Virus record (IMG/VR): IMGVR_UViG_3300020420_000009
Span: 32,001 to 96,000 of that record
Reading direction: 5' to 3' (one strand)
From: a virus
DNA length: 64,000 nt
The notes beneath the pieces are model-generated. The model was not told the origin of the DNA. It worked only from the letters and a program-made list of their open reading frames with translations, and did no database searches. Positions 1 through 64,000 of this stretch are shown piece after piece. A program made the translations under genes and the position numbers. Numbering within the stretch: position 1 is the first letter of the stretch; every line of letters begins with the position of its first letter.

Positions 1-621
1 GAACATAGGTCTCCGTTTACATATCAAACACCGACACAGGAACCTAATATTAGAGATGCAAGACAACCTGTAATATATCAACACCAACAACCAAGCACAT
101 ATGATTATCAATCACCTAATACATATGCAAGACAAGGACAGACTCCTTTCACATATACTGCAAGACAACCTGTGATATATCAGAATGTTGGTGCAAGCGC
201 ACAAGAACCAAACATTAGGTCAGGACAACAACCTTATCCATATATTGCACAGGGTAGACAACCATTTACATATAATTATAGGTCACCTTCAACATATCAG
301 AGTCCTGTAAGTGGGCAACAACCAATTAATTCAACTGGTAGAAATCCATTTCCTTATATACACCAACAACCACAACCGTATATTTACAATTCACCATATA
401 TTGCAAGACAACCATATACTACAACTAGAAATATAGGTGCTGTTGCAAAAGTTAAAGGTATATTTGTAAATAATCAAGGTGTAGTTGCAAAAGCACAAGA
501 AGTATATGTGAATGCACCTCAAGGATTAGAAAAAGTTCACCAAGCAGTTCCAAATGCACAATTCTTAAAAGGAACAGAAGGTGACGGTGGACAAACACCA
601 TATCAACCTGGCCCCGGCTAA
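1..621 (+). CDS. Pro/Tyr/Gln-rich repeat fibre protein, C-terminal part (5' end outside window)
   Basis: Frame 1 is open from base 1 (EHRSPFTYQTPTQEPNIRDARQ...). Same repeat vocabulary (QEPNIR, SPFTY, PYPYIA) as 6668-8867; ends in a VAKVKGIFVN...VYVN beta module. Confidence 0.8.
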   Translation, partial: EHRSPFTYQTPTQEPNIRDARQPVIYQHQQPSTYDYQSPNTYARQGQTPFTYTARQPVIYQNVGASAQEPNIRSGQQPYPYIAQGRQPFTYNYRSPSTYQSPVSGQQPINSTGRNPFPYIHQQPQPYIYNSPYIARQPYTTTRNIGAVAKVKGIFVNNQGVVAKAQEVYVNAPQGLEKVHQAVPNAQFLKGTEGDGGQTPYQPGPG

Positions 622-628
622 TAAAATA

Positions 629-636
629 TATAAATA
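629..636 (+). promoter_or_regulatory. T4-type late promoter TATAAATA
   Basis: Exact gp55 consensus, 5 nt before ATG 642. Confidence 0.75.
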
Positions 637-641
637 GTTTT

Positions 642-974
642 ATGGCTATTATTGCAAACTTATTCATTGACCAAGGAACAGATTTTTCTATTACGGTAGA
701 TGTGACTGATTCAGCGGGAACAGCATTAAATCTTACAGGATATTCTGCAGCTGCACAAATCAGAAAGACATATAGTTCTTCAACTGCCTCTGCAACATTC
801 ACAACAAATATTGCAGCTGCAACTGGACAAGTGACTTTAAGTTTGACAGATACCGAAACTACTAATTTAGAAGCAGGTCGGTATGTATATGACCTAAATA
901 TAAATAGTTCAGGTGGTCAAAAGACTAGAGTAGTCGAAGGACAAGCAACAGTGACCCCAGGCGTGACGAGGTAA
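642..974 (+). CDS. Small virion structural protein (Ig/BppU-like fold)
   Basis: IDQGTDFS...LTGYSAAAQIRK...GRYVYD...RVVEG pattern typical of marine T4-like structural proteins. Confidence 0.7.
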   Translation: MAIIANLFIDQGTDFSITVDVTDSAGTALNLTGYSAAAQIRKTYSSSTASATFTTNIAAATGQVTLSLTDTETTNLEAGRYVYDLNINSSGGQKTRVVEGQATVTPGVTR

Positions 975-976
975 GT

Positions 977-1189
977 ATGGCAACAATTAAAGCAAGAGTA
1001 TTAAACAACAGTAATATCAGAGCAAAACAGGTCGCAATCGGTAATACCGATACGGTGAACTTATCAACAAAATCTATACAAGAACTTTCAGATGTCAATG
1101 CAACAGAGACAGATAAAGGAGTTCTTCAATATAACGCTTCTACAGATAAGTGGGAAACCACTAATGTTTTAGACGGCGGAACATTCTAA
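977..1189 (+). CDS. Small fibre-associated structural protein
   Basis: ELSDV...GVLQYN...KW fibre motif; C-terminal LDGGTF. Confidence 0.65.
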   Translation: MATIKARVLNNSNIRAKQVAIGNTDTVNLSTKSIQELSDVNATETDKGVLQYNASTDKWETTNVLDGGTF

Positions 1190-1192
1190 AAG

Positions 1193-1200
1193 TATAAATA
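1193..1200 (+). promoter_or_regulatory. T4-type late promoter TATAAATA
   Basis: Exact consensus at the start of a 148-nt intergenic region. Confidence 0.75.
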
Positions 1201-1202
1201 CT

Positions 1203-1305
1203 TATACAATCAAGGTGTCATTCAGTGAGACACGACCCTCATAGTGAGAGGATTGGTATATTATAATCTTTCTCGAATAGTGCAGAGAAAAATTTGCAAA
1301 TTTTT
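1203..1305 (+). ncRNA. Candidate structured 5' leader with three AGUG-loop hairpins
   Basis: Stems GTGTC/GACAC, CCTC/GAGG and TTTCTC/GAGAAA each close a loop containing AGTG; outer stem TATACAATC/GATTGGTATA encloses the first two. Confidence 0.45.
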
Positions 1306-1337
1306 AATATAAACAACTATTTTTTCAGGAGAAAAAA

Positions 1338-2774
1338 ATGGCAACAGTAATTCAGATTAAACGAAGCACAGGAGTGTCCGCCCCCGCAGTCTCAGACTTG
1401 TCGGAAGGCGAATTAGCTTATGTGCAAGATAGGTCTAATTCGGGTGCTGGAGCAAAACTTTACATAGAATCCGTAGATTCTGATAATTCAACTCCATTGA
1501 TTCATGCAATCGGTGGTAAATACTTTACTGATATTTTATCAGGTTCAACTGCAACACCAGCCAACTTTAAAGTTGGTAATAGTGCAACGCAGGGAGCTGA
1601 GATTCAGTTATTAGAAGATTCAGATAACGGTTCACATTATGTTGCATTGAAAGCACCTAACAGTGTGGCTGGAAATGTGACATTAACCTTGCCGGGCGCA
1701 GACGGTTCTAATGGACAAGTTTTGGGAACAGACGGAAGTGGAACCCTATCATTTATTTCGACAACCTCGACTCTTGCTGGTGCGTCAGACACAGATATAT
1801 CCTCACCTAGTGGTGGACATATCCTAGTCTACGATGGAAGTAATTCCTTCGACAATGTCGCAGTATCAGGAGACGCAACAATTGCATCTAACGGTGCATT
1901 AACAATAGCAAACACTGCTGTGGAAACAGCAATGATTGCAAATGACGCAGTCACACTAGACAAGATTGCAGATGCAGTTATCATTACAGAAGGAGAAGGT
2001 ATTTCTTCTAATGATGTGGACACAGGATTCCCAACAGCAGCTGCAGTTAAAGATTATGTTGATTCACAGGACACTGCTCAAGACTTGGATTTCCAAGCTG
2101 ATTCAGGTGGTGCCTTATCAATTGATTTAGACAGTGAAACCATGGTATTTGCTGGAACAGCAAATGAGATTACAACAACTGCATCAGGTAATACCGTCAC
2201 AATCGGTATGCCAGATAATGTCACTATCGCAGGAAACCTAACAGTAAGTGGAACAACTACTACAGTTAACTCTACAACAGTTAGTATTGCTGACCCAGTT
2301 TTTGAAATTGGTGACGATAGTTCAGACGACAACCTAGACAGAGGTATTAAATTCAAATACAACAGTTCAGGTGCAAAAGTTGGTTTCTTCGGTTTCGATG
2401 ATTCAACAGGTAAGTTCATAGCATTAGGAGCTGCAACAGACTCTTCTTCAACATTCTCAGGAACAGCATTAGGTGCAGTTTTTGGTGGATTAGAAGCTTC
2501 AGGTCTTGCTCTTTCAGGTTCTATTACTTCTATTGACGGGTCTGCTCCAACAGCAGGTCAGTTGTTAATTGGTCACGGTTCAAACGGTGACTTTGCAGCT
2601 GGAACCCTAACAGCAGGAGAAGGTATAGATGTGACTAATGCAGACGGTAGTATCACAATCGCAGGTGAAGATGCATCAACCTCTAATAAAGGTATAGCAA
2701 GTTTTGCAAGTGCAAACTTTACAGTGAGTAGTGGTGCAGTATCAATAACTGCTATTGACGGCGGAACATTTTAA
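1338..2774 (+). CDS. Tail fibre / long structural fibre protein
   Basis: N-terminal IQIKRS...LSEGELA fibre module, Gly/Ser/Thr-rich body, [15 protein letters not shown] module, C-terminal IDGGTF; SD AGGAG. Confidence 0.8.
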
Positions 2775-2800
2775 TTAACCGTTTATAGGAGGAAAACGAT

Positions 2801-3628
2801 ATGGCAACTCAGATACAGTTTAAGCGTTCATCAACTCAGAATGAAGTGCCCGCAACAAGTGATTTAGCACTTGGTGAAGTGGCAATCAATACCTATCATG
2901 GTAGAATGTATACAGAGAAAAATGATGGAAGTGCAGCTATAGTTCAGATTGGGTCTAACCCAACTTCACTAACTGTTAATGATGCATATTCTTTTCCAAC
3001 CGCTGACGGTTCTAGTGGTCAAGTCTTAAAAACTGACGGTTCAGGAACATTAAGTTTCGGAGCTGCAAGTAGTGGAGCTGGTATATCTATTTTTAAATAT
3101 ACTATATCTTCAAACACTACTTCGATAACTGGTAATGACGATGACGGAAACTCTCTATCCTACACAGTAGGTTCAGAGCAAGTTTACCTCAACGGTGTTA
3201 AACTGGTTGACGCAGGAACAGACTATACTGCCACAAATACATCAACCGTCACTTTGGCACAGAATGCTATAAGTGGAGATGTAGTAGAAGTTGTATCCGT
3301 GACTGCAACTGATTTAGTTCAAGGGAACTATACAGAAAGTTCATTCTCGGCAACAACTGCAAACCAAGTATTATCAGCAAACGCGGTTGCCAATAAGGCA
3401 ATCAAGTATGTGATAGTCGCAACACATGCTTCTGCAGGCACACATGCTTGTGAAGTGTTAATAGTAAACAATGGAAGTAATTCATATTTCGTTCAATACG
3501 GTGATGTGATTTCAAGTTCCAGTTTGTTTTCACTGAGTTCAGATATTAATTCAGGAAACATGAGATTACTCATTACTCCAGTTAATACAAATACTACAGT
3601 GGATACATTCCAAATCAGACTTACATAG
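2801..3628 (+). CDS. Virion structural / fibre protein
   Basis: N-terminus paralogous to the 1338 ORF (IQFKRS...LALGEVA); VYLNGVKL...DYTA...GDVVEVV domain. Confidence 0.75.
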   Translation: MATQIQFKRSSTQNEVPATSDLALGEVAINTYHGRMYTEKNDGSAAIVQIGSNPTSLTVNDAYSFPTADGSSGQVLKTDGSGTLSFGAASSGAGISIFKYTISSNTTSITGNDDDGNSLSYTVGSEQVYLNGVKLVDAGTDYTATNTSTVTLAQNAISGDVVEVVSVTATDLVQGNYTESSFSATTANQVLSANAVANKAIKYVIVATHASAGTHACEVLIVNNGSNSYFVQYGDVISSSSLFSLSSDINSGNMRLLITPVNTNTTVDTFQIRLT

Positions 3629-3638
3629 GGGGATATAA

Positions 3639-4049
3639 ATGGCAATAACTAAAGCTTTTAAACTTGCAGAACTTATCCGACATATAGAGTATGATTCTAC
3701 AGACGATGTAATTAAAACGAGTAAACCAACTCAAGATAAAAATACAAAGAAAGGAAGTGATACTAAAACTTCTACTTCTCAATTTAGTCTTGATACATTT
3801 GCTCATGCAACCTACAGGGCTGCAAGATACATAGTTGCAATGTCAGAAGGAACTAATTTCCATTCTACTGAAATCATGTTGATTCATGACGGAACAACAG
3901 TGACAATCACACAGTATGGTATACTCAAGGATACTACACTTGCCACATTTGATGCAGACATTAATGGCTCAAATGTTAGACTATTATGCACTCCTGCTTC
4001 TACAAACTCGACAGTAATCAAGTTTGACAGAACAGTAGTGGACGCATAA
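3639..4049 (+). CDS. Virion structural protein
   Basis: DTF...YRAARYIV...HSTEIMLIHDG...QYG domain, paralogous to the C-terminus of the 2801 ORF. Confidence 0.7.
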   Translation: MAITKAFKLAELIRHIEYDSTDDVIKTSKPTQDKNTKKGSDTKTSTSQFSLDTFAHATYRAARYIVAMSEGTNFHSTEIMLIHDGTTVTITQYGILKDTTLATFDADINGSNVRLLCTPASTNSTVIKFDRTVVDA

Positions 4050-4055
4050 GTTCTT

Positions 4056-4082
4056 AAGGGGGTCAATCGACCCCCTTTTTTT
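4056..4082 (+). terminator. Rho-independent terminator
   Basis: AAGGGGGTC-aatc-GACCCCCTT followed by a T tract. Confidence 0.85.
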
Positions 4083-4152
4083 CATATTTCTTTTTTCTTT
4101 AGACACCCCAATCTCATAAATAATCAAGTAAAACTTAAATTGAGGACACTAA

Positions 4153-4413
4153 ATGGCAACTACAAATACTTTTGTTATTGAATACGGGATAAGTGTCGGG
4201 TCAACAGAGGTTATCAATAGCTCAGGTAAATTACAAGCGAGTGCAATCAGCACTCTAGATACGGATAATCTTTCAGAGGGTTCGACAAATCAATATTTCA
4301 CGAATGCAAGAGCAAGAGGAGCAATCTCACTTGCAAGTGGAGAAACTAATTTATCATATAATTCTTCAAATGGAGAATTGAGTTTGCCAACAGTTAATGG
4401 AGGCTCGTTCTAA
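4153..4413 (+). CDS. Small fibre-associated protein
   Basis: Shares its N-terminus and the LDTDNLSEGSTNQYFTNARAR motif with the 4413 ORF; ends in NGGSF. Confidence 0.7.
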   Translation: MATTNTFVIEYGISVGSTEVINSSGKLQASAISTLDTDNLSEGSTNQYFTNARARGAISLASGETNLSYNSSNGELSLPTVNGGSF

Positions 4414-6641
4414 TGGCAGATGTAAACTTTAAAATTAAAAATGGTCTATCCGTAGGGGATACCGAGGTATTAGACAGCTCAGGTGATTTAACTGCAGCTG
4501 CATTCGGAACTGCAGCCCTAGAAAAAATAGATGACCAAGTAAACTCTTTACTAACAGCAGGTTCAGGAATATCATTATCATATGATGATTCAGCAGGAAC
4601 ATTAACAGTCACGAGAGACGCAGAGACAGGAGACATTGAAGGAGTCACTGCTGGAGACGGACTTTCAGGTGGTGGAACAAGTGGAACAGTATCACTTGCA
4701 TTAGACCTAAACGAATTAACAGCTGCAACAGTAGATGTATCTGCCGATAGTATACCATTCATAGATGGCACTGCAACAAGAAAAGAAAGTATTTCAGATT
4801 TAGTATCAGGAATGGCTGGAACAAATTTAACTGCAAGTTCAGGAACATTAGGAATTGCAGATTCAGTTATTAGAGGAAAGATTAGTGCAAGTGGAGATTT
4901 ATCATATAACTCTTCAACTGGTGTAATATCATTTACAAATGACGCTGGTGACATAGAAAGTGTTGTTGCTGGTTCAGGTTTAACAGGCGGTGGCACATCA
5001 GGAGATGTCACACTAAATGTTATAGGTGGTGACGGTATTACTGCAAATGCAAACGATATTGCATTATCTTCATCAGTTGCAGGCGACAATCTTTCATATA
5101 GTTCAGGTGTCCTAGCAGTAGAACAAAATTTAACAAATTCTTCTGCACCATATTATCATAGGTCAATAGTCACCGTATCAAGTGGTAAATTCTTATTTGA
5201 CGGTCAATCGTCCTCACAAGCTTTAAGACTAACACCAAATGTAGTCTATAGATTTGACCAATCAGATAGTTCAAACGGTTCACACCCATTAAGATTCTCT
5301 GAATCAGCAGACGGTTCAGAAATGACAGACGGTTATTTAATCTATAACAAAGTTGGAACTCCAGGCTCTAGTGGTTCATATACAGAAGTTGCATTCGACC
5401 AAGAATCAAACAATCCTATGTATTTCTACTGTTCAAATCACAGTGGAATGGGTAATACAGTTATACTTGGTGGTGCAGAGAATACAGATTCATTAGACGA
5501 AGGTTCGAGTAATCTTTATCATACCACTGCAAGAGCAAGAGCAGCTATAAGTGCTGGTGGTGACTTATCATACAACAGCACAACTGGTGTAATGAGTTTC
5601 ACAAACGATGCTGGAGACATATCATCAGTCGTTGCTGGAGACGGTTTAACAGGTGGTGGAACAACAGGAGATGTCACACTTGCAGTTCAAGTAGATGATA
5701 GTTCTATAGAAACAGATTCAGATACATTAAGAGTAAAAGCAAGTGGTATAACAAATGCCATGTTAGCAGGTTCGATTGCAAATGATAAACTTGCTGGTTC
5801 GATTGCAAACGCAAAACTTGCAAATAGTTCTATAACTCTAAACTCTAATACAGTTGCATTAGGTAATTCACTTACATTAGATACAGACGATATCGGTGAG
5901 GGTTCAAGTGCCCAATATCATACAACAGAAAGAGTTCAAGATGTAGTTGGAGCTCAGATTGCAACTAATGGTTCACATACAAATATTACTGCAAGTTATG
6001 ACGACGCTGGAGACGGTGCAGTCGACTTATCAATCACAGATGCAGTAATCAGAGGTAAAATATCTGTCACAGATTCAGGTGGAGACGGTTCACTTGCATA
6101 TAATAACTCTACTGGTGTAATAACATATACTGGCCCAAGTGCTTCAGAAGTAAGAGCTCACATAAGTGCTGGAACTGGTGTAGGATTCTCAGGTGGTGCA
6201 GTTAGTATTGGACAGGCAGTTGGAACAAGTGATAATGTGACCTTTAACAATTTGGTTGTAGGTGGAAACCTAACAGTCAGTGGAACTACTTCAACAGTTA
6301 GTTCTACAAATACAACAATTTCAGATGCACTTATAGAATTAGGAAATGGAACATCAGGTTCTCCTTCAAATGACGCAGGTTTGGTTATTGAAAGAGGAAG
6401 TTCAGATAATGTGTTTATAGGTTGGGACGAAAGTGCAGACGCAATCACATTCGGAACAGGTTCATTTACTGGTGCTTCAACAGGTAATTTAACAATTACC
6501 CCAAGTGCAGTTAACACTGGTGCAGTCACAATTACAAATGCAACAAATAATGGTGGAACTGCAAGAAACATATATCAGTCAACCTCTGCACCTAGTGGTT
6601 CAGACGGAGCAGTTGGTGATTTATGGATTCTATACTCCTAA
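4413..6641 (+). CDS. Tail fibre protein with internal cupredoxin-like domain
   Basis: Repeated GDIxSVVAGxGLTGGGTSGDVTL units; YRFDQSDSSN.HPLRFS...YFYCSNHSGMG module; C-terminal APSGSDGAVGDLW fibre motif. Confidence 0.8.
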   Translation: MADVNFKIKNGLSVGDTEVLDSSGDLTAAAFGTAALEKIDDQVNSLLTAGSGISLSYDDSAGTLTVTRDAETGDIEGVTAGDGLSGGGTSGTVSLALDLNELTAATVDVSADSIPFIDGTATRKESISDLVSGMAGTNLTASSGTLGIADSVIRGKISASGDLSYNSSTGVISFTNDAGDIESVVAGSGLTGGGTSGDVTLNVIGGDGITANANDIALSSSVAGDNLSYSSGVLAVEQNLTNSSAPYYHRSIVTVSSGKFLFDGQSSSQALRLTPNVVYRFDQSDSSNGSHPLRFSESADGSEMTDGYLIYNKVGTPGSSGSYTEVAFDQESNNPMYFYCSNHSGMGNTVILGGAENTDSLDEGSSNLYHTTARARAAISAGGDLSYNSTTGVMSFTNDAGDISSVVAGDGLTGGGTTGDVTLAVQVDDSSIETDSDTLRVKASGITNAMLAGSIANDKLAGSIANAKLANSSITLNSNTVALGNSLTLDTDDIGEGSSAQYHTTERVQDVVGAQIATNGSHTNITASYDDAGDGAVDLSITDAVIRGKISVTDSGGDGSLAYNNSTGVITYTGPSASEVRAHISAGTGVGFSGGAVSIGQAVGTSDNVTFNNLVVGGNLTVSGTTSTVSSTNTTISDALIELGNGTSGSPSNDAGLVIERGSSDNVFIGWDESADAITFGTGSFTGASTGNLTITPSAVNTGAVTITNATNNGGTARNIYQSTSAPSGSDGAVGDLWILYS

Positions 6642-6667
6642 TAAATAGGAGACATACAGGATAATTT

Positions 6668-8071
6668 ATGGCGTCAGGTTCACAGAAAGTTAAAACCCCA
6701 TCAGGTTGGAATGCAACTCAAGGTGCATGGGTCAAGACAGGCCCGTCTACTTGGAAAGCAGTTGACCAAATTTATATTAAAGCTCCAGGCGGGTGGAATA
6801 ATGCTTCAGGTCAAGAGGCAGTGCAACAACCTTATCCATATATTGCACAGGGTGGTTCTCCATATATTGCAAATGCACAGAACCCATATCCCTATATTGC
6901 AAATGCACAGGAACCAAACATTAGGTCAGCACAACAACCTTATCCTTACATTGCAGACGGTGGGTCACCTTATATTGCAAATGGACAGGAACCTAATATT
7001 AGAAACCAACAGGAACCAAATATTCGTTCTGCACAGCAACCGTATCCATATATTGCAAATGCACAGGAACCTAATATAAGAAACAGACAAAATCCGTTTA
7101 CATACGACCATAGGTCACCTTTTACATATAATCACAGAAGTCCTTTTACATATGACCATAGGTCACCTTTTACATATCGTAATCCGTTTACTTACAATCA
7201 TAGGTCACCATTTACATATAACTATAGGTCACCGTTTACATACAGAAGTCCTGTGAGTGCTCAGGAACCTAATATTAGGAATGGACAGAACCCATTTACA
7301 TATCCAGCAAATATTCAACAACCGAATATTCGTTCTGCACAACAACCGTTTACATATCCAGCAAATATTCAACAACCAAATATTAGGAGTGCTCAACAAC
7401 CGTTCACATATCCTGCGAATATTCAGCAACCTAATATAAGAGACGCTAGGACACCGTTTACCTATCATGCAAGACAGCCGGGCAGTGCAAGACAACCAGT
7501 TCCTTTCTCATATCAAAGTCCATATATCGGAACTGCAAGACAACCAGTTTACTACCCAGGCGGTGGTTCACCAGGCTTCGGTGGTGGTTGTTTCGCAATG
7601 GGAACTATGATATGGATGAGCGACAATACATACAGACCAATCGAAACTATAGAAATTGGAATGTCAGTAATGACATTCGGAGAATCAATAGAGGTTGGAG
7701 TGGTCGAAGAACTTATGCAGCCTAGAGTGTGTGGGTTATACGATATAGAAGTCAACGGTAAAATTACTGGTGTGACTGGAGGACACCCATTCTTAGTTCA
7801 AGATAAAGGGTGGTGTGTTATAAACATGGAAGACTGGGAGCAAGAAGTTGCTGACGGTGTTGCTTGGGGTGGAGAAGTCTCAGGTGTAATTGAAGAGGGT
7901 GATATCCTTGTAGATTCATTATCATTGATTTTAAATAATCAATCGAATGCAAAGGTATCTAATATTAACAAATTGGAAGGAGAACATGAGGTCTATCACT
8001 TGGCTCGTGTAAGTGATAATGCGAACTTCTTTGCAAATGACTTTGTAGTCCATAACTTACAGAAGAGATAA
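6668..8071 (+). CDS. Fibre-associated repeat protein with C-terminal Hint (intein-like/BIL) domain
   Basis: Trp-rich N-terminal module, 29 Pro-delimited repeats, then GGG|CFAMGT...VTGGHPF...VYHL...NFFANDFVVHN. Confidence 0.85.
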   Translation: MASGSQKVKTPSGWNATQGAWVKTGPSTWKAVDQIYIKAPGGWNNASGQEAVQQPYPYIAQGGSPYIANAQNPYPYIANAQEPNIRSAQQPYPYIADGGSPYIANGQEPNIRNQQEPNIRSAQQPYPYIANAQEPNIRNRQNPFTYDHRSPFTYNHRSPFTYDHRSPFTYRNPFTYNHRSPFTYNYRSPFTYRSPVSAQEPNIRNGQNPFTYPANIQQPNIRSAQQPFTYPANIQQPNIRSAQQPFTYPANIQQPNIRDARTPFTYHARQPGSARQPVPFSYQSPYIGTARQPVYYPGGGSPGFGGGCFAMGTMIWMSDNTYRPIETIEIGMSVMTFGESIEVGVVEELMQPRVCGLYDIEVNGKITGVTGGHPFLVQDKGWCVINMEDWEQEVADGVAWGGEVSGVIEEGDILVDSLSLILNNQSNAKVSNINKLEGEHEVYHLARVSDNANFFANDFVVHNLQKR

Positions 8072-8804
8072 TATGCCATTTTATCAAAGTGTATATGCAA
8101 CTCAAGCAAGACAACCAGTTCCTGCGAGTTATCAGAGCCCATACGGAACTCAGAATCCTTACATTGCAAATGCAAGACAACCGTTTACCTATAATTATAG
8201 GTCACCGTTTACATATCAAGCACCTGCTAGAAACCCTTTCACTTATCATTATAGGTCACCCTTTACATATCAAGCACCCGCTAGAAACCCTTTCACCTAT
8301 AATTACAGGTCACCATTCACCTATCAGGCACCTGCGAGACAGCCTTTTACTTATCACTATAGGTCACCGTTCACTTATAGAAATCCAGTATCAGCACAAG
8401 AACCAAATATCAGGTCAGCACAACAACCGAATATTAGAGATGCACAATCACCAAGTAATGCACAACAACCTACTATTAAGTCAGCACAAGAACCAAACAT
8501 TAGGTCAGCACAGGAACCTAATATTAGGGACGCAAGACAACCTTCTACATATGATTATCGTTCACCTTCAACATACGAAAGACAGGGTCAAACACCTTTC
8601 ACATATGACCATAGGTCACCTTTAACATATTCACATAGAAGTCCGTTTACATATAGTAATCAGAACCCTACAACTTATGCAAGACAGGGTCAGACACCAT
8701 TTACTTACAACTATAGAAGTCCTTCGACATATGCAAGACAAGGTCAGACACCTACTACATACAGTAATCAAAACCCGACTACTTATGCAAGACAAGGTAG
8801 AACA
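6830..8804 (+). repeat. Imperfect tandem coding repeats (18/24/30-nt units) in two adjacent ORFs
   Basis: Recurrent aggtcaccNtttacatat and caggaaccNaatattag DNA units encoding PFTYxxRS, PNIRxAQx and PYPYIA; interrupted by the Hint domain. Confidence 0.85.
7589..8056 (+). other. Hint auto-processing domain, no C-extein nucleophile
   Basis: Cys1 (TGT 7589), TxxH block (TGGH), terminal His-Asn (8051-8056) followed by Leu-Gln-Lys-Arg-stop. Confidence 0.85.
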
Positions 8805-8867
8805 CCAGTTATTAGGTGGGACGGAGTCTTACAACAACAATGGCCTGGAACACCGATATCTAGTTAA
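8073..8867 (+). CDS. Repeat protein, mirror partner of the 6668 ORF
   Basis: Starts 1 nt after the upstream stop; almost entirely Pro-delimited repeats. Confidence 0.85.
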   Translation: MPFYQSVYATQARQPVPASYQSPYGTQNPYIANARQPFTYNYRSPFTYQAPARNPFTYHYRSPFTYQAPARNPFTYNYRSPFTYQAPARQPFTYHYRSPFTYRNPVSAQEPNIRSAQQPNIRDAQSPSNAQQPTIKSAQEPNIRSAQEPNIRDARQPSTYDYRSPSTYERQGQTPFTYDHRSPLTYSHRSPFTYSNQNPTTYARQGQTPFTYNYRSPSTYARQGQTPTTYSNQNPTTYARQGRTPVIRWDGVLQQQWPGTPISS

Positions 8868-8894
8868 TTTTAGTCAACTAAATACATTTATATT

Positions 8895-10556
8895 ATGGAT
8901 ACTTTTGAATATATACAAACCCTAGACCGAGCAAAAGAGTTATTCAAACCCTATACTTCTTATGAGGATATGCCTACAAAGCAAGTTCAATTAGGTCAAC
9001 TCCCTGTTCCAAAACATAGAAAAGATACAGACGAAACAGAAGAAGTGTGGAGATACATTATAGATGAATGTATGCCTCCAATTAGATTAGTCACTTGGAA
9101 AGATATAAAACCTTTAATGGATAGTAAAGAGATTATGTCATGGGGTGGATTAGACCACAACGCATATCAATACTTAAATTATCTACATAAAGGTTGGACA
9201 GAAGAAAATAGACCCGACCACCCTCTCAAAGGTGGTTCTATGGATTATATGAATGCAGACGGTGAATACGAATGTCTTACTCAACCTACAATAAAAACAG
9301 CTTATGATAGGATAAAGTTTGCAGACAAATATGGATATGTAGAAGGAACTCAAGAATATGAAGACTTAATGAATGGAGTTATAGATATAACTCTTGATTC
9401 TGAAAAAGAAAATACAATATGTTCTATTTACTATCACGCTGCAAAAGCTCATTGGTTAATAAATGATATACAAAAGAATGGTCTCTGGCAACCTATTCAA
9501 GGTCTTACACACTACACAGGAAATCCAGGCGGTAAACATTCTTTATCTATACACCCTGGCTCAATGAGAAGTAGGTCTTTTCAATCAATGGATTATCCCG
9601 ATAATACTTGTCTTGTCACTGATTATAGTAATTGTTTTCCTAATCACCCTCGTTTAAGTATGGAAAATATAAGAGATTATTGGTTCTCTCTAATACCTAA
9701 AGAGGGTAGAAATGTAAATGCAATTTATACAGACCAAAGAAAAATAGAGTTTAGTCCCTCTTTAGTTCAAGGTGGTGGAACTGATTTTAGAAAATATGTT
9801 TATGCATATAATAAGAAAGTGACAAAGTTATGTAAAAAGAAACCTTTAAACATATACATTGGTTATGATTCTTCTCACGATAATATTATACATGAAGTTT
9901 GTGAAAAGTCAATACATGATAGCATAGAAAGGTCAAAAAGTAAAGGCGCAGGAGCGGATTACTTTAACGATTTTGAAATAGAAACTAAATTACTTGACAT
10001 AAGCAAAATAAAAGATTATAATAGAGACTATGCAAATCAATCTACTGAATTTACATATAGTAGATTTTTAATTCCATATCTAGAAAACTATGAGGGGTTT
10101 AGTATCTTTATAGATAATGATTACATATGGAAGAGAACTCCTTTACCATTTTTCTATTTTCTTGACCCCGACCATGCTGTTGCTTGTGTGCAATATGATT
10201 TTGAACACCATGACAGTGTAAAAATGGGTGGAGAAGTAAATATATCATATCCTAAAAAACTATGGTCTAGTATGATGATATTTAATAATGGACACGAAGA
10301 TTGTAAAAAGTTAACACCCGAAGTTGTTAATAATCAGTCAGGTAAATATTTACATCAGTTTGAATGGACAGATAAAATTAGTAAAATACCTCATGGAAAA
10401 ATTGCAACAGAAGGATTTGAAACAGAATGTCTTGATTCACACCATGCAGTCCATTATACAAGGGGTGGGCCATGGATAAAAGGCATGGATTGTTCAAACA
10501 TAAATATGTTAGAACAATTTTATAAAGTGAAAAGCACCTTGCCAACAAACAAATAA
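8895..10556 (+). CDS. Glycosyltransferase (GT-A fold C-terminal domain) fused to an unknown N-terminal domain
   Basis: NIYIGYD...STEFTYSRFLIPYL...FIDND (DxD)...WSSMMIFN...HYTRGGPW. Confidence 0.8.
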   Translation: MDTFEYIQTLDRAKELFKPYTSYEDMPTKQVQLGQLPVPKHRKDTDETEEVWRYIIDECMPPIRLVTWKDIKPLMDSKEIMSWGGLDHNAYQYLNYLHKGWTEENRPDHPLKGGSMDYMNADGEYECLTQPTIKTAYDRIKFADKYGYVEGTQEYEDLMNGVIDITLDSEKENTICSIYYHAAKAHWLINDIQKNGLWQPIQGLTHYTGNPGGKHSLSIHPGSMRSRSFQSMDYPDNTCLVTDYSNCFPNHPRLSMENIRDYWFSLIPKEGRNVNAIYTDQRKIEFSPSLVQGGGTDFRKYVYAYNKKVTKLCKKKPLNIYIGYDSSHDNIIHEVCEKSIHDSIERSKSKGAGADYFNDFEIETKLLDISKIKDYNRDYANQSTEFTYSRFLIPYLENYEGFSIFIDNDYIWKRTPLPFFYFLDPDHAVACVQYDFEHHDSVKMGGEVNISYPKKLWSSMMIFNNGHEDCKKLTPEVVNNQSGKYLHQFEWTDKISKIPHGKIATEGFETECLDSHHAVHYTRGGPWIKGMDCSNINMLEQFYKVKSTLPTNK

Positions 10557-10577
10557 TATGGTATACTGGAGATTATT

Positions 10578-11153
10578 ATGAATGCATTAACTTATTGTGA
10601 GTTTGGAAATCTACAAATTAGAAAACCAAACGGATTAGAATATCGATTTGAAAATGTCGATAAGCCTGAATTAGGTTTTGATTATGAGGTTTTAATATAC
10701 GACCAAATAGAAGTCAAAGTATTAAAATGGGAAGAAGGAAAACCTTTAGAAGAACAGGAAACATTACCTTTATCTGAGACAGATAGAGATAGTATTGAAA
10801 AATATATTTCAAATTCAGAACCACCTATGGGTGTAAATTTGAATAATCAATTTATCGGTGAAATTAATAGAGCTGCACGAGAGAATATACAATTACAATC
10901 ACAGAAACATGGTTTTGATGATTTCTTTGAATGTATATATGCTGGAAGAGAAGGTTCTGCTCACCCTTATAGGTCAGACGCAAGACGAGTATTAGAATAT
11001 GCAGATGCAACTAATAATGTTCTTGACGGTCTTTTCAGAGAAATATCTGTCACTAGAGAAGATACTTTAAAACCTATAGAAGAATATCTTTTGGCTTTAC
11101 CTACTCCCTCAAATTTGAAGGACGGAGGATTTAATGCCGAACATAAACTTTGA
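10578..11153 (+). CDS. Hypothetical protein, possible tail-fibre assembly chaperone
   Basis: C-terminal QKHGFDD...YRSDARRVLEYAD...LLALP resembles fibre assembly proteins; located next to fibre genes. Confidence 0.45.
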   Translation: MNALTYCEFGNLQIRKPNGLEYRFENVDKPELGFDYEVLIYDQIEVKVLKWEEGKPLEEQETLPLSETDRDSIEKYISNSEPPMGVNLNNQFIGEINRAARENIQLQSQKHGFDDFFECIYAGREGSAHPYRSDARRVLEYADATNNVLDGLFREISVTREDTLKPIEEYLLALPTPSNLKDGGFNAEHKL

Positions 11154-11871
11154 TTCAATCGAACAGGTTGATTTAGACTCACCTTTTTATATTACCGAGG
11201 CACCTCTTGGTAATAAAATATATGTAATAGACAATTATCTTGATTCGTCTCTACACCATGCAATAGACCAATACCTAAATCACTCTACCTCATGGTTAAA
11301 AGGTAATGAGGTTAGTGGTGGAAAGGGAAGAGGTGGATTACCTAATCACCAACTATGGGGAGCTTCATATTTTAGAGGAAGAGATATTGGTGACGGCAGA
11401 AAAGAAAAAGTTATATGTGAATCTCATAGACATGGTATCCCTCATTTAATGAATTGGTTTGATAGAAAGATTAGAACAGATTTTGGTTTTGAATGGGTTA
11501 GGTTTCAGTATATGGGAACTAATTCACAAACACATGGTTTAGACGGAAGTAGTCATTCAGATTGTAGTCCTCATGATAATTATAATCTCTCTTTTTTATA
11601 TTACACTAATACCTTTTGGAATGATAATTGGGGTGGTGATTTGAGATTTTACGATAGACATGTTCCTACAGGTGCAAGAGAATTAATGAACAAATATGAA
11701 ATAGGAAGAGTTGCATTCAAACCAAATAGGTTATTAATGTTTGACGGAAGAATAGAACATGGTGCAGAATCCCCTTCTAAAGAAGCAAGATATATAGATA
11801 GGAAGTCTATCGTTTTGAGAGGAGACGAGATTAGACTATTAGACGAGAAACAAAGATATGCCAACTGTTGA
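11134..11871 (+). CDS. 2OG-Fe(II) oxygenase (prolyl hydroxylase-like)
   Basis: HSD...LYY...WGGDLRF...PNRLLMFDGRIEHG...RKSIV. Confidence 0.85.
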   Translation: MPNINFDSIEQVDLDSPFYITEAPLGNKIYVIDNYLDSSLHHAIDQYLNHSTSWLKGNEVSGGKGRGGLPNHQLWGASYFRGRDIGDGRKEKVICESHRHGIPHLMNWFDRKIRTDFGFEWVRFQYMGTNSQTHGLDGSSHSDCSPHDNYNLSFLYYTNTFWNDNWGGDLRFYDRHVPTGARELMNKYEIGRVAFKPNRLLMFDGRIEHGAESPSKEARYIDRKSIVLRGDEIRLLDEKQRYANC

Positions 11872-12802
11872 ATTTAGAACATATAATCCCGAAGCTTTTC
11901 AAAGATTTAAACCAGTCGTTGCAAAAAGTTATATGCCAGAATGGTGGAAGACTGCAAAGATTAAAATAGACCATAGAGGTTTAGCTGCTCAAACTATAAG
12001 GTCTTGTCCAGCAATGGACGATTATTTAAAAACTGGTTGGTATATTATTACTGCATGTGACATTCCTGTTATGAATGGTGAAACTTGGGATTGGCCAGAC
12101 GGTGGAGAAAGTTTTACAACAAGAGTAGAAAACTTAGACGGAACTGATAATTTACAATATTCTCCAACTCACCCAGCTGCACAGTTTCAAGATTCATTTG
12201 AATATATGGGTGACGAAGGGCCTGTAAAAGATGCATTCAAAATGGGAAATTTTTGGAACATAACTACACCTCCAGGCTATTCAGTTTTTTTCATAGACCC
12301 ATTCTTATTTCAAAATAAATTTTTTGCAGTATGGCAAGGTATAATTGATACAGATACTTTTAACTTAGGTATGGATAACGCACAAATTATTTTTTATCCA
12401 AAGGTAAATCATTCTTTTGTGATACCAAAAGGAACTCCTATATTACAAATAGTTCCTTTTAAAAGAGACGAGTGGAAGTCAACATTTATATACGGTAAAT
12501 CTAAAGATTGGTATAACACACATGGTGTAGTAGAAGAGTCAATGCAAAAATGGCAAAAGGATTTTGGTTTACAAGACCCTTATACAGGACAAACTGTGCC
12601 AGTCGAAGATAGATTAAATATCGGTGGATATAGAAAGGCTGGGTTTAAAAGTAATAAAGCTACTTTATATAATGAAGGTGACAATCCACCACCTGAATGT
12701 CCTATGCATAGAAAAGAAGAGGTTCAGTTGGAAATGGATTTTAAAGAAAAACAAAGAAGTATGACAGACTTAAATTGGGACGGACATGAAGAAAGGGATT
12801 AG
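11858..12802 (+). CDS. Conserved phage protein usually found in oxygenase clusters (DUF6065-like)
   Basis: TIRSCPAMDDYL.GW...WNITTPPGYS...GIIDTD...IPKGTPILQIVPFKR. Confidence 0.6.
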   Translation: MPTVEFRTYNPEAFQRFKPVVAKSYMPEWWKTAKIKIDHRGLAAQTIRSCPAMDDYLKTGWYIITACDIPVMNGETWDWPDGGESFTTRVENLDGTDNLQYSPTHPAAQFQDSFEYMGDEGPVKDAFKMGNFWNITTPPGYSVFFIDPFLFQNKFFAVWQGIIDTDTFNLGMDNAQIIFYPKVNHSFVIPKGTPILQIVPFKRDEWKSTFIYGKSKDWYNTHGVVEESMQKWQKDFGLQDPYTGQTVPVEDRLNIGGYRKAGFKSNKATLYNEGDNPPPECPMHRKEEVQLEMDFKEKQRSMTDLNWDGHEERD

Positions 12803-13475
12803 ATTATTATTTCCAACCATTGTATACGAGGAGAACCTTGTAGAAAGTGGAAGGATTACAGCAGAACATTGTGGTATTTTAAAAGATGCAATAGACGGAA
12901 TGAGAAAGAATGACCCAGTAGGTCGACAAATATCAAATGCATATACAGGTTGGCAATCTAATGACGGTTGTGAATCCAACCCAGCTTTTAGTAAGTTAAT
13001 GAGAATATTGAGAGATATTTTTAATAATGAAATAGGTGGGTTCCATGGTATTGATAGAGGAAGAGTTCAGATATCTGTAGGTAATTGTTGGGCAAATGTA
13101 AATGACCACCTTGCATGGAATAGACCTCATTTACATAATGGTTGTTGGTATAGTGGTGCTTTTTATGTGCATTCAGAAGGAGACGAAGGTTCATTTATTG
13201 CAGTTAATACAGACCCCAAAGTTGTAGCTGATTATCCCCCTAACGCAAGGTCAATAGAGAGTTGGGAAGTAAAACCAGTGACAGGTAGTTTAATTTTGTT
13301 TCCGAGTGCTATGATGCATATGGTTGAACCTAATAGAACACATAAAGATAGATACTCTATTTCATTTAATGTGAATACAGATAGGATAGGACACCAAAGA
13401 GAACACCAAGTTAAAAGAATAGATGAAGATTGGAACTTATTTAATTTAGACGAAGATTTTGAATTGACTAAGTAA
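12786..13475 (+). CDS. 2OG-Fe(II) oxygenase (TIGR02466-like)
   Basis: LFPT...WANVN...HLH...SGAFYV...LILFPS.M.HMVEPN...RYSISFN. Confidence 0.85.
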   Translation: MKKGIRLLFPTIVYEENLVESGRITAEHCGILKDAIDGMRKNDPVGRQISNAYTGWQSNDGCESNPAFSKLMRILRDIFNNEIGGFHGIDRGRVQISVGNCWANVNDHLAWNRPHLHNGCWYSGAFYVHSEGDEGSFIAVNTDPKVVADYPPNARSIESWEVKPVTGSLILFPSAMMHMVEPNRTHKDRYSISFNVNTDRIGHQREHQVKRIDEDWNLFNLDEDFELTK

Positions 13476-13492
13476 TTTTCATAAATAAGTGT

Positions 13493-13753
13493 ATGGAAAT
13501 CACTATATCACCTTACATTCTGTGGAACCTCGTAATGACAATTGTCATTTTACCGTTAGGTTTTCTCATTAGAAATCTTCTTTCAGAACAAAAAAGATTA
13601 GATATTCTTGTTAATAAAACAAGAGAAGAGATAGCAAAAGACTATGTCACTAGAGAACAAATAGAAGCAGATTTCGACAAACTTATGGCCTCTATCAATA
13701 AAATTGATGAGAAGTTAGACCGTTTACAATCTAAAACTTATTTCCAAGAATAG
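13493..13753 (+). CDS. Small membrane-anchored coiled-coil protein
   Basis: N-terminal hydrophobic helix and heptad tail; late-promoter-like CATAAATA 5 nt upstream. Confidence 0.7.
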   Translation: MEITISPYILWNLVMTIVILPLGFLIRNLLSEQKRLDILVNKTREEIAKDYVTREQIEADFDKLMASINKIDEKLDRLQSKTYFQE

Positions 13754-13759
13754 AATAAG

Positions 13760-13767
13760 TATAAATA
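13760..13767 (+). promoter_or_regulatory. T4-type late promoter TATAAATA
   Basis: Exact consensus upstream of gp13. Confidence 0.75.
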
Positions 13768-13792
13768 GTAGTATAAACAGGATTATACTATT

Positions 13793-14608
13793 ATGGCAAT
13801 ACCAAACTCTAAAACTACACTTAAAGAATACATAAAGAGAAAACTGGGAGCTCCAGTTTTAGAAATTAATGTAGACGATGACCAGTTTGACGATAGGTTA
13901 GACGAAGCAATTCAATACTTCCAAGAGTATCATTATGACGGTTCTATGCGTGTTTATCTGAAACACAAACTAACTTCAGCAAATTTAGCAACTATGAAGA
14001 CAAACGAAACCTTCATAGAAAGTTCAGCTGGAACACATGATTACAATAATCAAGAAGTTCAACAACAAAAAAATTACATAGTATTACCTGAGTTTGTATT
14101 AGCAGTAAATAGAATCTTTCCGTTCAATGATAAAAGTAATCTTAATATGTTTGACCTTAGATATCAATTAAGGTTAAACGATTTATATGACCTAACCTCA
14201 ACAAACATATTACATTATGAAATGGTTCAACAACATATTTCTATGATGGATATGATATTGACAGGTCAAACTCCTATCAGATATAAACAAAATATGAATA
14301 GATTATATCTAGATGCAGATATCGAATCATTCTCAGCAGACGAATACATAATCATAGAGTGTCATAGAAAAATAGACCCAACAGATTTTACAGATATATT
14401 TAACGATATGTGGTTAAAAAGATATGCAACTGCATTAGTTAAGTATCAATGGTCAGAGAATTTATCTAAATTTGACGGTATTGCATTGCCAGGCGGAGTG
14501 ACATTGAGTGCAGCTGAAATGAAATCTCAAGCACAAGAGGAAATAACAAAATTAGAAGAAGAATCTAGACTGAATTATGAACTTCCAGTTATGGATTTAA
14601 TGGGATAA
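13793..14608 (+). CDS. gp13: Neck protein gp13
   Basis: LKEYIKRKLGAPVLEINVDDDQ...WLKRYATALVKYQW..NLSKF.GI.LPGGVTL; synteny. Confidence 0.93.
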   Translation: MAIPNSKTTLKEYIKRKLGAPVLEINVDDDQFDDRLDEAIQYFQEYHYDGSMRVYLKHKLTSANLATMKTNETFIESSAGTHDYNNQEVQQQKNYIVLPEFVLAVNRIFPFNDKSNLNMFDLRYQLRLNDLYDLTSTNILHYEMVQQHISMMDMILTGQTPIRYKQNMNRLYLDADIESFSADEYIIIECHRKIDPTDFTDIFNDMWLKRYATALVKYQWSENLSKFDGIALPGGVTLSAAEMKSQAQEEITKLEEESRLNYELPVMDLMG

Positions 14609-14612
14609 GTAA

Positions 14613-15473
14613 ATGCCTACAAATGTATATTTTAACCATGCTGTTAACACAGAACAACACCTATATGAAGATTTAGTTGTTGAGTCTTTACGATTCTATG
14701 GTCATGATGTTTTATATCTTCCTAGACAGATTATAGAGGAAGATACTATTTTCACAGAAGATGTTCAATCTAGATATGGTGACGCATATTCTGTTGAAAT
14801 GTATTTAGAAAACACAGAAGGATTTGAAGGTGAAGGAGATTTAGTTTCAAAATTTGGTGTTCAAATTCAAGAAGAAGCTTCTTTTATAATCAGTTTAAGA
14901 ACATGGGAAAGATTTATTTCTCTTGATTCTAACCTTGCAACTTCATTAAGACCTAACGAGGGTGATTTAATTTATTTTCCTTTGTCAGGTTCTATGTTTG
15001 AGATTAGATTCGTAGAAGACCAAGACCCATTCTTTCAATTAGGAAAACTATTTGTTTTCAAACTAAAATGTTCATTGTTCGAATACAGTGGAGAAGATTT
15101 CGATACTGGAACAGCTGCAGACTTAGTAGAAGCAGACCAAGCTTACACAATAGAAATGACTATGAATACTGGTTCAGGAGACTATACAATCGGAGAGAAT
15201 GTGAAAGCTACAATCAGTGGAACAGAATATACTGTTGGTGAAGTATTACAATGGAACTCATCTACAAGAGTTCTTACAATCAAAGATAACACACGAACTC
15301 TATCTATTGGTGATACAATAGTCGGTGAGACTTCAACAACTTCAAGAACTATTCAGACTATCACAGATGTATTAACATTTAATAATCTATCCTCTGCACA
15401 GAACAAGGAGTTTGAAGATAAGGATACAAGTTATCTTGACCTATCTGAAATCAATCCGTTTGGAGAACCATAA
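14613..15473 (+). CDS. gp14: Neck protein gp14
   Basis: EQHLYEDLVVESLRFYGHDV.YLPR...SKFG...RPNEGDLIYFP...FEYSGE. Confidence 0.93.
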   Translation: MPTNVYFNHAVNTEQHLYEDLVVESLRFYGHDVLYLPRQIIEEDTIFTEDVQSRYGDAYSVEMYLENTEGFEGEGDLVSKFGVQIQEEASFIISLRTWERFISLDSNLATSLRPNEGDLIYFPLSGSMFEIRFVEDQDPFFQLGKLFVFKLKCSLFEYSGEDFDTGTAADLVEADQAYTIEMTMNTGSGDYTIGENVKATISGTEYTVGEVLQWNSSTRVLTIKDNTRTLSIGDTIVGETSTTSRTIQTITDVLTFNNLSSAQNKEFEDKDTSYLDLSEINPFGEP

Positions 15474-16528
15474 TGTTTGGAACTTTTTTTTACAATGAAA
15501 CTATCAAGAGGTCGATTTCAGTTTTCGGAACTTTGTTTAATCAAATCTATACCAGTAAAATACAAGCTGACGGAACTGTTTTATCTAAAAATTTAGTCCC
15601 GATTTCATATGGGCCTAAACAAAAGTTTCTACTAAGATTACAAGACGATTTAAAAGCAAGAGACGGAAGTGTGACTTCTATATCTTTACCTCGTATGGCT
15701 TTTGAAATGTCAGGACTAGAATACGATTCAACAAGACAACAAAACAAATTAATTAGAACAAGTAAAACTTCTCTAGAAACTTCTGATGTAGGGAAGAGAG
15801 GATTCCAATATCAACCAGCACCTTATAATCTAACATTCACATTGTCTATACTTGCAAAGAATGTTATAGATGCAATTCAAATAGTAGAACAAATACTTCC
15901 ATATTTCCAACCTGAATATACAGTCACAATGAAGTTAGTTGATTCTATGACAGAAACTAGAGATGTTCCTATTACTTTAAATAGTGTTTCAATGGAAGAC
16001 CAGTATGAAGGAACATTTGAAGAAAGAAGAGTTATAGAATATACTTTAGAATTTACTATGAAAACATACTTCTTCGGCCCTGTATATACAGGAGAAGTTA
16101 TTAAGAATGTTATTGAAAGAGATTATATTAATACAGATTTACAACCTGGCTTCACTACTTCACAAATAGAGGGAAGTGGTTTGGTCAAAGAAGTTAAACA
16201 TTATGAACCTGCGTTTGGTCAATCTAATACTAATGCAGTTTCTAATTCTACAAATATAACATTCTCAAGTGCAATAAATAGTAGTATAAGTGTAGGAGAC
16301 GAAGTGTTTGGAACAAACTTAACAACAAATCCAACTGTTTCGTCAATTGCAAGTAATAAATTATCATTAGACTTGAGTAATGCAATAACAATTACAGCTG
16401 GAACAACTTTAAAATTTGTTGGTTCAGTTCAACCAAGTGATACATTTGTTGTTGCAGAAACAGTGACATTTTATGATGAAGGTGTGACCTCTACATATTC
16501 AGAGGACAGAACCAGTGATAGTAGTTAA
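15473..16528 (+). CDS. gp15: Tail sheath stabilizer / completion protein gp15
   Basis: FYNETI...FGTLFN...VPISYGPKQKFL...LPRMAFE...QIVEQILPYFQP. Confidence 0.93.
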   Translation: MFGTFFYNETIKRSISVFGTLFNQIYTSKIQADGTVLSKNLVPISYGPKQKFLLRLQDDLKARDGSVTSISLPRMAFEMSGLEYDSTRQQNKLIRTSKTSLETSDVGKRGFQYQPAPYNLTFTLSILAKNVIDAIQIVEQILPYFQPEYTVTMKLVDSMTETRDVPITLNSVSMEDQYEGTFEERRVIEYTLEFTMKTYFFGPVYTGEVIKNVIERDYINTDLQPGFTTSQIEGSGLVKEVKHYEPAFGQSNTNAVSNSTNITFSSAINSSISVGDEVFGTNLTTNPTVSSIASNKLSLDLSNAITITAGTTLKFVGSVQPSDTFVVAETVTFYDEGVTSTYSEDRTSDSS

Positions 16529-16530
16529 TT

Positions 16531-16929
16531 ATGGCAAAAGAAATAGACGAAAAATTAGATAATCTTCTAGATATCAGTTCTGATATCAAACAAGAAACGA
16601 AGTTAGTTAAAGTTCCACAAAGAACAGAGAACATTGAAACTGACTACAAATATGCCCGTGAGAACCTCTATAACCTCGTAGAACGAGGACAAGACGCCAT
16701 AGACGGCATACTAGAACTATCCAAGGAAACAGAACACCCTCGTGCATATGAGGTTGCTGGTCAATTGATAAAAACTGTATCTGAAACAGCAGAGAAACTT
16801 ATCGATATACAAAAGAAATTAAAGGATTTAGAAAAAGAGGATAGTTCTATCAAGACTCAACACAACCATTTATATGTCGGTTCGACAAGTGAGTTGCAAA
16901 AGTTCTTGAAGAAAAGTAAAGATGAATAG
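16531..16929 (+). CDS. gp16: Terminase small subunit gp16
   Basis: DYKYARENLY...EHPRAYEVAGQLIK...VGSTSELQK. Confidence 0.92.
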   Translation: MAKEIDEKLDNLLDISSDIKQETKLVKVPQRTENIETDYKYARENLYNLVERGQDAIDGILELSKETEHPRAYEVAGQLIKTVSETAEKLIDIQKKLKDLEKEDSSIKTQHNHLYVGSTSELQKFLKKSKDE

Positions 16930-17821
16930 TGTTGAATCATACTTACAAAGATTAAAACAAGAAGTAGAAAACGATAAATGTCCTATTGCACCTATTCATG
17001 TGGACGAAGCACACCCAGCTTGGTTTATGTCAGTTGAAGCCTTAGGTAGAAGAGCAGGTGGATACTGGAGAATGTTCAAAGACTCACAGAGACAAAGAGC
17101 TTATGCAAACTTTCTAGCAGAAAATGCAGAAGGAAAAGTAGTATGTGATTTAGGTTGTGGGCCAGGAGCATTATTATATCTTGCAGAGTATTTTGGTGCA
17201 AAGAAATGTATCGGTATAGAACAACAGTTTCACCCAGTAGTATATCTAAGAGGAAGATTTAAACATTGGAATATAATACAGGGAGACTTTACAGAAGTAG
17301 ATTGGCCTGAAGCAGATATCTATATTCACGAAATGATTGCAAATAATGTATATGAAGAAGGACTTATAAGTTTGTGTGACGCTGCTAAAGAAAGAGGTGT
17401 CTACGATAAGTTATATCCAAATACAGTTAGACTATACGATATCACAATGAAAGAAGATAAGGATTTTTTAACTACAGATGGAGGCCCGATAGAGACTTAT
17501 ACGGAGGCCTTTTTAGACCGTATGACACCTATATTAGAAGGTAAGAGACAAGTAAGACAAAGATTTTTTGATTATAAAGATTGTCTAGAAGACATATCAC
17601 AAATATACAGTGGTGATTTTTACGGTGGATTACAATACGAATTCCATGGTGACCATAGTGAAGATTCATATTGTGGTTGGGAAGTAGGATTTAACCACAA
17701 ACATTTGTTTAGTAATTTTAGAGAACCAACTCATTGGGCTTTAACAAAGTATTGGGATTTCCATAATAAGTGGGAAGATTCACCTAATCCTTTTGCAATG
17801 TCAGAGGACAATTATGGTTAA
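16922..17821 (+). CDS. Class I SAM-dependent methyltransferase (PRMT-like motifs)
   Basis: VVCDLGCGPGAL motif I; MFKDSQRQRAY; DIYIHEMIANNVYEE. Confidence 0.75.
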   Translation: MNSVESYLQRLKQEVENDKCPIAPIHVDEAHPAWFMSVEALGRRAGGYWRMFKDSQRQRAYANFLAENAEGKVVCDLGCGPGALLYLAEYFGAKKCIGIEQQFHPVVYLRGRFKHWNIIQGDFTEVDWPEADIYIHEMIANNVYEEGLISLCDAAKERGVYDKLYPNTVRLYDITMKEDKDFLTTDGGPIETYTEAFLDRMTPILEGKRQVRQRFFDYKDCLEDISQIYSGDFYGGLQYEFHGDHSEDSYCGWEVGFNHKHLFSNFREPTHWALTKYWDFHNKWEDSPNPFAMSEDNYG

Positions 17822-19418
17822 ACCAACTAACGAAGGATATCTAGGAAACACCCTCATAAAAAGAGCTGGTGTTGATACTGCTTATACTTCTGAACAAATG
17901 GAGGAATATCTTAAATGTTCCAAAGACCCAGCACATTTCATAGAGAATTATACACAGATTATATCTCTTGATGAAGGTATGGTTCCATTTAAACTTCGTG
18001 GTTATCAAGAAGAACTTATAAATTTTTATAATGAAAATAGATTCAATGTAGTTCTTGCAAGTAGACAGAGTGGTAAGTCAATTACTTCATGTGCATATTT
18101 ACTATGGTATCTATTATTTCACCCCGAAGTCACAGTGGCAGTTCTTGCAAACAAAGGTGCAATTGCAAGAGAAATGATTGCAAGAGTCGTGACCATGTTA
18201 GAGTCCGTTCCATTCTTTTTACAACCTGGCGTTAAGATTCTTAACAAAGGGTCGATAGAATTTTCAAATGATTCGAAAGTAGTTGCAGCTGCAACAAGTT
18301 CAAGTTCGATTCGTGGTATGTCAATCAATTTACTATACTTGGACGAGTTTGCATTCGTGGACGATGCAGAGACATTCTATACTGCAACATATCCCGTTAT
18401 TACCTCGGGTAAAGATTCAAAGGTTATTATAACCTCAACTGCAAATGGTGTGGGTAATATGTTCCATAAGATATATGAAAGTGCAGTTCATGAACAGTCA
18501 GAATACAAAAGCTTTATAATAAACTGGTATGATGTGCCGGGCCGTGATGAGAAATGGAAGGAAATGACCATTGCTAACACCTCAGAGGCACAGTTTGAAC
18601 AGGAGTATGGTAATAGTTTCTTAGGAACAGGTAATACATTAATTAATTCAAATACATTATTAGGAATGATGGCAGTAGACCCCGAGTGGTCAAAAGAGGG
18701 TATAAGTCTATATGAGAAACCTATAGAAGGACATAACTATGTTTGCACAGTAGATGTTGCAAAAGGAAGAGGTATGGATTACTCAACTTTCAGTATATTT
18801 GATGTGACAAGTAAACCTTTTAAACAAGTTTGCACATTTAGAGATGACATGATAAGTCCCATGCTGTTTCCTGATATTATAAATAAGTATGCAAGACCTT
18901 ATAATGAGGCTCTTGTAATAATAGAGAATAATGCAGAAGGTGGAATTGTTGCAACTCAGTTGCATTATGATATAGAGTATCCTAATGTTTTCACTCAAGG
19001 ACAATTGAAAGCAGAAGATATAGGTATATCGGTCAATAAAAAAATTAAGAGGATAGGTTGTTCTACTCTAAAAGAATTACTAGAGGAGAACCGATTAACC
19101 GTAATAGACCGACCTACTATAACAGAGCTTATGACTTTTGTCAATAAAGGTAATTCTTTTGAAGCAGACAGAGGATATCATGACGATATGGTTATGAATT
19201 TAGTATTATTTTCATGGTTTATAACAACCGACTACTTTTATCATTTAACTGATACACAGGTAAAAGACTTATTGTATGCAGAACAACAGAAAATGATAGA
19301 AGACGATTTACTCCCAGCGGGAGTTTTTGGGGGACAAAAACCCGAAGAACAGAGTTTTGTAGATGATAAGGGTGACCGTTGGTTCTCAAATTCAAATGAT
19401 GTGGAGATTAAATGGTAA
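17814..19418 (+). CDS. gp17: Terminase large subunit gp17
   Basis: SRQSGKS Walker A, LYLDEFAFV Walker B, STANG, C-terminal nuclease DVAKG...HDDMVM; ATG 17814 follows GAGG. Confidence 0.96.
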   Translation: MVKPTNEGYLGNTLIKRAGVDTAYTSEQMEEYLKCSKDPAHFIENYTQIISLDEGMVPFKLRGYQEELINFYNENRFNVVLASRQSGKSITSCAYLLWYLLFHPEVTVAVLANKGAIAREMIARVVTMLESVPFFLQPGVKILNKGSIEFSNDSKVVAAATSSSSIRGMSINLLYLDEFAFVDDAETFYTATYPVITSGKDSKVIITSTANGVGNMFHKIYESAVHEQSEYKSFIINWYDVPGRDEKWKEMTIANTSEAQFEQEYGNSFLGTGNTLINSNTLLGMMAVDPEWSKEGISLYEKPIEGHNYVCTVDVAKGRGMDYSTFSIFDVTSKPFKQVCTFRDDMISPMLFPDIINKYARPYNEALVIIENNAEGGIVATQLHYDIEYPNVFTQGQLKAEDIGISVNKKIKRIGCSTLKELLEENRLTVIDRPTITELMTFVNKGNSFEADRGYHDDMVMNLVLFSWFITTDYFYHLTDTQVKDLLYAEQQKMIEDDLLPAGVFGGQKPEEQSFVDDKGDRWFSNSNDVEIKW

Positions 19419-19437
19419 TTGTTAGGGAAGGTTTGGT

Positions 19438-19445
19438 TATAAATA
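19438..19445 (+). promoter_or_regulatory. T4-type late promoter TATAAATA
   Basis: Exact consensus upstream of gp18. Confidence 0.75.
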
Positions 19446-19483
19446 AAACAGTAAACAACTTTTTACATTAACAGGAGAAAAGT

Positions 19484-21454
19484 ATGGCATTTCAAGTATC
19501 ACCAGGCGTTCAGGTCAAAGAAATAGACTTGACAAATGTTGTGCCTGCAGTTTCCAGTGTCACTGGAGCATTCGCGGGTGCATTTCGATGGGGCCCTGTT
19601 GATGAAGTAGTATCGGTTTCAGACGCTGTTGGTTTAGTAGACCACTTCTACTCACCTGCTAACACAGACGCAGGTGCAGAAGACTTCTATGCAGCAGAAA
19701 GTTTCTTAAGATATGGTTCATCACTCAAAGTTGTTCGTGTTGCAAGTGCAACAACCTATAATGCAAATTCAGGTTCAGATACCGACGCAAGTATCAAAAA
19801 CCTAGATGCTTACCAATCAGGTTTTGAGAATGGTGGAGCTGCTGCAGTTGTAGGTTCGTGGACTGCAAAATACCCAGGCGCACTAGGTAATTCATTAAAA
19901 GTATCAGTATGTGCAAGTTCAGATGCATACTTCAACGATAATGTGACTACTCTAAGTGCAAACGAAGCTGTGGGTCAGACAGTTATATCAGTCACTTCCG
20001 AAGCAGGATTCCAAATCAGAGACATAGTTAGATTTGGGTCTAATGTTCAAGAATACAGAGTGACTGCTACTGCAACAGGAACTATAACCATCGAAGCTTT
20101 AAACAAACCAGCAGGAACAGGTTTAGTCGCTGCAGCAAGTAGTGGAGACCAAGTTCACAGATATTGGGAGTTTTATCAACAGTTCGAAAAAGCTCCAGGC
20201 ACATCTGCATCAGCATCAGCTGCTTCAGGAAGTGCAGACGAAATTCATGTAGTGGTTGTAGACGAAGACGGAGCAATATCAGGAAAACAACACGAAGTTC
20301 TAGAAACTTACGGATTTGTTTCAAGTGCTTCAGACGCAAAAGATTCACAGGGTGGGTCTAACTACTACAAACAAGTAATTAACAATCAATCCAAATGGAT
20401 ATGGTGGACAGGTCATAGCACCTCAACTCATGCAGCTACAAATAGTGTGACAACACACGCTGCTTCAGGGTCAGTTGCTTTCGGAAGACCTTCTGCACCA
20501 ATTAACACTTCACTTGCAGACGGTGCTGACGGAGGTCAACACACAGCAGGGCAGAAGTATGGTGCATATGTAGACCTATTCGGAGATAGTGAGACACAAG
20601 ATGTTTCATTCTTAATTGTAGGTTCAACTAGAACAGACAATTCAAATGAGGCAGACCACAACACTATTGTTAATCAAATTATACAAGTAGCAGAAAGTCG
20701 AAAAGATTGTATGGTTGTTGCTTCACCTAAGAAAGTATCAGTCGTTAATGTTGCATCAGAATCAGCTCAATCAGTAAATGTGATTGCTGACTTCGCAAGT
20801 GTGACAAGTTCTTCATATGCAGTATTAGACTCAGGTTGGGTCTATCAATATGACAGATATAACGATAAGTATTGTTGGGTGCCAGGCAATGGTCACACAG
20901 CAGGAATTATGGCAAGAAGTGACTTACTAAGAGACCCATGGTTCTCACCAGCAGGATTCTCTAGAGGTCAATACTTGGGTATAAATAAACTTGCATTCAA
21001 CCCATCACAAGCGTCTAGAGACGACTTATACAGTGCAAGAATCAACCCAATCGTCACATTCCCAGGCCAAGGAACAATCCTTTTCGGAGACAAAACTGCA
21101 TTATCAACACCTTCAGCATTCGATAGAATCAATGTAAGAAGGTTGTTCATAGTCTTAGAGAAAGCAATTTCAACAGCTGCAAAAGCACAACTCTTTGAAT
21201 TCAACGATGCATTCACTAGAGCACAGTTTAGAGCTGCAGTAGAACCTTTCTTAAGAGATGTTAAGAACAGAAGGGGTCTAGTAGACTTCTCAGTATTATG
21301 TGATGAGACTAACAACACTGATACTGTAATAGATAGAAACGAATTCGTATGTTCTATCTTTGTGAAACCTGCTAGAAGTATTAACTTTATCACTCTCAAC
21401 TTTGTGGCTGCAAGGTCAGGAGTAGAGTTTGAAGAAATCTACGGAGCAGTTTAA
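19484..21454 (+). CDS. gp18: Tail sheath protein gp18
   Basis: SPGVQVKEIDLT...WGPVDE...PWFSPAG...FDRINVRRLF...KPARSINFI. Confidence 0.97.
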   Translation: MAFQVSPGVQVKEIDLTNVVPAVSSVTGAFAGAFRWGPVDEVVSVSDAVGLVDHFYSPANTDAGAEDFYAAESFLRYGSSLKVVRVASATTYNANSGSDTDASIKNLDAYQSGFENGGAAAVVGSWTAKYPGALGNSLKVSVCASSDAYFNDNVTTLSANEAVGQTVISVTSEAGFQIRDIVRFGSNVQEYRVTATATGTITIEALNKPAGTGLVAAASSGDQVHRYWEFYQQFEKAPGTSASASAASGSADEIHVVVVDEDGAISGKQHEVLETYGFVSSASDAKDSQGGSNYYKQVINNQSKWIWWTGHSTSTHAATNSVTTHAASGSVAFGRPSAPINTSLADGADGGQHTAGQKYGAYVDLFGDSETQDVSFLIVGSTRTDNSNEADHNTIVNQIIQVAESRKDCMVVASPKKVSVVNVASESAQSVNVIADFASVTSSSYAVLDSGWVYQYDRYNDKYCWVPGNGHTAGIMARSDLLRDPWFSPAGFSRGQYLGINKLAFNPSQASRDDLYSARINPIVTFPGQGTILFGDKTALSTPSAFDRINVRRLFIVLEKAISTAAKAQLFEFNDAFTRAQFRAAVEPFLRDVKNRRGLVDFSVLCDETNNTDTVIDRNEFVCSIFVKPARSINFITLNFVAARSGVEFEEIYGAV

Positions 21455-21464
21455 GGAGTAAAGA

Positions 21465-21962
21465 ATGGCAACAATAGATGAATTTAAAGCACAATTAATC
21501 GGTGGAGGCCCAAGACCTAACCGATTTAAAGTTTTCATTCCTCGTAGTGGTAATAGGATTGAATTCCTATGTAAAGCTGCACAGGTTCCAGCTGCTACCC
21601 TAGGTGAGATTTTAGTTCCTTTCAGAGGACACAATCTTAAATTAGCGGGAGACAGAACATTTGAAGATTGGTCAGTGACCATAATCAATGATTCAGAATT
21701 TTCTGCTAGGTCAGCATTAGAAGCTTGGCAACAAGACATTCAAGAGCTTGATTCAGGTGTAGGTATGGCAAGTAATGATTACTTACTATCTAGAGCTTTT
21801 GTGGAACAATTAGGTAAAGATGACTCAGTCCTTGCAAGATATGAATTCTTCAACATGTTCCCTAAAAACATCGCTGCTATCGACTTAAATTACGAAACAG
21901 TAGATGCATTAGAGGAGTTTACAGTTGACTTCACATATTCGCATTGGGAAAGAGTCGTTTAA
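21465..21962 (+). CDS. gp19: Tail tube protein gp19
   Basis: GGGPRPNRF...VPFRG...AGDRTFEDWSVTIIND...EEFTVDF. Confidence 0.95.
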   Translation: MATIDEFKAQLIGGGPRPNRFKVFIPRSGNRIEFLCKAAQVPAATLGEILVPFRGHNLKLAGDRTFEDWSVTIINDSEFSARSALEAWQQDIQELDSGVGMASNDYLLSRAFVEQLGKDDSVLARYEFFNMFPKNIAAIDLNYETVDALEEFTVDFTYSHWERVV

Positions 21963-22007
21963 AACTTTAAGTGAAAAGACTCCTTTTAGGGGAGACTAAA
22001 TAATATT

Positions 22008-23540
22008 ATGGAAATATTTGGGTTTGAAATAACTCGTAAGAAAGACGAGTTAAGAGTCAAGGAGACACAGACTGCAAAGTCATTTGTGCCTCCTGTTGAC
22101 GATGATGGCACTCCCGTCATTCAACAACAAGCTGGGTATATATCTGGCGGAGCATATGGTGCGTATGTTGATATGGAAGGTGGTATCAAGAATGAGGCAG
22201 AACTCATTCGTAGATACCGTGAGATATCATTAGTCCCCGAATGTGACTCTGCGATAGAAGATATCGTAAATGAGTGTATCACTGCTGATGTTTCAGATAA
22301 GATTGTGACACTCGATTTAAGAGATGTAAAACTCTCTGATAGTATCAAAACAAAGATACATAACGAGTTCAATCATATCTTATCCTTAATGAAGTTCAAT
22401 CAGAACTCTCATGAAATATTCAGAAAGTGGTATGTAGATGGAAGAATATACTTCCATAAGGTCGTTGATAGCAAACGACCTAATTTAGGTGTGGTAGATT
22501 TAAGAATCATTGACCCACTTAAGATAAAGAAGGTTAGGAATGTCGAGAAAGGTAAAGACCCTAAGACAGGTATAGAAAGAGTAGAGAAGATTGAAGAGTT
22601 CTATGTCTTTAACGACAAAGGATTTGACAAGTCTAGTGCAACAGACGGTAATGTCGTAAGAATTGCACCTGAGGCCGTCTCATACACTACTAGTGGCCTT
22701 CTAGACTACACAAAGAATGTTGTAGTCGGGTATCTGCATAAGGCATTGAAGACTGCAAACCAGTTATCAATGATGGAAGATGCACTTGTTATCTATAGGA
22801 TTTCAAGGGCTCCTGAAAGAAGAATCTTCTATATTGATGTTGGAAACTTGCCAAAGGCAAAAGCAGAACAATACTTATCAGATGTAATGAACAAGTATAG
22901 AAATAAACTTGTTTACAATGCACAGACAGGTGAAATCAAAGATGATAGAAAACACATGTCTATGCTTGAAGATTTTTGGTTGCCTAGAAGAGAAGGTGGT
23001 CGTGGAACAGAGATTACTACACTTCCAGGCGGACAGAACCTTGCAGATATTGACGATATAGAATACTTCAAGAAGAAACTATATCAGTCATTAAATGTGC
23101 CTGCAACGAGATTAGAAGCAGAAAATGGATTCAATATGGGTCGTGCTTCAGAAATCTCAAGAGACGAACTTAAATTTAATAAGTTCACTCAAAGATTACA
23201 GGCTAAGTTTGCAAGAACATTTATAGATATCCTTAAGACACAATTAGTTCTTAAGAATGTTGTAAATGGGGAGGAGTATGATAAGATAAAAGACTTCTTC
23301 TACTTTGATTTTGCAACTGACAACCATTTTACAGAGTTGAAAGATGCAGAAATTTTAAGAGAGAGGTTAGATACTCTCGGTGCAATAGGTGATTATGTAG
23401 GTAAATACTATTCAAATGAATATGTTAGAAAGTATATCCTACACCAGTCGGAAGACGAAATCAAAGTCATTGACCAACAGATACAAGACGAAGGTGGTGA
23501 CGAAGGTGGAGAAGAAGACGATAGCTTTGGAGGCTTTTAG
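22008..23540 (+). CDS. gp20: Portal protein gp20
   Basis: WYVDGR...EDALVIYRISRAPERRIFYIDVGNLPK...EDFWLPRREGGRGTEITTLPGG. Confidence 0.98.
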   Translation: MEIFGFEITRKKDELRVKETQTAKSFVPPVDDDGTPVIQQQAGYISGGAYGAYVDMEGGIKNEAELIRRYREISLVPECDSAIEDIVNECITADVSDKIVTLDLRDVKLSDSIKTKIHNEFNHILSLMKFNQNSHEIFRKWYVDGRIYFHKVVDSKRPNLGVVDLRIIDPLKIKKVRNVEKGKDPKTGIERVEKIEEFYVFNDKGFDKSSATDGNVVRIAPEAVSYTTSGLLDYTKNVVVGYLHKALKTANQLSMMEDALVIYRISRAPERRIFYIDVGNLPKAKAEQYLSDVMNKYRNKLVYNAQTGEIKDDRKHMSMLEDFWLPRREGGRGTEITTLPGGQNLADIDDIEYFKKKLYQSLNVPATRLEAENGFNMGRASEISRDELKFNKFTQRLQAKFARTFIDILKTQLVLKNVVNGEEYDKIKDFFYFDFATDNHFTELKDAEILRERLDTLGAIGDYVGKYYSNEYVRKYILHQSEDEIKVIDQQIQDEGGDEGGEEDDSFGGF

Positions 23541-23542
23541 AA

Positions 23543-23722
23543 ATGAGTAAGATAGCAGATAAGATAGTAGATAGTATAGAAGCAGGGAAACTTGAACAAG
23601 CAAAGAGTGAAATCTTTGACGGTATCAAGGAGAAAGCTGCAGAAACAGTAGACATGAAAAGAGTCGAACAGTCTGTGAATTGGATGAACAATAATACTAC
23701 TACAGGTGAAGTAGAAAAGTGA
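23543..23722 (+). CDS. Small prohead core protein (gp67 position)
   Basis: 59-aa ORF read manually (MSKIADKIVDSIEAG...), SD GGAGG, between gp20 and gp21. Confidence 0.65.
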   Translation: MSKIADKIVDSIEAGKLEQAKSEIFDGIKEKAAETVDMKRVEQSVNWMNNNTTTGEVEK

Positions 23723-24012
23723 GAACCTTTTCTGAAATATCTCAAGAGTTGCATGAAGCAAAATTCATGATACCCTTGGGACACACAGAACTTAAAAGAG
23801 AAATCTTTTCGGTTGGTGGAGACAATATAAATATTGTATACACACAATGTGAAGAAGGTATAACAGTATTCTTAAACGGACAAGAAATACAAGAAACCTT
23901 CGAGGACGGAGAGTCCTTAAAAGTCGGTATGAATACAGTGAAGAATATGTTAAGAGACATGTCCGAAGAAGGTATATCGATAGAGGAAATAACAAATGAA
24001 ATTAATTTCTGA
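23719..24012 (+). CDS. Probable prohead core protein (gp68 position)
   Basis: GTGA overlap with the upstream stop; N-terminal MRTFSEISQELHEA. Confidence 0.6.
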   Translation: MRTFSEISQELHEAKFMIPLGHTELKREIFSVGGDNINIVYTQCEEGITVFLNGQEIQETFEDGESLKVGMNTVKNMLRDMSEEGISIEEITNEINF

Positions 24013-24649
24013 ATTTAATGACTACGGAGTTCAACCCGTAATAGTCGAAGAAAACGAGAACGGTAAAAAAGATTATTTTATCGAGGGTATCTTTATGCAA
24101 TCAGAGATTAAAAATCGAAATGGTCGTATATACCCAAAAGAAGTTATACAGAACGAAGTAAAAAGATATAATAAAGAGTTCGTTCAAAAAGATAGAGCAT
24201 TCGGAGAGTTAGGACACCCCGAAGGGCCAACAATCAATTTAGACAAAGTATCCCATTTAATTACGAAATTAGAAGAAGATGGAAACAATTTCGTTGGGAG
24301 AGCAAAGATTTTATCAACACCAAACGGTCAAATAGTAAAAAATTTGATAGACGATGGTGCCAAACTAGGTGTATCCTCTAGAGGTCTAGGTTCACTAGAA
24401 TCAAAAGGAAACGCACAGTATGTAAAAGACGATTTTCAACTTGCAACAGCAGGAGATATCGTCGCAGACCCCTCTGCACCTGAGGCTTTCGTAGAAGGCA
24501 TTATGGAAGGAGTAGAGTGGATATATGAAAACGGTAGATTGAAAGCATATGAAATCGACCAAATGCAGAAGGATTTAAAGTCTGCTAGGTTGCATAAACT
24601 TCAAGAAACCAAATTGAATCTATGGAAAAGGTTTGTTGAAAGCCTTTAG
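23996..24649 (+). CDS. gp21: Prohead protease gp21
   Basis: IEGIFMQ...NRNGRIYP...GELGHP...GVSSRGLGS...DIVADPSAP. Confidence 0.96.
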   Translation: MKLISEFNDYGVQPVIVEENENGKKDYFIEGIFMQSEIKNRNGRIYPKEVIQNEVKRYNKEFVQKDRAFGELGHPEGPTINLDKVSHLITKLEEDGNNFVGRAKILSTPNGQIVKNLIDDGAKLGVSSRGLGSLESKGNAQYVKDDFQLATAGDIVADPSAPEAFVEGIMEGVEWIYENGRLKAYEIDQMQKDLKSARLHKLQETKLNLWKRFVESL

Positions 24650-24651
24650 CA

Positions 24652-24659
24652 TATAAATA
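24652..24659 (+). promoter_or_regulatory. T4-type late promoter TATAAATA
   Basis: Exact consensus upstream of gp22. Confidence 0.75.
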
Positions 24660-24687
24660 AAAAAGTAATCATAAACAGGAGAAATTT

Positions 24688-26064
24688 ATGTCAGATTTAG
24701 AAAACCAAGTGGAAAACACCGAAGAAGTGCTTGACGAAGTTAAGCAACCTCATGACGGTGCAGAACAGGGCGATAAATCTGCTGTTAAACAAGGTTCATC
24801 CGATGCCGAGAAAATTGAATCCGGCAAGGCTGAAGTCGTCAAGCCTGAAGAAAATCCTGTTGACAAAGCCGTAGCATCTGTTAAAGCTGCTGAGAAAGCC
24901 CCTTCAAATGAAGGTGACGCTCAGAAGAAAGGTGCAGCACCTGCTGAAAAAGGTGACAAACTCAAAGAAGGAGAAGAGGAGTCTAAAGTAGACGAATCAA
25001 CTGTTTCCAAGATGGAAAATATCAAGGCAGTAGTCGACAAGATGAAAGGTCTCGACAAGGCAAGTATAAAAGAAATGCTTGCATCATTGTCAGAAGAGGA
25101 CGAAGAGGTCGATGAATCCTTGACTAAAGCAGAAGTCGCAAGAAAAGTAGTAGAAAGTTTAAAAGCAATGTCTCAAGAAGATGTCGCTAAATTCGTAGAA
25201 GGATACGGAATGGAAGACGAAGAAGAGGACGAAGATGAAGATGAAGAACATGAAGAGTCCAAAAATGTCAAAGAAGAATCCGTAGACGAAGAAACTTCTG
25301 CTGAACTCGAATCTTCCCTAGTAGAGATAGAAATAGATGACGACCTATCTAAAATCTCAGAAGCACTAGAACTATCAGAAGAGAATTCAGAAAAAGCAAA
25401 AACAATCTTCAAAGCTGCTGTCACAAGCAAAGTTGAAGAGATTAAAGAACAACTGGAATCTCAATATTCAGAAGAATTAAAAACCTCGGTAGAAAAAGTT
25501 AAAGGTGACCTTTCGGAAGCTGTAGACAAGTATCTATCATATGTTGCTGAGGAGTGGTCGAAAGAAAACGAACTCGCAATAGAAAGAGGTTTGAGGTCAG
25601 AAATGACAGAAAACTTTATCGAAGGATTAAAAACATTGTTCGTAGAACATTATGTTGAAGTTCCCGAAGATAAGTATAATGTTGTTGATGAACTCGCAAA
25701 TCGTCTCGAAGAGATGGAATCAAAACTCGACAACGAAGTCAGTAGAAATATGGACATCACAGAAGAGTTAGGTTCAATCAAGAGAGATAATGTTGTGAGA
25801 CAAGCAGGTGAAGACCTAACTGAATCACAACGAGAAAAATTGACATCACTATCTAAAGGGATAGACTTTACAGACGAAGCAGATTTCGAAGAGAAAGTTG
25901 CAGAAATCAAAGAAGCTTATTTCTCTGTAGACGGTGAGTCTATTGCCGAGGAAACCAAGCAAGAAGAAGGAACTGGAGACTTTGCTTCTAACGAAGAAAA
26001 AGTTTTAGACCCTTCAATTGCTAGGTATTCCGAAGCTTTAACTAAACTAAAACCATTAGGTTAA
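24688..26064 (+). CDS. gp22: Prohead core scaffold gp22
   Basis: Very acidic; KAKTIFKAAV...VDKYLSYVAEEW..ENELAIERGL...F.EHY.EVPEDK. Confidence 0.92.
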   Translation: MSDLENQVENTEEVLDEVKQPHDGAEQGDKSAVKQGSSDAEKIESGKAEVVKPEENPVDKAVASVKAAEKAPSNEGDAQKKGAAPAEKGDKLKEGEEESKVDESTVSKMENIKAVVDKMKGLDKASIKEMLASLSEEDEEVDESLTKAEVARKVVESLKAMSQEDVAKFVEGYGMEDEEEDEDEDEEHEESKNVKEESVDEETSAELESSLVEIEIDDDLSKISEALELSEENSEKAKTIFKAAVTSKVEEIKEQLESQYSEELKTSVEKVKGDLSEAVDKYLSYVAEEWSKENELAIERGLRSEMTENFIEGLKTLFVEHYVEVPEDKYNVVDELANRLEEMESKLDNEVSRNMDITEELGSIKRDNVVRQAGEDLTESQREKLTSLSKGIDFTDEADFEEKVAEIKEAYFSVDGESIAEETKQEEGTGDFASNEEKVLDPSIARYSEALTKLKPLG

Positions 26065-26084
26065 TTTAAAGGGGAAACTGTAAA

Positions 26085-27389
26085 ATGTTTTTATCAGAAA
26101 ACTTACAAGAGAAGTGGGAGCCAATTCTAGAACACTCCGATTTACCAAAAATCGAAGACAACTACAAGAAGGCAGTCACAGCAGTAATACTTGAAAACCA
26201 AGAAAAAGCTCTAAACGAAGACAGAGCTGCTCTTGAGGAAGCTGCACCTTTAAACTCTACTGGTAGCTCAATATCTAACTGGGATCCGATTTTAATATCC
26301 CTAGTTCGAAGAGCTATGCCAAATCTCGTTGCTTACGACATTTGCGGTGTTCAACCAATGACAGGCCCTACAGGTCTTATCTTTGCTATGAAAGCAAGAT
26401 ACAATGACTACCCAACAGAAACAAGACTGAACAACTCAGAAGCTTTATTTAATGAAGCTCGTTCAGACTATTCAGGTAGTGCAGACCCAACAGCAGGCCC
26501 AGCAGGTTCCGACCCAATCGGTGACCCGTTTGATACATCTTCACCTTCATACTCAAGCACAACTGGTGCTGGTATGTCTACTGCATCAGCAGAGAGCTTA
26601 GGTGATGGAGCCTCAAACCATTTTGCACAGATGTCTTTCACTATTGAGAAAGCAACTGTCACAGCGAAATCAAGAGCACTCAAAGCAGAGTATACATTAG
26701 AATTAGCACAAGACCTCAAAGCAATCCACGGTCTTGATGCAGAATCAGAACTAGCAAATATTCTTTCATCAGAAATTCTTGCTGAAATCAACAGAGAAGT
26801 TGTAAGAAATGTTAATTTACAAGCTAAAACAGGTGCGTCAGCAACTGCTTCTAGTGGAACATTTAACTTAGATGTTGATGCAAACGGAAGATGGTCTGTA
26901 GAGAAATTCAAAGGTTTATTATTCCAAATTGAAAGAGAATCAAATGTAATTGCAAAAGAAACAAGAAGGGGTAAAGGAAACTTTATTCTTTGTTCTTCTG
27001 ATGTTGCATCTGCACTTTCAATGGCAGGCGTGTTAGATTACACTCCAGCTCTTAACACTAACATCAATGTTGATGACACAGGTAATACATTTGCTGGTGT
27101 CTTAAACGGAAGAGTAAAGGTCTACATTGACCCTTATGCATCTGTTGACTACATGACAGTTGGTTATAGAGGAAGTAATCCTTATGACGCAGGTATGTTC
27201 TATTGCCCATATGTTCCACTACAAATGGTGAGAGCAGTTGGCGAAAACACTTTCCAACCAAAAATCGGTTTCAAAACTAGATATGGTATGGTATCTAATC
27301 CATTCGTAGGTTCAACACCTTCTGACGGTTTAGCAAGTGCTGGAACAAACTTCTACTACAGAAAAATGGCTGTTAGCAATATTCTGTAA
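26085..27389 (+). CDS. gp23: Major capsid protein gp23
   Basis: LISLVRRAMPNL.AYDICGVQPMTGPTGLIFAM...AKSRALKAEYT.ELAQDLKAIHGLDAE...FQPKIGFKTRYG. Confidence 0.99.
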   Translation: MFLSENLQEKWEPILEHSDLPKIEDNYKKAVTAVILENQEKALNEDRAALEEAAPLNSTGSSISNWDPILISLVRRAMPNLVAYDICGVQPMTGPTGLIFAMKARYNDYPTETRLNNSEALFNEARSDYSGSADPTAGPAGSDPIGDPFDTSSPSYSSTTGAGMSTASAESLGDGASNHFAQMSFTIEKATVTAKSRALKAEYTLELAQDLKAIHGLDAESELANILSSEILAEINREVVRNVNLQAKTGASATASSGTFNLDVDANGRWSVEKFKGLLFQIERESNVIAKETRRGKGNFILCSSDVASALSMAGVLDYTPALNTNINVDDTGNTFAGVLNGRVKVYIDPYASVDYMTVGYRGSNPYDAGMFYCPYVPLQMVRAVGENTFQPKIGFKTRYGMVSNPFVGSTPSDGLASAGTNFYYRKMAVSNIL

Positions 27390-27408
27390 TCGAATTCAAT
27401 TTCGAATT

Positions 27409-27437
27409 AAAAACCCTCCGATTGGAGGGTTTTTTTT
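27409..27437 (+). terminator. Rho-independent terminator, probably bidirectional
   Basis: AAAAACCCTCC-gatt-GGAGGGTTTTTTTT between gp23 and the convergent ORFs. Confidence 0.85.
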
Positions 27438-27543
27438 ATCTCAAATTTAACTTTTTGAGGGAGAGAACAATTTCTGTTAATTCGTCAATCTTCTCTTCTA
27501 CTCTTTTGATTTGATATTGAACTTCAAAAATTTCATTTTCCAT
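27436..27543 (-). CDS. Small hypothetical coiled-coil peptide (35 aa)
   Basis: MENEIFEVQYQIKRVEEKIDELTEIVLSLKKLNLR read manually; AGGAG upstream; starts 1 nt after the stop of the 27545 ORF. Confidence 0.55.
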   Translation of the reverse strand: MENEIFEVQYQIKRVEEKIDELTEIVLSLKKLNLR

Positions 27544-27544
27544 A

Positions 27545-27766
27545 TTAACACTCCTTACCATATTCAAGAGTTTCACCTGTCATAGGGTCAAGACCTACAA
27601 ACTCAATTAAGAATCTAGTCTTAAGGTCTTCAACGAATCTCTTTTTGTTTTTTGTAAATTCATACCACCCGTCTTTGGTGATACCTTCTTCGAAGTCAAA
27701 GAACTTTTGAAGTCCTTCTTCGTATTTGTTTTCTGCATAAGCATTTGCAAGTTTGAAATAATTCAT
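27545..27766 (-). CDS. Hypothetical protein, probably early
   Basis: ATG 27766 with AAGGAGG SD; TTGATA-16-TATAAT promoter on the minus strand at 27840-27813. Confidence 0.7.
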   Translation of the reverse strand: MNYFKLANAYAENKYEEGLQKFFDFEEGITKDGWYEFTKNKKRFVEDLKTRFLIEFVGLDPMTGETLEYGKEC

Positions 27767-27931
27767 TTTTACCTCCTTGGTTTTTTGTTTCATTTCTTTT
27801 TTCATCATGTATATTATACCCAATGTGCAAAAAATATCAAATTTTTAAAAATCTATGGCACACAAATGTCACATAAGGGGTAGCAGTAGCAAGGGTTTTA
27901 TCTTAATGCCAAATAATCGGCCTTTTTTGGC

Positions 27932-27939
27932 TATAAATA
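27932..27939 (+). promoter_or_regulatory. T4-type late promoter driving the riboswitch transcript
   Basis: TATAAATA 7 nt before the aptamer 5' end. Confidence 0.7.
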
Positions 27940-27946
27940 TATTATA

Positions 27947-28006
27947 ATCGTTCATTCACTCTAAATGTAGCAGTGAACGGAAGTAGGCATGGGGCCGAAG
28001 GAACGC
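27947..28006 (+). ncRNA. Glutamine riboswitch (glnA-motif type)
   Basis: ATCGTTC/GAACGC P1, TTCACT/AGTGAA P2, CGGAAGTA-GGC/GCC-GAAG E-loop P3; followed by a YRG peptide gene. Confidence 0.85.
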
Positions 28007-28040
28007 ATTTTTGTTCAACATTTAAAAACGGAGAATGGAA

Positions 28041-28163
28041 ATGGCAAAACAAGATAAGGCTGACCTCAAGTTAGTATATCGTGGAACTCCTCACAATGGT
28101 GTTTCAGTTAAGTCCAAACCACTGGCCAAAGGTATATACCGTGGTCAGAAGTGGTCTGCTTAA
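28041..28163 (+). CDS. DUF4278-like 'downstream peptide' (40 aa, two YRG motifs)
   Basis: MAKQDKADLKLVYRGTPHNGVSVKSKPLAKGIYRGQKWSA read manually; GGAG SD. Confidence 0.8.
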   Translation: MAKQDKADLKLVYRGTPHNGVSVKSKPLAKGIYRGQKWSA

Positions 28164-28261
28164 TAACATATATACTATAGTCGAAAGGCAAGGGGGGTCT
28201 GGCATGTCAGATACCCCCGTCTACTATTAACACACACATGCAAAACACACAGGAGAAAAAT

Positions 28262-28477
28262 ATGTCTCAAGGAAAATCAGGGTTCGAAATCAGAGCCGAC
28301 TTACTCAATCAAGCACAAGGTCTATTAGAAGGAAATATCTATAGAACCAATGAGGCGATTGGTATTCATAATGATAACTTTCCAAACGATAAGAAACCAT
28401 TAGGTGACCAGTTTGTGTCTACAGAAGAAGTAATATCTACTGCAAGACAGTTGAACGAGTTTGTAAACGAGAAATAA
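28262..28477 (+). CDS. Conserved phage hypothetical protein
   Basis: KSGFEIRADLL...STEEVISTARQLNEFV; AGGAG SD before ATG 28262. Confidence 0.7.
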   Translation: MSQGKSGFEIRADLLNQAQGLLEGNIYRTNEAIGIHNDNFPNDKKPLGDQFVSTEEVISTARQLNEFVNEK

Positions 28478-28490
28478 CCTAAATAGTTAT

Positions 28491-29027
28491 ATGACAACTA
28501 TTAATAAATCATTATTAAGTAAGAATAATTTCAGACTTCTCATAGATAAAGTTCCAAATGTAGAATTTTTTGTGAAGTCTGTTAATATTCCAGGCCTTCA
28601 GTTTACTGAAACTGTTGCAGCTGCTGGTATTGGTTTAGATGCATTCTTTCCAGGCGATAAGATTTCGTTTGAAGCATTGAGTGTATCGTTTTTAGTTGAC
28701 GAAGATTTACAAAACTTCAAGGAAATATTTGACTGGATGGATTCTATTGTTCCAGTTTCAGACCCGTCTGATTTTAAACACTATGTGTCTGCAAAATCGA
28801 CAACTACAGGTGAATCAAGTGCAATTGATAATGACTTGAATCAGTATTCGGATATAACATTGGTCACAAATACTAATAAAAATATCCCTAATAAATACTT
28901 TAGATTCCATGATGCATTCCCTATATCCTTGAGTGGTATAGAATTGGAATCAGGTGCAGACGGTGAAACCGTCATTGCAACTGTGGAATTTAGATTTACA
29001 TATTACGACATAGAATCCACTTCCTAA
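28491..29027 (+). CDS. gp3: Tail completion / tube terminator gp3
   Basis: PNVEFF..SVNIPG...PGDKISFE.L.VSFLVDEDLQNFKEIFDW...F.DAFPISLSG. Confidence 0.9.
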   Translation: MTTINKSLLSKNNFRLLIDKVPNVEFFVKSVNIPGLQFTETVAAAGIGLDAFFPGDKISFEALSVSFLVDEDLQNFKEIFDWMDSIVPVSDPSDFKHYVSAKSTTTGESSAIDNDLNQYSDITLVTNTNKNIPNKYFRFHDAFPISLSGIELESGADGETVIATVEFRFTYYDIESTS

Positions 29028-29055
29028 AACCACACTTTTGTGATATAATTATATT

Positions 29056-29499
29056 ATGACTTTAGAAGATTTAAAAGCAGAATGGAAAAGTGATTGTGAA
29101 ATTGACGATATCGAACTAGATAAGTCGTCTCTTGAAATCCCTAAACTACATGCAAAGTATTCAGAATATTTGACTGACGCTGTTGTTGCACAAAAAAATA
29201 TACAGTTTCAGTATAATACATTACTTAAAGACAAATGGTTATGGTTCAATGGTAAAATGGACGAAAACAGAATCAAAGAACTTGGTTGGTCAGACGACCC
29301 CTTTGACGGTCTTAAGATTATGAAAAACGATATGCAAGTATTTTTCAATGCAGATACAGACTTACAAAAATTATCTGCACAATTAGAACTTGCAAATATT
29401 AGAATAAACTTTCTCAAAGAGTGTATGCAAAATATCACTTGGAGACACCAAACAATTAAGAATACAATCGACTGGCGTAAGTTCATGGCGGGTTCATAA
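29056..29499 (+). CDS. uvsY: Recombination mediator UvsY
   Basis: W..DCEID...LD..SLEIPKLHAKY...IKNTIDWRKFMAG. Confidence 0.92.
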   Translation: MTLEDLKAEWKSDCEIDDIELDKSSLEIPKLHAKYSEYLTDAVVAQKNIQFQYNTLLKDKWLWFNGKMDENRIKELGWSDDPFDGLKIMKNDMQVFFNADTDLQKLSAQLELANIRINFLKECMQNITWRHQTIKNTIDWRKFMAGS

Positions 29500-30176
29500 T
29501 GCTTTACAACAACTATTGCAGTATCACACCAAACTTTTTATCACAACAAGATATAGATTATATACATGGTTATTCAACTAATCTTGAAACTATAGATGCA
29601 AAGATTGGTTTTAAGAATGCAGATAGAGATTCACAGAGTGGTGACGGTAATACAGATAATAAAATAAGACAATCAACAAATAAATGGTTAGACCACAATG
29701 ACCCTAATTTTGACCAAGACTTAAAAAGAAAAATCTTTGACGGTATGATGGCTGCAAATCAAATGTCAGGTTGGAATTATGATATCAATGAAATGGAACA
29801 ATGGCAGTATACTTATTATAAACACCAACCCGATTTACCTACAGGTGATTTCTATACATGGCATACAGACGCAGGTGCAGAGCCATATCCAAATGGACAG
29901 ATAAGAAAGTTATCTGCTTCAATTCAATTGTCAGACCCAAATGATTATGAGGGTGGACATTTTCAGTGGATAGAAACTACAAGAGCTTTTGATAATTTAA
30001 AGTTTCAATCACAAATAATTCACTCAGACGACCTAGTTCAGACTGCACCTTTTAGTGGGAAAGAACTTGGTTCTCTATTGGTGTTCCCTTCATGGTTGCA
30101 CCACCAAGTGACACCCGTGACTAGAGGAGTCAGACAATCTCTAGTGATATGGAATACAGGATGGCCTCTGAAATAA
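29499..30176 (+). CDS. 2OG-Fe(II) oxygenase (PKHD-type)
   Basis: FYTWHTD...RKLSASIQLSDP.DYEGG...VFPSWLHHQVTPVTRG.R.SLVIW. Confidence 0.9.
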   Translation: MLYNNYCSITPNFLSQQDIDYIHGYSTNLETIDAKIGFKNADRDSQSGDGNTDNKIRQSTNKWLDHNDPNFDQDLKRKIFDGMMAANQMSGWNYDINEMEQWQYTYYKHQPDLPTGDFYTWHTDAGAEPYPNGQIRKLSASIQLSDPNDYEGGHFQWIETTRAFDNLKFQSQIIHSDDLVQTAPFSGKELGSLLVFPSWLHHQVTPVTRGVRQSLVIWNTGWPLK

Positions 30177-31582
30177 TTCTCAAGAAGATTGACGAAGTCT
30201 TCATGCAAGTTCAATGTGATGACGGTCTGGCAAGAGACCTCTTCGATTTCTTTTCGTTTACAGTTCCTAATGCAAAGTTTATGCCTTCGGTAAAGAATAG
30301 GTATTGGGACGGTAAGGTTCGTCTATTCTCAATCAAAACAAATAAAATTTACATAGGATTACTTCCATATGTAGACGAGTTTTGTAGAGAAAGAGGATAT
30401 GATATTATAGGTATAAATGATATCATTGGTAATAAAGAGAGACAACCTAACGAAGAGTTTATAGAAGAATTAGGTTTACCTTTTGAACCTAGAGATTATC
30501 AATTAGAAGCATTCAGAACTGCTGTGCAATACGGCAGACAACTATTACTCTCACCAACTGCAAGTGGTAAGTCACTTATCATTTATTTACTTGCAAGATA
30601 TTACAACAAGAAAACTGTTATAATTGTTCCTACAACTTCATTAGTAGAACAAATGACAAAGGATTTTAAAGATTATGGATATGATAAAAAGATTTGTAAA
30701 ATTTATTCGGGTCAGCCTGTATTTGATTCGGACATTACGATTACGACATGGCAGTCATTTAGTAAGGCTCCTAAGAATGTCTTGGAATCTTTCGAGGTCG
30801 TCTTCGGGGACGAAGCCCACCTCTTCAAGGCAACAGTCCTCAAAGGAATCCTTGAAAAAATGAAAAAGACTGCAATTAGATTTGGGACTACTGGAACTTT
30901 AGACGGTTCAGAGTGTCATAGATTGCAACTTGAAGGTATGTTTGGCCCAGTCAAAAAGGTCATAAGCACAAAACAATTAATGGACGAAGGAACAATTGCA
31001 AATTTATCCATAGATTGTGTCATACTAAGTCACACCAAACAAAAGAAATTGTCATACCAAGAAGAAATGGATTACCTTGTTTCTAATGATGCAAGAAATA
31101 TGTTTATTGTAAATCTTGTTAGAAGTCTAAAAGGTAATACTTTATGTTTATTTCAATATGTAGAAAAACATGGTGCAAAATTATTTGATATAATGTCTAA
31201 TACAGACATGGGTGGTAATTTACATTATGTGTATGGTGGAACAGACACAGAGGACAGAGAAGCTGTTAGAGAGATTGTAGAGAATAATAAGGACGATACT
31301 ATCCTTGCATCATATGGAACCTTCTCTACAGGTGTGAATATTAAAAGAATAGACAATATAGTATTTGCAAGTCCTTCTAAATCTAAGATACGGAACCTAC
31401 AATCGATTGGTAGGGGTCTTCGTAAGGTAGAAGGTAAAAGTAAAATGAGATTGTTTGACATTGCAGACGATTTGCAATATGATAATTATACTCTTGGTCA
31501 CCTCAAAGACCGTATAAATATATACAACGAGGAAAGATTCCAATATGAAATCAAACAATTCGAATTAAATGACAACACCTAA
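30161..31582 (+). CDS. uvsW: DNA helicase UvsW
   Basis: WDGKVRLF...SPTASGKS...GDEAH...GTTGT...LQSIGRGLR. Confidence 0.95.
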   Translation: MASEIILKKIDEVFMQVQCDDGLARDLFDFFSFTVPNAKFMPSVKNRYWDGKVRLFSIKTNKIYIGLLPYVDEFCRERGYDIIGINDIIGNKERQPNEEFIEELGLPFEPRDYQLEAFRTAVQYGRQLLLSPTASGKSLIIYLLARYYNKKTVIIVPTTSLVEQMTKDFKDYGYDKKICKIYSGQPVFDSDITITTWQSFSKAPKNVLESFEVVFGDEAHLFKATVLKGILEKMKKTAIRFGTTGTLDGSECHRLQLEGMFGPVKKVISTKQLMDEGTIANLSIDCVILSHTKQKKLSYQEEMDYLVSNDARNMFIVNLVRSLKGNTLCLFQYVEKHGAKLFDIMSNTDMGGNLHYVYGGTDTEDREAVREIVENNKDDTILASYGTFSTGVNIKRIDNIVFASPSKSKIRNLQSIGRGLRKVEGKSKMRLFDIADDLQYDNYTLGHLKDRINIYNEERFQYEIKQFELNDNT

Positions 31583-32093
31583 AGACTTAATACCACAAAG
31601 ATACGAAGTTCTAAAATTAAGAACTGGTTCTGAAATTGTTGGAATGGTTAGAGACACAGAACAAGGTGTCGAAATAACCTTACCTATGATTTGTCAATTA
31701 GAAGTCGTTCCCGATAAAAGTGCAACTCTTGCTACTTTTTACCCATACTCACCTTTGAGTTCTGACCCAACAGTTCAAATACCTTATGATTTAATTGCAC
31801 ATAGAAATACTATGAATGACCAGTTTGTAAATTTCTATGACGAGGCAAGTTCAAAATGGTTTGACATGGTTGAGAATAAAAAGATACCATTGGTGACGAA
31901 TCCTAAAACAGCTCATAGAGATTATATCAAAAGAGTCGTTGACGAATTAATGAATGCAACAGGTGGCCCAATCACAGAAAGAGAAGAAAGAATGTTGAGA
32001 AGGATTGAAGAAGAAGAATGGAACATAGACGATGAAGTCTTTGCAGATTTTGAATCTTCGATAGTTCCAACAGATAAGAAGAAAATTCATTAG
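31569..32093 (+). CDS. Conserved hypothetical protein (Sm-like N-terminus)
   Basis: VLKLRTGSEIVG motif, similar to the 60743 ORF. Confidence 0.65.
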   Translation: MTTPKDLIPQRYEVLKLRTGSEIVGMVRDTEQGVEITLPMICQLEVVPDKSATLATFYPYSPLSSDPTVQIPYDLIAHRNTMNDQFVNFYDEASSKWFDMVENKKIPLVTNPKTAHRDYIKRVVDELMNATGGPITEREERMLRRIEEEEWNIDDEVFADFESSIVPTDKKKIH

Positions 32094-32179
32094 ACTTTTA
32101 AATTACCTATATACTAACGATAATTTATGGTTATAACCAATCATAAGTCTTCTTTATAAAACAAATTAAGGAAAAATCC

Positions 32180-32350
32180 ATGACCACAGCAATTACTGAG
32201 ATTGCGAAGAGCATGGTGGTGAAAATCGAAACCATTATTGAGACAAAGATTATATCAATGTTGATAGAAGCATTAGAATTTCTAACACTATTGACTCTTC
32301 CCATATTACTACCTTTTGGCATAATGATACTGTCAGGCTGGAGTATATAA
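32180..32350 (+). CDS. Small membrane protein (56 aa)
   Basis: MTTAITEIAK...EFLTLLTLPILLPFGIMILSGWSI read manually; AAGGA SD. Confidence 0.6.
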   Translation: MTTAITEIAKSMVVKIETIIETKIISMLIEALEFLTLLTLPILLPFGIMILSGWSI

Positions 32351-32451
32351 TGTCGAAAGAACAGAAAGATAAGATAAGAGATAACCTCGAACTCACAGCG
32401 TTGGTGGCTATCTTTTGTCTATCTATCTTAGGAGTTTCACCAGCAATATGA
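32350..32451 (+). CDS. Small membrane peptide (33 aa)
   Basis: MSKEQKDKIRDNLELTALVAIFCLSILGVSPAI; TAATG overlap, GGAG SD. Confidence 0.55.
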   Translation: MSKEQKDKIRDNLELTALVAIFCLSILGVSPAI

Positions 32452-32720
32452 TTAATCCTGACCCGTGGAAAAGAGAATCACTCCCTTCAGCAGTAGACGA
32501 TGCAGCCGATGTGATAAGTAGATATCCACAACAACTAGAAATACAATTAAACAAAACAGTGGACGCAACTCCCGAAGAATTTGAAGAATGGCAAGAGAAA
32601 GAACTAAAATGGTGGGCAGACAGACAATTCCCTATAGTGTGGATTGCATGTTTCGTTCAACTCTCTGCATTGGGAATGATGGCTGCAGTAATGTTGTTCA
32701 ACCAATCGGCGTTCGGATAA
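32448..32720 (+). CDS. Small membrane protein (90 aa)
   Basis: ATGA overlap; C-terminal hydrophobic helix. Confidence 0.65.
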   Translation: MINPDPWKRESLPSAVDDAADVISRYPQQLEIQLNKTVDATPEEFEEWQEKELKWWADRQFPIVWIACFVQLSALGMMAAVMLFNQSAFG

Positions 32721-32794
32721 TGAAATACTTAATATACGCTGCAATACTTATACCTTGGGAGGTAGGAATAGTCTTCCTATTTCGTTTCGTATGA
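32720..32794 (+). CDS. Small membrane peptide (24 aa)
   Basis: MKYLIYAAILIPWEVGIVFLFRFV; TAATG overlap. Confidence 0.4.
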   Translation: MKYLIYAAILIPWEVGIVFLFRFV

Positions 32795-32922
32795 AGTCCT
32801 ATATAATATATGCAATGCTAGGAATGTCATATCTAGAGTTAGTGACGGGTGATATAGATAGAATGGGACGCAGTTCCGAAATGAAAATGGCAATCCTAAG
32901 ACAACAATCCCTTTATAGCTAA
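32791..32922 (+). CDS. Small peptide with hydrophobic N-terminus (43 aa)
   Basis: MKSYIIYAMLGMSYLELVTG...; ATGA overlap. Confidence 0.4.
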   Translation: MKSYIIYAMLGMSYLELVTGDIDRMGRSSEMKMAILRQQSLYS

Positions 32923-33052
32923 TACCCTCTCGGGAACAATATTATTTTATCATAGATTTTTGAATATACAAGAGGGTTTTCTAAAAAAAGCCAAAAAAAT
33001 AAATACTTAAAAACCCCCTTACAAATCAGGGTTTTTTGTGTATAATATAAAC

Positions 33053-33604
33053 ATGACTACTAAAAAACAAAATGAACACTATGTGAATAACAAAGAGTTC
33101 ACTCAAGCAGTCTCCGAGTTTAACCAAGCGTGTAAACTTGCAGAATCAAAGGGTAAAACCCCACCTAGAATGACAGAATACATTGGTGAATGTATCTATA
33201 AAATTGCTACTCGATTATCGACTAGACCTAATTTTATTAATTACACATACAGAGATGAAATGATATGTGATGCAATCGAAAATTGTATCCAGTATATCGG
33301 TAATTTCAATCAAGAAAAATCAAATAACGCGTTTGCATATATCACACAGATATGTTATTTTGCATTCCTTCGAAGAATTCAAAAGGAGAAGAAACAGGTT
33401 TTTATAAAACAAAAATCTATAGAGGAAGCAAACATTACTATGGACGCATACACAACTATAGACGGTGAACACGACCCAACTCTTACCAATACAAATGTAG
33501 AATGGATGCAAGAGAATATGAATCGGGTTGAATACAATCCTAGAAAATCAAAAAGAACTAAAAAGGTAAAAGAAGCAACTAATTTAGAAAAATTTACTGA
33601 ATGA
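33053..33604 (+). CDS. gp55: Late-transcription sigma factor gp55
   Basis: HYVNNKEF...YIGECIYKIA.RLS.RPNFINYTYRDEMI.DAIENC...NAFAYITQICYFAFLRRIQKEK. Confidence 0.96.
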   Translation: MTTKKQNEHYVNNKEFTQAVSEFNQACKLAESKGKTPPRMTEYIGECIYKIATRLSTRPNFINYTYRDEMICDAIENCIQYIGNFNQEKSNNAFAYITQICYFAFLRRIQKEKKQVFIKQKSIEEANITMDAYTTIDGEHDPTLTNTNVEWMQENMNRVEYNPRKSKRTKKVKEATNLEKFTE

Positions 33605-34668
33605 AAATAGCAATACTTAACGACACACACGCAGGTGTCCGTGGTGATATGGTTGCAATGGCCGAATACCAAGGACGATTCTACAAGGAAATTTTCTTTC
33701 CTTATCTAAAGGAGAATAATATCACTCACATATTACACTTGGGTGATTACTTTGATAGGAGAAAATACATAAACTTCTCTACTCTTAAACTTAATAGAGA
33801 ACATTTTATTGAACCTATGTTAGAAAATGGTATGACTATGGATTTGATTATAGGTAATCATGATACTTATTTTAAAAATACCAACGAAGTAAACTCTCCC
33901 GACCTTTTATTATTTGAATCAGATAATATTAATGTTATCCAAGAACCCGAAGTAAAAAATTACGACGGCCTCGACATTGCATTAGTTCCATGGATTAATT
34001 CAGAAAACTATGCAGATTCAGTTGAGTTTCTCATGTCTGCAAATGCAGCTATCTGTATGGGTCACTTTGAGTTTGAAGGAGCTCTTATGATGCCAGGCAT
34101 GACATGTCAACATGGTCTTGACCATTCATATGTTAGTAGATATGAAAAGGTTTACAGTGGTCACTTCCACCAAAAATCAGAGTTTGCAAATATCAAATAT
34201 CTTGGTTCTCAAATGCAGTTTACTTGGTCAGACTTTGGAGATAACAAATACTTCCATATCTTTGATACTGATACAAGAGAAATGCTACCAGTTGCAAATC
34301 CACTAACAATATTTGAAAAGATATTCTATGACGATACTAAAGAAACTTTTGAAACTATTGTTAATAAAGATTATAGTAATGTCACTAACAAATTCACAAA
34401 GGTTATAGTAGTTAATAAAGACAATCCATATTGGTTTGATTCGTTCTTAGATAAGATTCATGGTGCAAGTCCTCTACACTTAAATGTAGTAGACGACCAC
34501 AAACACATGGATTTATTAGACGATAAAGATGTAGAAAATGTAGAAGATACCCTAACCATACTCAACAAGTATGTAGAAGAGATGGATATACAGGGTAAGA
34601 AAAAGCCTCTTACAGATTTAATGACTACATTGTATAATGAAGCGTTAGACGAACATACATTTATATGA
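33601..34668 (+). CDS. gp47: Recombination endonuclease gp47 (Mre11/SbcD-like)
   Basis: DTH...HLGDYFDRR...GNHD...GHFE...SGHFH. Confidence 0.95.
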   Translation: MKIAILNDTHAGVRGDMVAMAEYQGRFYKEIFFPYLKENNITHILHLGDYFDRRKYINFSTLKLNREHFIEPMLENGMTMDLIIGNHDTYFKNTNEVNSPDLLLFESDNINVIQEPEVKNYDGLDIALVPWINSENYADSVEFLMSANAAICMGHFEFEGALMMPGMTCQHGLDHSYVSRYEKVYSGHFHQKSEFANIKYLGSQMQFTWSDFGDNKYFHIFDTDTREMLPVANPLTIFEKIFYDDTKETFETIVNKDYSNVTNKFTKVIVVNKDNPYWFDSFLDKIHGASPLHLNVVDDHKHMDLLDDKDVENVEDTLTILNKYVEEMDIQGKKKPLTDLMTTLYNEALDEHTFI

Positions 34669-36380
34669 TAAAATTTACAGAAGTAAGATACAAGAATTTG
34701 TTATCTTCGGGAAATAGATTTACAACAATACCACTGGATACTCACCAAACCACACTTATATTAGGTGAGAATGGAGCTGGTAAATCCACACTACTTGACG
34801 CATTGTGTTATGCACTTTATGGTCGTGGATTCAGAAATCTCAAGAAAGACCTTCTTGTTAACTCAATCAATCAAAAAGAATTATTAGTCGAACTCGATTT
34901 TACTATCGGAAAGAAAGACTATAAGATAGTCCGTGGAACCAAACCTAATAAGTTTGAATTATGGAGTAATGGTATCATGGTGAACCAAGACGCCAATGTT
35001 CGTGACTATCAAGACCACCTAGAATCAAACATACTCAAAATGAGTTATCGTTCATTCACACAGGTGGCAATCCTAGGGTCTGCAAACTTTACTCCCTTTA
35101 TGCAACTAAGAGCAAAAGACAGAAGAAAGTTAGTAGAAGACCTTTTGGATATCACCATCTTTACAACCATGATGCAATTGTTGAGAAAAAAGAAATCTAA
35201 TCATGCATTAGATATAAAAGAAAATCAACATGAGATTGCAATACTTGAAGAAAGAATCAATGGTTTGAATTCTCAACTTAATGCACTCCGTGAAAATAGA
35301 GAAGAAAAAATCTCTAAATTCGAATCAACGATAGAGCAAACCCAAAGTAATATTAATAACTTATTAGGAGAAGTTGATGAAAAGACGCAAAATGTGGTGG
35401 AGAAAGAATCCAGTATCTCGAATAAAGATACTACGAAAACTAGATTGCAACAAACGATTGAAGTGGAGAAATCACTCGCAACAGCTAGAAAGAAAGCAGT
35501 TGCAGATATTGAATTCTACGAAAACCATGACAACTGCCCAACATGTAAACAGGACTTAACAGGTGAACACAAAGAGAAATGTATTAAGGAGAAACAGGAT
35601 AAGGTTGCAGAAATCAAGGAGGCGGTGTCAACTCTTGACAAACAAGTCAACGAACTCCATGAAGAAATCGATAGAATCAATACAGTTCAAGGAGAAATCA
35701 CTGTAATTCAGAGAGAGATAGGTTTAATTCAGACAGAAGTTGTATCTAATCAAAAGTATGTTATAAAACTACAAGGTGAAATAGAAACCTTAGAAAAAGA
35801 ACAAGAAGGAAATACAGATACACATGAGGATTTAACTAAAGCTGAAGATGATTTAGGTATACTTCAAGGTAAAAAGGAATTTTTGTCTGAACATGGTCAC
35901 TATCTAGAGATTGCAACACTTCTATTGAGAGACCAAGGTGTAAAAGAAAAGATAATAAAACAGTATGTCCCTATCATGAATAAACTAATTAACAAGTATC
36001 TTGCACAATTAGAGTTCTATGTTGGGTTTGAATTAGACGAAAGTTTCGATGAAACAATCAAATCTAGATTTAGAGATGTATTCAAATACGAGAACTTCTC
36101 TCAAGGTGAGAAAATGAGGATTGACCTTGCATTACTATTCACATGGAGAGCAGTTGCAAGAATGAAGAACTCTGTAAACACTAATCTACTGATACTAGAC
36201 GAGGTATTTGATAGTTCATTAGACGCAAGTGGAACAGATGAATTCATGAAAATGTTGAATACACTAACAGAAAATACAAATGCATTTGTTATCTCTCACA
36301 AAGGTGATATACTATATGACAAATTTGAGAATGTAATCAAGTTTGAAAAGTATAAAAACTTCTCAAGAATAGCAGAATAA
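34665..36380 (+). CDS. gp46: Recombination ATPase gp46 (Rad50/SbcC-like)
   Basis: GENGAGKST, CPTC zinc hook, FSQGEK signature, LILDEVFD, ISH. Confidence 0.96.
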   Translation: MIKFTEVRYKNLLSSGNRFTTIPLDTHQTTLILGENGAGKSTLLDALCYALYGRGFRNLKKDLLVNSINQKELLVELDFTIGKKDYKIVRGTKPNKFELWSNGIMVNQDANVRDYQDHLESNILKMSYRSFTQVAILGSANFTPFMQLRAKDRRKLVEDLLDITIFTTMMQLLRKKKSNHALDIKENQHEIAILEERINGLNSQLNALRENREEKISKFESTIEQTQSNINNLLGEVDEKTQNVVEKESSISNKDTTKTRLQQTIEVEKSLATARKKAVADIEFYENHDNCPTCKQDLTGEHKEKCIKEKQDKVAEIKEAVSTLDKQVNELHEEIDRINTVQGEITVIQREIGLIQTEVVSNQKYVIKLQGEIETLEKEQEGNTDTHEDLTKAEDDLGILQGKKEFLSEHGHYLEIATLLLRDQGVKEKIIKQYVPIMNKLINKYLAQLEFYVGFELDESFDETIKSRFRDVFKYENFSQGEKMRIDLALLFTWRAVARMKNSVNTNLLILDEVFDSSLDASGTDEFMKMLNTLTENTNAFVISHKGDILYDKFENVIKFEKYKNFSRIAE

Positions 36381-36388
36381 TATAAATA
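36381..36388 (+). promoter_or_regulatory. T4-type late promoter TATAAATA
   Basis: Exact consensus, 5 nt before ATG 36394. Confidence 0.75.
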
Positions 36389-36393
36389 GTTCT

Positions 36394-36846
36394 ATGAAGC
36401 AATTCAAGGACTTTATTACCGAGAAAAAGGCACAGTTCCAAGCAGCTTTCTATAAAGGATTATACTCTAGAAATAAGGGTATATTCTATAGGGGAACAGG
36501 AAAGTCAACTGGGAACAAAATGCATGACCTACAAGCATTAGGTGCTGGAACATACTATTCATGGGATAAAAAAATGGCTCAAGCATTTGCAGATATGAAG
36601 GGTGGTGAAGTTAAAGAATTTAAGTTCCCAAGAGGATTAAAACTTGCAGACGCACAGGGACAGGACATGGCAGAAATCAAAAAACTCATGGGTCTACAAC
36701 CATGGGAATATAGTGGTGGTAAAATGTTTGCAAGAGTATTAAAAGTAGAATTTGAAAGAAAAGGATATGACGGTGTTATATCAGATAAGGCTGCAGAAGG
36801 AATAGTCATATTCGACAAAGCAAACAGGAAGGTTAAAGAACAATGA
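36394..36846 (+). CDS. Putative internal head protein with ADP-ribosyltransferase-like motifs
   Basis: MKQFKDFITE leader; FYRG...LGAGTYYS....AQAFA...GYDGVI...EGIVIFD. Confidence 0.55.
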   Translation: MKQFKDFITEKKAQFQAAFYKGLYSRNKGIFYRGTGKSTGNKMHDLQALGAGTYYSWDKKMAQAFADMKGGEVKEFKFPRGLKLADAQGQDMAEIKKLMGLQPWEYSGGKMFARVLKVEFERKGYDGVISDKAAEGIVIFDKANRKVKEQ

Positions 36847-37562
36847 GACAAGTATTTAAAGATATCAGAACCATTATGGAAGCAGGCGGTGCAGCTGCAG
36901 GAAGCCTAGAGTTAATTAAGATTAGCTATGAAAAAGCAGTTGAACATGCAAAATCAAAAGGTATTGATATAGAAGAATTGATACCGTCATTCAAAAAGAA
37001 TTTTGAAATGGCAAAAAAACTAGCAGGAAAAGGATTTGCAAAAAGGTCAGAAATGCCTGTGATTAATAATAATGATGTCAAGAACTTCCAAACAAGATTA
37101 GCAAAAGGTTTCATAGATATAAACAAACCTTTTGCAAGTAATGAACTTCCCGATGAACCTTTTCCTCAAGGATTAGATAGGAACACAGGTAAAACATGGA
37201 TTAAAAGTGGTTTACCAAGATTTGACGGAGATGCAAAAGACGATGTTGTCACTGTAAAATCAAAAAAGGTTGCAGTGAAAAACCTAAAACCTATACAGAA
37301 ACAAATATATTTTGATAAGTCATTCAAAAACATTTCAGATTATGACTTCAAAGATACTATGAAGTTTTTAAAAAGTGATAGAAACATATTCATTATATCG
37401 AGTGACAATGCAATCATAGACGGACACCATAGATTTTTAACTGCAATGTTGATAGACCCAAACATAACTGTCAATACTATTGCAATCGATTTACCTATAA
37501 AACAATTATTACCTCTAACACTATCTTATACAGACGCAATCGGCAATCAAAGGAACAAGTAA
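36843..37562 (+). CDS. ParB/sulfiredoxin-like domain protein, putative internal head protein
   Basis: LKPIQKQIY...IISSDNAIIDGHHRF; leader MRQVFKDIRTIMEA. Confidence 0.65.
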   Translation: MRQVFKDIRTIMEAGGAAAGSLELIKISYEKAVEHAKSKGIDIEELIPSFKKNFEMAKKLAGKGFAKRSEMPVINNNDVKNFQTRLAKGFIDINKPFASNELPDEPFPQGLDRNTGKTWIKSGLPRFDGDAKDDVVTVKSKKVAVKNLKPIQKQIYFDKSFKNISDYDFKDTMKFLKSDRNIFIISSDNAIIDGHHRFLTAMLIDPNITVNTIAIDLPIKQLLPLTLSYTDAIGNQRNK

Positions 37563-38923
37563 TGTTTACTTTTCAAGAACTACAAGAAGCTTCACTTACT
37601 GAAGCCTCCACAGAACTAGAACAAGTTTTAGTTAAAGTATGTGGTGGAACCACACCAAGAAAAGAATACAAAAATGTTTTGAATGTTGCTCAAAAAAATG
37701 GTTTTGAAACAGCAGAAGAACTAGGTGAAGCAATTTTAAAAGACGCAGGAATCAGTCTCAAAAGTTCTAACCCAAGAATGTCAGAGAATGGCCCAACCGA
37801 CCCCGACTGGGAAGGTGATAACAATACTTCTAAAACAGATATCCACTTAGGAAAGTATGATATATCATTAAAAAGTGGAAGTGCAGCTCTAATGAGTGGT
37901 GGTTCAAAAGAATCTCGTGCAACATTCAAAGCTGCATTAGAACATGCAAAAACATCTTTTCAAGGAGACATAGCAGATATTGCAAAAGAAATAGAAGATG
38001 GATTCGAAAAAATGATTCCTTCAACTCTAGGACAAATGCCAGGCGGTATTATTGCACAGAAAGCAGGGACAGTATTCCCTCATGAAAAAGGTGGTTCACT
38101 TGGTCAAGGTAAACGAAAAATGGCAAAGGTTGGAAAACAAGCTTTTAAATTGTTAGATAAAGATGTGCAAGATACAGATGTCACTTATGATAAACCTTCA
38201 ACTAAAGAATTCAAAAAAAGGTCAGGTTATAGATATTATAAAGACGATAGTGGGAAGGAATATGAATATAAAGGAGACTATCATTTACTCAAAGTAAACC
38301 CAAAATCATTTGATAAAGACCAAATTCTAAAAGACGCAGACGACCTTCATACAAAAATGAAGAAACAAGTTGCAGACCTTTTCAATGGAAGTGAAGATTT
38401 TAAAAATGCATTTGTGTTTGAGGCAATGACTGGATACAAAAAATTCTCACCCTCCAATCCTAATATTGCAAAACATTTTTTAGTTGCAACCTTTCAAGGT
38501 AAAGGAAACTTAATAGGTGAGATTAAAAATTATAATGATTCATATGTTAAAAAAGTTGCAAAACAAGTCAAACCTGATGTTAGATTCAAAAGCACCTCTC
38601 AAGAAAAAACAATAGACAAGAAAAAACAAAAAACAGGATATAAAAGATTTTGGTCTGTTCTCCAACTTAATTATAATCATATACAAGAACAAACTGAAAT
38701 CATGGAAAGAGAAGCAGAACAAATGCAGAAGTTCTTATCAGAAGGACTTATATCAGAAGTTGCATTTTTCTCATGGGCAAAAAAGAAAATCAAAGGAATA
38801 GTAAACTATATTAAAAGAGTGTTCAACGCAGTCAAGAATTTTATAATGGAGAAAGTGGAAAATATACTGGAGTTTTTAGATATGACACCAGTAGTATCAT
38901 TTAATAATACCGTTAAGTGGTAA
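37562..38923 (+). CDS. Hypothetical protein with PD-(D/E)xK-like motif, putative internal head protein
   Basis: TSKTDIHLGKYDISLKSG; leader MFTFQELQEASLTEA. Confidence 0.55.
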   Translation: MFTFQELQEASLTEASTELEQVLVKVCGGTTPRKEYKNVLNVAQKNGFETAEELGEAILKDAGISLKSSNPRMSENGPTDPDWEGDNNTSKTDIHLGKYDISLKSGSAALMSGGSKESRATFKAALEHAKTSFQGDIADIAKEIEDGFEKMIPSTLGQMPGGIIAQKAGTVFPHEKGGSLGQGKRKMAKVGKQAFKLLDKDVQDTDVTYDKPSTKEFKKRSGYRYYKDDSGKEYEYKGDYHLLKVNPKSFDKDQILKDADDLHTKMKKQVADLFNGSEDFKNAFVFEAMTGYKKFSPSNPNIAKHFLVATFQGKGNLIGEIKNYNDSYVKKVAKQVKPDVRFKSTSQEKTIDKKKQKTGYKRFWSVLQLNYNHIQEQTEIMEREAEQMQKFLSEGLISEVAFFSWAKKKIKGIVNYIKRVFNAVKNFIMEKVENILEFLDMTPVVSFNNTVKW

Positions 38924-38939
38924 ACCCTATATATTAACA

Positions 38940-39566
38940 ATGTATGATTTAGTAGAAGAAGCTTCGAAGGTTTTACGCAACCCTACAACAGAGTTCGACT
39001 TTGAAAACCCACCCGAAGACCCAAAAGAAATAGAAAAGAATCTTGGACAAGCCATGGAAAGATTTGGAGGTATAGGATTATCTGCAAATCAATTAGGTTT
39101 AGATTATAGAGTTTTTGTCATGGCAACAGCAGACAGTGGAATCAAAGCATTCTTCAATCCCGAGATAACTAAATTATCAAAAGAAACAGACTTATTGAAA
39201 GAAGGTTGTTTATCTTTTCCCGACATTTACCTAATGATTAAACGGTCAAAGGTAATAGAGTTTGATTACACAGACTCAGACGGAGAGAGAAGAACCTTAC
39301 AATTAGATGGAATAGGTGCAAGGTGTGTTCAACATGAACTAGACCACCTAAATGGTATCATATTCCTACAACGAGCTTCTCGTTTAAAAATAGAAAGAGC
39401 TTTACAAGCTCGACCAAAAGAGAGAAGAAAGAGAATAGATTATGAGCGCAGAATGGAAATTGCTAGACAACTCCAAAGTATACAATCACAAGCTGATTCC
39501 GATACTAACGAAGGAACAGTGCCAAGCGATGATACGGTGGCACCAATCTCACAAACATCTTCGTAG
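38940..39566 (+). CDS. def: Peptide deformylase
   Basis: GIGLSANQ, EGCLS and QHELDH motifs. Confidence 0.95.
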   Translation: MYDLVEEASKVLRNPTTEFDFENPPEDPKEIEKNLGQAMERFGGIGLSANQLGLDYRVFVMATADSGIKAFFNPEITKLSKETDLLKEGCLSFPDIYLMIKRSKVIEFDYTDSDGERRTLQLDGIGARCVQHELDHLNGIIFLQRASRLKIERALQARPKERRKRIDYERRMEIARQLQSIQSQADSDTNEGTVPSDDTVAPISQTSS

Positions 39567-40227
39567 AGTTGGTGACGGCTCCGATTATTGGGGTGTCCGA
39601 AAAATACATATACAGAATGAAGCAATTCGTAGGATTTTTCAGCAAGTAGAAAATCATTGTATATCCGAAATATATAAAGCAACAAATAAAGTATTTCATA
39701 CAGAAATGGCTACACTTACAGAGTGGCCAATAGGTGGTGTCCAAACACCTCACCTCGATACATATTCTAATCAAGAATATTCAATAGACCCTGAGTATGA
39801 TAAAAAGATAGAGAGAGGAGAACAAGGCCCTTCAAGAGAATGGACTTGTATTCTTTATCTTAATGACGACCACGGTGGTGGTGAAACTTATTTTCCACCT
39901 TCTGATTATTACCCTTTTGGTTGGCAGTCTGCAAACATGGGTGAAGACAGAAAAACTGGAGACGGTCTTTTATTTCAAGGAATTTATCATTCACACGGAG
40001 TTTTTCCAGTAAGAAGAAACTCAAGACATACCATGGCATTATGGTTCACAGAGGACATTGAAAAATGTGCAACTCAACAATATGTGGGTGACTTGGAACA
40101 TAATGAATCTTCAATCAAACAACACCTACAAACACAATTAGGTGATGTTTTATATACACAACAGACTGAAATGCACAGAGATAAAACTCTCTGGCATGAA
40201 TATCTAAATCACGCCAAAAAATTCTAA
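39442..40227 (+). CDS. 2OG-Fe(II) oxygenase (prolyl 4-hydroxylase-like)
   Basis: PHLD...ILYLNDDHGGGETYF...HSHGV.PV...RHTMALW. Confidence 0.85.
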   Translation: MSAEWKLLDNSKVYNHKLIPILTKEQCQAMIRWHQSHKHLRRVGDGSDYWGVRKIHIQNEAIRRIFQQVENHCISEIYKATNKVFHTEMATLTEWPIGGVQTPHLDTYSNQEYSIDPEYDKKIERGEQGPSREWTCILYLNDDHGGGETYFPPSDYYPFGWQSANMGEDRKTGDGLLFQGIYHSHGVFPVRRNSRHTMALWFTEDIEKCATQQYVGDLEHNESSIKQHLQTQLGDVLYTQQTEMHRDKTLWHEYLNHAKKF

Positions 40228-40235
40228 CTCAAGCC

Positions 40236-40265
40236 TTGACAATGACTATGCCTTTCTGTTAGCAT
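40236..40265 (+). promoter_or_regulatory. Early sigma70-type promoter, copy 1
   Basis: TTGACA-18-TAGCAT with extended -10 TG; near-identical to 40400 and 43286. Confidence 0.75.
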
Positions 40266-40271
40266 AGTAGT

Positions 40272-40391
40272 ATGAGTTGTGATTATACACAAATATTTTT
40301 AGAAAACATGTTCGAAGAGGGACTTGAACAAGGTCTAAATGAAGACCAAGCAGCTGCATATGCACTGGAAGCCCTTGAAAACATTGAGTAA
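40272..40391 (+). CDS. Small acidic peptide (39 aa)
   Basis: MSCDYTQIFLENMFEEGLEQGLNEDQAAAYALEALENIE read manually; ATG 6 nt after the -10 box. Confidence 0.6.
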   Translation: MSCDYTQIFLENMFEEGLEQGLNEDQAAAYALEALENIE

Positions 40392-40399
40392 ATCAGGCC

Positions 40400-40429
40400 T
40401 TGACTATGTGTCAGGCTTTATGTTAGCAT
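40400..40429 (+). promoter_or_regulatory. Early sigma70-type promoter, copy 2
   Basis: TTGACT-18-TAGCAT. Confidence 0.75.
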
Positions 40430-40435
40430 ATACAT

Positions 40436-42832
40436 ATGAATGAGAGATTAACAAACCAAAAAGACAACCTTGCAAAACTAATGGCAACAGAGAATCTTAC
40501 TGTTGTTCATAGGAAGGTTCCTACTGCATACTTTGATTTGAAGAATAGACTACTTTGTTGTCCTATTCTTAAAGAGGATATATCCTCTGAACTTTATGAC
40601 TTGTTTATGGGTCATGAAGTTTCTCATGCATTACATACACCATATGAAGGTGTTCATTCTGCTGTCACTAAGAACAAGACTCTTAAAGGATATCTCAATG
40701 TTGTTGAAGATGTAAGGATTGAGAGATTTATCAAAGACAAATATCCAGGCTTAAGAAAATCATTCTTCAAAGCATACAACGAACTTATGGAAATGGACTT
40801 CTTTGGAGTTCATGGAAGAGACCTAAACAAAGAAGCTTCATTGATTGACAAAATCAATTTGATTACTAAGTGTGGTTCTAGAGTAAATATCACTCTTAAT
40901 AAAGAAGAAAAGTTCTTCCTTGATTGGGCAATGAAATGTGATACATGGGAAGAGGTTGAAGAATGTGCAAATGCAATCTACAACTGGTCAAAAGAAAACG
41001 AAACAAGAACAGAAGTTGACGAGGACTTAGTTCCTCAAATGTTTGATGTTGGTGACGAAGACGAAGACGAAGATTACGAAGACGGAGAAGAAGAGAACGA
41101 AGGTGAGTCTTGGGAAGATTCATACGGTGACTCTGATGAAGAAGAGGAAGAAGATAATCTTCCCGAAGTAGAACAAGAATCCAGTGGAAGTGGTGACCAA
41201 GAATCAGAAGAAGGTGACGAAGAAACAGAAGAAGAAAACAAAACTACAGGAACTATTGCTGGTAAAGGAGCTCCTTCAACAGCAGAAGACTATGACGATG
41301 AAGACGGTGCAAGGGAATCAATCACTGAACACAATGCACACAACAATGAAGAGATGTTTATTTCAGAAGACAACTCAACAAGATATCAAATCAAACTAGA
41401 TGATGAGTTCAAGAAAAAGAATTTCTTCAAAGACTATGTGACTTCATACAAAGAAGTTGACAAGGTCTTTACAGATTACCACAATAATCAAGAAGACAAG
41501 TATTACTCAGAAAAAATGGAAGAGTCACTTAGAAGAGCAAAACATTCTGCAAAAAAACTAGAATCAAAAAACAAATCAATTGTCATGCACATGGCAAAAG
41601 AATTTGAAATGAGACAAACTGCACAAAGAGCTGTTCATGCATTCAGTGGTAAAACTGGAAAACTAGACATGAACAGACTTGCAAAATATCAGATTGTTGA
41701 TGATGTTTTCAAAAGAGTGACTTACATGCCTGACGGTAAAAACCATGGTGTCAATATTCTAGTTGACTGGAGTGGTTCTATCCACAATGAAGTTATGGAT
41801 ATTCTAGAACAAACATTTATTCTTACAATGTTCTGTAGAAAAGTTGATATCCCTCACAGAGTTTACTTATTCAGTGACGCTTATCACTGTGGTGAAGATG
41901 ACTGGAGAGGTGACAGGTCTACATTGATTGAATTATTCTCAAATGAAATGAATGGAAGAGAATTCAAAAAAGGTTTGATATGGGCTGCTTCACTTTACAA
42001 CGAATACCTTCAAGAGAAGTTTGGTTATAGTTGGGGAAGAGGTTGGGAAAAGAAAGTTCAAAAGTATGACGAGTGGTATAAAGAGATTCAAGACCCACTA
42101 GGTAAATTTGACAGTGAAGGTAATCATATTGGTGGATACATTGACTTCCCTAGAGAATGGATTCCTCACCAGTTCAGACTAGGTGGAACACCTCTTGACC
42201 AAGCACTTGTTGCCACAAGAACACTTCTAAAAGATTTTATCAGAAACTACAATGTTGAGAAATCAATATTGACAGTTATCACAGACGGATATTCACACAC
42301 AGCTGATTCATTGAAAAAATCAGATGACGAGTATGCAAGTGAGAGAGAACAAAGAGGTAATGGAGATAGTTGGAATACTAAACATATCAGAGAAATTATT
42401 GACCCTTATTCAAAAAGAGTTTATCCTTTATCATCAGATGGAAGATACTACAGTTCAACTTTCAAAACTACTCAAAACCTACTAGACTGGTTGAGTAAAG
42501 AAACAGGAACTACGGTCACTGGATACTTTGTTTGTTCTAAGAAACAAGAAGCAACTAATGTTATCAGAGAGGCAGAAAAAGTTTCTTACGAAACAGATAT
42601 TGACGATGCTTGGAGACAAGCAAGAAAAGGTGGGTTCATATTAGAAGCTCACGGATACAACAAATTATTCATAACCGCTGCTTCAAATCTTGGAGTGGAA
42701 GGTTCAGACGAACTAGATGACGAGTTAGTCGACGCTAAAAAAACTAGAGTGTTGGCTGCTTTTAAGAGAAACCAAAAGTCAAAGACAACATCTAGGTTTT
42801 TGACTAACGAATTTATCAAGGAGATAGCATAA
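40436..42832 (+). CDS. CobT-like protein (HExxH metallopeptidase + acidic linker + VWA/MIDAS)
   Basis: GHEVSHALHT...NVVEDVRIE; acidic stretch; LVDWSGS, GGTPL, VITDG; near a CobS-like ATPase. Confidence 0.85.
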   Translation: MNERLTNQKDNLAKLMATENLTVVHRKVPTAYFDLKNRLLCCPILKEDISSELYDLFMGHEVSHALHTPYEGVHSAVTKNKTLKGYLNVVEDVRIERFIKDKYPGLRKSFFKAYNELMEMDFFGVHGRDLNKEASLIDKINLITKCGSRVNITLNKEEKFFLDWAMKCDTWEEVEECANAIYNWSKENETRTEVDEDLVPQMFDVGDEDEDEDYEDGEEENEGESWEDSYGDSDEEEEEDNLPEVEQESSGSGDQESEEGDEETEEENKTTGTIAGKGAPSTAEDYDDEDGARESITEHNAHNNEEMFISEDNSTRYQIKLDDEFKKKNFFKDYVTSYKEVDKVFTDYHNNQEDKYYSEKMEESLRRAKHSAKKLESKNKSIVMHMAKEFEMRQTAQRAVHAFSGKTGKLDMNRLAKYQIVDDVFKRVTYMPDGKNHGVNILVDWSGSIHNEVMDILEQTFILTMFCRKVDIPHRVYLFSDAYHCGEDDWRGDRSTLIELFSNEMNGREFKKGLIWAASLYNEYLQEKFGYSWGRGWEKKVQKYDEWYKEIQDPLGKFDSEGNHIGGYIDFPREWIPHQFRLGGTPLDQALVATRTLLKDFIRNYNVEKSILTVITDGYSHTADSLKKSDDEYASEREQRGNGDSWNTKHIREIIDPYSKRVYPLSSDGRYYSSTFKTTQNLLDWLSKETGTTVTGYFVCSKKQEATNVIREAEKVSYETDIDDAWRQARKGGFILEAHGYNKLFITAASNLGVEGSDELDDELVDAKKTRVLAAFKRNQKSKTTSRFLTNEFIKEIA

Positions 42833-43008
42833 TGGAAGCAATTCTGAATAAAGACGACTACAGGGAATTCACTCAAAGAGTGGACATTGCAAGTTCGAAG
42901 GGAGTAGAAGTTCCTCACCTAGTCGAAACTATAGGTGACAAATACAAGATTACTTTGTTAGAAAAAGTAGACTTAGAATTATTAGATGATATAACGGAGA
43001 CAAAATAA
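42832..43008 (+). CDS. Hypothetical protein (58 aa)
   Basis: MEAILNKDDYREFTQRVD... read manually; AGGAG SD, TAATG overlaps at both ends. Confidence 0.65.
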   Translation: MEAILNKDDYREFTQRVDIASSKGVEVPHLVETIGDKYKITLLEKVDLELLDDITETK

Positions 43009-43280
43009 TGAGAGACCCTTTAAGAGTTGACCCGTCTTACTATTCACCAGTGGTGAATGAAGTGTCAAAGTTCGCTGACGCTGTAATGGAAGTTGGGCCA
43101 AGTCCCTGTGTTTTTCACAAATGTGATAGATATGAAGCTTGTAAAAATGAGAGAGTGGAATGTTTTGCATTTAGGACTTGGGTGAATAACGGTGAACCTT
43201 ATCTTACTGAAAAGAATAAGAAGGGTGATAAGATTAAATGTGTTGAGAAAATTGGAAGGAACCTTGAACCTATCAAGTAA
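43008..43280 (+). CDS. Hypothetical Cys-cluster protein
   Basis: PC-x4-C-x5-C-x6-C-x2-F; GGAG SD. Confidence 0.65.
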   Translation: MRDPLRVDPSYYSPVVNEVSKFADAVMEVGPSPCVFHKCDRYEACKNERVECFAFRTWVNNGEPYLTEKNKKGDKIKCVEKIGRNLEPIK

Positions 43281-43285
43281 TGGCC

Positions 43286-43315
43286 TTGACAATGCCACCA
43301 GCTTTCTGTTAGCAT
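43286..43315 (+). promoter_or_regulatory. Early sigma70-type promoter, copy 3
   Basis: TTGACA-18-TAGCAT. Confidence 0.75.
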
Positions 43316-43343
43316 ATATGTATTGATGAGAAAAGGAGACTAT

Positions 43344-44600
43344 ATGAAGAAATCAATAAAAGTGAATGGTAAGGATTTTCCCCTTACCCCCGATAAGACA
43401 GAGGTTCTAGATACTCTATCTTCTGCTTATCCTAATCAGACCTCGTTCTCGAGGGCTGAAATCAAAGAGGCAACCGATGGTTATCTCCCATACTGGGTGA
43501 AGTCGTCTAGGTTCCCTTTCAAAGAGAAACAACCTGATGGTTCAGTTCTCTTTAATCTTGAAGCTGTAATCAGTGGATACAACGGTGGATATTCTCACGG
43601 TGGTGAGACTCCAGTTGCACCACAACCAGTGGCAGTTCCTTCGAAGGCAGTCCCTTCAAACATGCCAGTTGCAGCTGCAACGGAGTCTGTGAACATTCTT
43701 GATGACAATATCAAAATTGTTCCCGAGAAAATGTCAAACTATGTTCCGTTTGGTCATTTCAAAGATGTCAAAAACATTATCAAGTCTAAAATTTTCTTTC
43801 CAGTTTTTGTGACTGGTTTGAGTGGTAATGGTAAAACTCTTATGATTGAACAAACATGTGCTCAATTGAAGAGAGAACTTTACAGAGTCAATATCACTAT
43901 TGAGACTGATGAAGATGACTTAATGGGTGGTCACACTCTAGTAAATGGAAACATTGTTTTCAGAGAAGGCCCAGTGGTCAAAGCAATGAGAAAAGGTGCA
44001 GTCCTTCTTCTTGACGAAGTTGACTTGGGTTCTAACAAACTAATGTGTTTACAATCAGTTCTTGAAGGTAAAGGATACCTAATCAAGAAAACTGGTGAGT
44101 GGGTGACACCTAAACAAGGTTTTACAGTTCTTGCAACTGCAAACACTAAAGGACAAGGTTCCGAAGATGGAAAGTTCATTGGAACTCAAATCATGAACGA
44201 AGCTATGTTGGAAAGGTTTGCAATCACAATGCAACAAGAATATCCTCCAGTGAAAACTGAGTTGAAGATTCTTGAAAAAGAAATGGCTTTGACTGGTGAA
44301 GTTGATTCAGAGTTCACTAAGAAATTAGTTGACTGGGCTGACATAATCAGAAAAACTTATTATGAAGGTGGTATTGAAGATGTGATAACAACAAGAAGAC
44401 TTGTTCACATTGTTAATGCTTTCAGAATGTTCAAAGATAGACTCAAGTCAATTGAGATGTGTATTTCTAGGTTCGATATTGAGACTAGAAACTCTATCCT
44501 TGACCTTTATTCCAAGATTGACGCTGGGGTTAATCTGAACGAAGAAGCGGAAGTTTCAGATTCAGAAGAAAACCCAGTTGACGAATCAGACTACGAGTAG
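43344..44600 (+). CDS. cobS: CobS/MoxR-type AAA+ ATPase
   Basis: GLSGNGKT, RVNITIETDEDDL.GG, LLLDEVD, TANTKGQG, NEAMLERF. Confidence 0.9.
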   Translation: MKKSIKVNGKDFPLTPDKTEVLDTLSSAYPNQTSFSRAEIKEATDGYLPYWVKSSRFPFKEKQPDGSVLFNLEAVISGYNGGYSHGGETPVAPQPVAVPSKAVPSNMPVAAATESVNILDDNIKIVPEKMSNYVPFGHFKDVKNIIKSKIFFPVFVTGLSGNGKTLMIEQTCAQLKRELYRVNITIETDEDDLMGGHTLVNGNIVFREGPVVKAMRKGAVLLLDEVDLGSNKLMCLQSVLEGKGYLIKKTGEWVTPKQGFTVLATANTKGQGSEDGKFIGTQIMNEAMLERFAITMQQEYPPVKTELKILEKEMALTGEVDSEFTKKLVDWADIIRKTYYEGGIEDVITTRRLVHIVNAFRMFKDRLKSIEMCISRFDIETRNSILDLYSKIDAGVNLNEEAEVSDSEENPVDESDYE

Positions 44601-44613
44601 TATAATGGTTTCA

Positions 44614-44910
44614 ATGTTTGGAAAAAACAAAGTTGACTACAAATACAACGAGAAGGAACTCCTCAAGGAGTTCTCTTCTTATGTAGAGAAAACTTATGAC
44701 CAACACTATTCCAAAGATAAGTTTCAGGCAACTGAATTTATTATGGACGGTGGTCACGGAGAGGGATTCTGTATTGGTAATATCTTAAAGTATGCACAAA
44801 GATACGGTAAGAAGGACGGATACAATCGTGCTGACTTGTTGAAAGTCATACATTATGGGTTCCTTGCTTTATATAATCACGATACGCATATAAAGGAGGC
44901 TAACAAGTGA
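44614..44910 (+). CDS. DUF3310-like protein (putative nucleotide kinase)
   Basis: HY...EFI...GEGFCIGNILKYAQRYGKK...DLLKVIHY; TTGACG-17-TATAAT upstream. Confidence 0.75.
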   Translation: MFGKNKVDYKYNEKELLKEFSSYVEKTYDQHYSKDKFQATEFIMDGGHGEGFCIGNILKYAQRYGKKDGYNRADLLKVIHYGFLALYNHDTHIKEANK

Positions 44911-45575
44911 TGAAAATTAGTAATGATACGAGGAGTGTTCTTAAGAACTTTTCTACTATTAACTCGGGTATAAGAGTTAAGACTGGAAATAAACTTGAGA
45001 CCATATCCAATATGAAAAATATTCTTGCAGTGGCAACGGTAGATGAATCGTTCCCTCAAGATTTTAGTATATATAACTTGCCTGAGTTCTTGGGTGCAAC
45101 TTCATTGTTGTCAGACCCCGAGTTTGAATTCGGAGATACAAGTTTGACGGTTGCAGACGATAACTCAAGTCTTGCATATTTTTATGCAAGTGAAGGAATG
45201 GTCACTGCACCCGATAAAATGATAACCATGCCTGACGCAGAGATTGTAATTAATCTTTCTTCTACACTCTTAAGTGAGCTACAGAAAGCTGCAAGTGTAT
45301 TAGGAGTTAATGACATGGTGTTATCCAGTGACGGAACAGTTATCAGACTGGAAGTGACTGATAAAAAGAATCCAACTTCAAATACATTCTCAAGAATAGT
45401 AGGTGAAGGAAACGGAGTATCTTATACAATGAATTTCAAGATTGAAAACTTGAAAGTTCTTGACGGAAATTATGAGGTTTCTGTATCAAGTAAAGGTATT
45501 TCACACTTCAACAATACAGATATTGATTTGGAGTATTTTATTGCATTAGAGCCAGATTCAAAATACAATGCCTAA
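44907..45575 (+). CDS. gp45: Sliding clamp gp45
   Basis: LKNFSTINSGI...FSIYNLPEFL...FKIENLK...Y.V...LEYFIALE. Confidence 0.95.
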   Translation: MMKISNDTRSVLKNFSTINSGIRVKTGNKLETISNMKNILAVATVDESFPQDFSIYNLPEFLGATSLLSDPEFEFGDTSLTVADDNSSLAYFYASEGMVTAPDKMITMPDAEIVINLSSTLLSELQKAASVLGVNDMVLSSDGTVIRLEVTDKKNPTSNTFSRIVGEGNGVSYTMNFKIENLKVLDGNYEVSVSSKGISHFNNTDIDLEYFIALEPDSKYNA

Positions 45576-45689
45576 CCTATATATTAGTGTAAGTATTGTG
45601 CCAGTCTCTGCAATGCATACGGGAGTTATTCAATCTCATCAATCTTCAAGGGTGAATAACACTGTAAACTCGGAGGGGAGTTTACTTCT

Positions 45690-46637
45690 ATGAATCAAGA
45701 ATTTCTATTTGTAGAAAAGTATCGTCCTCAAACAATTGAGGACACAATACTTCCTGCTGGAATCAAATCCACATTTCAAGAATTTGTAAAACAAGGTGAG
45801 ATACCTAATCTCATGTTGTGTGGTTCTGCTGGTGTGGGTAAAACTACGATTGCAAAAGCACTCTGTAATGAACTGGGTGCAGACTTTATTGTAATCAATG
45901 GTTCAGACGAAGGAAGATTGATTGATACTTTACGAACTAAAATCAAAAACTTTGCGTCTACAGTTTCATTGTCAAGCGCACCAAAGGTTGTAATACTGGA
46001 CGAGGCAGATTATATTTCAGCTGATTCAGTTCAACCAGCTTTGAGAAACTTTATCGAAGAGTTCTCTTCAAACTGTAGATTCATATTTACTTGTAATTAC
46101 AAAAACAGAATCATACCACCTCTTCATTCTAGAACAACGGTGATTGATTTTACCATGACACCCGATGAGAAACAAAGACTTGCGTCAGTGTTTCTTGCAA
46201 GACTCATGGAGATATGCACAAATGAAAGTATTGAGTTCGACCAAAAGGTTCTAGTTGAACTTGTAATCAAATTCTTTCCCGACTTTAGAAGGTGTATCAA
46301 TGAGGTTCAAAGATATGGTGCAAGTGGTGTAATCGATAGTGGGTTATTATCTACATTATCAGAAGAGAAACTTACACCCTTGATTGATATGTTGCAAGAC
46401 AAAAACTGGAGTGGAATGAGAAAATGGGTCGGTCAGAATAGTGATAACGACTTCAATGCTCTATATAGAAAAGTATTTAATTCACTTGAGAAAAGATTAG
46501 AACCTTCTAGTATTCCAGCTGCAGTTCTGTTTATTGCAGACTATCAATACAAAGCTGCATTTGCAATGGATTCGGAGATTAATTTTACTGCATGTATGAC
46601 AGAGATTATGTCAGAGTGTAAATTCAAGGAGAAGTAA
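45690..46637 (+). CDS. gp44: Clamp loader large subunit gp44
   Basis: VEKYRP, GSAGVGKTT, ILDEAD, PLHSR, FPDFRR. Confidence 0.96.
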   Translation: MNQEFLFVEKYRPQTIEDTILPAGIKSTFQEFVKQGEIPNLMLCGSAGVGKTTIAKALCNELGADFIVINGSDEGRLIDTLRTKIKNFASTVSLSSAPKVVILDEADYISADSVQPALRNFIEEFSSNCRFIFTCNYKNRIIPPLHSRTTVIDFTMTPDEKQRLASVFLARLMEICTNESIEFDQKVLVELVIKFFPDFRRCINEVQRYGASGVIDSGLLSTLSEEKLTPLIDMLQDKNWSGMRKWVGQNSDNDFNALYRKVFNSLEKRLEPSSIPAAVLFIADYQYKAAFAMDSEINFTACMTEIMSECKFKEK

Positions 46638-46930
46638 TGGGACAATATGACGACAAAGTAGAACTACAAAGACAAATACTAAAGGCAGAAGAGTATATAA
46701 ATTCACCATTGAGTTTACATGCACACAGTCTAACTTCTATGTGGTATGATAATGACCAAACTGTAAAAGATGTCAAAGACGGAGTTATGGATATTTCATA
46801 CATGGACGGAAGGATTGAGAGAACTCTCAAGAATGGTAAAACATATATCCTTGTAGAAGGTAAAAAAGGTGCAGCTCTTGTCCAAGAAATTTCTAGAAAT
46901 CTAATGGACTCGGGTAAAGAACTTGCCTAA
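46637..46930 (+). CDS. Hypothetical protein
   Basis: ORF with AGGAG SD inserted between gp44 and gp62. Confidence 0.7.
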   Translation: MGQYDDKVELQRQILKAEEYINSPLSLHAHSLTSMWYDNDQTVKDVKDGVMDISYMDGRIERTLKNGKTYILVEGKKGAALVQEISRNLMDSGKELA

Positions 46931-47315
46931 AAGAAATCCATTTGATTTTGTAAAGTCTGTATCATATCAGAAGAATGACCTTATGGTTGATGAGGTCGAA
47001 GAAAAAGCATATCAACCATTCCTAATAAACAAAGCATTATCTTATCACCAAGATTCTGTTTTTCTTACTAACGAAATGAATGTCAGACATGGAGTAGACA
47101 ACCGTCTTCAATACATGTTTTTCCTAAATACCTTAAGGAAAAGACAAAGATTTTCCAAATGGCAAAAGCCATATGTTAGTAAAAAACTCGATACTGTAAA
47201 GGAATACTATCAGATATCAACTAGAGAGGCCAAAGATTATGTTGAAATCTTATCTGATAAACAGATTCGAGAATTGAAAAACAGTATGAAAACTGGTGGT
47301 AAGGATAATGGATAA
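46923..47315 (+). CDS. gp62: Clamp loader small subunit gp62
   Basis: YQPFLINKALSY..DSV...NEMN...LQY.F.LN..RKRQRFSKW. Confidence 0.92.
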   Translation: MPKRNPFDFVKSVSYQKNDLMVDEVEEKAYQPFLINKALSYHQDSVFLTNEMNVRHGVDNRLQYMFFLNTLRKRQRFSKWQKPYVSKKLDTVKEYYQISTREAKDYVEILSDKQIRELKNSMKTGGKDNG

Positions 47316-47712
47316 CCAAGAAGAGATAATAAAAGACCTTGTCGAGGTCACATTTCCCGAGAGAGACGACTTTTTAAAGATAAGAGAGACCTTATCACGC
47401 ATAGGAGTGGCCTCTAGAAGGGAACAAGAACTCTTCCAATCATGTCATATACTACACAAAAGGGGTAAGTATTACATTACCCATTTCAAAGAACTATTCA
47501 AATTAGACGGTAAACCCTCAAATATTGACGAGTCAGATATAGGTAGAAGGAACACAATTGTGGGTCTTTTAGAACAATGGAACCTAGTATCTGTGGTTAA
47601 TAAGACACAAATCGAGGAACCTAAAGCACCGTTATCACAAATTAAAATCATACCTTTTAAAGAAAAAGGTGACTGGAAATTGACGACTAAATACTCTATA
47701 GGTGGTAATTAG
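47308..47712 (+). CDS. regA: Translational repressor RegA
   Basis: DDFLKIRETLSRIGVAS...LFQSCHILHKRGKYYITHFKELF.LDG. Confidence 0.96.
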   Translation: MDNQEEIIKDLVEVTFPERDDFLKIRETLSRIGVASRREQELFQSCHILHKRGKYYITHFKELFKLDGKPSNIDESDIGRRNTIVGLLEQWNLVSVVNKTQIEEPKAPLSQIKIIPFKEKGDWKLTTKYSIGGN

Positions 47713-47759
47713 TCCTAAATAACCTTACGGAATCATAAATGGTTTCGGGAGGAGATACA

Positions 47760-47936
47760 ATGTTAGAATTCATACAATGGATTATAGTATTGATTAAAAT
47801 TGTCCCTTGGTTAGTTATGGGTGCATCTTTTGTTGCAGCCTTAACACCTACACCAAAAGATGATGAGTGGATAGCAAAATATTATAAAGTAATTGATTGG
47901 TTTGCGCTCAATATCGGAAAGGCAAAGGACAAATAA
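47760..47936 (+). CDS. Small membrane protein, possibly holin-like
   Basis: Hydrophobic; AALTPTPKDD...ALNIGKAK; GGAGGAG SD. Confidence 0.6.
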   Translation: MLEFIQWIIVLIKIVPWLVMGASFVAALTPTPKDDEWIAKYYKVIDWFALNIGKAKDK

Positions 47937-47973
47937 ATACCTATAATTATTAATAATTAATGAGGAATATATC

Positions 47974-48246
47974 ATGGAAATTATAGCGATAGTAGCATTT
48001 ATAGTTGTTGCAGTTGGTGTATATCTTTGGAGAGATACTTCTAGTGAACCTGTAGTTGAAACAGTAGTTGATACTGCAAGTGAAGTCGTTGCAGATGCAA
48101 ACGATAATGGAATTACTTCAAAGGCAGAGTTAAGTAAATTAACTAAAGCCCAACTAATTCAATTTGCAGATAATAAAAACCTTTCAATCAAAAGGTCTGC
48201 AAAGAAAGCTTCAGTTATCAATGAGATACACACTCAATTGAAGTAA
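47974..48246 (+). CDS. Membrane-anchored protein with C-terminal HeH/Rho-N-like domain
   Basis: N-terminal TM helix; LSKLTKAQLIQFA...KKASVI. Confidence 0.65.
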   Translation: MEIIAIVAFIVVAVGVYLWRDTSSEPVVETVVDTASEVVADANDNGITSKAELSKLTKAQLIQFADNKNLSIKRSAKKASVINEIHTQLK

Positions 48247-48254
48247 ATTAGAGT

Positions 48255-48283
48255 AAAACACGACCTTCGGGTCGTGTTTTTTT
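48255..48283 (+). terminator. Rho-independent terminator with cUUCGg tetraloop
   Basis: AAAACACGACC-TTCG-GGTCGTGTTTTTTT. Confidence 0.9.
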
Positions 48284-48317
48284 ACGCCTAGAGTATTTTA
48301 AAAGGATAAATAACTGT

Positions 48318-48614
48318 ATGGAAGATTTGTTTATTTTGATAGGTGAAGTGGGAGCTCCGATTGCTGGTGCAATCGTAATGGGCTTTTTCATATTCATAGT
48401 CATAAAACAAATCTTAGAAAATGTTGTAGATGATATCAAAACACTAACAATGTTCTGTAAATCACTAGAAAATCGTGCAAGGACTATGTCCAACGAAATG
48501 GTGAAGATAGATATGTTAGTTTCAAGTGCGTTAGAATTAAGACCCGATATAGAGAGAATTGCAAGAGCTGAAAACTTTATAGAAGATGAGAGAATTGACG
48601 CTAGGAGAGATTAG
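48318..48614 (+). CDS. Membrane protein (single TM + coiled coil)
   Basis: EVGAPIAGAIVMGFFIF; similar to the next ORF. Confidence 0.75.
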   Translation: MEDLFILIGEVGAPIAGAIVMGFFIFIVIKQILENVVDDIKTLTMFCKSLENRARTMSNEMVKIDMLVSSALELRPDIERIARAENFIEDERIDARRD

Positions 48615-48877
48615 TGTCAGAAATTGGAAGTTTAATCTCTGATTATGGGTTCCCCATAGTTATGATGGTCGGTCTTGGATATTTTATATACTATATTTGG
48701 TGGTTCGTAGGTGAGAAACTAGAACCCGAAATAGAAAAACAACATATGGCACTCATAAAAGTTATTGACCAAGTGCGTATGTTAGACCAAGACCTCATAA
48801 GATTACAGCAAAAAGTTGATGTCGTTCTAGAATATAAAGAGAATGAGAAGAAGAAACGCATAAAGGAGGACACATGA
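48614..48877 (+). CDS. Membrane protein (single TM + coiled coil)
   Basis: DYGFPIVMMVGLGYFIY...LIKVIDQVRMLDQDLIRL. Confidence 0.75.
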   Translation: MSEIGSLISDYGFPIVMMVGLGYFIYYIWWFVGEKLEPEIEKQHMALIKVIDQVRMLDQDLIRLQQKVDVVLEYKENEKKKRIKEDT

Positions 48878-49377
48878 AATTAATTTTACCTATATCGTTT
48901 TTATGTTTAATATTCAGTTTCGGTGCATATGCAGACGAGATTGTTCATAAGTTTAAGAACCCAAGCTTTTCAGGCATTGGGACGGGCGCACATTATCTCA
49001 CGATTGAGAACCAAGAACATAGCAGAAAAAAATCAATCGAAGATGCGCTTGAGGCAGCTAGAAAAGCTGCAGAAAGAGAGGCAGAAAATACAACGCTTGC
49101 CAAATTTATCAGGAATTTAGAATCGCGAATCTATGCTCAATTTGCAAAACAATTAGTTGAATCTATGTTTGCAAATGATAATCCAGTAGGTTTCGGTTCA
49201 TTTATACTAGAAGGGAATACAATTACTTGGGAAGTCATAACAGACGAATCAGGTGCAGAGTTTATCAGATTAACAATCATTGCCGAAGACGGGTCTTCAA
49301 CAGTTGTAGAGATTCCAGTAGGAACTGGAAACTTTGGACAAGACCCCGACACAGGTGGTGGTGACGGAGGAGGCTAA
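48874..49377 (+). CDS. csgF: Curli assembly protein CsgF
   Basis: Signal peptide then EIVHKFKNPSFSG.G...LTIENQ; directly upstream of csgG. Confidence 0.85.
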   Translation: MKLILPISFLCLIFSFGAYADEIVHKFKNPSFSGIGTGAHYLTIENQEHSRKKSIEDALEAARKAAEREAENTTLAKFIRNLESRIYAQFAKQLVESMFANDNPVGFGSFILEGNTITWEVITDESGAEFIRLTIIAEDGSSTVVEIPVGTGNFGQDPDTGGGDGGG

Positions 49378-50279
49378 TGTTTAAAGCTTGCCTTTTAGCA
49401 ATGGTCATTGCCTTATCAGGCTGTGCTTCTTTTCCACAGTGGAGTGAAAACCCACAGGATTGTGGAAGGTGGCAAGAAGGTATAGGTAAAGATGTATATA
49501 CTGCTGTAAAAAAACAATTGTCAAGGAAATACATTTGTGTAGAACACCCTTCAATTGTTAAATTACCAGCATATCTAGAATTACTAGAATTACCACCAGC
49601 TGAAGAAAAACCAATAGTTGCAGTTTATAACTTTTTGGATAAAACTGGACAGAGAAAATCAGTGACTAACATTGCAAGTTTCTCTACAGCAGTGACTCAA
49701 GGTGCAACTGAAATGGTTATAGACGCATTAAAAACTGCTGGAGGTGGGACATGGTTCCGTGTCGTTGAAAGAAACGGTATAGACCATTTAGTCCGAGAAA
49801 GACAAATCATTCGTTCTGCAAGGTCGGATTACGCGAAGAAGACTGAACAATCAGACGAGGGAATACAACCACTGCTATTCGCGGGTATTATCATAGAAGG
49901 TGGTGTAATTGGTTATGATTCTAATATCAAAACTGGAGGAAGGGGCGCACGAACTCTAGGTATTGGTTTTAGTAGACAGTATCGACAAGACGCTGTCACA
50001 ATCTCCATGAGAGCTGTTTCAGTTCTTACGGGGGAAGTTTTATTAAATGTCCAAGCTCGAAAGACTATTTTGAGTTATGGTTCTGGCGGTGATGTTTTTA
50101 GATTCATCGAAGAAGGAACTCAACTGGTAGAAATCGAGGACGGAGTGGGAAATAATGAATCAGTGACTTACGCAACAAGGTCTGCTATTGAAGCAGCCGT
50201 GTTGGAATTAATATACCAAGGCCACGATAGAGGGTTTTGGGTAATAAAGGGGTATAACGAAAATGAAGAAAATAATTAG
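49377..50279 (+). CDS. csgG: Curli secretion channel lipoprotein CsgG
   Basis: Lipobox LSGC; VAVYNFLDKTGQRK...STAVTQG...WFRVVER.G...L.RERQIIR...EGGVIGYDSN. Confidence 0.93.
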   Translation: MFKACLLAMVIALSGCASFPQWSENPQDCGRWQEGIGKDVYTAVKKQLSRKYICVEHPSIVKLPAYLELLELPPAEEKPIVAVYNFLDKTGQRKSVTNIASFSTAVTQGATEMVIDALKTAGGGTWFRVVERNGIDHLVRERQIIRSARSDYAKKTEQSDEGIQPLLFAGIIIEGGVIGYDSNIKTGGRGARTLGIGFSRQYRQDAVTISMRAVSVLTGEVLLNVQARKTILSYGSGGDVFRFIEEGTQLVEIEDGVGNNESVTYATRSAIEAAVLELIYQGHDRGFWVIKGYNENEENN

Positions 50280-51006
50280 TTTATGCGTTATCGCATTAAT
50301 GTCGACAAATATTCTTTTCGCACAAGCCACTGATGATAACGAAATCAAAATCACACAGACTGGTGACACACTTAAATTATACATCGACCAAATCGGTTTT
50401 GGAAACAAAATTGGTGGAGACGATGCAAGTGGAGGCTCATTGTCAGCAATGAGTATCGAAGGTTCAGGTCTAGACTTTGACTTTGATTTTTCAGGTAATC
50501 AAAATATTTTATTTGGCCCAGTAATTTCAGATAACTCAACAATCAAGTTGGATTATGTCGGGGATTCAAATTTAATAGATTGGAATATCGGTTATATAGG
50601 TAGCACAGACGATTCTAATATAAATTTTAGTGTCACAGGTTCAAGCAATCAGTTTGACCTTGACCAAGGATATGTCTATAGTGCAGAAAGATTAGATGCC
50701 GATTTAATATTGATAGGTGATTCTAATATTTTTGATGTAGATTGGGAGAGTGACGACTTAACATGGAATTTTGATGTCACAGGTTCTTCTAATAACATTA
50801 ACACTTTACAAAACGATGGAGAACAGTCTTTGACTTTCACATTGGAAGGTGATAGTGCAGATGTTGACATTAATCAAATATCAGGAACATGTGCAGCTGG
50901 AGCAAGCAATAGTTGTGTTTCTCCAAATGCAAATATCGTATTGGATATTACAAGTGACAATTCTGAAATCCAAATTAATCAGAAAGACTCATCTAACGAT
51001 TCTTAA
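50263..51006 (+). CDS. Curlin-like secreted beta-solenoid protein
   Basis: Signal peptide; about 22-23-aa repeats with QxG / GxxN motifs; directly after csgG. Confidence 0.7.
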   Translation: MKKIISLCVIALMSTNILFAQATDDNEIKITQTGDTLKLYIDQIGFGNKIGGDDASGGSLSAMSIEGSGLDFDFDFSGNQNILFGPVISDNSTIKLDYVGDSNLIDWNIGYIGSTDDSNINFSVTGSSNQFDLDQGYVYSAERLDADLILIGDSNIFDVDWESDDLTWNFDVTGSSNNINTLQNDGEQSLTFTLEGDSADVDINQISGTCAAGASNSCVSPNANIVLDITSDNSEIQINQKDSSNDS

Positions 51007-52114
51007 TTTATTGTTCATCAGTGGGGTCACATTTGCTGACCCCATTGGAGACATAGTAGAATCAACAGGCATTGGTGCAATTGTTAGAAACAATGAATCC
51101 ATAACTTCAAAAGTTGGTTATGGGGTAGAGTTATATGACTCTGCTGAAACAGTCAATGGAAGAATGAAAATCCAATTCCTTGACAGTGAATTCTTAGACT
51201 TAATCGAACACACATTAGTTTTTATAGACGAAGTTTATTACGACCCTAATCCTTCGTTATCAAAAATGTCCTTGAGAATGGTTCAAGGAACCGCCCGTTT
51301 TGCTTCGGGCCAGGGTCAAAAAATCAAAAAAGCAAACATAGATATCTCAACACCAACAGCACAAATAGCTATCAACGGCACAGATTTTACAACAACTATA
51401 GACGAGCTCGGAAGAACTTTGGTTATTCTGCTTCCTGATGAAGACGGAGTCACACCTTCGGGAGAGATAGTTGTATCAAATGAGGGTGGAAGTATCACTC
51501 TCAATCAGGCATATCAGGCAACCATGGTATCTACAATAGAAACACCACCTACAAGTTCCGTAGTAATTAACAACTTAACAACCTCTATGATAGACAATAT
51601 GTTCATTGTATCACCGCCTCAGGAGGTCGCAGAGGCCGTAGAAGAGCAGGCAAGAGAAGATATGAATGATGATAAGGGCGTATTAGATGTAGACTTTCTA
51701 GAGTTCAATGAATTAGAAAAAGACTATGACGACTATGCAAATGACCCCGATTATGACGCAAGAGGAAATAGATTAGATGTGGATTTCTTAGATGTAGATT
51801 TTCTTACAGATGTTTTAGATGTTGTAGAAGAACTAACAAGAACAACAGCTAAACTTGCAGATAGACAAGCAACAACAGGTGGTGGTGTCAGATTAGAGGG
51901 TGCAGTCTTTGGTCTAAACAAAGATTCACAATATAATATATTTGAAGAAGACGGTAATTTAGTCTTTTTCAGAGATGTTAACGGAGTTATTGAGATTATA
52001 ATTGCTCAGGGTAATTCAGGATTCATAGATACTAGAGTAGAAGGATATGAAGGAATCATTGAATTTGGAAATGGAGACCCCGCAATTCAAATCTTCATTA
52101 ATCAATCTAACTAA
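50954..52114 (+). CDS. FecR-domain periplasmic protein
   Basis: Signal-like LNLLFISGVTFA-DPIG; ETVNGRMKIQFLD...GTARFASG...ISTPTAQIAINGTDF. Start uncertain (frame open from 50849). Confidence 0.8.
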   Translation: MTILKSKLIRKTHLTILNLLFISGVTFADPIGDIVESTGIGAIVRNNESITSKVGYGVELYDSAETVNGRMKIQFLDSEFLDLIEHTLVFIDEVYYDPNPSLSKMSLRMVQGTARFASGQGQKIKKANIDISTPTAQIAINGTDFTTTIDELGRTLVILLPDEDGVTPSGEIVVSNEGGSITLNQAYQATMVSTIETPPTSSVVINNLTTSMIDNMFIVSPPQEVAEAVEEQAREDMNDDKGVLDVDFLEFNELEKDYDDYANDPDYDARGNRLDVDFLDVDFLTDVLDVVEELTRTTAKLADRQATTGGGVRLEGAVFGLNKDSQYNIFEEDGNLVFFRDVNGVIEIIIAQGNSGFIDTRVEGYEGIIEFGNGDPAIQIFINQSN

Positions 52115-52137
52115 ATACTTATTTAAAGGAGAAATAT

Positions 52138-52284
52138 ATGGACTTATTACACAAAGTTTTGCAATGGCATGAAGATTTGAGTTATAAGTGGATAGAAAGA
52201 CTTGACATAACAGAATATCAAGCCATGTGGTTTGCGTTCGTTAAAGGTCTTATTACAATGTTAGTTTTAACATGGATATTTTAA
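52138..52284 (+). CDS. Small membrane protein (48 aa)
   Basis: MDLLHKVLQWHE...YQAMWFAFVKGLITMLVLTWIF read manually; AAGGAG SD. Confidence 0.65.
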   Translation: MDLLHKVLQWHEDLSYKWIERLDITEYQAMWFAFVKGLITMLVLTWIF

Positions 52285-52943
52285 AGAACACATTATTAAC
52301 AATCATAGGGATATTATCTATCCCTATGGTTTTTGCAGGCCCAACTGATGATAACCATATTCATGTGGAACAGGTCGGTAATGACGGAGATAATGTTTCA
52401 TTGATTTTAAATCAATTCGGTTATGGTAATACCATAGAATTCTCTTATGCACACTCAAGTAATACTTTCAACCTAACACAAAATGGTGGTGGTAATAAAA
52501 TATCATGGGTTCCATATTGGGGTTCAGGAAAGAGTTGGGGTGGTGATGTAGACGGTTCAAACAATGTAGAAAATGTTTTACAATATGACGGTGCAGAATA
52601 TGGAAGACACATATGGGGCGACAACAACACCGTAGACATATATCAAAGTGGAGACCATACACATTACATAGACATTCATGTTGACGGTGTAGAACATGAT
52701 TCATGGCAAGAAGGAACAGGAACACATTATAGTCACACATATTTTTATGGAAACACAGACGACTCAATTACAAATTTATTACAAAAAGGAAGTGCAAATC
52801 ATAATGCACAGATTAGAATACAAGGGTCAGAACATACAACACTAAATCTTATTCAACAAGGTTCAACAAATCAATCATACACACTAACTCAAAATTGTTA
52901 TACAGTTGGTGGTTGCACGGTAAATGTGACTCAAGGACAGTAA
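52272..52943 (+). CDS. Curlin-like secreted protein, His-rich
   Basis: Signal peptide; repeats EQVG, NQFGYGN, TQNGGGN, YQSG, LQKG, IQQG; C-terminal CxxxGGCTVNVTQ. Confidence 0.72.
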   Translation: MDILKNTLLTIIGILSIPMVFAGPTDDNHIHVEQVGNDGDNVSLILNQFGYGNTIEFSYAHSSNTFNLTQNGGGNKISWVPYWGSGKSWGGDVDGSNNVENVLQYDGAEYGRHIWGDNNTVDIYQSGDHTHYIDIHVDGVEHDSWQEGTGTHYSHTYFYGNTDDSITNLLQKGSANHNAQIRIQGSEHTTLNLIQQGSTNQSYTLTQNCYTVGGCTVNVTQGQ

Positions 52944-54784
52944 TGTATTCTTGGAAGACAGTCCTAGTGACCATAGGGTTGCTCTTCGGACTCAAAGTTT
53001 GGAATCCATATCTAGTAGAAAATATCACATGGTCATGGTTTGACTTCTTACACCAATCTCACGAAATAGAACAAGTCGATAATATTGTTCTAGTTGACAT
53101 AGACGAAAAATCTTTAGAAAAATATGGTCAATATCCTTGGCCAAGAAACTTATATTCAGATATACTTTTTGAATCTCACTATTCAAACACTCATGTATTC
53201 ACACAATTATTCAAAGAACCTGATAGATTTCAGGGTGACGAATCATTTGCAGAGGGATTAGTTAATCGTCTAACGATACTTTCAGCTGCACCAACAATCC
53301 AAAAAGATACTGGTTCTGCACCATATGTTAGGACTTCTATATTTGGTGGAGGAGATATATCAGAACATATATGGAACTTCTCGGGTATTGCAAGTCCAGT
53401 TGATATCCTGAAACAAAATACTTATGGAGTTGGTGTGACAGTCACTACTCCAGCTGTCAGCGGAACTCCTAACTTTGACGGGACTGTTCGTTCTGCACCC
53501 CTGATAGTTTCTGCAAATGAAGTTGTATATCCTTCTGTTGCATTAGAAGTCATGCGTGCAATGTTTGACCAAAAGAATTATCAGACTAGAGTCACACCCG
53601 AAGTTGGTATTGAATGGATTCGTATAGGAAGGAATCCACCGATACAAACTACACCAACTGCTGATGTTATGATTTCATATTGGAATGAGTTTCAAAGAAT
53701 ATCAGCAGCTGATTTATCTAATTCAGATATTCAGGGTAAGATTCTTGTATGGGGTCTGACTGCTGAGGGTCTGAATAATCCAGTTTCAACCCCAGTGGGT
53801 GTAATGTATCCCCACGAAGTTCAAGGGAATATCCTCCACTCCGTCTCCACAGGAGTTCAAATACAACAATCCTACTATCTTGAATTTGTATCTCTCGTTC
53901 TTCTTTTGTCAGTCCTTCTAGGAATATTGGTAGTGGTTTACAAACTTCCCACAGTTTTTTCGGGGATAGTGAGTCTAGGTATTGTTGGATTTCAGGTGGG
54001 TGGGGGTCTCTATTTGTGGTCTTCATCTCTCGTTCTTTTCGATATTTTCTACTCATCGATTGCCTCCATAGTTGTGTTTGGACATGCTTCCTTTAACAAA
54101 TACTATAGAACATATCAACTCAAAGAACAAATCAAGAAACAGTTCCAAAAATATTTATCTCCTGACATGGTTGACGAACTGGCTAAAAACCCTGAAAAAT
54201 TGAGACTTGGTGGAGAAAGAAAGGAAATGACCTTCATGTTCATGGACATATGTGGGTTCACTCCCATAAGCGAACACTATAAAAATAATGACGACCCCGA
54301 AGGTTTAGTCGAACTCATAAACAAGTTCTTAGATATGCAAACAAAAATCATCATAAATAATCAAGGAACTATCGATAAATATATGGGCGACTGTATCATG
54401 AGTTTTTGGAATGCTCCCTTGGACTGTAAAAACCATGCTGAACTCGCTGTAAAATCTGCACTGGAGGTGTTAGATGCAACTAAAGAACTTAATAAAGAAC
54501 TCTCTCCTCTCAATCTTCCTCCTATCAATGTCGGCATTGGTATCAGCACAGGAGAATGTATTGTCGGAAACATGGGGTCAGAAGTTAGATTTGACTATTC
54601 CGTCATTGGAGACGCAGTCAACTTGGGTGCTAGACTCGAGGGCCAAACAAGGAATTATGATGGGGTGGACTTGTTGTTATCGGAAAGAACTTATCAGTGC
54701 TGTCCAAATGGAAGCTTCACAGAAGTCGATAGGATACTTGTCAAAGGCAAATCAGAGAAGGTTCGAATATATACACCGATATGA
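52943..54784 (+). CDS. CHASE2-domain class III adenylate cyclase
   Basis: IVLVDIDEKSL..YGQYPWPR (CHASE2), 3 TM helices, FMDICGFT, DKYMGDCIM, DYSVIGDAVNLGARLE. Confidence 0.93.
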   Translation: MYSWKTVLVTIGLLFGLKVWNPYLVENITWSWFDFLHQSHEIEQVDNIVLVDIDEKSLEKYGQYPWPRNLYSDILFESHYSNTHVFTQLFKEPDRFQGDESFAEGLVNRLTILSAAPTIQKDTGSAPYVRTSIFGGGDISEHIWNFSGIASPVDILKQNTYGVGVTVTTPAVSGTPNFDGTVRSAPLIVSANEVVYPSVALEVMRAMFDQKNYQTRVTPEVGIEWIRIGRNPPIQTTPTADVMISYWNEFQRISAADLSNSDIQGKILVWGLTAEGLNNPVSTPVGVMYPHEVQGNILHSVSTGVQIQQSYYLEFVSLVLLLSVLLGILVVVYKLPTVFSGIVSLGIVGFQVGGGLYLWSSSLVLFDIFYSSIASIVVFGHASFNKYYRTYQLKEQIKKQFQKYLSPDMVDELAKNPEKLRLGGERKEMTFMFMDICGFTPISEHYKNNDDPEGLVELINKFLDMQTKIIINNQGTIDKYMGDCIMSFWNAPLDCKNHAELAVKSALEVLDATKELNKELSPLNLPPINVGIGISTGECIVGNMGSEVRFDYSVIGDAVNLGARLEGQTRNYDGVDLLLSERTYQCCPNGSFTEVDRILVKGKSEKVRIYTPI

Positions 54785-55097
54785 TTTAGTTGACCCACCC
54801 ACAAAAGCTGACTGGTCACTATTTGTTTTATTACAATTTGCAGATGTCTACACAACTTCCCGTGGTCTTAAATATAAATGTGTAAAAGAAATAAATCCTT
54901 TCATAGGTGATAGACCGTCTAGAAAAGATATGATATACACAAAGGTTGCTGTATTAACTCCTGCTTTTCAAATCGATATTAATAGAGGTGAACTTACTCG
55001 AAAATCAATGAGAAGTGTAAATACAATTATGTCACTTGTAATATTGAATAATTATGAAGTGATGCAGAAGGCAGAAAGATACTGCGAAAAAATATAG
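54474..55097 (+). CDS. Hypothetical exported/membrane protein (DUF5658-like C-terminus) overlapping the cyclase gene
   Basis: LQFADVYTTSRGL...KEINPF in the non-overlapping part; start uncertain. Confidence 0.55.
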   Translation: MQLKNLIKNSLLSIFLLSMSALVSAQENVLSETWGQKLDLTIPSLETQSTWVLDSRAKQGIMMGWTCCYRKELISAVQMEASQKSIGYLSKANQRRFEYIHRYDLVDPPTKADWSLFVLLQFADVYTTSRGLKYKCVKEINPFIGDRPSRKDMIYTKVAVLTPAFQIDINRGELTRKSMRSVNTIMSLVILNNYEVMQKAERYCEKI

Positions 55098-55105
55098 AAA
55101 AGCCC

Positions 55106-55145
55106 CTTGACTTTTTACACTTTGACCCCATATAATATATAAATA
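55106..55145 (+). promoter_or_regulatory. Overlapping sigma32, sigma70 and T4-late promoters of hsp20
   Basis: CTTGAC-14-CCCCATAT; TTGACT-18-TATAAT; TATAAATA at 55138. Confidence 0.7.
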
Positions 55146-55149
55146 CTAT

Positions 55150-55205
55150 TGTAATTGCTCAATAGAGGATTACATATATTAACTTGCTAAAAATAGGAGA
55201 AAAAT
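55150..55205 (+). ncRNA. ROSE-like RNA thermometer
   Basis: CTTGCT (55183-55188) can pair with SD AGGAG (55195-55199) leaving a bulged G; upstream hairpin 55150-55174. Confidence 0.55.
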
Positions 55206-55616
55206 ATGACGCATTTAGATATATTTGGTCAATTCAGACCGTTCGCAATAGGATTTGATAGGTATTTCGAAGACCTCGAAAGAATGTCAAATATCACACA
55301 AACCAATTACCCACCTTACAATGTTGTAAAGGAAGACGATGAACATTTCAGTGTCGAACTTGCAGTTGCTGGGTTCAGTAAGAAAGATGTTTCTATCACT
55401 AAAGAGAAGAATGTCCTTGTTATTGAAGGTAAAGTAGAAGATGAATCTAAGGACTTTGTCCATAAAGGTTTGGCTTCTAGAGCATTTAAGAGAAGCTTTA
55501 CACTTGCAGATGATGTAGAAATCAGTGGTGCAAGTCTAAAAGACGGTATCTTGGTTGTGAGTTTAGAGAGAGTTGTTCCCGAAGAGGATAAACCTGTCTC
55601 TATAAAAATTTCTTAA
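55206..55616 (+). CDS. hsp20: Small heat-shock protein Hsp20 (IbpA-like)
   Basis: IGFDR...NYPPYNV...ELAVAGF...HKGLASRAFKRSFTLAD...LKDGIL. Confidence 0.95.
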   Translation: MTHLDIFGQFRPFAIGFDRYFEDLERMSNITQTNYPPYNVVKEDDEHFSVELAVAGFSKKDVSITKEKNVLVIEGKVEDESKDFVHKGLASRAFKRSFTLADDVEISGASLKDGILVVSLERVVPEEDKPVSIKIS

Positions 55617-55690
55617 AACCCTATATACAGAATAGACTTCTGTTGTTATAATGGAAGTCTATTCATATTATATGAGAGAGGTATTATATT

Positions 55691-56188
55691 ATGTATGAAG
55701 TTGGAAGGATTATTCCTAGAATAAGATTTAAAGTCAGAGTTGACGGTGAATGGGATACTATTGATAGTCATGTCATAACCGAAGGTAAAAGAGTCGTAAT
55801 CTTTGCACTGCCTGGCGCATTCACACCAACATGTTCTACTTTTCAATTGCCTGGCTTCGAGGAAGCATATTCTAAATTCAAAGAAAAAGGAATAGACGAA
55901 ATTTACTGTTTATCAGTTAATGATACATTCGTCATGAATTCTTGGTTTCAAGCTCAAGGAATAGAAAAAGTAAAAGCATTGCCTGACGGAAGTGCAATGT
56001 TCACAATAGCACTAGGTGCAAATGTTCAAAAAGATAACTTAGGTTTTGGAACTAGGTCTTGGAGATATGCAATGGTTGTAAACGATACTAGAGTCGAACA
56101 GATATTTTTCGAAGATGGTTTTGGTGACAATGCAGAATCAGACCCATACGAAGTTTCTTCACCCGAGAATGTTTTAGAAAATCTTTAA
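55691..56188 (+). CDS. Peroxiredoxin (Prx5/redoxin type)
   Basis: LPGAFTPTCS...SVNDTFVM..W...PDGS..FT...RSWRYAMVV. Confidence 0.93.
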   Translation: MYEVGRIIPRIRFKVRVDGEWDTIDSHVITEGKRVVIFALPGAFTPTCSTFQLPGFEEAYSKFKEKGIDEIYCLSVNDTFVMNSWFQAQGIEKVKALPDGSAMFTIALGANVQKDNLGFGTRSWRYAMVVNDTRVEQIFFEDGFGDNAESDPYEVSSPENVLENL

Positions 56189-56232
56189 AAACCCACTTGT
56201 CAATATGACTATGTTTATGTTAATATAGTCAT

Positions 56233-57486
56233 ATGACTTACTTTCAATACAGTTTAAAAGACCTACAGGAACGCAGTTCCGAAAAGAAATTTTCTTATAT
56301 TACATTCTTTGCAGGCGGTGGTGGTTCATCGTGTGCATATAAACTCGCAGGTGGTGATGTTAGATACATGAATGAGTTTCAACAGATTCATGTAGACACC
56401 TATCTTGCAAATTTCCCAAACACAGTTCATGAATGTAAAGATATTAAACAAGTCACAGGTGAAGGTATTATGGAACTCACTGGACTTAAAAAGTTTGAAC
56501 TGGACATACTAGACGGTTCACCACCTTGTCCACCATTCTCTATGGCTGGAACTAAAAGAGAAGGTTGGGAACAAGAGAAAATGGCTTACGGTATGAAACA
56601 ACAAAATATCGAAGACCTTACTTGGGAACAAATTAGAATCACAAAAGACTTAATGCCTAAAGTTATTGTATGTGAAAATGTAAAAGGTCTATCTATGGAT
56701 TATGCAAGAGACCACCTAAACAAAATGGTAAACGATTTTGAAGCATTAGGTTATTCAGTCACATGGAAAGTTATGAAAGGTCATGAACATGGAGTTCCAC
56801 AAAAGAGAGAAAGGGTATTCATGGTTGGTGTTAGAGACGATGTATTAGATACAATCGGAATGCCATTCATGTGTTTGAGTGGTTTATTTCCACAACCTTC
56901 TAATGAAAGAACAAGTATAGGTGAAGCAATTAATGATTTAGTAGACGACCCTACAAATGTCGAAGATGCTAAATACCTAGAACAGGCAATGATTGAAAGT
57001 TCAAAAGGTCATTGGGTGCATGGATTTGAAAAACACCCCGACCCCGAACTTTCTCACTGCACTCCCTGTAAAGGGATTGACGGAGTAAACGGAGATAACA
57101 TGTCTTATATTTCTATAGGAGACCATATTGTAAAACCATGGTATCAAGAAAACATAAGACTAGGAAACATTCCACCCGAGAATGAAAAACATTCTTATTA
57201 TATGTCAAGGATTGTTCCCGAAAATCTTCCAGCTCATTCACTAACTGAACAAGGTTGTCAACCAAAATTTATGGGTGGTAATCATTTTCATTATAGTGGT
57301 AAGAGAATATATACTCCAAAAGAAATGGTTAGACTTATGTCTTTACCAAATGATTATAAAATGACAGGTGATTACAATGACAAAGGTGCAAGGATAGGAC
57401 TTATGGTTGCACCACTATGTCTATATTACCTAGTAGAACAAATTAAGGAGCAAATATTGGAACCATGGAATTCGTTGCAAAAGTAG
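56233..57486 (+). CDS. DNA (cytosine-5) methyltransferase
   Basis: FAGGGG (motif I), GSPPCPPFS (IV), ENVKG (VI), PQKRERVF (VIII), RLMSLP..Y, IG..V.P. Confidence 0.93.
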   Translation: MTYFQYSLKDLQERSSEKKFSYITFFAGGGGSSCAYKLAGGDVRYMNEFQQIHVDTYLANFPNTVHECKDIKQVTGEGIMELTGLKKFELDILDGSPPCPPFSMAGTKREGWEQEKMAYGMKQQNIEDLTWEQIRITKDLMPKVIVCENVKGLSMDYARDHLNKMVNDFEALGYSVTWKVMKGHEHGVPQKRERVFMVGVRDDVLDTIGMPFMCLSGLFPQPSNERTSIGEAINDLVDDPTNVEDAKYLEQAMIESSKGHWVHGFEKHPDPELSHCTPCKGIDGVNGDNMSYISIGDHIVKPWYQENIRLGNIPPENEKHSYYMSRIVPENLPAHSLTEQGCQPKFMGGNHFHYSGKRIYTPKEMVRLMSLPNDYKMTGDYNDKGARIGLMVAPLCLYYLVEQIKEQILEPWNSLQK

Positions 57487-58463
57487 ACCACGGGTTTAAA
57501 GAAACCTTTGATAAATGGAATGGTAAGTTTCTGAAAGAAGATTCTTATGACGAAGTTATATCTTCAATTGGAGTAAAAGAAGATATCATAAAGATATCTA
57601 AACCAGTTGCAGCTATAGACGGTGATTCACCACCACTTGCATATATTGTTAAGAATGCATATACTGGAAAAGATTATCAAGATATAAAGGACACATTGTT
57701 TTCTATAGACGATGTATCTACTATGAGAGCAAATGCATCAGGCCCAATCGACCACGAAGAAATGAAAAAGAAAGGTTTGATTGAAGGAGTCCATTATAAA
57801 TTAAGAACACCTAACTCTTACTACCCTCTTAAAAAGAATGGTAAGTTCAATCGTATTGCAGAGGCAAATGCAATTCATTCAGTATTGATTGGATATAAAA
57901 GAGGAAGATTTACAGGAATGATTAATCCTAGTGGTTGGATGAAAAAGAAATCTAATCAAGAGAAATGGGAAGTATTACAAAGAATTGCACCCCTCAATGA
58001 GGCTGCATTAAAGAAAGCCTCCCCCAGTGTGTGGCGTCAGCAGAGAGCATTTGCTGACAACTATATTGAAAGTAAGTATCACATAGGGGGAGCACCTATT
58101 ACAGCTTTATCTGCAAACAGATATTCAAGTGAAGGGACTGCAAAAATGTCTGCACACTTAGACGGTAAAGATTTAGAATTTGGATTGACAACAATGTGTG
58201 TTTTTAGAATCGGTGATTTTAAAGGTGCATATCTTTGTTTTCCAAGATACGGAATTGCAATTGAAGCTGACGATGGTGATGTATTGATTGCAGATTCTAA
58301 TGAATTACATGGAGTCACACCTATCGAAGGAAACGGTGTAAGACTATCATGTGTTGCATATTGTGATGAACATGTTGCAACAAAGGGTATCGGTGGAAAA
58401 TCCGAGAATCCTATCGGGCCCCATAATAAAGATAAACAAGGGTCACTCGATGAATTCTTTTAA
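57465..58463 (+). CDS. TET/JBP-family 2OG-Fe(II) dioxygenase (5-methylpyrimidine oxidase)
   Basis: SAHLDGKD (HxD), GAYLCFPRYGIA...GDVLIAD..ELHG.TPI...RLSCVAY; overlaps the C5-MTase gene. Confidence 0.8.
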   Translation: MEFVAKVDHGFKETFDKWNGKFLKEDSYDEVISSIGVKEDIIKISKPVAAIDGDSPPLAYIVKNAYTGKDYQDIKDTLFSIDDVSTMRANASGPIDHEEMKKKGLIEGVHYKLRTPNSYYPLKKNGKFNRIAEANAIHSVLIGYKRGRFTGMINPSGWMKKKSNQEKWEVLQRIAPLNEAALKKASPSVWRQQRAFADNYIESKYHIGGAPITALSANRYSSEGTAKMSAHLDGKDLEFGLTTMCVFRIGDFKGAYLCFPRYGIAIEADDGDVLIADSNELHGVTPIEGNGVRLSCVAYCDEHVATKGIGGKSENPIGPHNKDKQGSLDEFF

Positions 58464-58517
58464 CCGTTGTATACTGGGTATGAAGGTATATAACACTTTT
58501 GCAAAAGGAGTATAACC

Positions 58518-59513
58518 ATGCAATTGAATTATGATATAGAGAGAAGCAGAAAAGCTTATCCTCCCATTACTGGTAATGGAATCAAAAAAAATCTCGGGAG
58601 ACAGGACGGCCCGTTGTCTAGGTTGGTGACAACAGACGAAAATGGTGTTCTAAAACAACCAAGGCAAATTGCTTTGGAAGACAACCAATATGGAATAGTA
58701 AAAGACTTTCAACAATTTGGAGTTGATTACAGTAAAGAACCTATGGTTGTTGAACTGAGAGGTGACGGACAACTCGAACTCATTTCGGGTTTCGGTAGAC
58801 TTTCTGCATTATTATCAATGGGTATCAATAGATACTTTTACGAAGTCTTACAATTTGAGTCTCCAAAAGACAAAATCAAATGGAAAAGACTATTCAATAC
58901 TGGAGACGACCATAGAAAAAAGGGAACTCCAAATACACTAGACACATACAAAAAAGGTTTAGTGGAAATGAAACATGCAAGTTGTATCAATTGGAGAGAT
59001 GACGATGTTTGTAGAGCAGAAATCAGAGATATGTCTGATGGAACTCTTTCAGATACAGAAGTTGAAACTGTATTGAATAGATTTAGACAGAGTAATACTA
59101 AAGAAGAAAATGTTGTAGGATATACAACAAATGAAGCTAACAAAACAGCAAAACTATTAGGACAACCAACTAAAGGTTATGTCAAAAATACTTCTAATCC
59201 TGCTTGGGATAGAAGTGGTTATTGCAGATATGAAGGTAATTTTAGTAGTAAAATCTACGATATAGTAGAACTATATGATAACTATGGTGCAAAAATTGAA
59301 ATCGTAGGTTTCATAATGAATCCAGTTCACGACAGAATTGAGAAACAAAGAAAAGATTATCTCAAAGGTTTCAACAGAGCAAAAGCTTGGATGAAAAAAC
59401 ATCTAAAGCCTGAGTATCATGACATAGTTGTGTTCAAAGGATTTCTTCCACAAATTACAACTGCCGACCCAAAACAAAATGGTTTACCTAGGGAGAGAGA
59501 TTTAGTATTATGA
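58518..59513 (+). CDS. Hypothetical protein with ParB-like N-terminal motif
   Basis: PMVV....GQLELISGFGRLSAL. Confidence 0.55.
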   Translation: MQLNYDIERSRKAYPPITGNGIKKNLGRQDGPLSRLVTTDENGVLKQPRQIALEDNQYGIVKDFQQFGVDYSKEPMVVELRGDGQLELISGFGRLSALLSMGINRYFYEVLQFESPKDKIKWKRLFNTGDDHRKKGTPNTLDTYKKGLVEMKHASCINWRDDDVCRAEIRDMSDGTLSDTEVETVLNRFRQSNTKEENVVGYTTNEANKTAKLLGQPTKGYVKNTSNPAWDRSGYCRYEGNFSSKIYDIVELYDNYGAKIEIVGFIMNPVHDRIEKQRKDYLKGFNRAKAWMKKHLKPEYHDIVVFKGFLPQITTADPKQNGLPRERDLVL

Positions 59514-60046
59514 TATTTCTAATTGGAGGAATACCATGTTCGGGTAAGTCAACACTTACCCGAAATCTCATTAGTCGACTCCCCGACCCAGTTGATATTG
59601 AACCTAAAAAACTATTCAAGTGTCAAGAACATGGAGATATATTAGTTGTAGGTAGATATCCCGAGGGAGAAACTTTTGGTGGAACAGATAAATTATCTCA
59701 TGGTTCTATTCCACATTTTAGAGAATTCATTGACGAGGTCACACCTAGATATAAACATACTATTATAGAAGGGGATAGATATTTTCGTAATGAAGATATA
59801 GAATGGTTGTTAGATAATCATGAAGCAAAAGTTATCATACTAACAGTTCATATAGAGATAGAACATGATAGACATAATTTGAGAGGAGATACTCAATCGG
59901 AAGTATGGTTGCAAGGTAGAAGAACTCAAATAGATAATATTAGAAAGAACTTTAATCTCATGGATAGATTAATCATACATGATAATTATGATATACAACA
60001 ATCTATGAAAATGGAAGATTACATATATGGAAAAATTATTCAGTAA
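59510..60046 (+). CDS. P-loop kinase of the type found in DNA-modification clusters
   Basis: GGIPCSGKST; GRY...TFGGTDKLS; IIEGDR; RG..QS..WL.GR.T. Confidence 0.75.
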   Translation: MIFLIGGIPCSGKSTLTRNLISRLPDPVDIEPKKLFKCQEHGDILVVGRYPEGETFGGTDKLSHGSIPHFREFIDEVTPRYKHTIIEGDRYFRNEDIEWLLDNHEAKVIILTVHIEIEHDRHNLRGDTQSEVWLQGRRTQIDNIRKNFNLMDRLIIHDNYDIQQSMKMEDYIYGKIIQ

Positions 60047-60344
60047 AACATACATAGTTGTAGAAAACCCACATGAGAAGGACGCTGCAATAGAAATTAT
60101 TGACGGTGAATGGAAAGGATTAGTATACCAATATGGTAAAGTAGAGTTCGTTGAGAATAAGAATCATTTAAACTTTCAAAGAACAATACGAAGGATACCC
60201 GAAGGTGGTGACCTTGATGAACTCCTAAATAATAACGAACTCAACAATCTTATGGGAGACATACTTGTTGAACTTATGCAAGAACAAATCGAGAGGGATA
60301 AGCATGAACATAGAAAAATTGAAGGAACAAATAAAGCGACATGA
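60027..60344 (+). CDS. Conserved phage hypothetical protein
   Basis: AIEIIDGEWKGLVYQYGKV...MGDILVELM. Confidence 0.7.
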   Translation: MEKLFSKTYIVVENPHEKDAAIEIIDGEWKGLVYQYGKVEFVENKNHLNFQRTIRRIPEGGDLDELLNNNELNNLMGDILVELMQEQIERDKHEHRKIEGTNKAT

Positions 60345-60750
60345 AGGTGAAGTATTGGAAGTATACGCAGATTCATTGGGTTATCTTACACTGGGTGTTG
60401 GACACCTCATACAACCTAATGACCCCGAACATGGGCAACCAGCTGGAACTCCAGTAAGTCAAGAAGTAGTTGACGAATATTACGCAATAGATTTTGACAA
60501 ACATTTAGAAGAAACAAAACATGTCATAGGATATGATGTTTTTGACGGACTTCCTGGCGAGATACAAGAAGTTTTAGTTAACATGTGTTTCAACTTAGGT
60601 GGAACAAGATTAGGTAAATTTAGAAACATGTTGAATGCAGTAGAAGACCACGATTGGGAAAAAATGGCAGTTGAGATGGAAGATAGCCGTTGGTTTAGAC
60701 AAGTTGGAAGAAGGTCTGTAGAGTTGCAAGAAATTGTGAGAAATGTATGA
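60304..60750 (+). CDS. Lysozyme (GH24 / T4-lysozyme-like)
   Basis: HEG....YADSLGYLTLGVGH (E-x8-D-x5-T)...NMCFNLG...F.NML...DSRWFRQVGRR. Confidence 0.9.
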   Translation: MNIEKLKEQIKRHEGEVLEVYADSLGYLTLGVGHLIQPNDPEHGQPAGTPVSQEVVDEYYAIDFDKHLEETKHVIGYDVFDGLPGEIQEVLVNMCFNLGGTRLGKFRNMLNAVEDHDWEKMAVEMEDSRWFRQVGRRSVELQEIVRNV

Positions 60751-61090
60751 ACCAATAAAAGGATACAAAGTTAAATGTATCCGTCTCAATACAGGTGAGG
60801 TTATTATGGGTTTTGTGAAGAAAACTCCAAATGGATTTGAAATCATAGAACCACAAATTATACTTACCGTTGCAGAGAACAATCAAATGGAAGTAAATTT
60901 TGCACCATGGATACCATATGCAAGAGATTACCATTTTAGAATATTAGACCAGCAAATACAAACAGTATTTGACCCTAAACCCGAACTCACACAAAACTTT
61001 AAGTTTGTGACGGGGAATCAACCGAGAGGAGATTTGAAAGAGTTTATTGAGGAAAAAAATGAAAGAAAAAGTAATAAAAATAATAGCTGA
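60743..61090 (+). CDS. Conserved hypothetical protein (Sm-like)
   Basis: VKCIRLNTGEVIMG...FAPWIPYA. Confidence 0.7.
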   Translation: MYEPIKGYKVKCIRLNTGEVIMGFVKKTPNGFEIIEPQIILTVAENNQMEVNFAPWIPYARDYHFRILDQQIQTVFDPKPELTQNFKFVTGNQPRGDLKEFIEEKNERKSNKNNS

Positions 61091-61283
61091 CCATCTTAAA
61101 ATAGATGAGTCAACTGTATCACTTGACTCCCAAATAATTGAGGATTTAGGTGCAGATTCTTTACATATAGTAGAATTGGTAATGGAGATAGAAAATAATT
61201 TTGACATTACTATACCTGATGATGATGCAGAAGGTTTAACAACTGTAGGTAAAGTTGTAGAATATGTGGAGGACTATGCATAA
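61059..61283 (+). CDS. acpP: Acyl carrier protein
   Basis: DLGADSL.IVELVMEIE..FDITIPDDDAE.LTTVG. Confidence 0.92.
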   Translation: MKEKVIKIIADHLKIDESTVSLDSQIIEDLGADSLHIVELVMEIENNFDITIPDDDAEGLTTVGKVVEYVEDYA

Positions 61284-61516
61284 TGGATTTTTTAAATAGA
61301 GTCATGACTGCTCAGGTAGGACAAGCTGATGCAATGATTGAAAAACATAAAATCAACATAGAAGTATTAACTAAAAATGCAAGTGGTGTTGCAGACCACC
61401 CCGACTTAATGAAAACAGTTGAAGATGAACTGAATCAAATTGGTCACTGGGAAGAAATTAAATCAGTTGCACTAAAACATTTCGATTTCGAAAAGAAAAG
61501 AACCTTGACAGAATAG
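61283..61516 (+). CDS. Conserved phage hypothetical protein
   Basis: KHKINIEV...GVADHPD....E.EL. Confidence 0.7.
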   Translation: MDFLNRVMTAQVGQADAMIEKHKINIEVLTKNASGVADHPDLMKTVEDELNQIGHWEEIKSVALKHFDFEKKRTLTE

Positions 61517-61533
61517 TATCCCTCTAGTATAAT
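61505..61533 (+). promoter_or_regulatory. Consensus sigma70 promoter of gp43
   Basis: TTGACA-17-TATAAT, 6 nt before ATG 61540. Confidence 0.85.
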
Positions 61534-61539
61534 TATATT

Positions 61540-64000
61540 ATGGATTTCTATACAAGTGTTTGTCGCACGAGAGACAAGATTCTCGTAAAAGGTTATAAAG
61601 GAAACAAACAAGAAAAGATTGCAGTTTCCTATAGACCCAATCACTATATCCCCTCAAAGAAAGGAGAAACAGCATTCCGTTCATTGGACGGAAGACACCT
61701 TGAAGCAGTAAATCTAAACTCCATGGGTGGTGCAAGAAAATTCAGAGAGAGATATGCTGGAGTTGACGGATTTGAAATCCATGGATATGACAGATATATC
61801 TACACATATATTGCAGACAGATTCAAGGGTGATATAGAATACAATCAGAAACTAATCAAAACTGCTTCTCTTGATATCGAGTGTGAGTGTGAGGACGGAT
61901 TCCCCGAACCTATACTTGCAAATGAAAAGGTCAATGCAATATCAATCAAACCCTTTGGTAAAGAAACTGTAGTCTTCGGTATCGGCCCATGGGAACATGA
62001 CAGAACAGATGTAATCTATCACAACTGTAAAAACGAACCACAACTTCTTATAGAATTTATCAAATACTGGAGAAAAGAATCCTTTGATATTATCACAGGC
62101 TGGAATGTAAACTCATTTGATATTACATATCTCTGTAATCGTATCGACAAGATACTTGGAGAAGACGAACACAAAAAACTATCACCATGGAATCAATCAG
62201 ATGTTAGAGAATTTGTTGCTCAAGGTTATCAGAAACAAATGGTTTATAACCTTTATGGTATTAATGTTCTTGATTACCTCGAACTCTACCGCAAACATAC
62301 TTTCGTAAATCAAGAATCATACAGACTAGACCATATTGCAAATGTCGAACTCGGTAAAGGTAAACTCGACTATTCAGAGTATGGAAATCTACATACCCTT
62401 TACCGACAAGACTATGCAAAGTTCCTTGAATACAATGTTCAAGACGCTGTATTGGTAGAGGAACTAGAAGACAAACTTGGACTGATTGAGTTGGTTCAAG
62501 CAATGTCATACAATGCAAAATGTAATTACAATGATACATTTGGTATGGTAAAGTATTGGGAAACTATTATATACAACTTCCTCAAAGACCAAAATATTCA
62601 AACTCCACCTCAAAGACTCAAGACAGGTAATGATAAGAACAAACCTATCATAGGTGCATATGTCAAAGAACCATTGGTGGGTGGACACAACTGGGTTGTA
62701 TCATTTGACTTGAACTCACTGTATCCACATATCATTATGCAATACAATATCTCTCCCGAGAAAATGGTGAAGGGGTATAAAGAAGATGTATCTATTGATA
62801 AACTTCTAAACAAACAATGTGACCTATCATATCTAAGACAACAGAACAATACCGTATGTCCTAACGGAACAAAGTTTACTAGAAACAAACAAGGTTTTCT
62901 TCCCGAACTTATGGAAAAATTCTATGACGAAAGAAAAACTTGGAAGAAAAAAATGATTGAGTATCAAGTTGAACGAGAAGCGTGCAAAGATGCAAAACGC
63001 CGAAGACAACTTGATACTCTAATCAAGCGTGCATACAACAATCAAATGGTTCGTAAGATTGCATTGAACTCTGCATATGGTGCTCTTGCAAATCAATACT
63101 TTGCATTCTTTTCTATAGACCTTGCAGAGGCAATCACTACCAGTGGTCAGTTAATTATTCAATGGTCAGAAAGAACTATCAATGAGTTTATGAACAAGAC
63201 TCTTGGAACAGAGAATGAAGATTTTGTAATTGCAATGGATACTGATTCAGTGTATATCACTATGGATAAACTGGTTCAGAAAGTTCTTCCCGAAGAAACA
63301 GACAAGAGTAAAATTATAAACTTTCTCAACAAGTCCGAAGGTATGATTGAAAAAGTTCTTTCAGACGGATTTGACGACCTTGCAGAATATACAAATGCAT
63401 ATCAAAACAAAATGGAAATGGGACGAGAGATTATTGCAGACCGTGGTATTTGGACTGCAAAGAAAAGATACATTCTAAATGTCCACGACAACGAAGGTGT
63501 AAGACTTGCAGAACCGAAACTCAAGATGATGGGTATTGAAACTGCAAAGTCTTCTACACCACAATGGGTCAGAACAAAACTCACAGACGCTTTCAAGGTT
63601 GTTATGAGTGGAACTGAACAAGACTTATGGGAGTTTGTGGAAAATGCACGAAAAGAGTTTCGTAATCTTCCTCCCGAAGAAGCTGCATTCCCTAGAGGTT
63701 GTAAGAATCTTGCACAGTATTCAGACCCAACCCACATATATGGTAAAGGAACTCCTATCCATACTAGAGGTGCATTACTATACAATCACCACCTTGGTAA
63801 AAAGAATGTGGATATGAGATACGAGAAGATTAAGAATGGTGAGAAGATACATTTTACATATCTTACAACACCAAATCCTATCAATGAAAATGTTATTTCA
63901 TTTATGAATGTTTTACCTAGAGAGTTTGATTTACATAGGTTTGTAGATTATGACATGCAGTTTGACAAAGCATTTGTTGAACCATTGAAAGTGGTTGTTA
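61540..64000 (+). CDS. gp43: Family B DNA polymerase gp43 (runs off the window end; absent from the ORF track)
   Basis: Frame 1 read manually: LDIEC (ExoI), TGWNVNSFD, SFDLNSLYP (62701), KIALNSAYG, DTDS (about 63240), KKRY. Confidence 0.97.
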   Translation, partial: MDFYTSVCRTRDKILVKGYKGNKQEKIAVSYRPNHYIPSKKGETAFRSLDGRHLEAVNLNSMGGARKFRERYAGVDGFEIHGYDRYIYTYIADRFKGDIEYNQKLIKTASLDIECECEDGFPEPILANEKVNAISIKPFGKETVVFGIGPWEHDRTDVIYHNCKNEPQLLIEFIKYWRKESFDIITGWNVNSFDITYLCNRIDKILGEDEHKKLSPWNQSDVREFVAQGYQKQMVYNLYGINVLDYLELYRKHTFVNQESYRLDHIANVELGKGKLDYSEYGNLHTLYRQDYAKFLEYNVQDAVLVEELEDKLGLIELVQAMSYNAKCNYNDTFGMVKYWETIIYNFLKDQNIQTPPQRLKTGNDKNKPIIGAYVKEPLVGGHNWVVSFDLNSLYPHIIMQYNISPEKMVKGYKEDVSIDKLLNKQCDLSYLRQQNNTVCPNGTKFTRNKQGFLPELMEKFYDERKTWKKKMIEYQVEREACKDAKRRRQLDTLIKRAYNNQMVRKIALNSAYGALANQYFAFFSIDLAEAITTSGQLIIQWSERTINEFMNKTLGTENEDFVIAMDTDSVYITMDKLVQKVLPEETDKSKIINFLNKSEGMIEKVLSDGFDDLAEYTNAYQNKMEMGREIIADRGIWTAKKRYILNVHDNEGVRLAEPKLKMMGIETAKSSTPQWVRTKLTDAFKVVMSGTEQDLWEFVENARKEFRNLPPEEAAFPRGCKNLAQYSDPTHIYGKGTPIHTRGALLYNHHLGKKNVDMRYEKIKNGEKIHFTYLTTPNPINENVISFMNVLPREFDLHRFVDYDMQFDKAFVEPLKVVV

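Follow-up and report, generated by a model that had tools for sequence, protein, structure and literature searches.

Many restriction-type words have been erased from the DNA of this phage and are kept only where a site cytosine directly follows a G, a pattern far beyond chance. The sequence analysed, IMG/VR record IMGVR_UViG_3300020420_000009 (129.7 kb), belongs to an uncultured marine T4-type virus that is Melnitz/pelagimyophage-like, and the window is the 64,000-nucleotide stretch at record positions 32,001–96,000. Expected word counts came from 300 codon shuffles that retained the codon usage and protein sequence of each gene, with a separate set of 300 for the window only. In the whole record (observed/expected here and below), ACGT (0/206), GTAC (0/299), GTWAC (0/199) and GGWCC (0/62) are absent, with GATC at 1/353 and CCGG at 5/59. 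The depletion that an earlier note, made by eye, had claimed for ACGT, GTAC, GTWAC and GATC is thus real, also in the window itself (0/99, 0/141, 0/96 and 1/176). Equally correct was its reading that GGWCC is missing and Gly-Pro written GGC-CC or GGG-CC, all 32 GGNCC in the window being GGCCC (20) or GGGCC (12), with GGWCC at 0/33 versus GGSCC at 32/10. We nevertheless rejected this pair as evidence that avoidance is waived, because a GGWCC-specific enzyme suffices to produce it. Among the words said to be abundant in the window, TGCA is over-represented (556/370, z 15), but AGCT (151/167) and GCWGC (81/80) are at expectation; such normal levels, offered as evidence of protection, merely indicate that there is no selection against these words.

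In at least six independent motifs, whether a purged site survives is decided specifically by a G 5' of a site cytosine. Across the whole record, unflanked CCWGG stands at 0/61 and CCWGG with G before or C after at 55/20, so that all 55 survivors are flanked (P = 1e-35, given a shuffle fraction of 0.23); for CCGG the figures are 0/46 and 5/13, again with every survivor flanked. The same holds for CCAGA (H-flanked 4/153 versus G-flanked 23/20), CCTGCA (2/58 versus 9/3.6), CTTCAG (13/72 versus 24/15) and CGTCG (2/67 versus 7/12). Within the window, HCCWGGD is at 0/32 and flanked CCWGG at 29/11.6, HCCGGD at 0/22, and HCCAGA at 0/67 versus 10/10.5 for GCCAGA. Direct counts of the window agree with the flanks that had been seen by eye: a G precedes or a C follows each of the 29 CCWGG and five CCGG, all four CCAGA are preceded by G and all six TCTGG are followed by C. 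The 14 positions listed in the earlier note all carry the words given for them, 8843, 17161 and 1691 being the flanking G, one base ahead of the site. When 16 combinations of flank and first base were scanned without bias, only G before C rescued a site, the other 15 giving a pooled O/E <=0.01, and purging was seen for A, C and T flanks each. Codon choice follows the rule, the Gly codon after Pro CCW being GGC in 46 of 54 cases, compared with 159 of 2858 overall. Against shielding, in 46 of the 55 tolerated CCWGG a mark would sit on one strand only, and in the whole record neither GCC-flanked CCATC nor GCGACG (1/6.5) is rescued.

Splitting the codon-shuffle counts by GpC overlap, a check proposed in the earlier note, bore out the purge and the flank rule but revealed that a GpC inside the site is not by itself exempting. 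GTGCAC (0/15), GCSGC (0/13) and GCATCC (2/19) are purged from the whole record although each contains GpC, and CCTGCA, also GpC-containing, is purged unless G-flanked. GCAGCA stands at 5/91 versus 169/80 for GCAGCB, a split hidden in the GCWGC total of the window (4/40 versus 77/41). Because GTGCAC, GCSGC, GCAGCA and GCATCC are purged despite their GpC, the target is probably narrower than any GpC; of the idea that GpC-containing or GpC-abutting sites are protected, rescue by a G before the site cytosine stands, but general protection by GpC does not. The word data fit a target of GpC[C/T/G], GpCA excluded. GCAGCA may simply be a 6-bp target, in which case the argument against GCA comes from few motifs.

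Table 1. Features of the window (coordinates in window numbering).
Feature	Position	Strand	Basis
Word signature: purged restriction-type words, survivors only with G before a site cytosine; extends across the 129.7-kb record (607-61990 in the earlier note)	1..64000	.	
Tolerated-site example: CCAGG then C; Pro-Gly as CCA-GGC	5361..5366	+	flank count, codon analysis
Sole GATC in the 129.7-kb record, within GGATCC	26283..26286	+	direct count
Hsp20-like stretch upstream of the redoxin gene	about 55218-55613		65% identity to G001 Hsp20-family gene
Redoxin/peroxiredoxin; upstream border of variable DNA-modification slot	55691..56188	+	PF08534, E 2e-23; synteny anchor
DNA cytosine-C5 methyltransferase, 417 aa, SPPC catalytic motif	56233..57486	+	PF00145, E 7.8e-51; TIGR00675
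TET/JBP-type 2OG/Fe dioxygenase (5mYOX), 332 aa	57465..58463	+	PF12851, 47.7 bits
ParB-like protein, 331 aa, predicted N-terminal ParB/Srx-type fold	58518..59513	+	AF2 model, Foldseek
Small protein with P-loop, 178 aa; possible nucleotide kinase of the P-loop type known from base-hypermodification clusters, by a weak match only	59510..60046	+	PF18751
Phage lysozyme; downstream border of variable slot	60265..60750	+	PF00959; synteny anchor

The slot between the redoxin and lysozyme genes holds a C5-methyltransferase (C5-MT) gene whose end overlaps the start of the TET gene by 22 nt. The solved structure nearest to the methyltransferase is 8yf3 (CmoX; E 3.6e-72), and our alignments showed an insert in the TRD that the Melnitz and CmoX enzymes lack, as well as a Leu at the position of CmoX Arg350, shared by 10 of 10 TET-linked methyltransferases aligned. 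In the TET protein, H231-x-D233, H282 and R293 are invariant across 77 homologues. The ParB-like protein has no match in Pfam or PHROG, but its AF2 model (pLDDT 80) gave PadC, Noc and ParB as best Foldseek matches (E 1.5e-5 and weaker), and homologues (E <= 1e-5) occur in 24 of 80 methyltransferase-bearing related loci, directly after TET in the rows examined. The small P-loop protein matches PF18751 (Ploopntkinase3) over residues 1-148 at E 0.0015 and 18.6 bits, under the 27-bit cut-off, and its PHROG kinase/ATPase matches are restricted to the P-loop. A second DNA methylase of N6_N4 type (PF01555, 293 aa) is encoded outside the window, at record positions 963-1844.

According to the main text of Burke 2021 (PMC8256090), phage C5-MT/TET pairs act on GpC, those of clade I on GpC[C/T/G] and not GpCA, and clade I/A neighbourhoods contain HSP, redoxin and P-LK or GT genes. 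Judged against that description, the present locus resembles clade I/A clusters in its overlapping C5-MT and TET genes, the redoxin gene directly upstream, the Hsp20-like stretch farther upstream, the weak P-loop kinase-like gene downstream and the TRD insert; moreover, the context inferred here, in which GCC, GCT and GCG protect but GCA does not, is identical to the specificity given there for clade I. The two studies differ in kind, since the text describes E. coli assays, with no effect on the phages' own genomes or on restriction and no wording on site avoidance, underrepresentation or depletion, whereas our evidence is genomic word usage. The chlorella virus methylase M.CviPI, another viral C5 enzyme with a dinucleotide GpC target, is reported in the same text to accept any GpC, unlike the present case with no sign of protection in GCA contexts. 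In Synechococcus phage S-B43, a CmoA/CmoX/CmoY pathway makes 5-carboxymethylcytosine; the GC modification has been demonstrated in virion DNA, and Arg350 of the GC-specific CmoX binds the carboxyl of Cx-SAM, as given in the consulted portion of Yang et al. (2025, PMC12783734). The SPPC motif and GC target are shared with CmoX, and S-B43 has a CCGG waiver too (HCCGGD 0/144; 8 of 8 survivors flanked), but here Leu replaces Arg350, CmoA was not found in the record and a TET gene rather than a ligase gene comes next. The ParB-dependent T-dioxygenases of phages, a subclass said to oxidise thymine and to have no neighbouring C5-MT (O'Toole et al. 2026, PMC13229309), share the order 5mYOX, ParB-like and P-loop kinase-type gene; unlike these, C5-MT here overlaps the dioxygenase gene, and the 16-combination scan gave no thymine-context waiver.

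The signature recurs among relatives. In the 80 methyltransferase-bearing loci (970 kb), 131 of 134 CCWGG and 39 of 41 CCGG are flanked, with seven GGWCC versus 410 GGSCC, and in lineage-specific purges (compared for CCAGA, CCTGA, CCTGCA, CCTCC, CTTCAG and CTGAAG) the H-flanked form is down 29- to 217-fold, against a 0.4- to 3-fold change in the G-flanked form. Melnitz, a cultured OM43 phage, shows HCCWGGD at 0/65 versus 68/25 for the flanked form and HCCTGA at 6/177 versus 25/25, although AGCT is depleted there (132/370) despite GCT on both strands. HTVC008M, with no MT/TET homologue, lacks the signature (112 of its 136 CCWGG are unflanked; GGWCC 73/70). In a comparison of 30 polB-related loci spanning the redoxin–lysozyme slot, which ignores relatedness among loci, all 11 with a DNA methylase in the slot bear the signature, which is missing from 15 of the 19 that have none there; in four more loci with the signature, neither type of methylase was detected. 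The full signature is also present in G001 (151 kb, CheckV 83%; HCCWGGD 0/71, flanked 52/20; HCCAGA 2/182 versus 15/22), where no C5-MT, TET or CmoX homologue was found and the slot is occupied by an N6_N4-type methylase. Because of G001, the signature alone does not identify the enzyme, and the earlier proposal that the MTase/TET pair targets GpC is sustained by the presence of the pair and by the GpC activity of characterised relatives, but weakened by this genome. Further exceptions are flanked CCGG at 0/14 in G001 and GCC-flanked CCGTC, which is not rescued in relatives.

We consider it likely that a GpC mark of the C5-MT/TET type and the purging of sites act as two complementary genome defences. 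After replication, the C5-methyltransferase would methylate cytosines following G, most likely in GpC[C/T/G] and excluding GpCA, or ~6% of all cytosines, the overlapping dioxygenase would probably oxidise these to 5hmC, and the ParB-like and small P-loop proteins may activate or extend the chemistry. Words beyond reach of the mark would be removed through synonymous and other substitutions, and words writable with one of their cytosines in a G-C step retained in that form only, as in Pro-Gly encoded by CCW and the rare Gly codon GGC. A single-strand mark would then block cleavage, and the selecting nucleases would presumably belong to hosts. The purged words may then list host restriction specificities, as the earlier note proposed; a search for a host signal gave none. 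Word statistics, flank rule, genes and recurrence in relatives are direct observations, and the modification itself is predicted from sequence.

It is unlikely that the GpC-step mark is real but made by the second, N6_N4-type methylase or by an unrecognised enzyme shared by the lineage, the MT/TET cassette serving another purpose. G001, the four signature loci with no methylase detected in the slot and the record's own PF01555 methylase would fit such a maker. However, no homologue of the latter was found in Melnitz, G001, HTVC008M, S-B43 or the related loci retrieved, and the waiver is present without it in the complete Melnitz genome; the G001 slot is not empty but holds a different DNA methylase; and of the 10 genes common to this record, Melnitz and G001 and absent from HTVC008M, six scanned against Pfam and a seventh, an SNase-type nuclease, include no recognisable DNA methylase. 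Moreover, experiments have shown GpC specificity for the C5-MT family (PMC8256090, PMC12783734).

We likewise give little credence to a phage-lineage origin of the nucleases behind the core purge (GGWCC, unflanked CCWGG and CCGG), degrading, for instance, unmodified host DNA and leaving only the variable purges to host restriction. In its favour, reports of restriction–modification systems in SAR11 genomes had been limited to a few (PMC9516812), and the core purge occurs in all signature-bearing relatives, whatever else is purged, but neither in HTVC008M nor in the 15 loci with an empty slot, and so tracks the modification cassette. The same correlation would equally arise if cassette lineages infect different hosts, and purge lists differ between loci with >90% identical methyltransferases (GTWAC 0 in L003 versus 39 in L005), fitting strain-variable host systems. 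The shared SNase-type gene could be a source, but no sequence-specific nuclease was identified, and enzymes of the SNase type are not known to cleave at specific sites.

That no modification exists, flank dependence reflecting longer nuclease recognition sequences or codon-pair or mutational bias, is very improbable, since one rule spans at least six unrelated words with A, C and T flanks each purged, the null retains codon usage and protein sequence gene by gene, only 14-18% of CCWGG are flanked where it is not purged (relatives, S-B43, HTVC008M), and GGCC, purged in cassette-free relatives (22/78 in HTVC008M), is over-represented in cassette-bearing ones. MT/TET phages are not alone in showing flank dependence, because HTVC008M has its own (GGATC 111/134 versus AGATC 13/218, CGATC 7/60 and TGATC 35/229) and its CCGG are partly enriched for a G flank (HCCGGD 10/31), and GGWCC versus GGSCC is explicable without a waiver.

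Virulent phages lose short palindromes under restriction pressure or protect sites with their own methylases, such as the multispecific methylases of Bacillus phages; here, unlike in these classical cases, avoidance and self-modification act on the same words. In the literature searched, we found no description of conditional avoidance that spells out a modification context. Thus, the genome itself indicates that the phage is shielded against restriction by a sparse mark on its DNA and, because avoidance hinges on a single neighbouring base, its exceptions spell out the context of that modification.

We called ORFs across the record (153 genes, 95% coding) and built a null from 300 within-gene shuffles of synonymous codons, which preserves protein sequences and codon usage. 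Several short restriction-type words fell far below this expectation in the whole record (observed/expected): ACGT 0/206, GTAC 0/299, GATC 1/353, GTWAC 0/199, GGWCC 0/62 and CCGG 5/59; GGCC was in excess (91/62). Codon shuffling confined to the window (positions 32001–96000 of the 129,718-bp IMG/VR virus record; 36% G+C, genes nearly all on one strand) gave the same picture, and depletion of such words so far under a codon-preserving expectation identifies the pattern as restriction-site avoidance. Exact counting bore out both the site counts that an earlier note had made by eye and the depletion itself under codon shuffling; AGCT and GCWGC, which that note had called abundant, are ordinary in the record (319/341 and 174/171). 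GCTA/TAGC is also scarce, independently of flank (203 vs 519 expected), and the purge extends to GGATG/CATCC (14/122), to CATC/GATG words more broadly and to ACTAGT (1/29). The purge list of this one phage comes to at least 15 words, which is many given that its hosts are said to be restriction-poor.

Purging is waived where the site cytosine is preceded by G. CCWGG lacking both a preceding G and a following C (HCCWGGD, H being A, C or T and D any base but C) is absent (0/61), and all 55 CCWGG present are flanked, 10 by G only, 36 by C only and 9 by both, where 20 were expected. CCGG behaves alike (unflanked 0/46, flanked 5/13), and CCAGA/TCTGG stands at 4/153 with A, C or T ahead of the C and at 23/20 with G, so that the claim that CCWGG and CCGG survive only when flanked by G or C holds (55 of 55 CCWGG, 5 of 5 CCGG). 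Listing minimal purged words without prior choice brought up motifs beyond those claimed, three of which follow this rule: CCTGCA (2/58 H-flanked vs 9/3.6 G-flanked), CTTCAG (13/72 vs 24/15) and CGTCG (2/67 vs 7/12). When every 5-mer was scanned with each of the 16 pairings of flanking and first base, rescue came solely from G before C. Codon choice follows suit, Gly after a Pro written CCA or CCT being GGC in 46 of 54 cases vs 5.6% overall.

The broader proposal, that any overlap with GpC shields a site, stands only in part: G before the site's own C rescues, but a GpC within or beside the site does not suffice, with GTGCAC (0/15), GCSGC (0/13), GCATCC (2/19), GCGACG (1/6.5) and GCCATC (8/24) all purged despite GpC, and CCTGCA in spite of its internal TGCA. 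GCAGCA is at 5/91 vs 169/80 for GCAGCB (GCB denoting GC[C/T/G]), a contrast in which the 3′-context scan, returning trivial motif completions only, leaves shielding of GCAGC by GCB inseparable from GCAGCA being the target. Absence of GGWCC beside presence of GGSCC had also been advanced for the waiver; it is no evidence for it, because a GGWCC-specific nuclease explains the contrast. Protective contexts are GCC (many words), GCT and GCG; our record supplies CTTCAG for GCT and CGTCG for GCG, to which relatives add CTGAAG and CTTAAG (GCT) and CGGGA (GCG). GCA gave no protection in any case in the record or relatives. A GCB rule would mark 2,784 of 46,506 cytosines (6.0%).

The GC steps of the record are skewed towards TGCA (TGC at an observed/expected ratio of 1.30 vs 0.69 for AGC, 0.61 for CGC and 0.84 for GGC). 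TGCA itself occurs 1199 times against 748 expected (z 27; z 15 within the window), an excess of 1.5–1.6-fold over codon shuffling, and 69% of Ala codons are GCA, the strongest preference for third-position A among the four-fold families. The TGCA ratio is 1.56 in G001, a related 151-kb phage genome, weak in the cultured phage Melnitz (1.19) and without excess in the cultured phage HTVC008M (0.81). The phage may thereby be minimising markable GCB steps, or the excess may have arisen as a side effect of purging.

A candidate source of such a mark lies in the window. The phage shows T4-like marine myophage kinship with Melnitz (host OM43) and HTVC008M (host SAR11) in its DNA polymerase, curli-type genes and CHASE2 cyclase, and encodes an overlapping pair formed by a C5 cytosine methyltransferase (C5-MT; PF00145, 173.9 bits) and a TET/JBP dioxygenase (PF12851, 47.7 bits against a cut-off of 34.9). 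The dioxygenase residues H231-x-D233 and H282 (iron ligands) and R293 (2-oxoglutarate-binding Arg) are invariant across 77 homologues. A redoxin gene lies directly upstream of the pair, and downstream a 178-aa protein gives a weak, below-cut-off match to the P-loop kinase-like family PF18751, its PHROG label being 'terminase small subunit'. According to the available text of Burke 2021 (PMC8256090), GpC is the methylation target of phage C5-MTs that have a TET partner, with clade I specific for GpC[C/T/G] and not GpCA, its TET forming 5hmC there, clade IIa for GpC[C/T] and clade IIb for any GpC; clade I carries an extra insert in the target-recognition domain, and clade I/A loci include HSP, redoxin and P-loop kinase or glycosyltransferase genes, whereas clade II/B loci have the DNA polymerase upstream. 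By description, our locus resembles clade I/A, with a catalytic C5-MT, TET ligands in the adjacent gene, the redoxin, an HSP20-like stretch and the weak kinase match. Alignment with CmoX and the Melnitz enzyme revealed a recognition-domain insert of ~20 residues relative to these two. Rescue in GCC, GCT and GCG but not GCA likewise makes the word usage of the genome itself resemble the reported clade I specificity.

Features discussed in the text (positions refer to the window unless stated otherwise; G001, related 151-kb phage genome; L-numbers, fetched related loci, L264 lying in G001; slot, interval between the redoxin and lysozyme genes)
Feature	Position	Details
HSP20-like stretch	~55218-55613	Upstream of redoxin; 65% identity to a G001 gene with HSP20 Pfam match (comparison with the G001 gene only)
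C5-MT and TET/JBP dioxygenase pair	56233-58463	22-nt gene overlap (MTase end/TET start)
ParB-like gene	58518-59513	331 aa, after TET; predicted fold resembles ParB N-domain
TGCA examples	57, 126, 159, 192
Second DNA methylase, 293 aa	Record 963-1844 (+); L266:963-1841	Outside window; PF01555, E 4.7e-13
Staphylococcal-nuclease-type gene, 146 aa	Record 96480-96890; L264:4857-5297 in G001	Outside window; PF00565
N6_N4-type DNA methylase of G001, 482 aa	L264:10386-11834 (-) = G001:C1:130386-131834	PF01555, 27.2 bits, just over cut-off
Slot cassette	L251:922-4631	DruA-like gene, cytidylyltransferase, TET-associated glycosyltransferase (PF20691)
Slot cassette	L245:2097-5860	Radical-SAM and QueC genes (7-deazaguanine type)
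Further slot examples	L218:1884-3017; L255:2476-4639

Among solved structures, the methyltransferase matches CmoX from Synechococcus phage S-B43 best (8yf3, E 3.6e-72; M.HhaI, 2e-15), an enzyme described in the available text of PMC12783734 as a GC-specific carboxymethyltransferase whose Arg350 binds the carboxyl of Cx-SAM. The SPPC motif aligns with the CmoX catalytic Cys, but the Arg350 position is Leu in our enzyme (IGLMV vs VGRMV), and no CmoA (TIGR00740) match was found in the 129.7-kb record, which is an estimated 71% complete; we therefore rejected a CmoX-type reading, and the methyltransferase should use SAM. ParB proteins activate thymine dioxygenases that have no neighbouring C5-MT, as reported in the available part of O'Toole 2026 (PMC13229309). 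The present dioxygenase also has a ParB-like gene beside it but differs in that a C5-MT gene overlaps its own, the locus thus combining both partners at one dioxygenase, and the flank scan gave no backing to the thymine modification that the ParB and kinase genes might suggest. Elsewhere in the record, beyond the window, a further methylase of N6_N4 type has 2zie as its best solved relative, along with weak N4-cytosine methylase matches, and no homologue of it was found in Melnitz, G001, HTVC008M, S-B43 or the fetched related loci. A PF00565 nuclease-type gene is common to our phage, Melnitz and G001, with no match in HTVC008M.

The same conditional avoidance recurs among relatives. A search with the methyltransferase gave 80 loci (970 kb, 56–96% identity), in which 131 of 134 CCWGG and 39 of 41 CCGG are flanked, GGWCC occurs 7 times vs 410 for GGSCC, and GCAGCA 25 times vs 614 for GCAGCB. 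Exceptions come mostly from a single 16.7-kb locus, L040, the only one of these relatives to hold unflanked CCWGG (3), unflanked CCGG (2) and GGWCC (2) together; recent recombination, or release of its lineage from that pressure, may account for this. Other purges, including ACGT, GTAC, GATC, GTWAC, CCAGA and CCTGA, vary among close relatives, which therefore serve as natural experiments. Purging of a word lowers its H-flanked form 29- to 217-fold while the G-flanked form stays nearly constant. In six loci purging CATCC, the G-flanked form, which has GCA context, is lost too. From a locus-by-locus rescue scan of C-initial 6-mers we used only high-count rows, because 'purged' loci there are picked on zero counts of rare words.

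Cultured phages behave correspondingly. In Melnitz, which has the polymerase-upstream layout of clade II/B, HCCWGGD is at 0/65 (observed/expected) vs 68/25 flanked and HCCGGD at 0/46 vs 15/21, followed by HCCTGA (6/177 vs 25/25), HCCTCC (3/134 vs 13/22) and HCCTGCA (2/93 vs 22/12), with no rescue in GCG context, as predicted for a clade II enzyme. S-B43, whose virion DNA is GC-modified by experiment, has HCCGGD at 0/144 and all 8 surviving CCGG flanked, supporting the rule on these 8 sites only because CCGG is its sole strongly purged word. HTVC008M (NC_020484) has no homologue of the C5-MT or TET; 112 of its 136 CCWGG are unflanked, GGWCC is normal and GGCC is purged (22/78). It follows a rule of its own, by which purged GA-initial words survive after G: GGATC is at 111/134 and GATCA, GATCG and GATCT with other flanks are all at 0, and the same is seen for GGACTC (15/14 vs 0/69 with other flanks), GGATTC (22/24 vs 6/156) and GGATGC (14/15 vs 9/177), which points to a different mark on GGA/TCC context. 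AGCT is depleted in Melnitz (132/370) despite GCT on both strands, and also in HTVC008M (153/424) and S-B43 (256/613), a depletion absent in our phage.

Loci found through the DNA polymerase fell into two classes, one with the signature (GGWCC absent, CCWGG always flanked and ~10 TGCA/kb) and one without, and in many of those with the signature no C5-MT lies close by. G001 bears the full signature and has no C5-MT, TET or CmoX homologue; from its redoxin/Hsp20 genes to lysozyme, the place syntenic to our cassette is held by an N6_N4-type methylase. Among 30 classifiable loci spanning this slot, the signature was present in all 11 with a methylase (2 C5-MT/TET, 9 G001-type), in all four with other cassettes of 3.9–6.2 kb (L251, L245, L232 and L250, the first two being those scanned), and in none of the 15 with at most a DruA-like gene, one of which also has sugar-nucleotide genes; these slots mostly hold a lone DruA-like gene of ~375 aa. 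The pre-set comparison of methylase vs none (11/0 vs 4/15) gave a Fisher value of 5e-5, uncorrected for relatedness, while in the 15/15 split the cassette class was defined after seeing the data. The signature therefore goes with a modification cassette in the slot, and not with C5-MT/TET alone. Cassettes were of four types, C5-MT/TET/ParB/kinase, lone N6_N4-type methylase, DruA-like/cytidylyltransferase/glycosyltransferase and radical-SAM/QueC. It is conceivable, though we hold it somewhat improbable, that the slot is a swappable DNA-modification island whose unrelated chemistries all carry the G–C-step waiver, having converged on the same step, with the exceptions reading out the motif.

As the likeliest explanation we propose a two-part defence in which the phage would mark GpC[C/T/G] cytosines after replication, restriction-type words beyond reach of the mark would be purged, and words forced by the protein would be written to overlap the marked step. 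The mark presumably blocks cleavage, and marking of one strand would suffice, as for 46 of the 55 CCWGG. The selecting nucleases are probably those of hosts. Across lineages, loss of the core words (GGWCC, CCWGG, CCGG) goes together with the cassette, which could reflect shared hosts or, alternatively, a nuclease encoded by phages of this lineage; a scan of genome contigs with the phage peroxiredoxin gave no host signal, only scattered matches of 48–65% identity in many phyla.

The enzymes underlying this proposed defence are of an already known kind. In the available text of a 2023 preprint, the discoverers of phage C5-MT/TET systems considered a GpC-limited post-replicative mark unlikely to protect broadly from host endonucleases, and stated that it is unknown which DNA, that of phage or that of host, the enzymes modify. 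Words for site avoidance are absent from the main text of Burke 2021 in its available form, the available portion of the Melnitz paper names no more than a methylase, and the literature searched yielded no description of flank-conditional avoidance or of its use as a readout of in vivo target and function. To both points of the preprint, word usage in our phage and related ones gives an in silico answer: the phage's own DNA appears shaped around the mark, which would complement purging by covering exactly those sites that are hard to remove under coding constraints. The predicted in vivo target is GpC[C/T/G] in our phage and probably GpC[C/T] in Melnitz, which with OM43 strain H5P1 forms a cultured pair suited to testing it. 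The analysis also offers a general route by which modification motifs of uncultured viruses can be inferred from their sequence. Under the island reading above, exceptions to avoidance would reveal the motif of such a virus with no need of a wet-lab methylome, and the G before GA in HTVC008M would be a second such code.

What the first reader, a model, noticed from the sequence alone, without database searches (positions are those of the whole stretch)
6668..8867. Two proteins with exactly mirrored, complementary repeat series: a peptide-zipper fibre
Seen: splitting at Pro-initiated units, protein A (6668) has 29 units with lengths 10,8,10,8,10,8,8,8,10,8,8,8,8,6,8,8,6,6,8,10,8,10,8,10,8,8,6,8,8. 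Protein B (8073) has 29 units (the first starts with Val rather than Pro) with the exact reverse series, 238 aa each. Unit types pair consistently: PNIRxxQx opposite PxTYxxRS (in both directions), PYPYIAxxxx opposite PxTYxRQGxT, PYIANxQx opposite PxTYSNQN, PFTYPANIQQ opposite PFTYQAPARN, and PVSAQE opposite PFTYR(S/N). The DNA is not an inverted repeat, so the symmetry must be selected at protein level. Inference: A and B zip into a long antiparallel two-stranded ribbon with a base-pair-like unit code (about 80 nm if fully extended), attached through A's Trp-rich N-terminus to the 4413 fibre. I know of no description of this architecture.
Basis: partly seen in the sequence, partly recalled or inferred. 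Interest (0 to 1): 0.93.

Follow-up and report, generated by a model that had tools for sequence, protein, structure and literature searches.

The report
Mirror-coded two-protein phage fibre shaft
Two neighbouring genes of an uncultured marine T4-like phage encode repeat proteins whose unit series are exact mirror images with a strict unit-to-unit pairing code, which points to a two-chain antiparallel fibre shaft of a kind I could not find described.

Summary
Protein A (6668-8071) and protein B (8073-8867) each hold 29 Pro-started units (238 aa), and B's length series is the exact reverse of A's.

- **Conservation.** All 57 distinct homologous pairs tested against shuffles beat the direct orientation and every shuffle. 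In 66 of 72 family-1 pairs, A's shaft is exactly as long as all of B. These 66 pairs show 51 different architectures of 22-70 units, so gains and losses co-vary.
- **Pairing code.** Tyr-type 8-mers always face Ile-type 8-mers and never their own type. A finer sub-code is also strict.
- **Not a DNA effect.** DNA complementarity in the mirror register is at background.
- **Independent support.** A second fibre family in the same genome follows the rule, both as split gene pairs and as single chains whose two halves are mirror-complementary. The rule also predicted a GTG start in one relative.
- **Variable tip.** A's C-terminus is a variable module. In this window it is an intein-like (BIL-type) Hint domain with no +1 nucleophile.

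Best reading: A and B pair antiparallel, in register, as a tail-fibre shaft. The geometry, oligomer state and attachment point are untested, and structure prediction was uninformative. Other first-reader notes of this scan cover this same stretch of the same genome.

The parts
6668..8071 (+). Gene A, 467 aa: head, outgoing shaft arm, Gly linker, Hint/BIL domain, 4-residue C-flank
   Evidence: ORF. Conserved as the first gene of the pair in 80 loci.
6668..6829 (+). A head, residues 1-54, Trp-rich. Many positions are invariant across 44 relatives. Residues 35-54 lie opposite B's 20-residue tail in the mirror register.
   Evidence: Invariant columns. The offset K minus length of B is 34 or 35 in 66 of 72 pairs.
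6830..7561 (+). A shaft arm: 29 Pro-started units of 6/8/10 aa (residues 55-292) plus the closing 6-mer PVYYPG (residues 293-298), which lies opposite B's MPFYQS
7562..7588 (+). Gly-rich linker GGSPGFGGG ending in the Gly that precedes the Hint nucleophile
   Evidence: In the 19 of 21 Hint-bearing relatives where the script found the CF/CV junction, the residue before Cys1 is Gly.
7589..8056 (+). Hint / bacterial-intein-like domain, residues 308-463: Cys1, TGGH block, terminal His-Asn
   Evidence: Pfam Intein_splicing E 2.9e-6, below the curated cut-off. A profile of 10 relatives hits PDB BIL domain 2lwy at 2.8e-14. AF2 model pLDDT 87.9. Best Foldseek hits are BIL2 6tmm (TM 0.75/0.83) and 2lwy.
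8057..8071 (+). C-flank LQKR and stop codon. The +1 residue is Leu, so there is no splicing nucleophile.
8073..8867 (+). Gene B, 264 aa, the returning shaft arm. It starts 1 nt after A's stop, in another frame.
   Evidence: It is the second gene of the pair in all complete loci.
8073..8804 (+). B shaft arm: MPFYQS plus 29 units (residues 7-244) in the exact reverse order of A's series, with complementary unit types
8805..8864 (+). B tail PVIRWDGVLQQQWPGTPISS. R248, W249, D250, W257 and P258 are invariant.
4413..6641 (+). Upstream fibre/adaptor protein (742 aa) ending ..GDLWILYS. It lies directly before A in all 7 loci printed.
   Evidence: PHROG tail-fibre hit 8.1e-13. Synteny. A physical link to A is inferred only.
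1..621 (+). 3' end of a single-chain paralogue (531 aa; genome 31026-32621). Its N-half residues 39-158 are mirror-complementary to residues 327-445.
8895..10556 (+). Conserved 553-aa gene that follows B in all 7 loci printed. Function unknown. Listed as context, not shown to act on A or B.
   Evidence: PHROG 28018 (unknown function) 8.7e-39. No Pfam or PDB sequence hit.

Best explanation
A and B are the two arms of one fibre shaft in the host-recognition region of a marine T4-like myovirus.

**Model.** A runs outward from a conserved 34-residue head. B is translated from the gene that starts 1 nt after A's stop and runs back antiparallel to A. Every 6-, 8- or 10-residue unit of A lies against a unit of B of the same length and of the complementary type:
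- Tyr-type P.TY.. units face Ile-type PNIR or PYIA units.
- PYPYIA.... faces P.TY.RQG.T.
- PFTYRN faces PV.AQ..

B's last 20 residues return to A's head, so B's length equals the shaft length.

**Geometry (inferred).** Almost all Pro-to-Pro spacings are even, which keeps a two-residue alternation in phase along the whole shaft. That fits extended beta-strand pairing, probably bundled further as in other phage fibres.

**Distal end.** This is A's C-terminus and B's N-terminus, and it carries an exchangeable module. In this window the module is a BIL-type Hint domain. It would form a thioester at the Gly-Cys junction and then cleave itself off or transfer the shaft's C-terminal Gly to an amine.

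**Shown:** the mirror rule, the pairing code, their co-variation, the absence of a DNA basis, and the Hint fold and motifs.
**Inferred:** physical pairing, strand geometry, oligomer state, virion location and Hint chemistry.
For: 1. **Window pair.** The series is an exact mirror of 29 units. Pro coincidences are 32 in mirror orientation, 19 direct, and at most 20 in shuffles.
2. **Family 1, first set.** The set came from 80 loci plus the window. L014, L042 and L053 were dropped because an ORF was incomplete or missing, and identical pairs were merged. That leaves 57 distinct pairs. All 57 exceed their best direct offset and the maximum of 200 unit-shuffles.
3. **Family 1, full set.** With 15 further pairs, the mirror offset minus the length of B is 34 or 35 in 66 of 72 pairs. 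B ranges from 202 to 562 aa. At that single offset a median of 0.90 of B's Pro positions coincide (range 0.69-0.96).
4. **Co-variation.** Among those 66 pairs there are 51 distinct architectures of 22-70 units. The nearest relative, L001 (92% and 89% identity), has 32 units with a different series that is again mirrored.
5. **Unit code.** This covers 1955 unit pairs in 51 pairs:
   - Tyr-type 8-mer against PNIR or PYIA 8-mer: 832
   - PYPYIA 10-mer against P.TY.RQG.T: 289
   - Tyr-type 6-mer against other 6-mer: 597
   - Tyr 8-mer against Tyr 8-mer: 0
   - PNIR against PNIR: 0
6. **Finer code**. Tyr units ending QHRS, NHRS, SHRS, DHRS or NYRS face P.I[RK] in 230, 127, 70, 61 and 50 cases, and face PYIA in none. 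Units ending QNRQ, NARY or QNRS face PYIA in 173, 72 and 48 cases, and face P.I[RK] in none.
7. **No nucleic-acid basis.** Complementarity in register is 0.23-0.28 in 7 pairs, and at most 0.38 at any of 61 shifts. Only short inverted repeats are present.
8. **Second family** (head MADEIYIN). 17 of 18 split pairs exceed their shuffle maximum. A pairing matrix learned only from family 1 was applied to the single-chain forms. The window genome's own 531-aa paralogue scores 80.3, against a null of 24.5 +/- 3.8 and 13.8 in direct orientation. Of 8 further single chains, 7 score far above their null with 0-1 gaps over 103-157 residues.
9. **Prediction fulfilled.** In L015 the rule requires B to start about 90 codons upstream of its first ATG. 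A GTG preceded by AGGAG lies there. Using it gives the N-terminus seen in relatives and restores offset 34 with a normal short A tail.
10. **Parity.** 99.3% of 5964 Pro-to-next-Pro spacings are even.
11. **Variable distal end.** Of 72 A tails, 34 are short, 21 are Hint domains and 17 are another domain of about 150 aa. In the 5 loci with that other domain whose A-B gap was translated, a small extra ORF lies between A and B.
12. **Context.** Tail-fibre PHROG hits lie upstream, and neck, sheath and portal genes lie downstream. This position matches the 'host recognition cluster' between VrlC and gp14 described for pelagimyophages (PMC7029224, passages read).
Against: - No experiment or confident structural model shows contact between A and B.
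- Six of 72 pairs (L018, L019, L033, L041, L047, L049) have arms that differ by 8, 18, 44 or 88 aa. The 44- and 88-aa cases are copy-number differences of a 132-nt super-repeat whose copies are 76-85% alike. I cannot tell misassembly from real, tolerated mismatches.
- By the blind parser only 7 of 57 series are exactly equal. Most of the others differ at 1-2 boundaries where one partner lacks a Pro near the tip. Several have local 10,8 against 8,10 swaps (L009, L012, L026, L034, L040, L057, L067), so the register tolerates slips of 2 residues.
- The pairs are phylogenetically related, so the counts are not independent events.
- Mutual information between facing residues is high at several shifts: 1.59 bits at -1, 1.30 at +1 and 1.03 at 0. 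The residue-level register is therefore not fixed.
- The ESM Atlas's own low-confidence model of B alone (pLDDT 0.53) resembles a parallel beta-helix.
- One single-chain relative (L087) and one family-2 pair (L110) do not exceed their nulls.
Confidence: 0.75

Rival explanations
1. A and B fold separately, for example each as a beta-solenoid or a homotrimeric fibre. The mirror order arises because both line up in opposite directions along a third component, or are joined tip to tip, without direct unit-to-unit contact.
For: The ESM Atlas's own model of B alone, at low confidence, aligns to parallel beta-helix proteins (TM by query 0.60). Eight-residue periods also occur in known triple beta-helices (recalled). 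No model of A with B was obtained.
Against: A third 'ruler' would have to co-vary with 51 architectures. The upstream fibre protein varies from 540 to 742 aa among the seven loci printed, without tracking shaft length. The code is complementary, never like with like, and holds down to sub-types; alignment to a common template does not predict that. Single-chain forms place both arms in one polypeptide. The even-spacing rule is not expected of solenoid turns.
Confidence: 0.12
2. The mirror is kept at nucleic-acid level, for example by an ancient inverted duplication maintained by gene conversion, or by an mRNA or DNA structure. The protein pairing code would be a by-product.
For: Individual units are short DNA palindromes, for example the 16-nt palindromes in B found by the repeat finder. 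The gene pair flanks its own centre, as the arms of a hairpin would.
Against: Arm-to-arm complementarity in register is 0.23-0.28, and at most 0.38 at any of 61 shifts, in 7 pairs. No long inverted repeat is present. Facing units encode different peptides, so reverse-complement descent cannot give the observed code. Close relatives differ by several unit changes that are mirrored without DNA similarity between the arms.
Confidence: 0.04
3. Chance or parsing artefact in low-complexity sequence.
For: An 8-residue period alone gives many coincidences (direct orientation 19).
Against: The test using all Pro positions without merging beats every one of 200 shuffles in 57 of 57 pairs. There are about 1e10 orderings for the window's composition (my arithmetic). 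The rule predicted a start codon.
Confidence: 0.01

Closest known systems
Needle domain of the T4 long tail fibre tip (gp37)
   Same: It is a fibre segment at the distal, receptor-binding end of a T4-like phage fibre. As I recall from Bartual et al. 2010 (not read here), each chain runs out to the tip and returns, so outgoing and returning strands must match in length. PMC6957217 (passages read) describes the needle domain with seven iron atoms held by His residues of the three subunits of the trimer.
   Different: gp37 is one chain, is short, and is held by His-x-His iron sites. There is no sequence similarity here (no Pfam or PHROG hit for A's shaft or B) and no His-x-His motif in A or B (read). 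In this window the two directions are two genes. The shaft is 22-70 units long, with a Pro-punctuated unit code and a mirror rule that co-varies.
Bacterial intein-like (BIL) domains of the Hint superfamily
   Same: A's residues 308-463 have Cys1, a T..H block and a terminal His-Asn, with no C/S/T at +1. The domain sits in a variable, non-conserved protein, as reviewed for A-type BIL domains (PMC7765530, passages read). The best sequence and fold matches are BIL domains. The best fold match, Tetrahymena BIL2, joins its N-flank to a Lys through an isopeptide bond (PMC8616854, passage read).
   Different: It lies in a phage fibre protein, at the turning point of a two-chain shaft and 4 residues from the C-terminus. 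It is optional: 21 of 72 relatives carry it. Its activity is untested.
Triple-stranded beta-helix with octapeptide repeats (T4 gp5 needle; recalled, not read here)
   Same: A fibrous phage tail protein with a period of 8 residues.
   Different: gp5 is a parallel homotrimer with a Val/Gly pattern. Here there are two different chains in opposite directions, units of 6, 8 and 10 residues, Pro at unit starts, and complementary unit types.
Heterodimeric coiled coils and other register-coded peptide pairs (analogy only, recalled)
   Same: Partner choice and register are set by a repeating residue code.
   Different: No heptads and no helix-forming composition. Pro occurs every 6-10 residues and the 2-residue parity points to extended strands.

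Membership tests
Hint superfamily, BIL type (A's residues 308-463) | N-terminal Cys/Ser nucleophile preceded by the flank | tested here: met
   Gly-Cys-Phe is invariant in 10 of 10 aligned domains.
Hint superfamily, BIL type (A's residues 308-463) | Block B Thr-x-x-His | tested here: met
   His and Pro are invariant. TGGH is present in 6 of 10, including the window, and SGGH in 1. The other 3 read [ST]DDH or TEDH.
Hint superfamily, BIL type (A's residues 308-463) | C-terminal His-Asn | tested here: met
   VHN is present in 9 of 10 aligned domains and in 20 of 21 Hint-bearing tails. L055 lacks it.
Hint superfamily, BIL type (A's residues 308-463) | Hint fold | tested here: met
   AF2 model pLDDT 87.9, pTM 0.85. 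Foldseek top hits are BIL2 6tmm (TM 0.75/0.83), 2lwy and mini-inteins. Profile against PDB gives 2lwy at E 2.8e-14. The Pfam hit for the window protein alone is below the curated cut-off (27.6 against 35.8 bits).
Canonical intein | Cys/Ser/Thr at +1 of the C-extein, needed for splicing | tested here: not met
   The +1 residue is L, M, R, I, Y, G, F or A in the 20 tails with a terminal His-Asn, and never C, S or T.
Canonical intein | Insertion in a conserved site of a conserved host protein | tested here: not met
   It sits in a Gly-rich tail 4-29 residues from the C-terminus of a hypervariable fibre protein, and is absent from 51 of 72 relatives.
Hint superfamily, BIL type (A's residues 308-463) | Autocleavage or transfer activity | not testable with these tools
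   Needs expression and mass spectrometry.
T4 gp37-like fibre tip | Sequence homology and His-x-His iron sites | tested here: not met
   No Pfam or PHROG family for A's shaft or B. No His-x-His in either sequence.
Collagen-like triple helix | Gly at every third residue | tested here: not met
   The units are 6, 8 or 10 aa starting with Pro, and Gly is rare in the shaft.
Right-handed parallel beta-helix | Single chain forming stacked coils | tested here: inconclusive
   The only support is the Atlas's own model at pLDDT 0.53. My AF2 model of a single-chain relative had pLDDT about 30 over the repeats.
Phage tail fibre (functional class) | Encoded in the tail-fibre / host-recognition module and present in the virion | tested here: inconclusive
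   The position is met: it lies between fibre-like genes with PHROG tail-fibre hits and the neck protein gene. Presence in the virion was not testable.

The most novel reading that the evidence does not exclude
A natural, sequence-programmable peptide duplex. Two polypeptides recognise each other unit by unit through a small alphabet of complementary 6-, 8- and 10-residue 'letters', and antiparallel pairing sets both register and fibre length. Phages evolve fibre length by matched insertions in both arms. In some lineages a BIL domain uses its Gly thioester to close the hairpin covalently, by joining A's C-terminus to an amine at the tip.
Probability: 0.35. Interest if true: 0.95.

Novelty: categorically new. 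Interest (0 to 1): 0.9.

Why it matters
If A and B really pair unit by unit, this is a fibrous-protein design principle distinct from coiled coils, collagen and the known phage beta-helices. It would be a hetero-duplex whose register, partner choice and length are written in a short repeat code, and more than 50 natural 'designs' are already available for testing.

- It would make co-evolution of two chains by matched insertions and deletions directly testable.
- It would explain how abundant marine myoviruses vary fibre length and swap receptor-binding tips as one contiguous DNA segment, because A's 3' end and B's 5' end are adjacent.
- It could offer building blocks for programmable protein nanofibres.
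- The BIL domain at the turning point would be the only Hint domain in a phage fibre that I am aware of, and a candidate for enzyme-free ligation. My one search on BIL/Hint domains and tail fibres listed no paper whose title or abstract start describes one.

The function class, a tail fibre, is ordinary. The architecture is not.

Tried and rejected
**Structure prediction of the complex.** A residues 1-307 with B, each given with an alignment of 43-44 rows. The tool returned no verdict (score 0.00, partner pLDDT under 50). I do not count this for or against binding.

**AF2 on a single-chain relative.** L084, 491 aa, with a 9-row alignment. Mean pLDDT was 35 and the repeats were unmodelled. Only an N-terminal strand (residues 4-9) and a C-terminal beta domain (residues 447-480) reached pLDDT 60-70. 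That would fit the chain ends meeting, but I could not inspect contacts, so I do not use it.

**ESM Atlas**. No hit by features. The only structural similarity was of a low-confidence model to beta-helices.

**GenBank phage records.** Megablast of 6000-10600, and tblastn of A, A's head, B and the single-chain paralogue, all found no match.

**Family libraries.** Pfam and PHROGs gave nothing for A's shaft, for B, or for the alternative tip domain of about 150 aa.

**The 553-aa downstream protein.** No Pfam or PDB sequence hit. Its resemblance to family-8 glycosyltransferases is only a recalled motif.

**Self-mirror of the 531-aa paralogue at one ungapped offset.** Not significant (10 against a null mean of 9.4). 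The gapped alignment with the pairing matrix was needed.

**A and B as one gene split by a spliced intein or a frameshift.** Rejected. B is in another frame with its own ATG, the +1 residue is never a nucleophile, and relatives without the Hint domain still have two genes with overlapping stop and start.

**Literature.** Five searches found no description of mirrored repeat fibres. Supplements were not seen, and subscription journals are not covered.
Full report
**What is in the window.** The window is part of a 129.7-kb virus record of a T4-like myovirus. It carries sheath, portal, scaffold and gp46-like genes, and neck and gp15 genes. The nearest cultured relatives by portal protein are Pelagibacter phage Mosig and Methylophilales phage Melnitz, at 57% identity. 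The finding lies among fibre-like genes upstream of the neck gene. This region corresponds to the 'host recognition cluster' described for pelagimyophages (PMC7029224, passages read).

Gene A (6668-8071, 467 aa) is followed 1 nt after its stop by gene B (8073-8867, 264 aa), which is in another frame.

**Check of the observation.** A's residues 55-292 and B's residues 7-244 each split into 29 Pro-started units totalling 238 aa, and B's length series is the exact reverse of A's. Three further tests agree:
- Using every Pro with no merging, 32 of B's 36 Pro positions coincide with Pro positions of A at a single mirror offset. The best direct offset gives 19 and 200 unit-shuffles give at most 20.
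- The DNA of the two arms is not complementary. Complementarity in register is 0.266, the mean over shifts is 0.251 and the maximum is 0.333. Only 14-17-nt inverted repeats are present.

**Relatives.** A scan of viral contigs gave 80 loci, all with the same gene order. After dropping L014, L042 and L053 (incomplete ORFs) and merging identical pairs, 57 distinct pairs remained. Every one exceeds both its best direct offset and the maximum of 200 shuffles. A second scan added 15 more family-1 pairs.

In 66 of 72 pairs the mirror offset minus the length of B is 34 or 35. This means A is a 34-residue head, then a shaft exactly as long as the whole of B, then a tail. B ranges from 202 to 562 aa.

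The 66 pairs have 51 different architectures of 22-70 units, so unit gains and losses in one protein are matched in the other. The closest relative, L001, has 32 units in a different series, and that series is also mirrored.

**Exceptions.** Six pairs have arms that differ by 8, 18, 44 or 88 aa. The larger differences are copy-number changes of a 132-nt super-repeat. In L027 that repeat is present 5.4 times in each gene, at 76-85% identity between copies. I cannot tell whether these are real mismatches or misassemblies. Local 10,8 against 8,10 swaps also occur.

**The pairing code.** Over 1955 facing unit pairs in 51 pairs:

| Facing units | Count |
|---|---|
| Tyr-type 8-mer (P.TY....) against PNIR or PYIA 8-mer | 832 |
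| PYPYIA.... against P.TY.RQG.T | 289 |
| Tyr-type 6-mer against other 6-mer | 597 |
| Tyr 8-mer against Tyr 8-mer | 0 |
| PNIR against PNIR | 0 |

A sub-code is equally strict. Tyr units with His, Tyr or Phe at position 6 (..QHRS..NHRS..DHRS..NYRS) face only P.I[RK] units. Those with Asn or Ala there (..QNRQ..NARY..QNRS) face only PYIA units. The code works in both directions, with either type in A or in B.

99.3% of 5964 Pro-to-next-Pro spacings are even. This keeps a two-residue alternation in phase along the shaft, which I read as a sign of extended beta-strand pairing. That reading is an inference.

**Independent tests.**
1. It is a 531-aa single-chain protein of a second family, with head MADEIYIN. 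I built a pairing matrix only from family-1 A/B pairs and aligned the protein's N-half against its reversed C-half. Residues 39-158 align to residues 327-445 with one gap and a score of 80.3. Unit-shuffles give 24.5 +/- 3.8, and the direct orientation gives 13.8.
2. Seven of 8 other single-chain relatives behave the same way.
3. The same family also exists as split gene pairs, and 17 of 18 of them exceed their shuffle maximum.
4. Fused and split forms of one fibre are what a hairpin topology predicts.
5. In L015 the rule required B to be about 90 residues longer than its ATG-called ORF. A GTG with an AGGAG motif upstream lies at that place. Using it gives the N-terminus seen in relatives and restores offset 34.

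**The turning point.** After the shaft, A's tail falls into three classes among the 72 pairs:
- a short Gly/Pro tail (34);
- a Hint domain (21);
- an unrelated domain of about 150 aa with no Pfam match in the 5 examples scanned (17).

In the 5 loci with that other domain whose A-B gap was translated, a small extra ORF of about 85-100 aa lies between A and B. So the end where A stops and B starts carries exchangeable modules, as a distal fibre tip would.

**The Hint domain.** In the window the module is a Hint domain (residues 308-463). It has an invariant Gly-Cys-Phe, a TGGH block and a terminal VHN. A profile of the domain hits the C. thermocellum BIL domain at 2.8e-14. The AF2 model has pLDDT 87.9, and its best fold matches are Tetrahymena BIL2 and the same BIL domain.

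The residue after His-Asn is never Cys, Ser or Thr in the 20 tails that have a terminal His-Asn. It is therefore not a canonical intein, and it fits A-type BIL domains as reviewed in PMC7765530. BIL2 is reported to join its N-flank to a Lys by an isopeptide bond (PMC8616854). Whether A's Gly307 is released or ligated is open.

**Best explanation and rivals.** I put 0.75 on A and B pairing antiparallel and in register as a fibre shaft. The rivals are:
- separate folding with alignment to a third component (0.12);
- a nucleic-acid-level cause (0.04);
- chance or a parsing artefact (0.01).

The last rests only on conserved synteny with a protein that ends ..GDLWILYS.

**Comparison with what is known.** No Pfam or PHROG family covers the shaft. 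All 120 listed relatives of B are unnamed or 'hypothetical' metagenome proteins. No GenBank phage record matched (the low-complexity filter is a caveat). Five literature searches found no description.

The nearest structural idea is the T4 gp37 needle, where one chain runs out and back (topology recalled; iron sites read). It shares no sequence, motif or two-gene layout with A and B.

I rate the architecture categorically new, while the function class (a tail fibre) is ordinary. The structure predictions were uninformative and are reported only under what was tried.

Noticed in passing
window 1-621 (genome record 31026-32621; L082:11026-12621): A single-chain paralogue (531 aa) of a second mirror-repeat fibre family. 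It follows an adaptor protein that ends ..VGHLWLVV. Its two halves are mirror-complementary over about 120 residues.
   Followed up: yes
L083-L160: The second family (head MADEIYIN) occurs both as one fused gene (443-531 aa) and as two adjacent genes (for example 404 + 271 aa). The N- and C-terminal ends are the same in both forms, which indicates gene fission or fusion at the fibre tip.
   Followed up: partly
L020, L039, L060, L065, L073, between A and B: In the five loci with a C-terminal domain of about 150 aa on A whose A-B gap I translated, a small ORF of about 85-100 aa sits in the 283-331-nt gap before B. It may be a tip adhesin or an assembly chaperone. The tip domains have no Pfam match.
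   Followed up: partly
L015:6650 (also L016, L102, L103, L108): B starts at a GTG preceded by AGGAG, about 90 codons upstream of the first ATG. An ATG-only gene call truncates it.
   Followed up: yes
window 8895-10556, 11134-11871, 12786-13475: A conserved 553-aa gene of unknown function follows B, and two 2OG-Fe(II) oxygenase genes lie just downstream (Pfam E 6.2e-8 and 2.5e-17). Modification of the Pro/Tyr-rich fibres, such as hydroxylation or glycosylation, is conceivable but untested. The glycosyltransferase resemblance of the 553-aa protein is only a recalled motif.
   Followed up: partly
window 8179-8310: Single Tyr-type units are encoded by near-perfect 16-nt DNA palindromes (ACCTATAATTATAGGT and variants). 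Arg-Ser is written either AGG TCA or AGA AGT. I have no explanation. It does not create arm-to-arm complementarity.
   Followed up: partly
L027:960-1666 and 2769-3485: Both genes contain a 132-nt (44-aa) super-repeat, 5.4 copies in each. Relatives L019, L033 and L018 differ by one or two copies in one gene only.
   Followed up: partly
window 8057-8068 and relatives: Most C-flanks after the Hint domain contain a Lys within 2-6 residues of the end (LQKR, RQQK, ISTK, MFKK, GYYGKH). Many Hint-less tails also end in ..QQK or ..QIK. This Lys is a candidate acceptor if the BIL domain makes an isopeptide.
   Followed up: no
L084 model: In the otherwise unconfident AF2 model of a single-chain relative, only the N-terminal strand (residues 4-9) and a C-terminal beta domain (residues 447-480) reach pLDDT 60-70.
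   Followed up: no

Follow-up and report, generated by a model that had tools for sequence, protein, structure and literature searches.

Our analysis suggests that fibre gene A of an uncultured marine T4-like phage ends in an optional, type-A-BIL-like Hint domain at the distal turn of a two-protein A/B fibre, and that this domain is a self-removing C-terminal module leaving behind either a cleaved A protein or one to which its short tail has been re-ligated; we put the probability of this reading at about 0.6. Gene A occupies 6668..8071 on the plus strand of the window (the whole 64,000-nucleotide stretch that was analysed; all features below lie on the same strand) and, as judged from the list of open reading frames, its sequence and its homologues, encodes 467 aa: an N-terminal domain, proline-punctuated repeats, a Gly-rich linker, the Hint domain and a 4-aa tail. 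The N-terminal domain (residues 1-54, 6668..6829; MASGSQKVKTPSGWNATQGAWVKT...) exhibits ~40 invariant columns over 24 aligned A proteins and is likely the virion-attaching end. By unit parse, it is followed by an array of 6-, 8-, 10- and 12-residue units of the PYIA, PNIR and PFTY types (residues 55-296, 6830..7555), and this in turn by the linker PGGGSPGFGGG (7556..7588), whose last residue, Gly307, is the -1 residue of the Hint domain, with Gly at this position in 29/29 Hint-bearing loci. Residues 293-307, starting at position 7544, read PVYYPGGGSPGFGGG and are directly followed by Cys308 (7589-7591). From here the Hint domain extends over 156 aa to Asn463 (7589..8056) without an endonuclease insert, with the block B motif TGGH at residues 370-373 (7775-7786) and a terminal His462-Asn463 pair (8051-8056); the tail LQKR (8057-8068) and a TAA stop (8069-8071) complete the gene (8057..8071). 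Gene B (264 aa, 8073..8867) is a separate gene for the repeat protein that partners A, with its units in mirrored order, recognised from the list of open reading frames and from its presence in 78/81 syntenic loci: its ATG at 8073 stands 1 nt past the stop of A in the +1 frame, and its C-terminus (...RWDGVLQQQWPGTPISS) is conserved. The sequence features on which the preliminary description was built (repeat units, Hint domain, Cys1, TGGH, His-Asn, LQKR with its stop, and the +1 frame of B) were all found where it had placed them.

No PHROGs or NCBIfam family was found for A or B. A tblastn search with A as query (low-complexity filter on) had no match among 50,697 phage records, a set from which near-identical records may have been withheld, and the Pfam family Intein_splicing scored 27.6 bits on A, below its cut-off of 35.8. 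The A homologues P0001-P0004 share 58-99% identity across the Hint part. The domain was assigned by AlphaFold2, Foldseek, profile comparison and conservation. As single-sequence AlphaFold2 modelling of A residues 283-467 was unusable (pLDDT 28), an alignment-based model was used instead, with a mean pLDDT of 92.6 for the Hint domain from a 39-row alignment. The predicted fold is that of the HINT superfamily: the top Foldseek match in the PDB was BIL2 of the Tetrahymena BUBL1 locus (6y75/6tmm; E 1e-9; TM 0.75/0.84), followed by the C. thermocellum BIL 2lwy and then by mini-inteins and the hedgehog domain 1at0, with 59 matches at E <= 0.001 and with BILs, inteins or hedgehog domains accounting for all of the 46 matches listed. 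A profile of 23 phage Hint copies gave the same picture against the PDB (BIL2 1.8e-13; 2lwy 2.3e-13; best intein 1e-9), and by both structure and profile the domain is nearer to known BILs than to inteins, if by a modest margin. It also combines the marks of a type A BIL, namely an N-terminal Cys with TxxH, a His-Asn end and a non-nucleophilic +1 residue (Leu), and we class it as a probable type-A-BIL-like domain of mini-intein size, whose autocatalytic activity is predicted from conserved residues and relatives.

Several other assignments were considered and rejected. A canonical class 1 intein does not fit a +1 Leu and a tail of 4 residues before a stop that is confirmed by independent contigs, nor does a mobile intein fit a 156-aa domain without insert whose tree recovers the phage clades. 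Past the domain there is just LQKR and no sterol- or adduct-recruiting region, as opposed to a Hedgehog/Hog autoprocessing domain; a pretoxin HINT (PT-HINT) was dismissed on the grounds that no toxin domain lies downstream and that PT-HINT is absent from the Pfam matches of A, and a Peptidase_S74 chaperone because A has no Pfam or PHROG match to that family. Cellular relatives of the Hint domain do match PT-HINT, and a crude text search found His-Asn in the last 30 residues of 82/153 cellular proteins, RHS/PT-HINT-type proteins among them. Three further loci (L003-L005) were set aside, with similarity confined to the last ~40 residues; they look like ordinary inteins, since in L003 a Cys follows His-Asn.

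Conservation was counted over 29 Hint-bearing loci among the 81 loci of the syntenic set, 80 of which are IMG/VR loci taken from 315 related stretches. Gly at -1 with a Cys-Phe start occurs in 29/29, as does T/SxxH, and the terminal His-Asn in 28/29, the exception (L084) ending ...LVDSVIDRGNN. The +1 residue is G, F, I, R, L, M, Y or A and is Cys, Ser or Thr in none of the 29 loci; a database relative (P0194) has Ser there. The conserved residues and the fold model bear out the earlier proposal that the domain is equipped for an N-S acyl shift at Gly307|Cys308, and the earlier statement that no Cys, Ser or Thr follows the Asn is true here and throughout the Hint-bearing loci. What the preliminary description overlooked is that, according to passages of PMC4031507, type A BILs are nonetheless able to splice, via Asn cyclisation and subsequent aminolysis. 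The tails after the Hint domain comprise 4-27 aa, and all 24 distinct ones carry a Lys within their last 3 residues. Tail Lys is found in 24/24 distinct Hint-bearing proteins compared with 13/30 Hint-less ones, a contrast that tracks phage clades and so is not independent evidence for a Lys acceptor.

The 81 syntenic loci comprise 29 that are Hint-bearing, 41 with a short Hint-less A, 9 with a globular end and 2 that are unreadable. In the 41 short forms the Gly-rich linker is likewise the point at which A stops, and the short tail is similar (for example ...LPGGGSPGHQQK at the linker end): the window reads ...PGGGSPGFGGG[Hint]LQKR and L007 ...PGGGRGGG[Hint]RQQK, next to ...PGGGSPGHQQK in Hint-less L060, and ...YFYGGGG[Hint]ISTK in L011 can be set against ...YFYGGGGGGGGFFPQQLK in Hint-less L047. 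The tail LQKR would in effect be a 4-residue 'C-extein' that resembles the C-terminus of Hint-less A proteins, and this resemblance points to self-removal that restores an ordinary protein. Gene B and the mirrored order occur in Hint-bearing and Hint-less loci alike, and the B N-termini are shared between both states (MPFYQS in the window and in L019, L022 and L025; MATGF in Hint-bearing L011 and Hint-less L047). Since related phages do without it, the Hint domain is most likely a removable module rather than a device joining A to B, and A/B pairing most likely does not need it.

As deduced from the family, the conserved residues and the relatives, the module would work as follows. After translation, Cys308 would attack the Gly307 carbonyl (N-S acyl shift) and form a thioester; Asn463, assisted by His462, would then cyclise and free the tail. 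The thioester would be resolved in cis, either by hydrolysis, affording A(1-307), or by an amine of the freed or still-attached tail, which would re-join LQKR to Gly307; candidates are the alpha-amine of Leu464, which would correspond to type A BIL splicing, and the epsilon-amine of Lys466, which would correspond to BUBL BIL2. By either route the Hint domain would be discarded and the mature A would be like the Hint-less A of related phages. The preliminary description had included hydrolytic release of the domain among its options, which comes near to the reading we prefer.

On a tree of a downstream conserved gene (76/81 loci) the Hint state requires 5 changes, with at least 4 changes forced by well-supported branches; the Hint tree gives the same phage clades with support of 97-100, and dN/dS of the Hint domain is 0.13-0.34 in 9/9 pairs. 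The domain is vertically inherited and maintained where present. A purely dispensable C-terminal domain should vanish fast, yet this one is old and constrained, which hints at a further function; its age and purifying selection despite easy loss favour some benefit. It could be retained as a pro-domain with a role in timing or assisting the folding of the turn, or be a long-lived passenger that is harmless only while active. The Lys in 24/24 Hint-bearing tails, together with the formation of Lys isopeptides with other proteins by the nearest solved relative, also leaves room for a transfer reaction. In a second fibre family (N-terminus MSDDIF.../MSDEIY...) the Hint domain is likewise present or absent at the extreme C-terminus, as exemplified by Hint-bearing P0358 and Hint-less P0181; its Hint subtype lacks the terminal Asn and ends ...LVDSVIQRGKE, so that what the two families would have in common is release at the junction on the N-terminal side.

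By-eye comparison of the unit parse revealed that the unit lengths of A read backwards from the Hint domain are those of B read forwards from residue 37 (8,10,8,10,8,10,8,12,8,8,6,8,8,8,8,10,8,8,8,10,8,10,8,10); a cruder automatic mirror score was compared with forward and shuffled orders for 60 distinct A/B pairs. At the residue level, k-mers of A and B show a weak negative rank correlation (-0.17): the mirror is one of unit length and unit type and does not extend to the order of residues. PVYYPG, the last paired unit of A, faces MPFYQS, the first of B, and is followed by a 9-residue Gly-rich linker; if the chains pair antiparallel, Gly307 and the N-terminus of B would be neighbours at the mirror axis. 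The matching unit-length series confirms the earlier claim that the Hint domain sits at the turning point, and its place beside the B N-terminus may be no coincidence. Complex prediction of A 263-467 with B 1-60 (23-row alignment each) scored 0.00, which is no answer and is neutral either way.

That A and B might be one gene split by an ordinary splicing intein, with the stop and frame shift arising from sequencing or assembly error, is suggested by the start of B 1 nt beyond the stop of A and by the motif ARQPVP.SYQSPY on either side of the Hint domain. Contigs from three independent DNA studies (X7, X11, X13) are, however, identical over 8050-8075 with zero indels, and the distance from A stop to B start varies among relatives from a 1-nt overlap up to ~50 nt in all three relative frames; these two results settle the indel check that had been proposed at the stop. 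A and B are separate genes in Hint-less loci too, the residue following Asn is never Cys, Ser or Thr in 29 loci, and an A N-terminus joined to a B C-terminus was found in 0/119 longer homologues, so that the fused homologues once proposed for comparison are missing from this set. As far as sequence data reach, the artefact reading is refuted, and we give it practically no credence. Contigs from RNA libraries (X15) cover parts of the Hint domain and B without differences, an RNA library being no proof of transcription.

A more substantial alternative is that an amine from outside A resolves the Gly307 thioester, which would close the hairpin covalently at the fibre tip or create some covalent attachment. 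Candidates are the N-terminus of B (Pro2, once Met is removed), the single Lys of B (Lys136), an amine on a further virion protein, and amines of the host surface or of small molecules. The Hint domain does sit on the mirror axis, and among the loci read B has Pro, Ala, Val or Ser as its second residue, any of which permits Met removal by methionine aminopeptidase. The A repeats of Hint-bearing loci are nearly free of Lys (7 in 6825 residues), a scarcity that Hint-less arrays share equally (25 in 10019). BIL2 of BUBL, the nearest solved relative, is described in passages of PMC8616854 as joining the flank on its N-terminal side to amines of Lys residues in other proteins. Against this, the terminal His-Asn (28/29) and a tail like that of Hint-less proteins would be superfluous for a pure transfer reaction, and a natural single-chain A-B fusion is seen in none of the 119 longer homologues. 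In 41/81 loci A is short and Hint-less, yet B (78/81), the mirrored order and identical B N-termini are kept: the fibre does not depend on covalent closure, which speaks against the earlier idea that the thioester closes the hairpin onto B. We regard such ligation as unlikely overall, and ligation of A to B in particular as possible but unsupported. A version in which the BIL is a built-in tip ligase and the B N-terminus or another amine at the turn attacks the Gly307 thioester to give a covalent hairpin seems to us slightly less likely again; if true, it would be a ribosomal, ATP-free protein-protein ligation in virion assembly, welding antiparallel, mirror-coded chains. In a bolder variant, uncleaved Hint would persist on the virion and react with a host-surface amine on contact. 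The unusual fibre, built of two proteins in mirrored order, has the domain at its turn, so that covalent and non-covalent closure can be told apart by direct test. Alternatively, the Hint domain could stay uncleaved as the distal fibre tip, for example as a binding or latent reactive module, replacing the globular C-terminal domain of some relatives. Such a domain is borne at the same position by 9/81 loci, which marks the turn as a site of tip-module swapping, and purifying selection spans the whole Hint domain. A merely structural domain would nevertheless be expected to lose its catalytic positions, and these are kept (Gly-1/Cys1 29/29, TxxH 29/29, His-Asn 28/29); the short Hint-less forms further show that a bare tip is tolerated. 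We consider a retained tip quite improbable, and self-removal remains our preferred reading.

Comparison with known systems places the proposed self-removing module closest to two BILs. Passages in PMC4031507 and PMC7664689 describe type A BILs as having Cys1 and His-Asn with no +1 nucleophile, mostly cleaving, and being able to splice by aminolysis, with cleavage at both ends and minor splicing via aminolysis set out in PMC4031507. The C. thermocellum example (2lwy), the second-best PDB match by structure and profile, shares with the phage domain a HINT fold of mini-intein size, Cys1, TxxH, His-Asn without a +1 nucleophile, the lack of a homing endonuclease and a host that is a variable extracellular-type protein and not a conserved enzyme site. 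Passages of PMC3556154, PMC5259590 and PMC5526547 deal with ordinary inteins in terminase or other enzymes and have no bearing on this case. The phage domain differs in belonging to a virion fibre protein whose C-terminus is just 4 residues away, so that its C-extein is a tetrapeptide, and in being present or absent among orthologous genes, its activity being predicted. BIL2 of Tetrahymena thermophila BUBL1 (6y75, 6tmm) is the best PDB match by structure (E 1e-9) and profile (1.8e-13), has an N-terminal flank ending in Gly-Gly and a His-Asn followed by a non-nucleophile, and, according to passages of PMC8616854, links its flank Gly to Lys epsilon-amines without ATP. It is, however, eukaryotic, lies between ubiquitin-like domains and shares ~20% sequence identity, whereas just LQKR, with Lys as a candidate acceptor, lies downstream of the phage domain. 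Hedgehog Hog (1at0, among the Foldseek matches) is likewise a C-terminal Hint module with thioester cleavage at Gly|Cys-Phe and an N-terminal product that is the working protein, but it has a sterol-recognition region past the Hint, transfers to cholesterol and is not known to carry an intein-like terminal His-Asn; the phage domain has His-Asn, followed by just 4 residues. Peptidase_S74 chaperones of tailspikes and fibres, C-terminal domains of phage fibres that remove themselves after assembly by a Ser-Lys dyad, are a functional analogy alone; their fold and chemistry are unrelated.

In the literature searched, no published account of a phage virion fibre bearing a terminal BIL was found. Hint and BIL domains have been described in inteins, Hedgehog, secreted proteins of bacteria and a ubiquitin-like locus of a ciliate; the phage fibre is a new context, and a terminal BIL in two fibre families would add BIL chemistry to virion maturation. 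The natural series of Hint presence and absence in otherwise syntenic phages can reveal what the domain adds, and a compact BIL working after a poly-Gly flank is a possible tool for protein engineering. BFVD also holds uncharacterised phage proteins with Hint folds, some of them annotated with collagen or fibronectin III repeats. Three C-terminal Hint subtypes can be distinguished: His-Asn with a Lys tail, ...HNK, and ...VDS without Asn.

The window covers bases 32001–96000 of a 129.7-kb IMG/VR virus record. Its large open reading frames all lie on the + strand and encode, among others, T4-like tail sheath, portal, scaffold, major capsid and large terminase proteins; since the capsid protein also shares 64–67.5% identity with its counterparts in Methylophilales phage Melnitz and the Pelagibacter phages HTVC008M and Mosig, the source is, judging from these genes, an uncultured marine T4-like myophage. 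The Hint domain is encoded in gene A (467 aa; 6668–8071, +), one of several consecutive fibre-like genes: upstream lies that of a 742-aa fibre protein (4413–6641, +), downstream gene B (8073–8867, +) and then that of a 553-aa protein (8895–10556, +), which over its C-terminal half is similar in sequence to nucleotide-sugar glycosyltransferases. Together with a 191-aa gene, this order is conserved across 81 loci (the window and 80 related syntenic IMG/VR loci), with each flanking gene recovered by tblastn in 78.

In A, residues 293–307, PVYYPGGGSPGFGGG, lead into Cys308 (7589–7591, +), the first residue of a 156-residue Hint segment containing TGGH at 370–373 and His-Asn at 462–463, after which the protein closes with LQKR and a TAA stop codon (8069–8071, +); the ATG of B follows at 8073, in the +1 frame relative to A. 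Each of these elements, from Cys1 to the start of B, lies where the preliminary description had placed it. Pfam matches to A remained below threshold (Intein_splicing 27.6 bits against 35.8; Hom_end_hint and Vint weaker). Relatives for an alignment were collected by searching 1.84 billion proteins, which gave 701 matches at E ≤ 0.001 and 84 at ≤ 1e-10; using a 39-row alignment of relatives, AlphaFold2 returned a Hint model with a pLDDT of 92.6, whilst the single-sequence fold was unusable. Foldseek with this model retrieved HINT domains: the top match was BIL2 (a bacterial intein-like domain) of the Tetrahymena BUBL1 locus (E 1e-9, TM 0.75/0.84), followed by the C. thermocellum BIL 2lwy, mini-inteins and hedgehog 1at0. 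With a profile built from 23 phage copies, E was near 2e-13 for BIL2 and 2lwy and no better than 1e-9 for inteins, and an endonuclease insert is absent from the Hint domain. Across the 29 Hint-bearing loci, Gly-1 and the Cys-Phe start are invariant, T/SxxH is present in all and His-Asn in 28; the earlier claim that no Cys, Ser or Thr follows the Asn holds for the whole set, as none of the 29 carries one of these residues at +1.

A occurs in several forms in the 81 loci: 29 with a terminal Hint domain, 41 short, 9 with a globular end and 2 unreadable. The short form ends right past a Tyr/Phe-rich unit and a Gly-rich linker like that of Hint-bearing A. Compared directly, the window protein ends ...QPVYYPGGGSPGFGGG[Hint]LQKR and that of locus L007 ...QPVFFPGGGRGGG[Hint]RQQK, whilst Hint-less proteins end ...TPYQLPGGGSPGHQQK (L060) and ...VQLPGGGSPQIK (L064); in another clade, ...VYFYGGGG[Hint]ISTK (L011) stands against Hint-less ...VVYFYGGGGGGGGFFPQQLK (L047). 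These ends line up, so that Hint removal would yield a Hint-less-like A: by this alignment, the window protein minus Hint resembles natural Hint-less orthologues, tail included. In the globular form (L041:5001-6655, L065:5001-6774 and seven similar loci) the protein ends ...TIKFIK or ...TLALF with no Hint, and a 92–95-aa ORF lies between A and B; this end may serve as a receptor-binding tip, helped by the small protein that this ORF encodes. In one locus (L059:2040-2522), Hint is a separate 160-aa ORF that starts from an internal Met and whose product is database homologue P0010, and no N-terminal part of A was found in frame with it; gene A may be broken there, or the assembly may be wrong.

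According to two papers (PMC4031507, PMC7664689), type A BILs combine Cys1 and His-Asn with no +1 nucleophile and give mostly cleavage products, and their splicing is possible through attack of the amine freed by Asn cyclisation on the N-terminal thioester. The best reading of our sequence analysis, with a probability of roughly 0.6, is self-removal of Hint from A: a thioester would form between Gly307 and Cys308, Asn463 would cyclise, and the thioester would then be hydrolysed or the LQKR tail re-joined. Re-joining is favoured by signs that the tail is kept, namely Lys among the last three residues in all 24 distinct Hint-bearing tails and the likeness to the Hint-less C-terminus; plain cleavage is favoured by its dominance in known BILs and by the existence of Asn-less subtypes. 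Transfer of the thioester to B or another amine is an unlikely alternative, for which PMC8616854 offers a parallel: BUBL BIL2 is reported there to form a Lys-epsilon isopeptide and to link, without ATP, the ubiquitin-like flank to other proteins. B itself, with ...RWDG...QQWP.TP..S at its C-terminus as the diagnostic sequence, occurs in 78 of the 81 loci, short and globular forms included, and its N-terminus is the same with and without Hint: window B and that of Hint-less L019, L022 and L025 start MPFYQS, those of L011 and L047 MATGF. Retention of Hint as a tip domain of the fibre appears still less probable. Hint dN/dS is 0.13–0.34 in all nine pairs: long purifying selection on a domain that any truncation could remove would be explained by a pro-domain role at the turn or by a transfer reaction, and would not be by a pure passenger.

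That the stop or frame change between A and B is an error can be regarded as highly improbable. Four database homologues (58–99% identical in the Hint part) all stop four residues past His-Asn (MQKR, MNKR, MNKR, RQQK), and over the 81 loci A stop and B start may overlap by 1 nt or lie up to about 50 nt apart and all three relative frames occur, with an offset of +2 in L002 and L006 versus +1 in the window. Near the A stop, where the preliminary description had proposed a check for an indel, contigs from three independent DNA studies (runs X7, X11, X13; spanning 7450–8223 or 7747–8223) show zero mismatches and zero indels; fused A-B homologues, proposed for comparison, did not appear, as none of 119 homologues longer than 462 aa joins the A N-terminal domain to the B C-terminal motif. 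Thus, the A stop after Hint is genuine, and a single ORF with an ordinary intein is excluded as far as sequence data go.

Hint sits at the axis of the mirrored repeat arrays, as the preliminary description had proposed. With units split at leading prolines and window A and B compared by eye, the unit lengths of A backwards from Hint (8,10,8,10,8,10,8,12,8,8,6,8,8,8,8,10,8,8,8,10,8,10,8,10) are identical to those of B forwards from residue 37, taking B 119–132 as 8+6; a match also exists nearer the turn (A 8,6,8,8 then PVYYPG; B backwards 8,6,8,8 then MPFYQS). A coarser score computed automatically over 60 distinct A/B pairs gave a mean similarity of 0.70–0.76 for the mirrored order, 0.46–0.52 forward and 0.43–0.50 shuffled, with the mirrored score above all 200 shuffles in 44 pairs and equal in Hint-bearing and Hint-less loci. 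If the chains pair antiparallel, as we infer, Hint would adjoin the B N-terminus. In 55 distinct loci Lys is scarce in the A arrays, Arg being used instead: Hint-bearing arrays hold 7 Lys versus 544 Arg in 6825 residues and Hint-less arrays 25 versus 979 in 10019. In the window the low-Lys stretches are 6830–7555 (A) and gene B, 8073–8867 (both +), the single Lys of window B lying within PTIKSAQE.

A tree of the downstream 553-aa gene was built with an IQ-TREE quick search under LG+G4 from 52 distinct rows, which cover 76 of 81 loci. Explaining the Hint state on it takes five changes, of which well-supported branches force at least four; L006, L007/L008 and the window, all of them with Hint, form one group, nested in a clade where the remaining 11 members lack it. 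When the 29 Hint domains are themselves placed on a tree, every phage clade reappears as a single group (support 97–100), which indicates inheritance with the phages and no recent jump. L026 and L027 are an exception: their downstream genes barely differ (branch lengths 0.02–0.03), their Hint domains share just 44% identity, and lineages appear to have swapped the end of A. The simplest history is that the domain was lost repeatedly or that alleles were swapped by recombination; the changes, counted on a tree without a root, may be losses or gains.

Terminal Hint domains also occur in a second family of marine-phage fibres with A-like repeats (N-termini MSDDIF..., MSDEIY..., MADEIW...; P0353–P0414), where they follow an acidic ...EEEDDCPQC/C junction and end ...LVDSVIQRGKE without Asn, or ...YVVHNK; Hint-less alleles end at the acidic linker (P0181 ...FPEDDEEEEGV versus P0358 ...FPEEEEENDCPQC[Hint]). 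The A protein of locus L084 (L084:5001-6266) has the Asn-less kind. Since Asn-less subtypes occur, cleavage at the N-terminal junction would be the feature common to all Hint subtypes here. In BFVD, Hint folds also occur in uncharacterised phage proteins, some of which bear collagen or fibronectin III repeat annotations. Full-text searches of a literature collection with few subscription journals found no description of a Hint/BIL domain at a phage-fibre C-terminus, the matching papers dealing with ordinary inteins of terminases and enzymes; as far as these searches reach, the fibre is a new setting for a domain whose chemistry is already known, and the natural polymorphism there is informative. 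Many cellular proteins (P0019, P0050, P0071 and others), including RHS-core and secreted-looking 1300-aa proteins, end in Hint, then His-Asn-Lys, then a stop or a few residues, Lys being the commonest +1 residue (41 of 82 in a crude text count).

The C-terminal half of the 553-aa gene product, encoded directly after B and syntenic in 78 of 81 loci, matches phage glycosyltransferase/nucleotide-diphospho-sugar transferase annotations at 30–39% identity; with such a gene adjoining Thr/Ser/Tyr-rich fibre genes, the fibres may be glycosylated. The stretch occurs in runs of nine marine/seawater metagenome studies, so the phage type is widespread, and metatranscriptome-library contigs (run X15) are identical to window parts 7669–8005 (Hint) and 8136–8286 (B).
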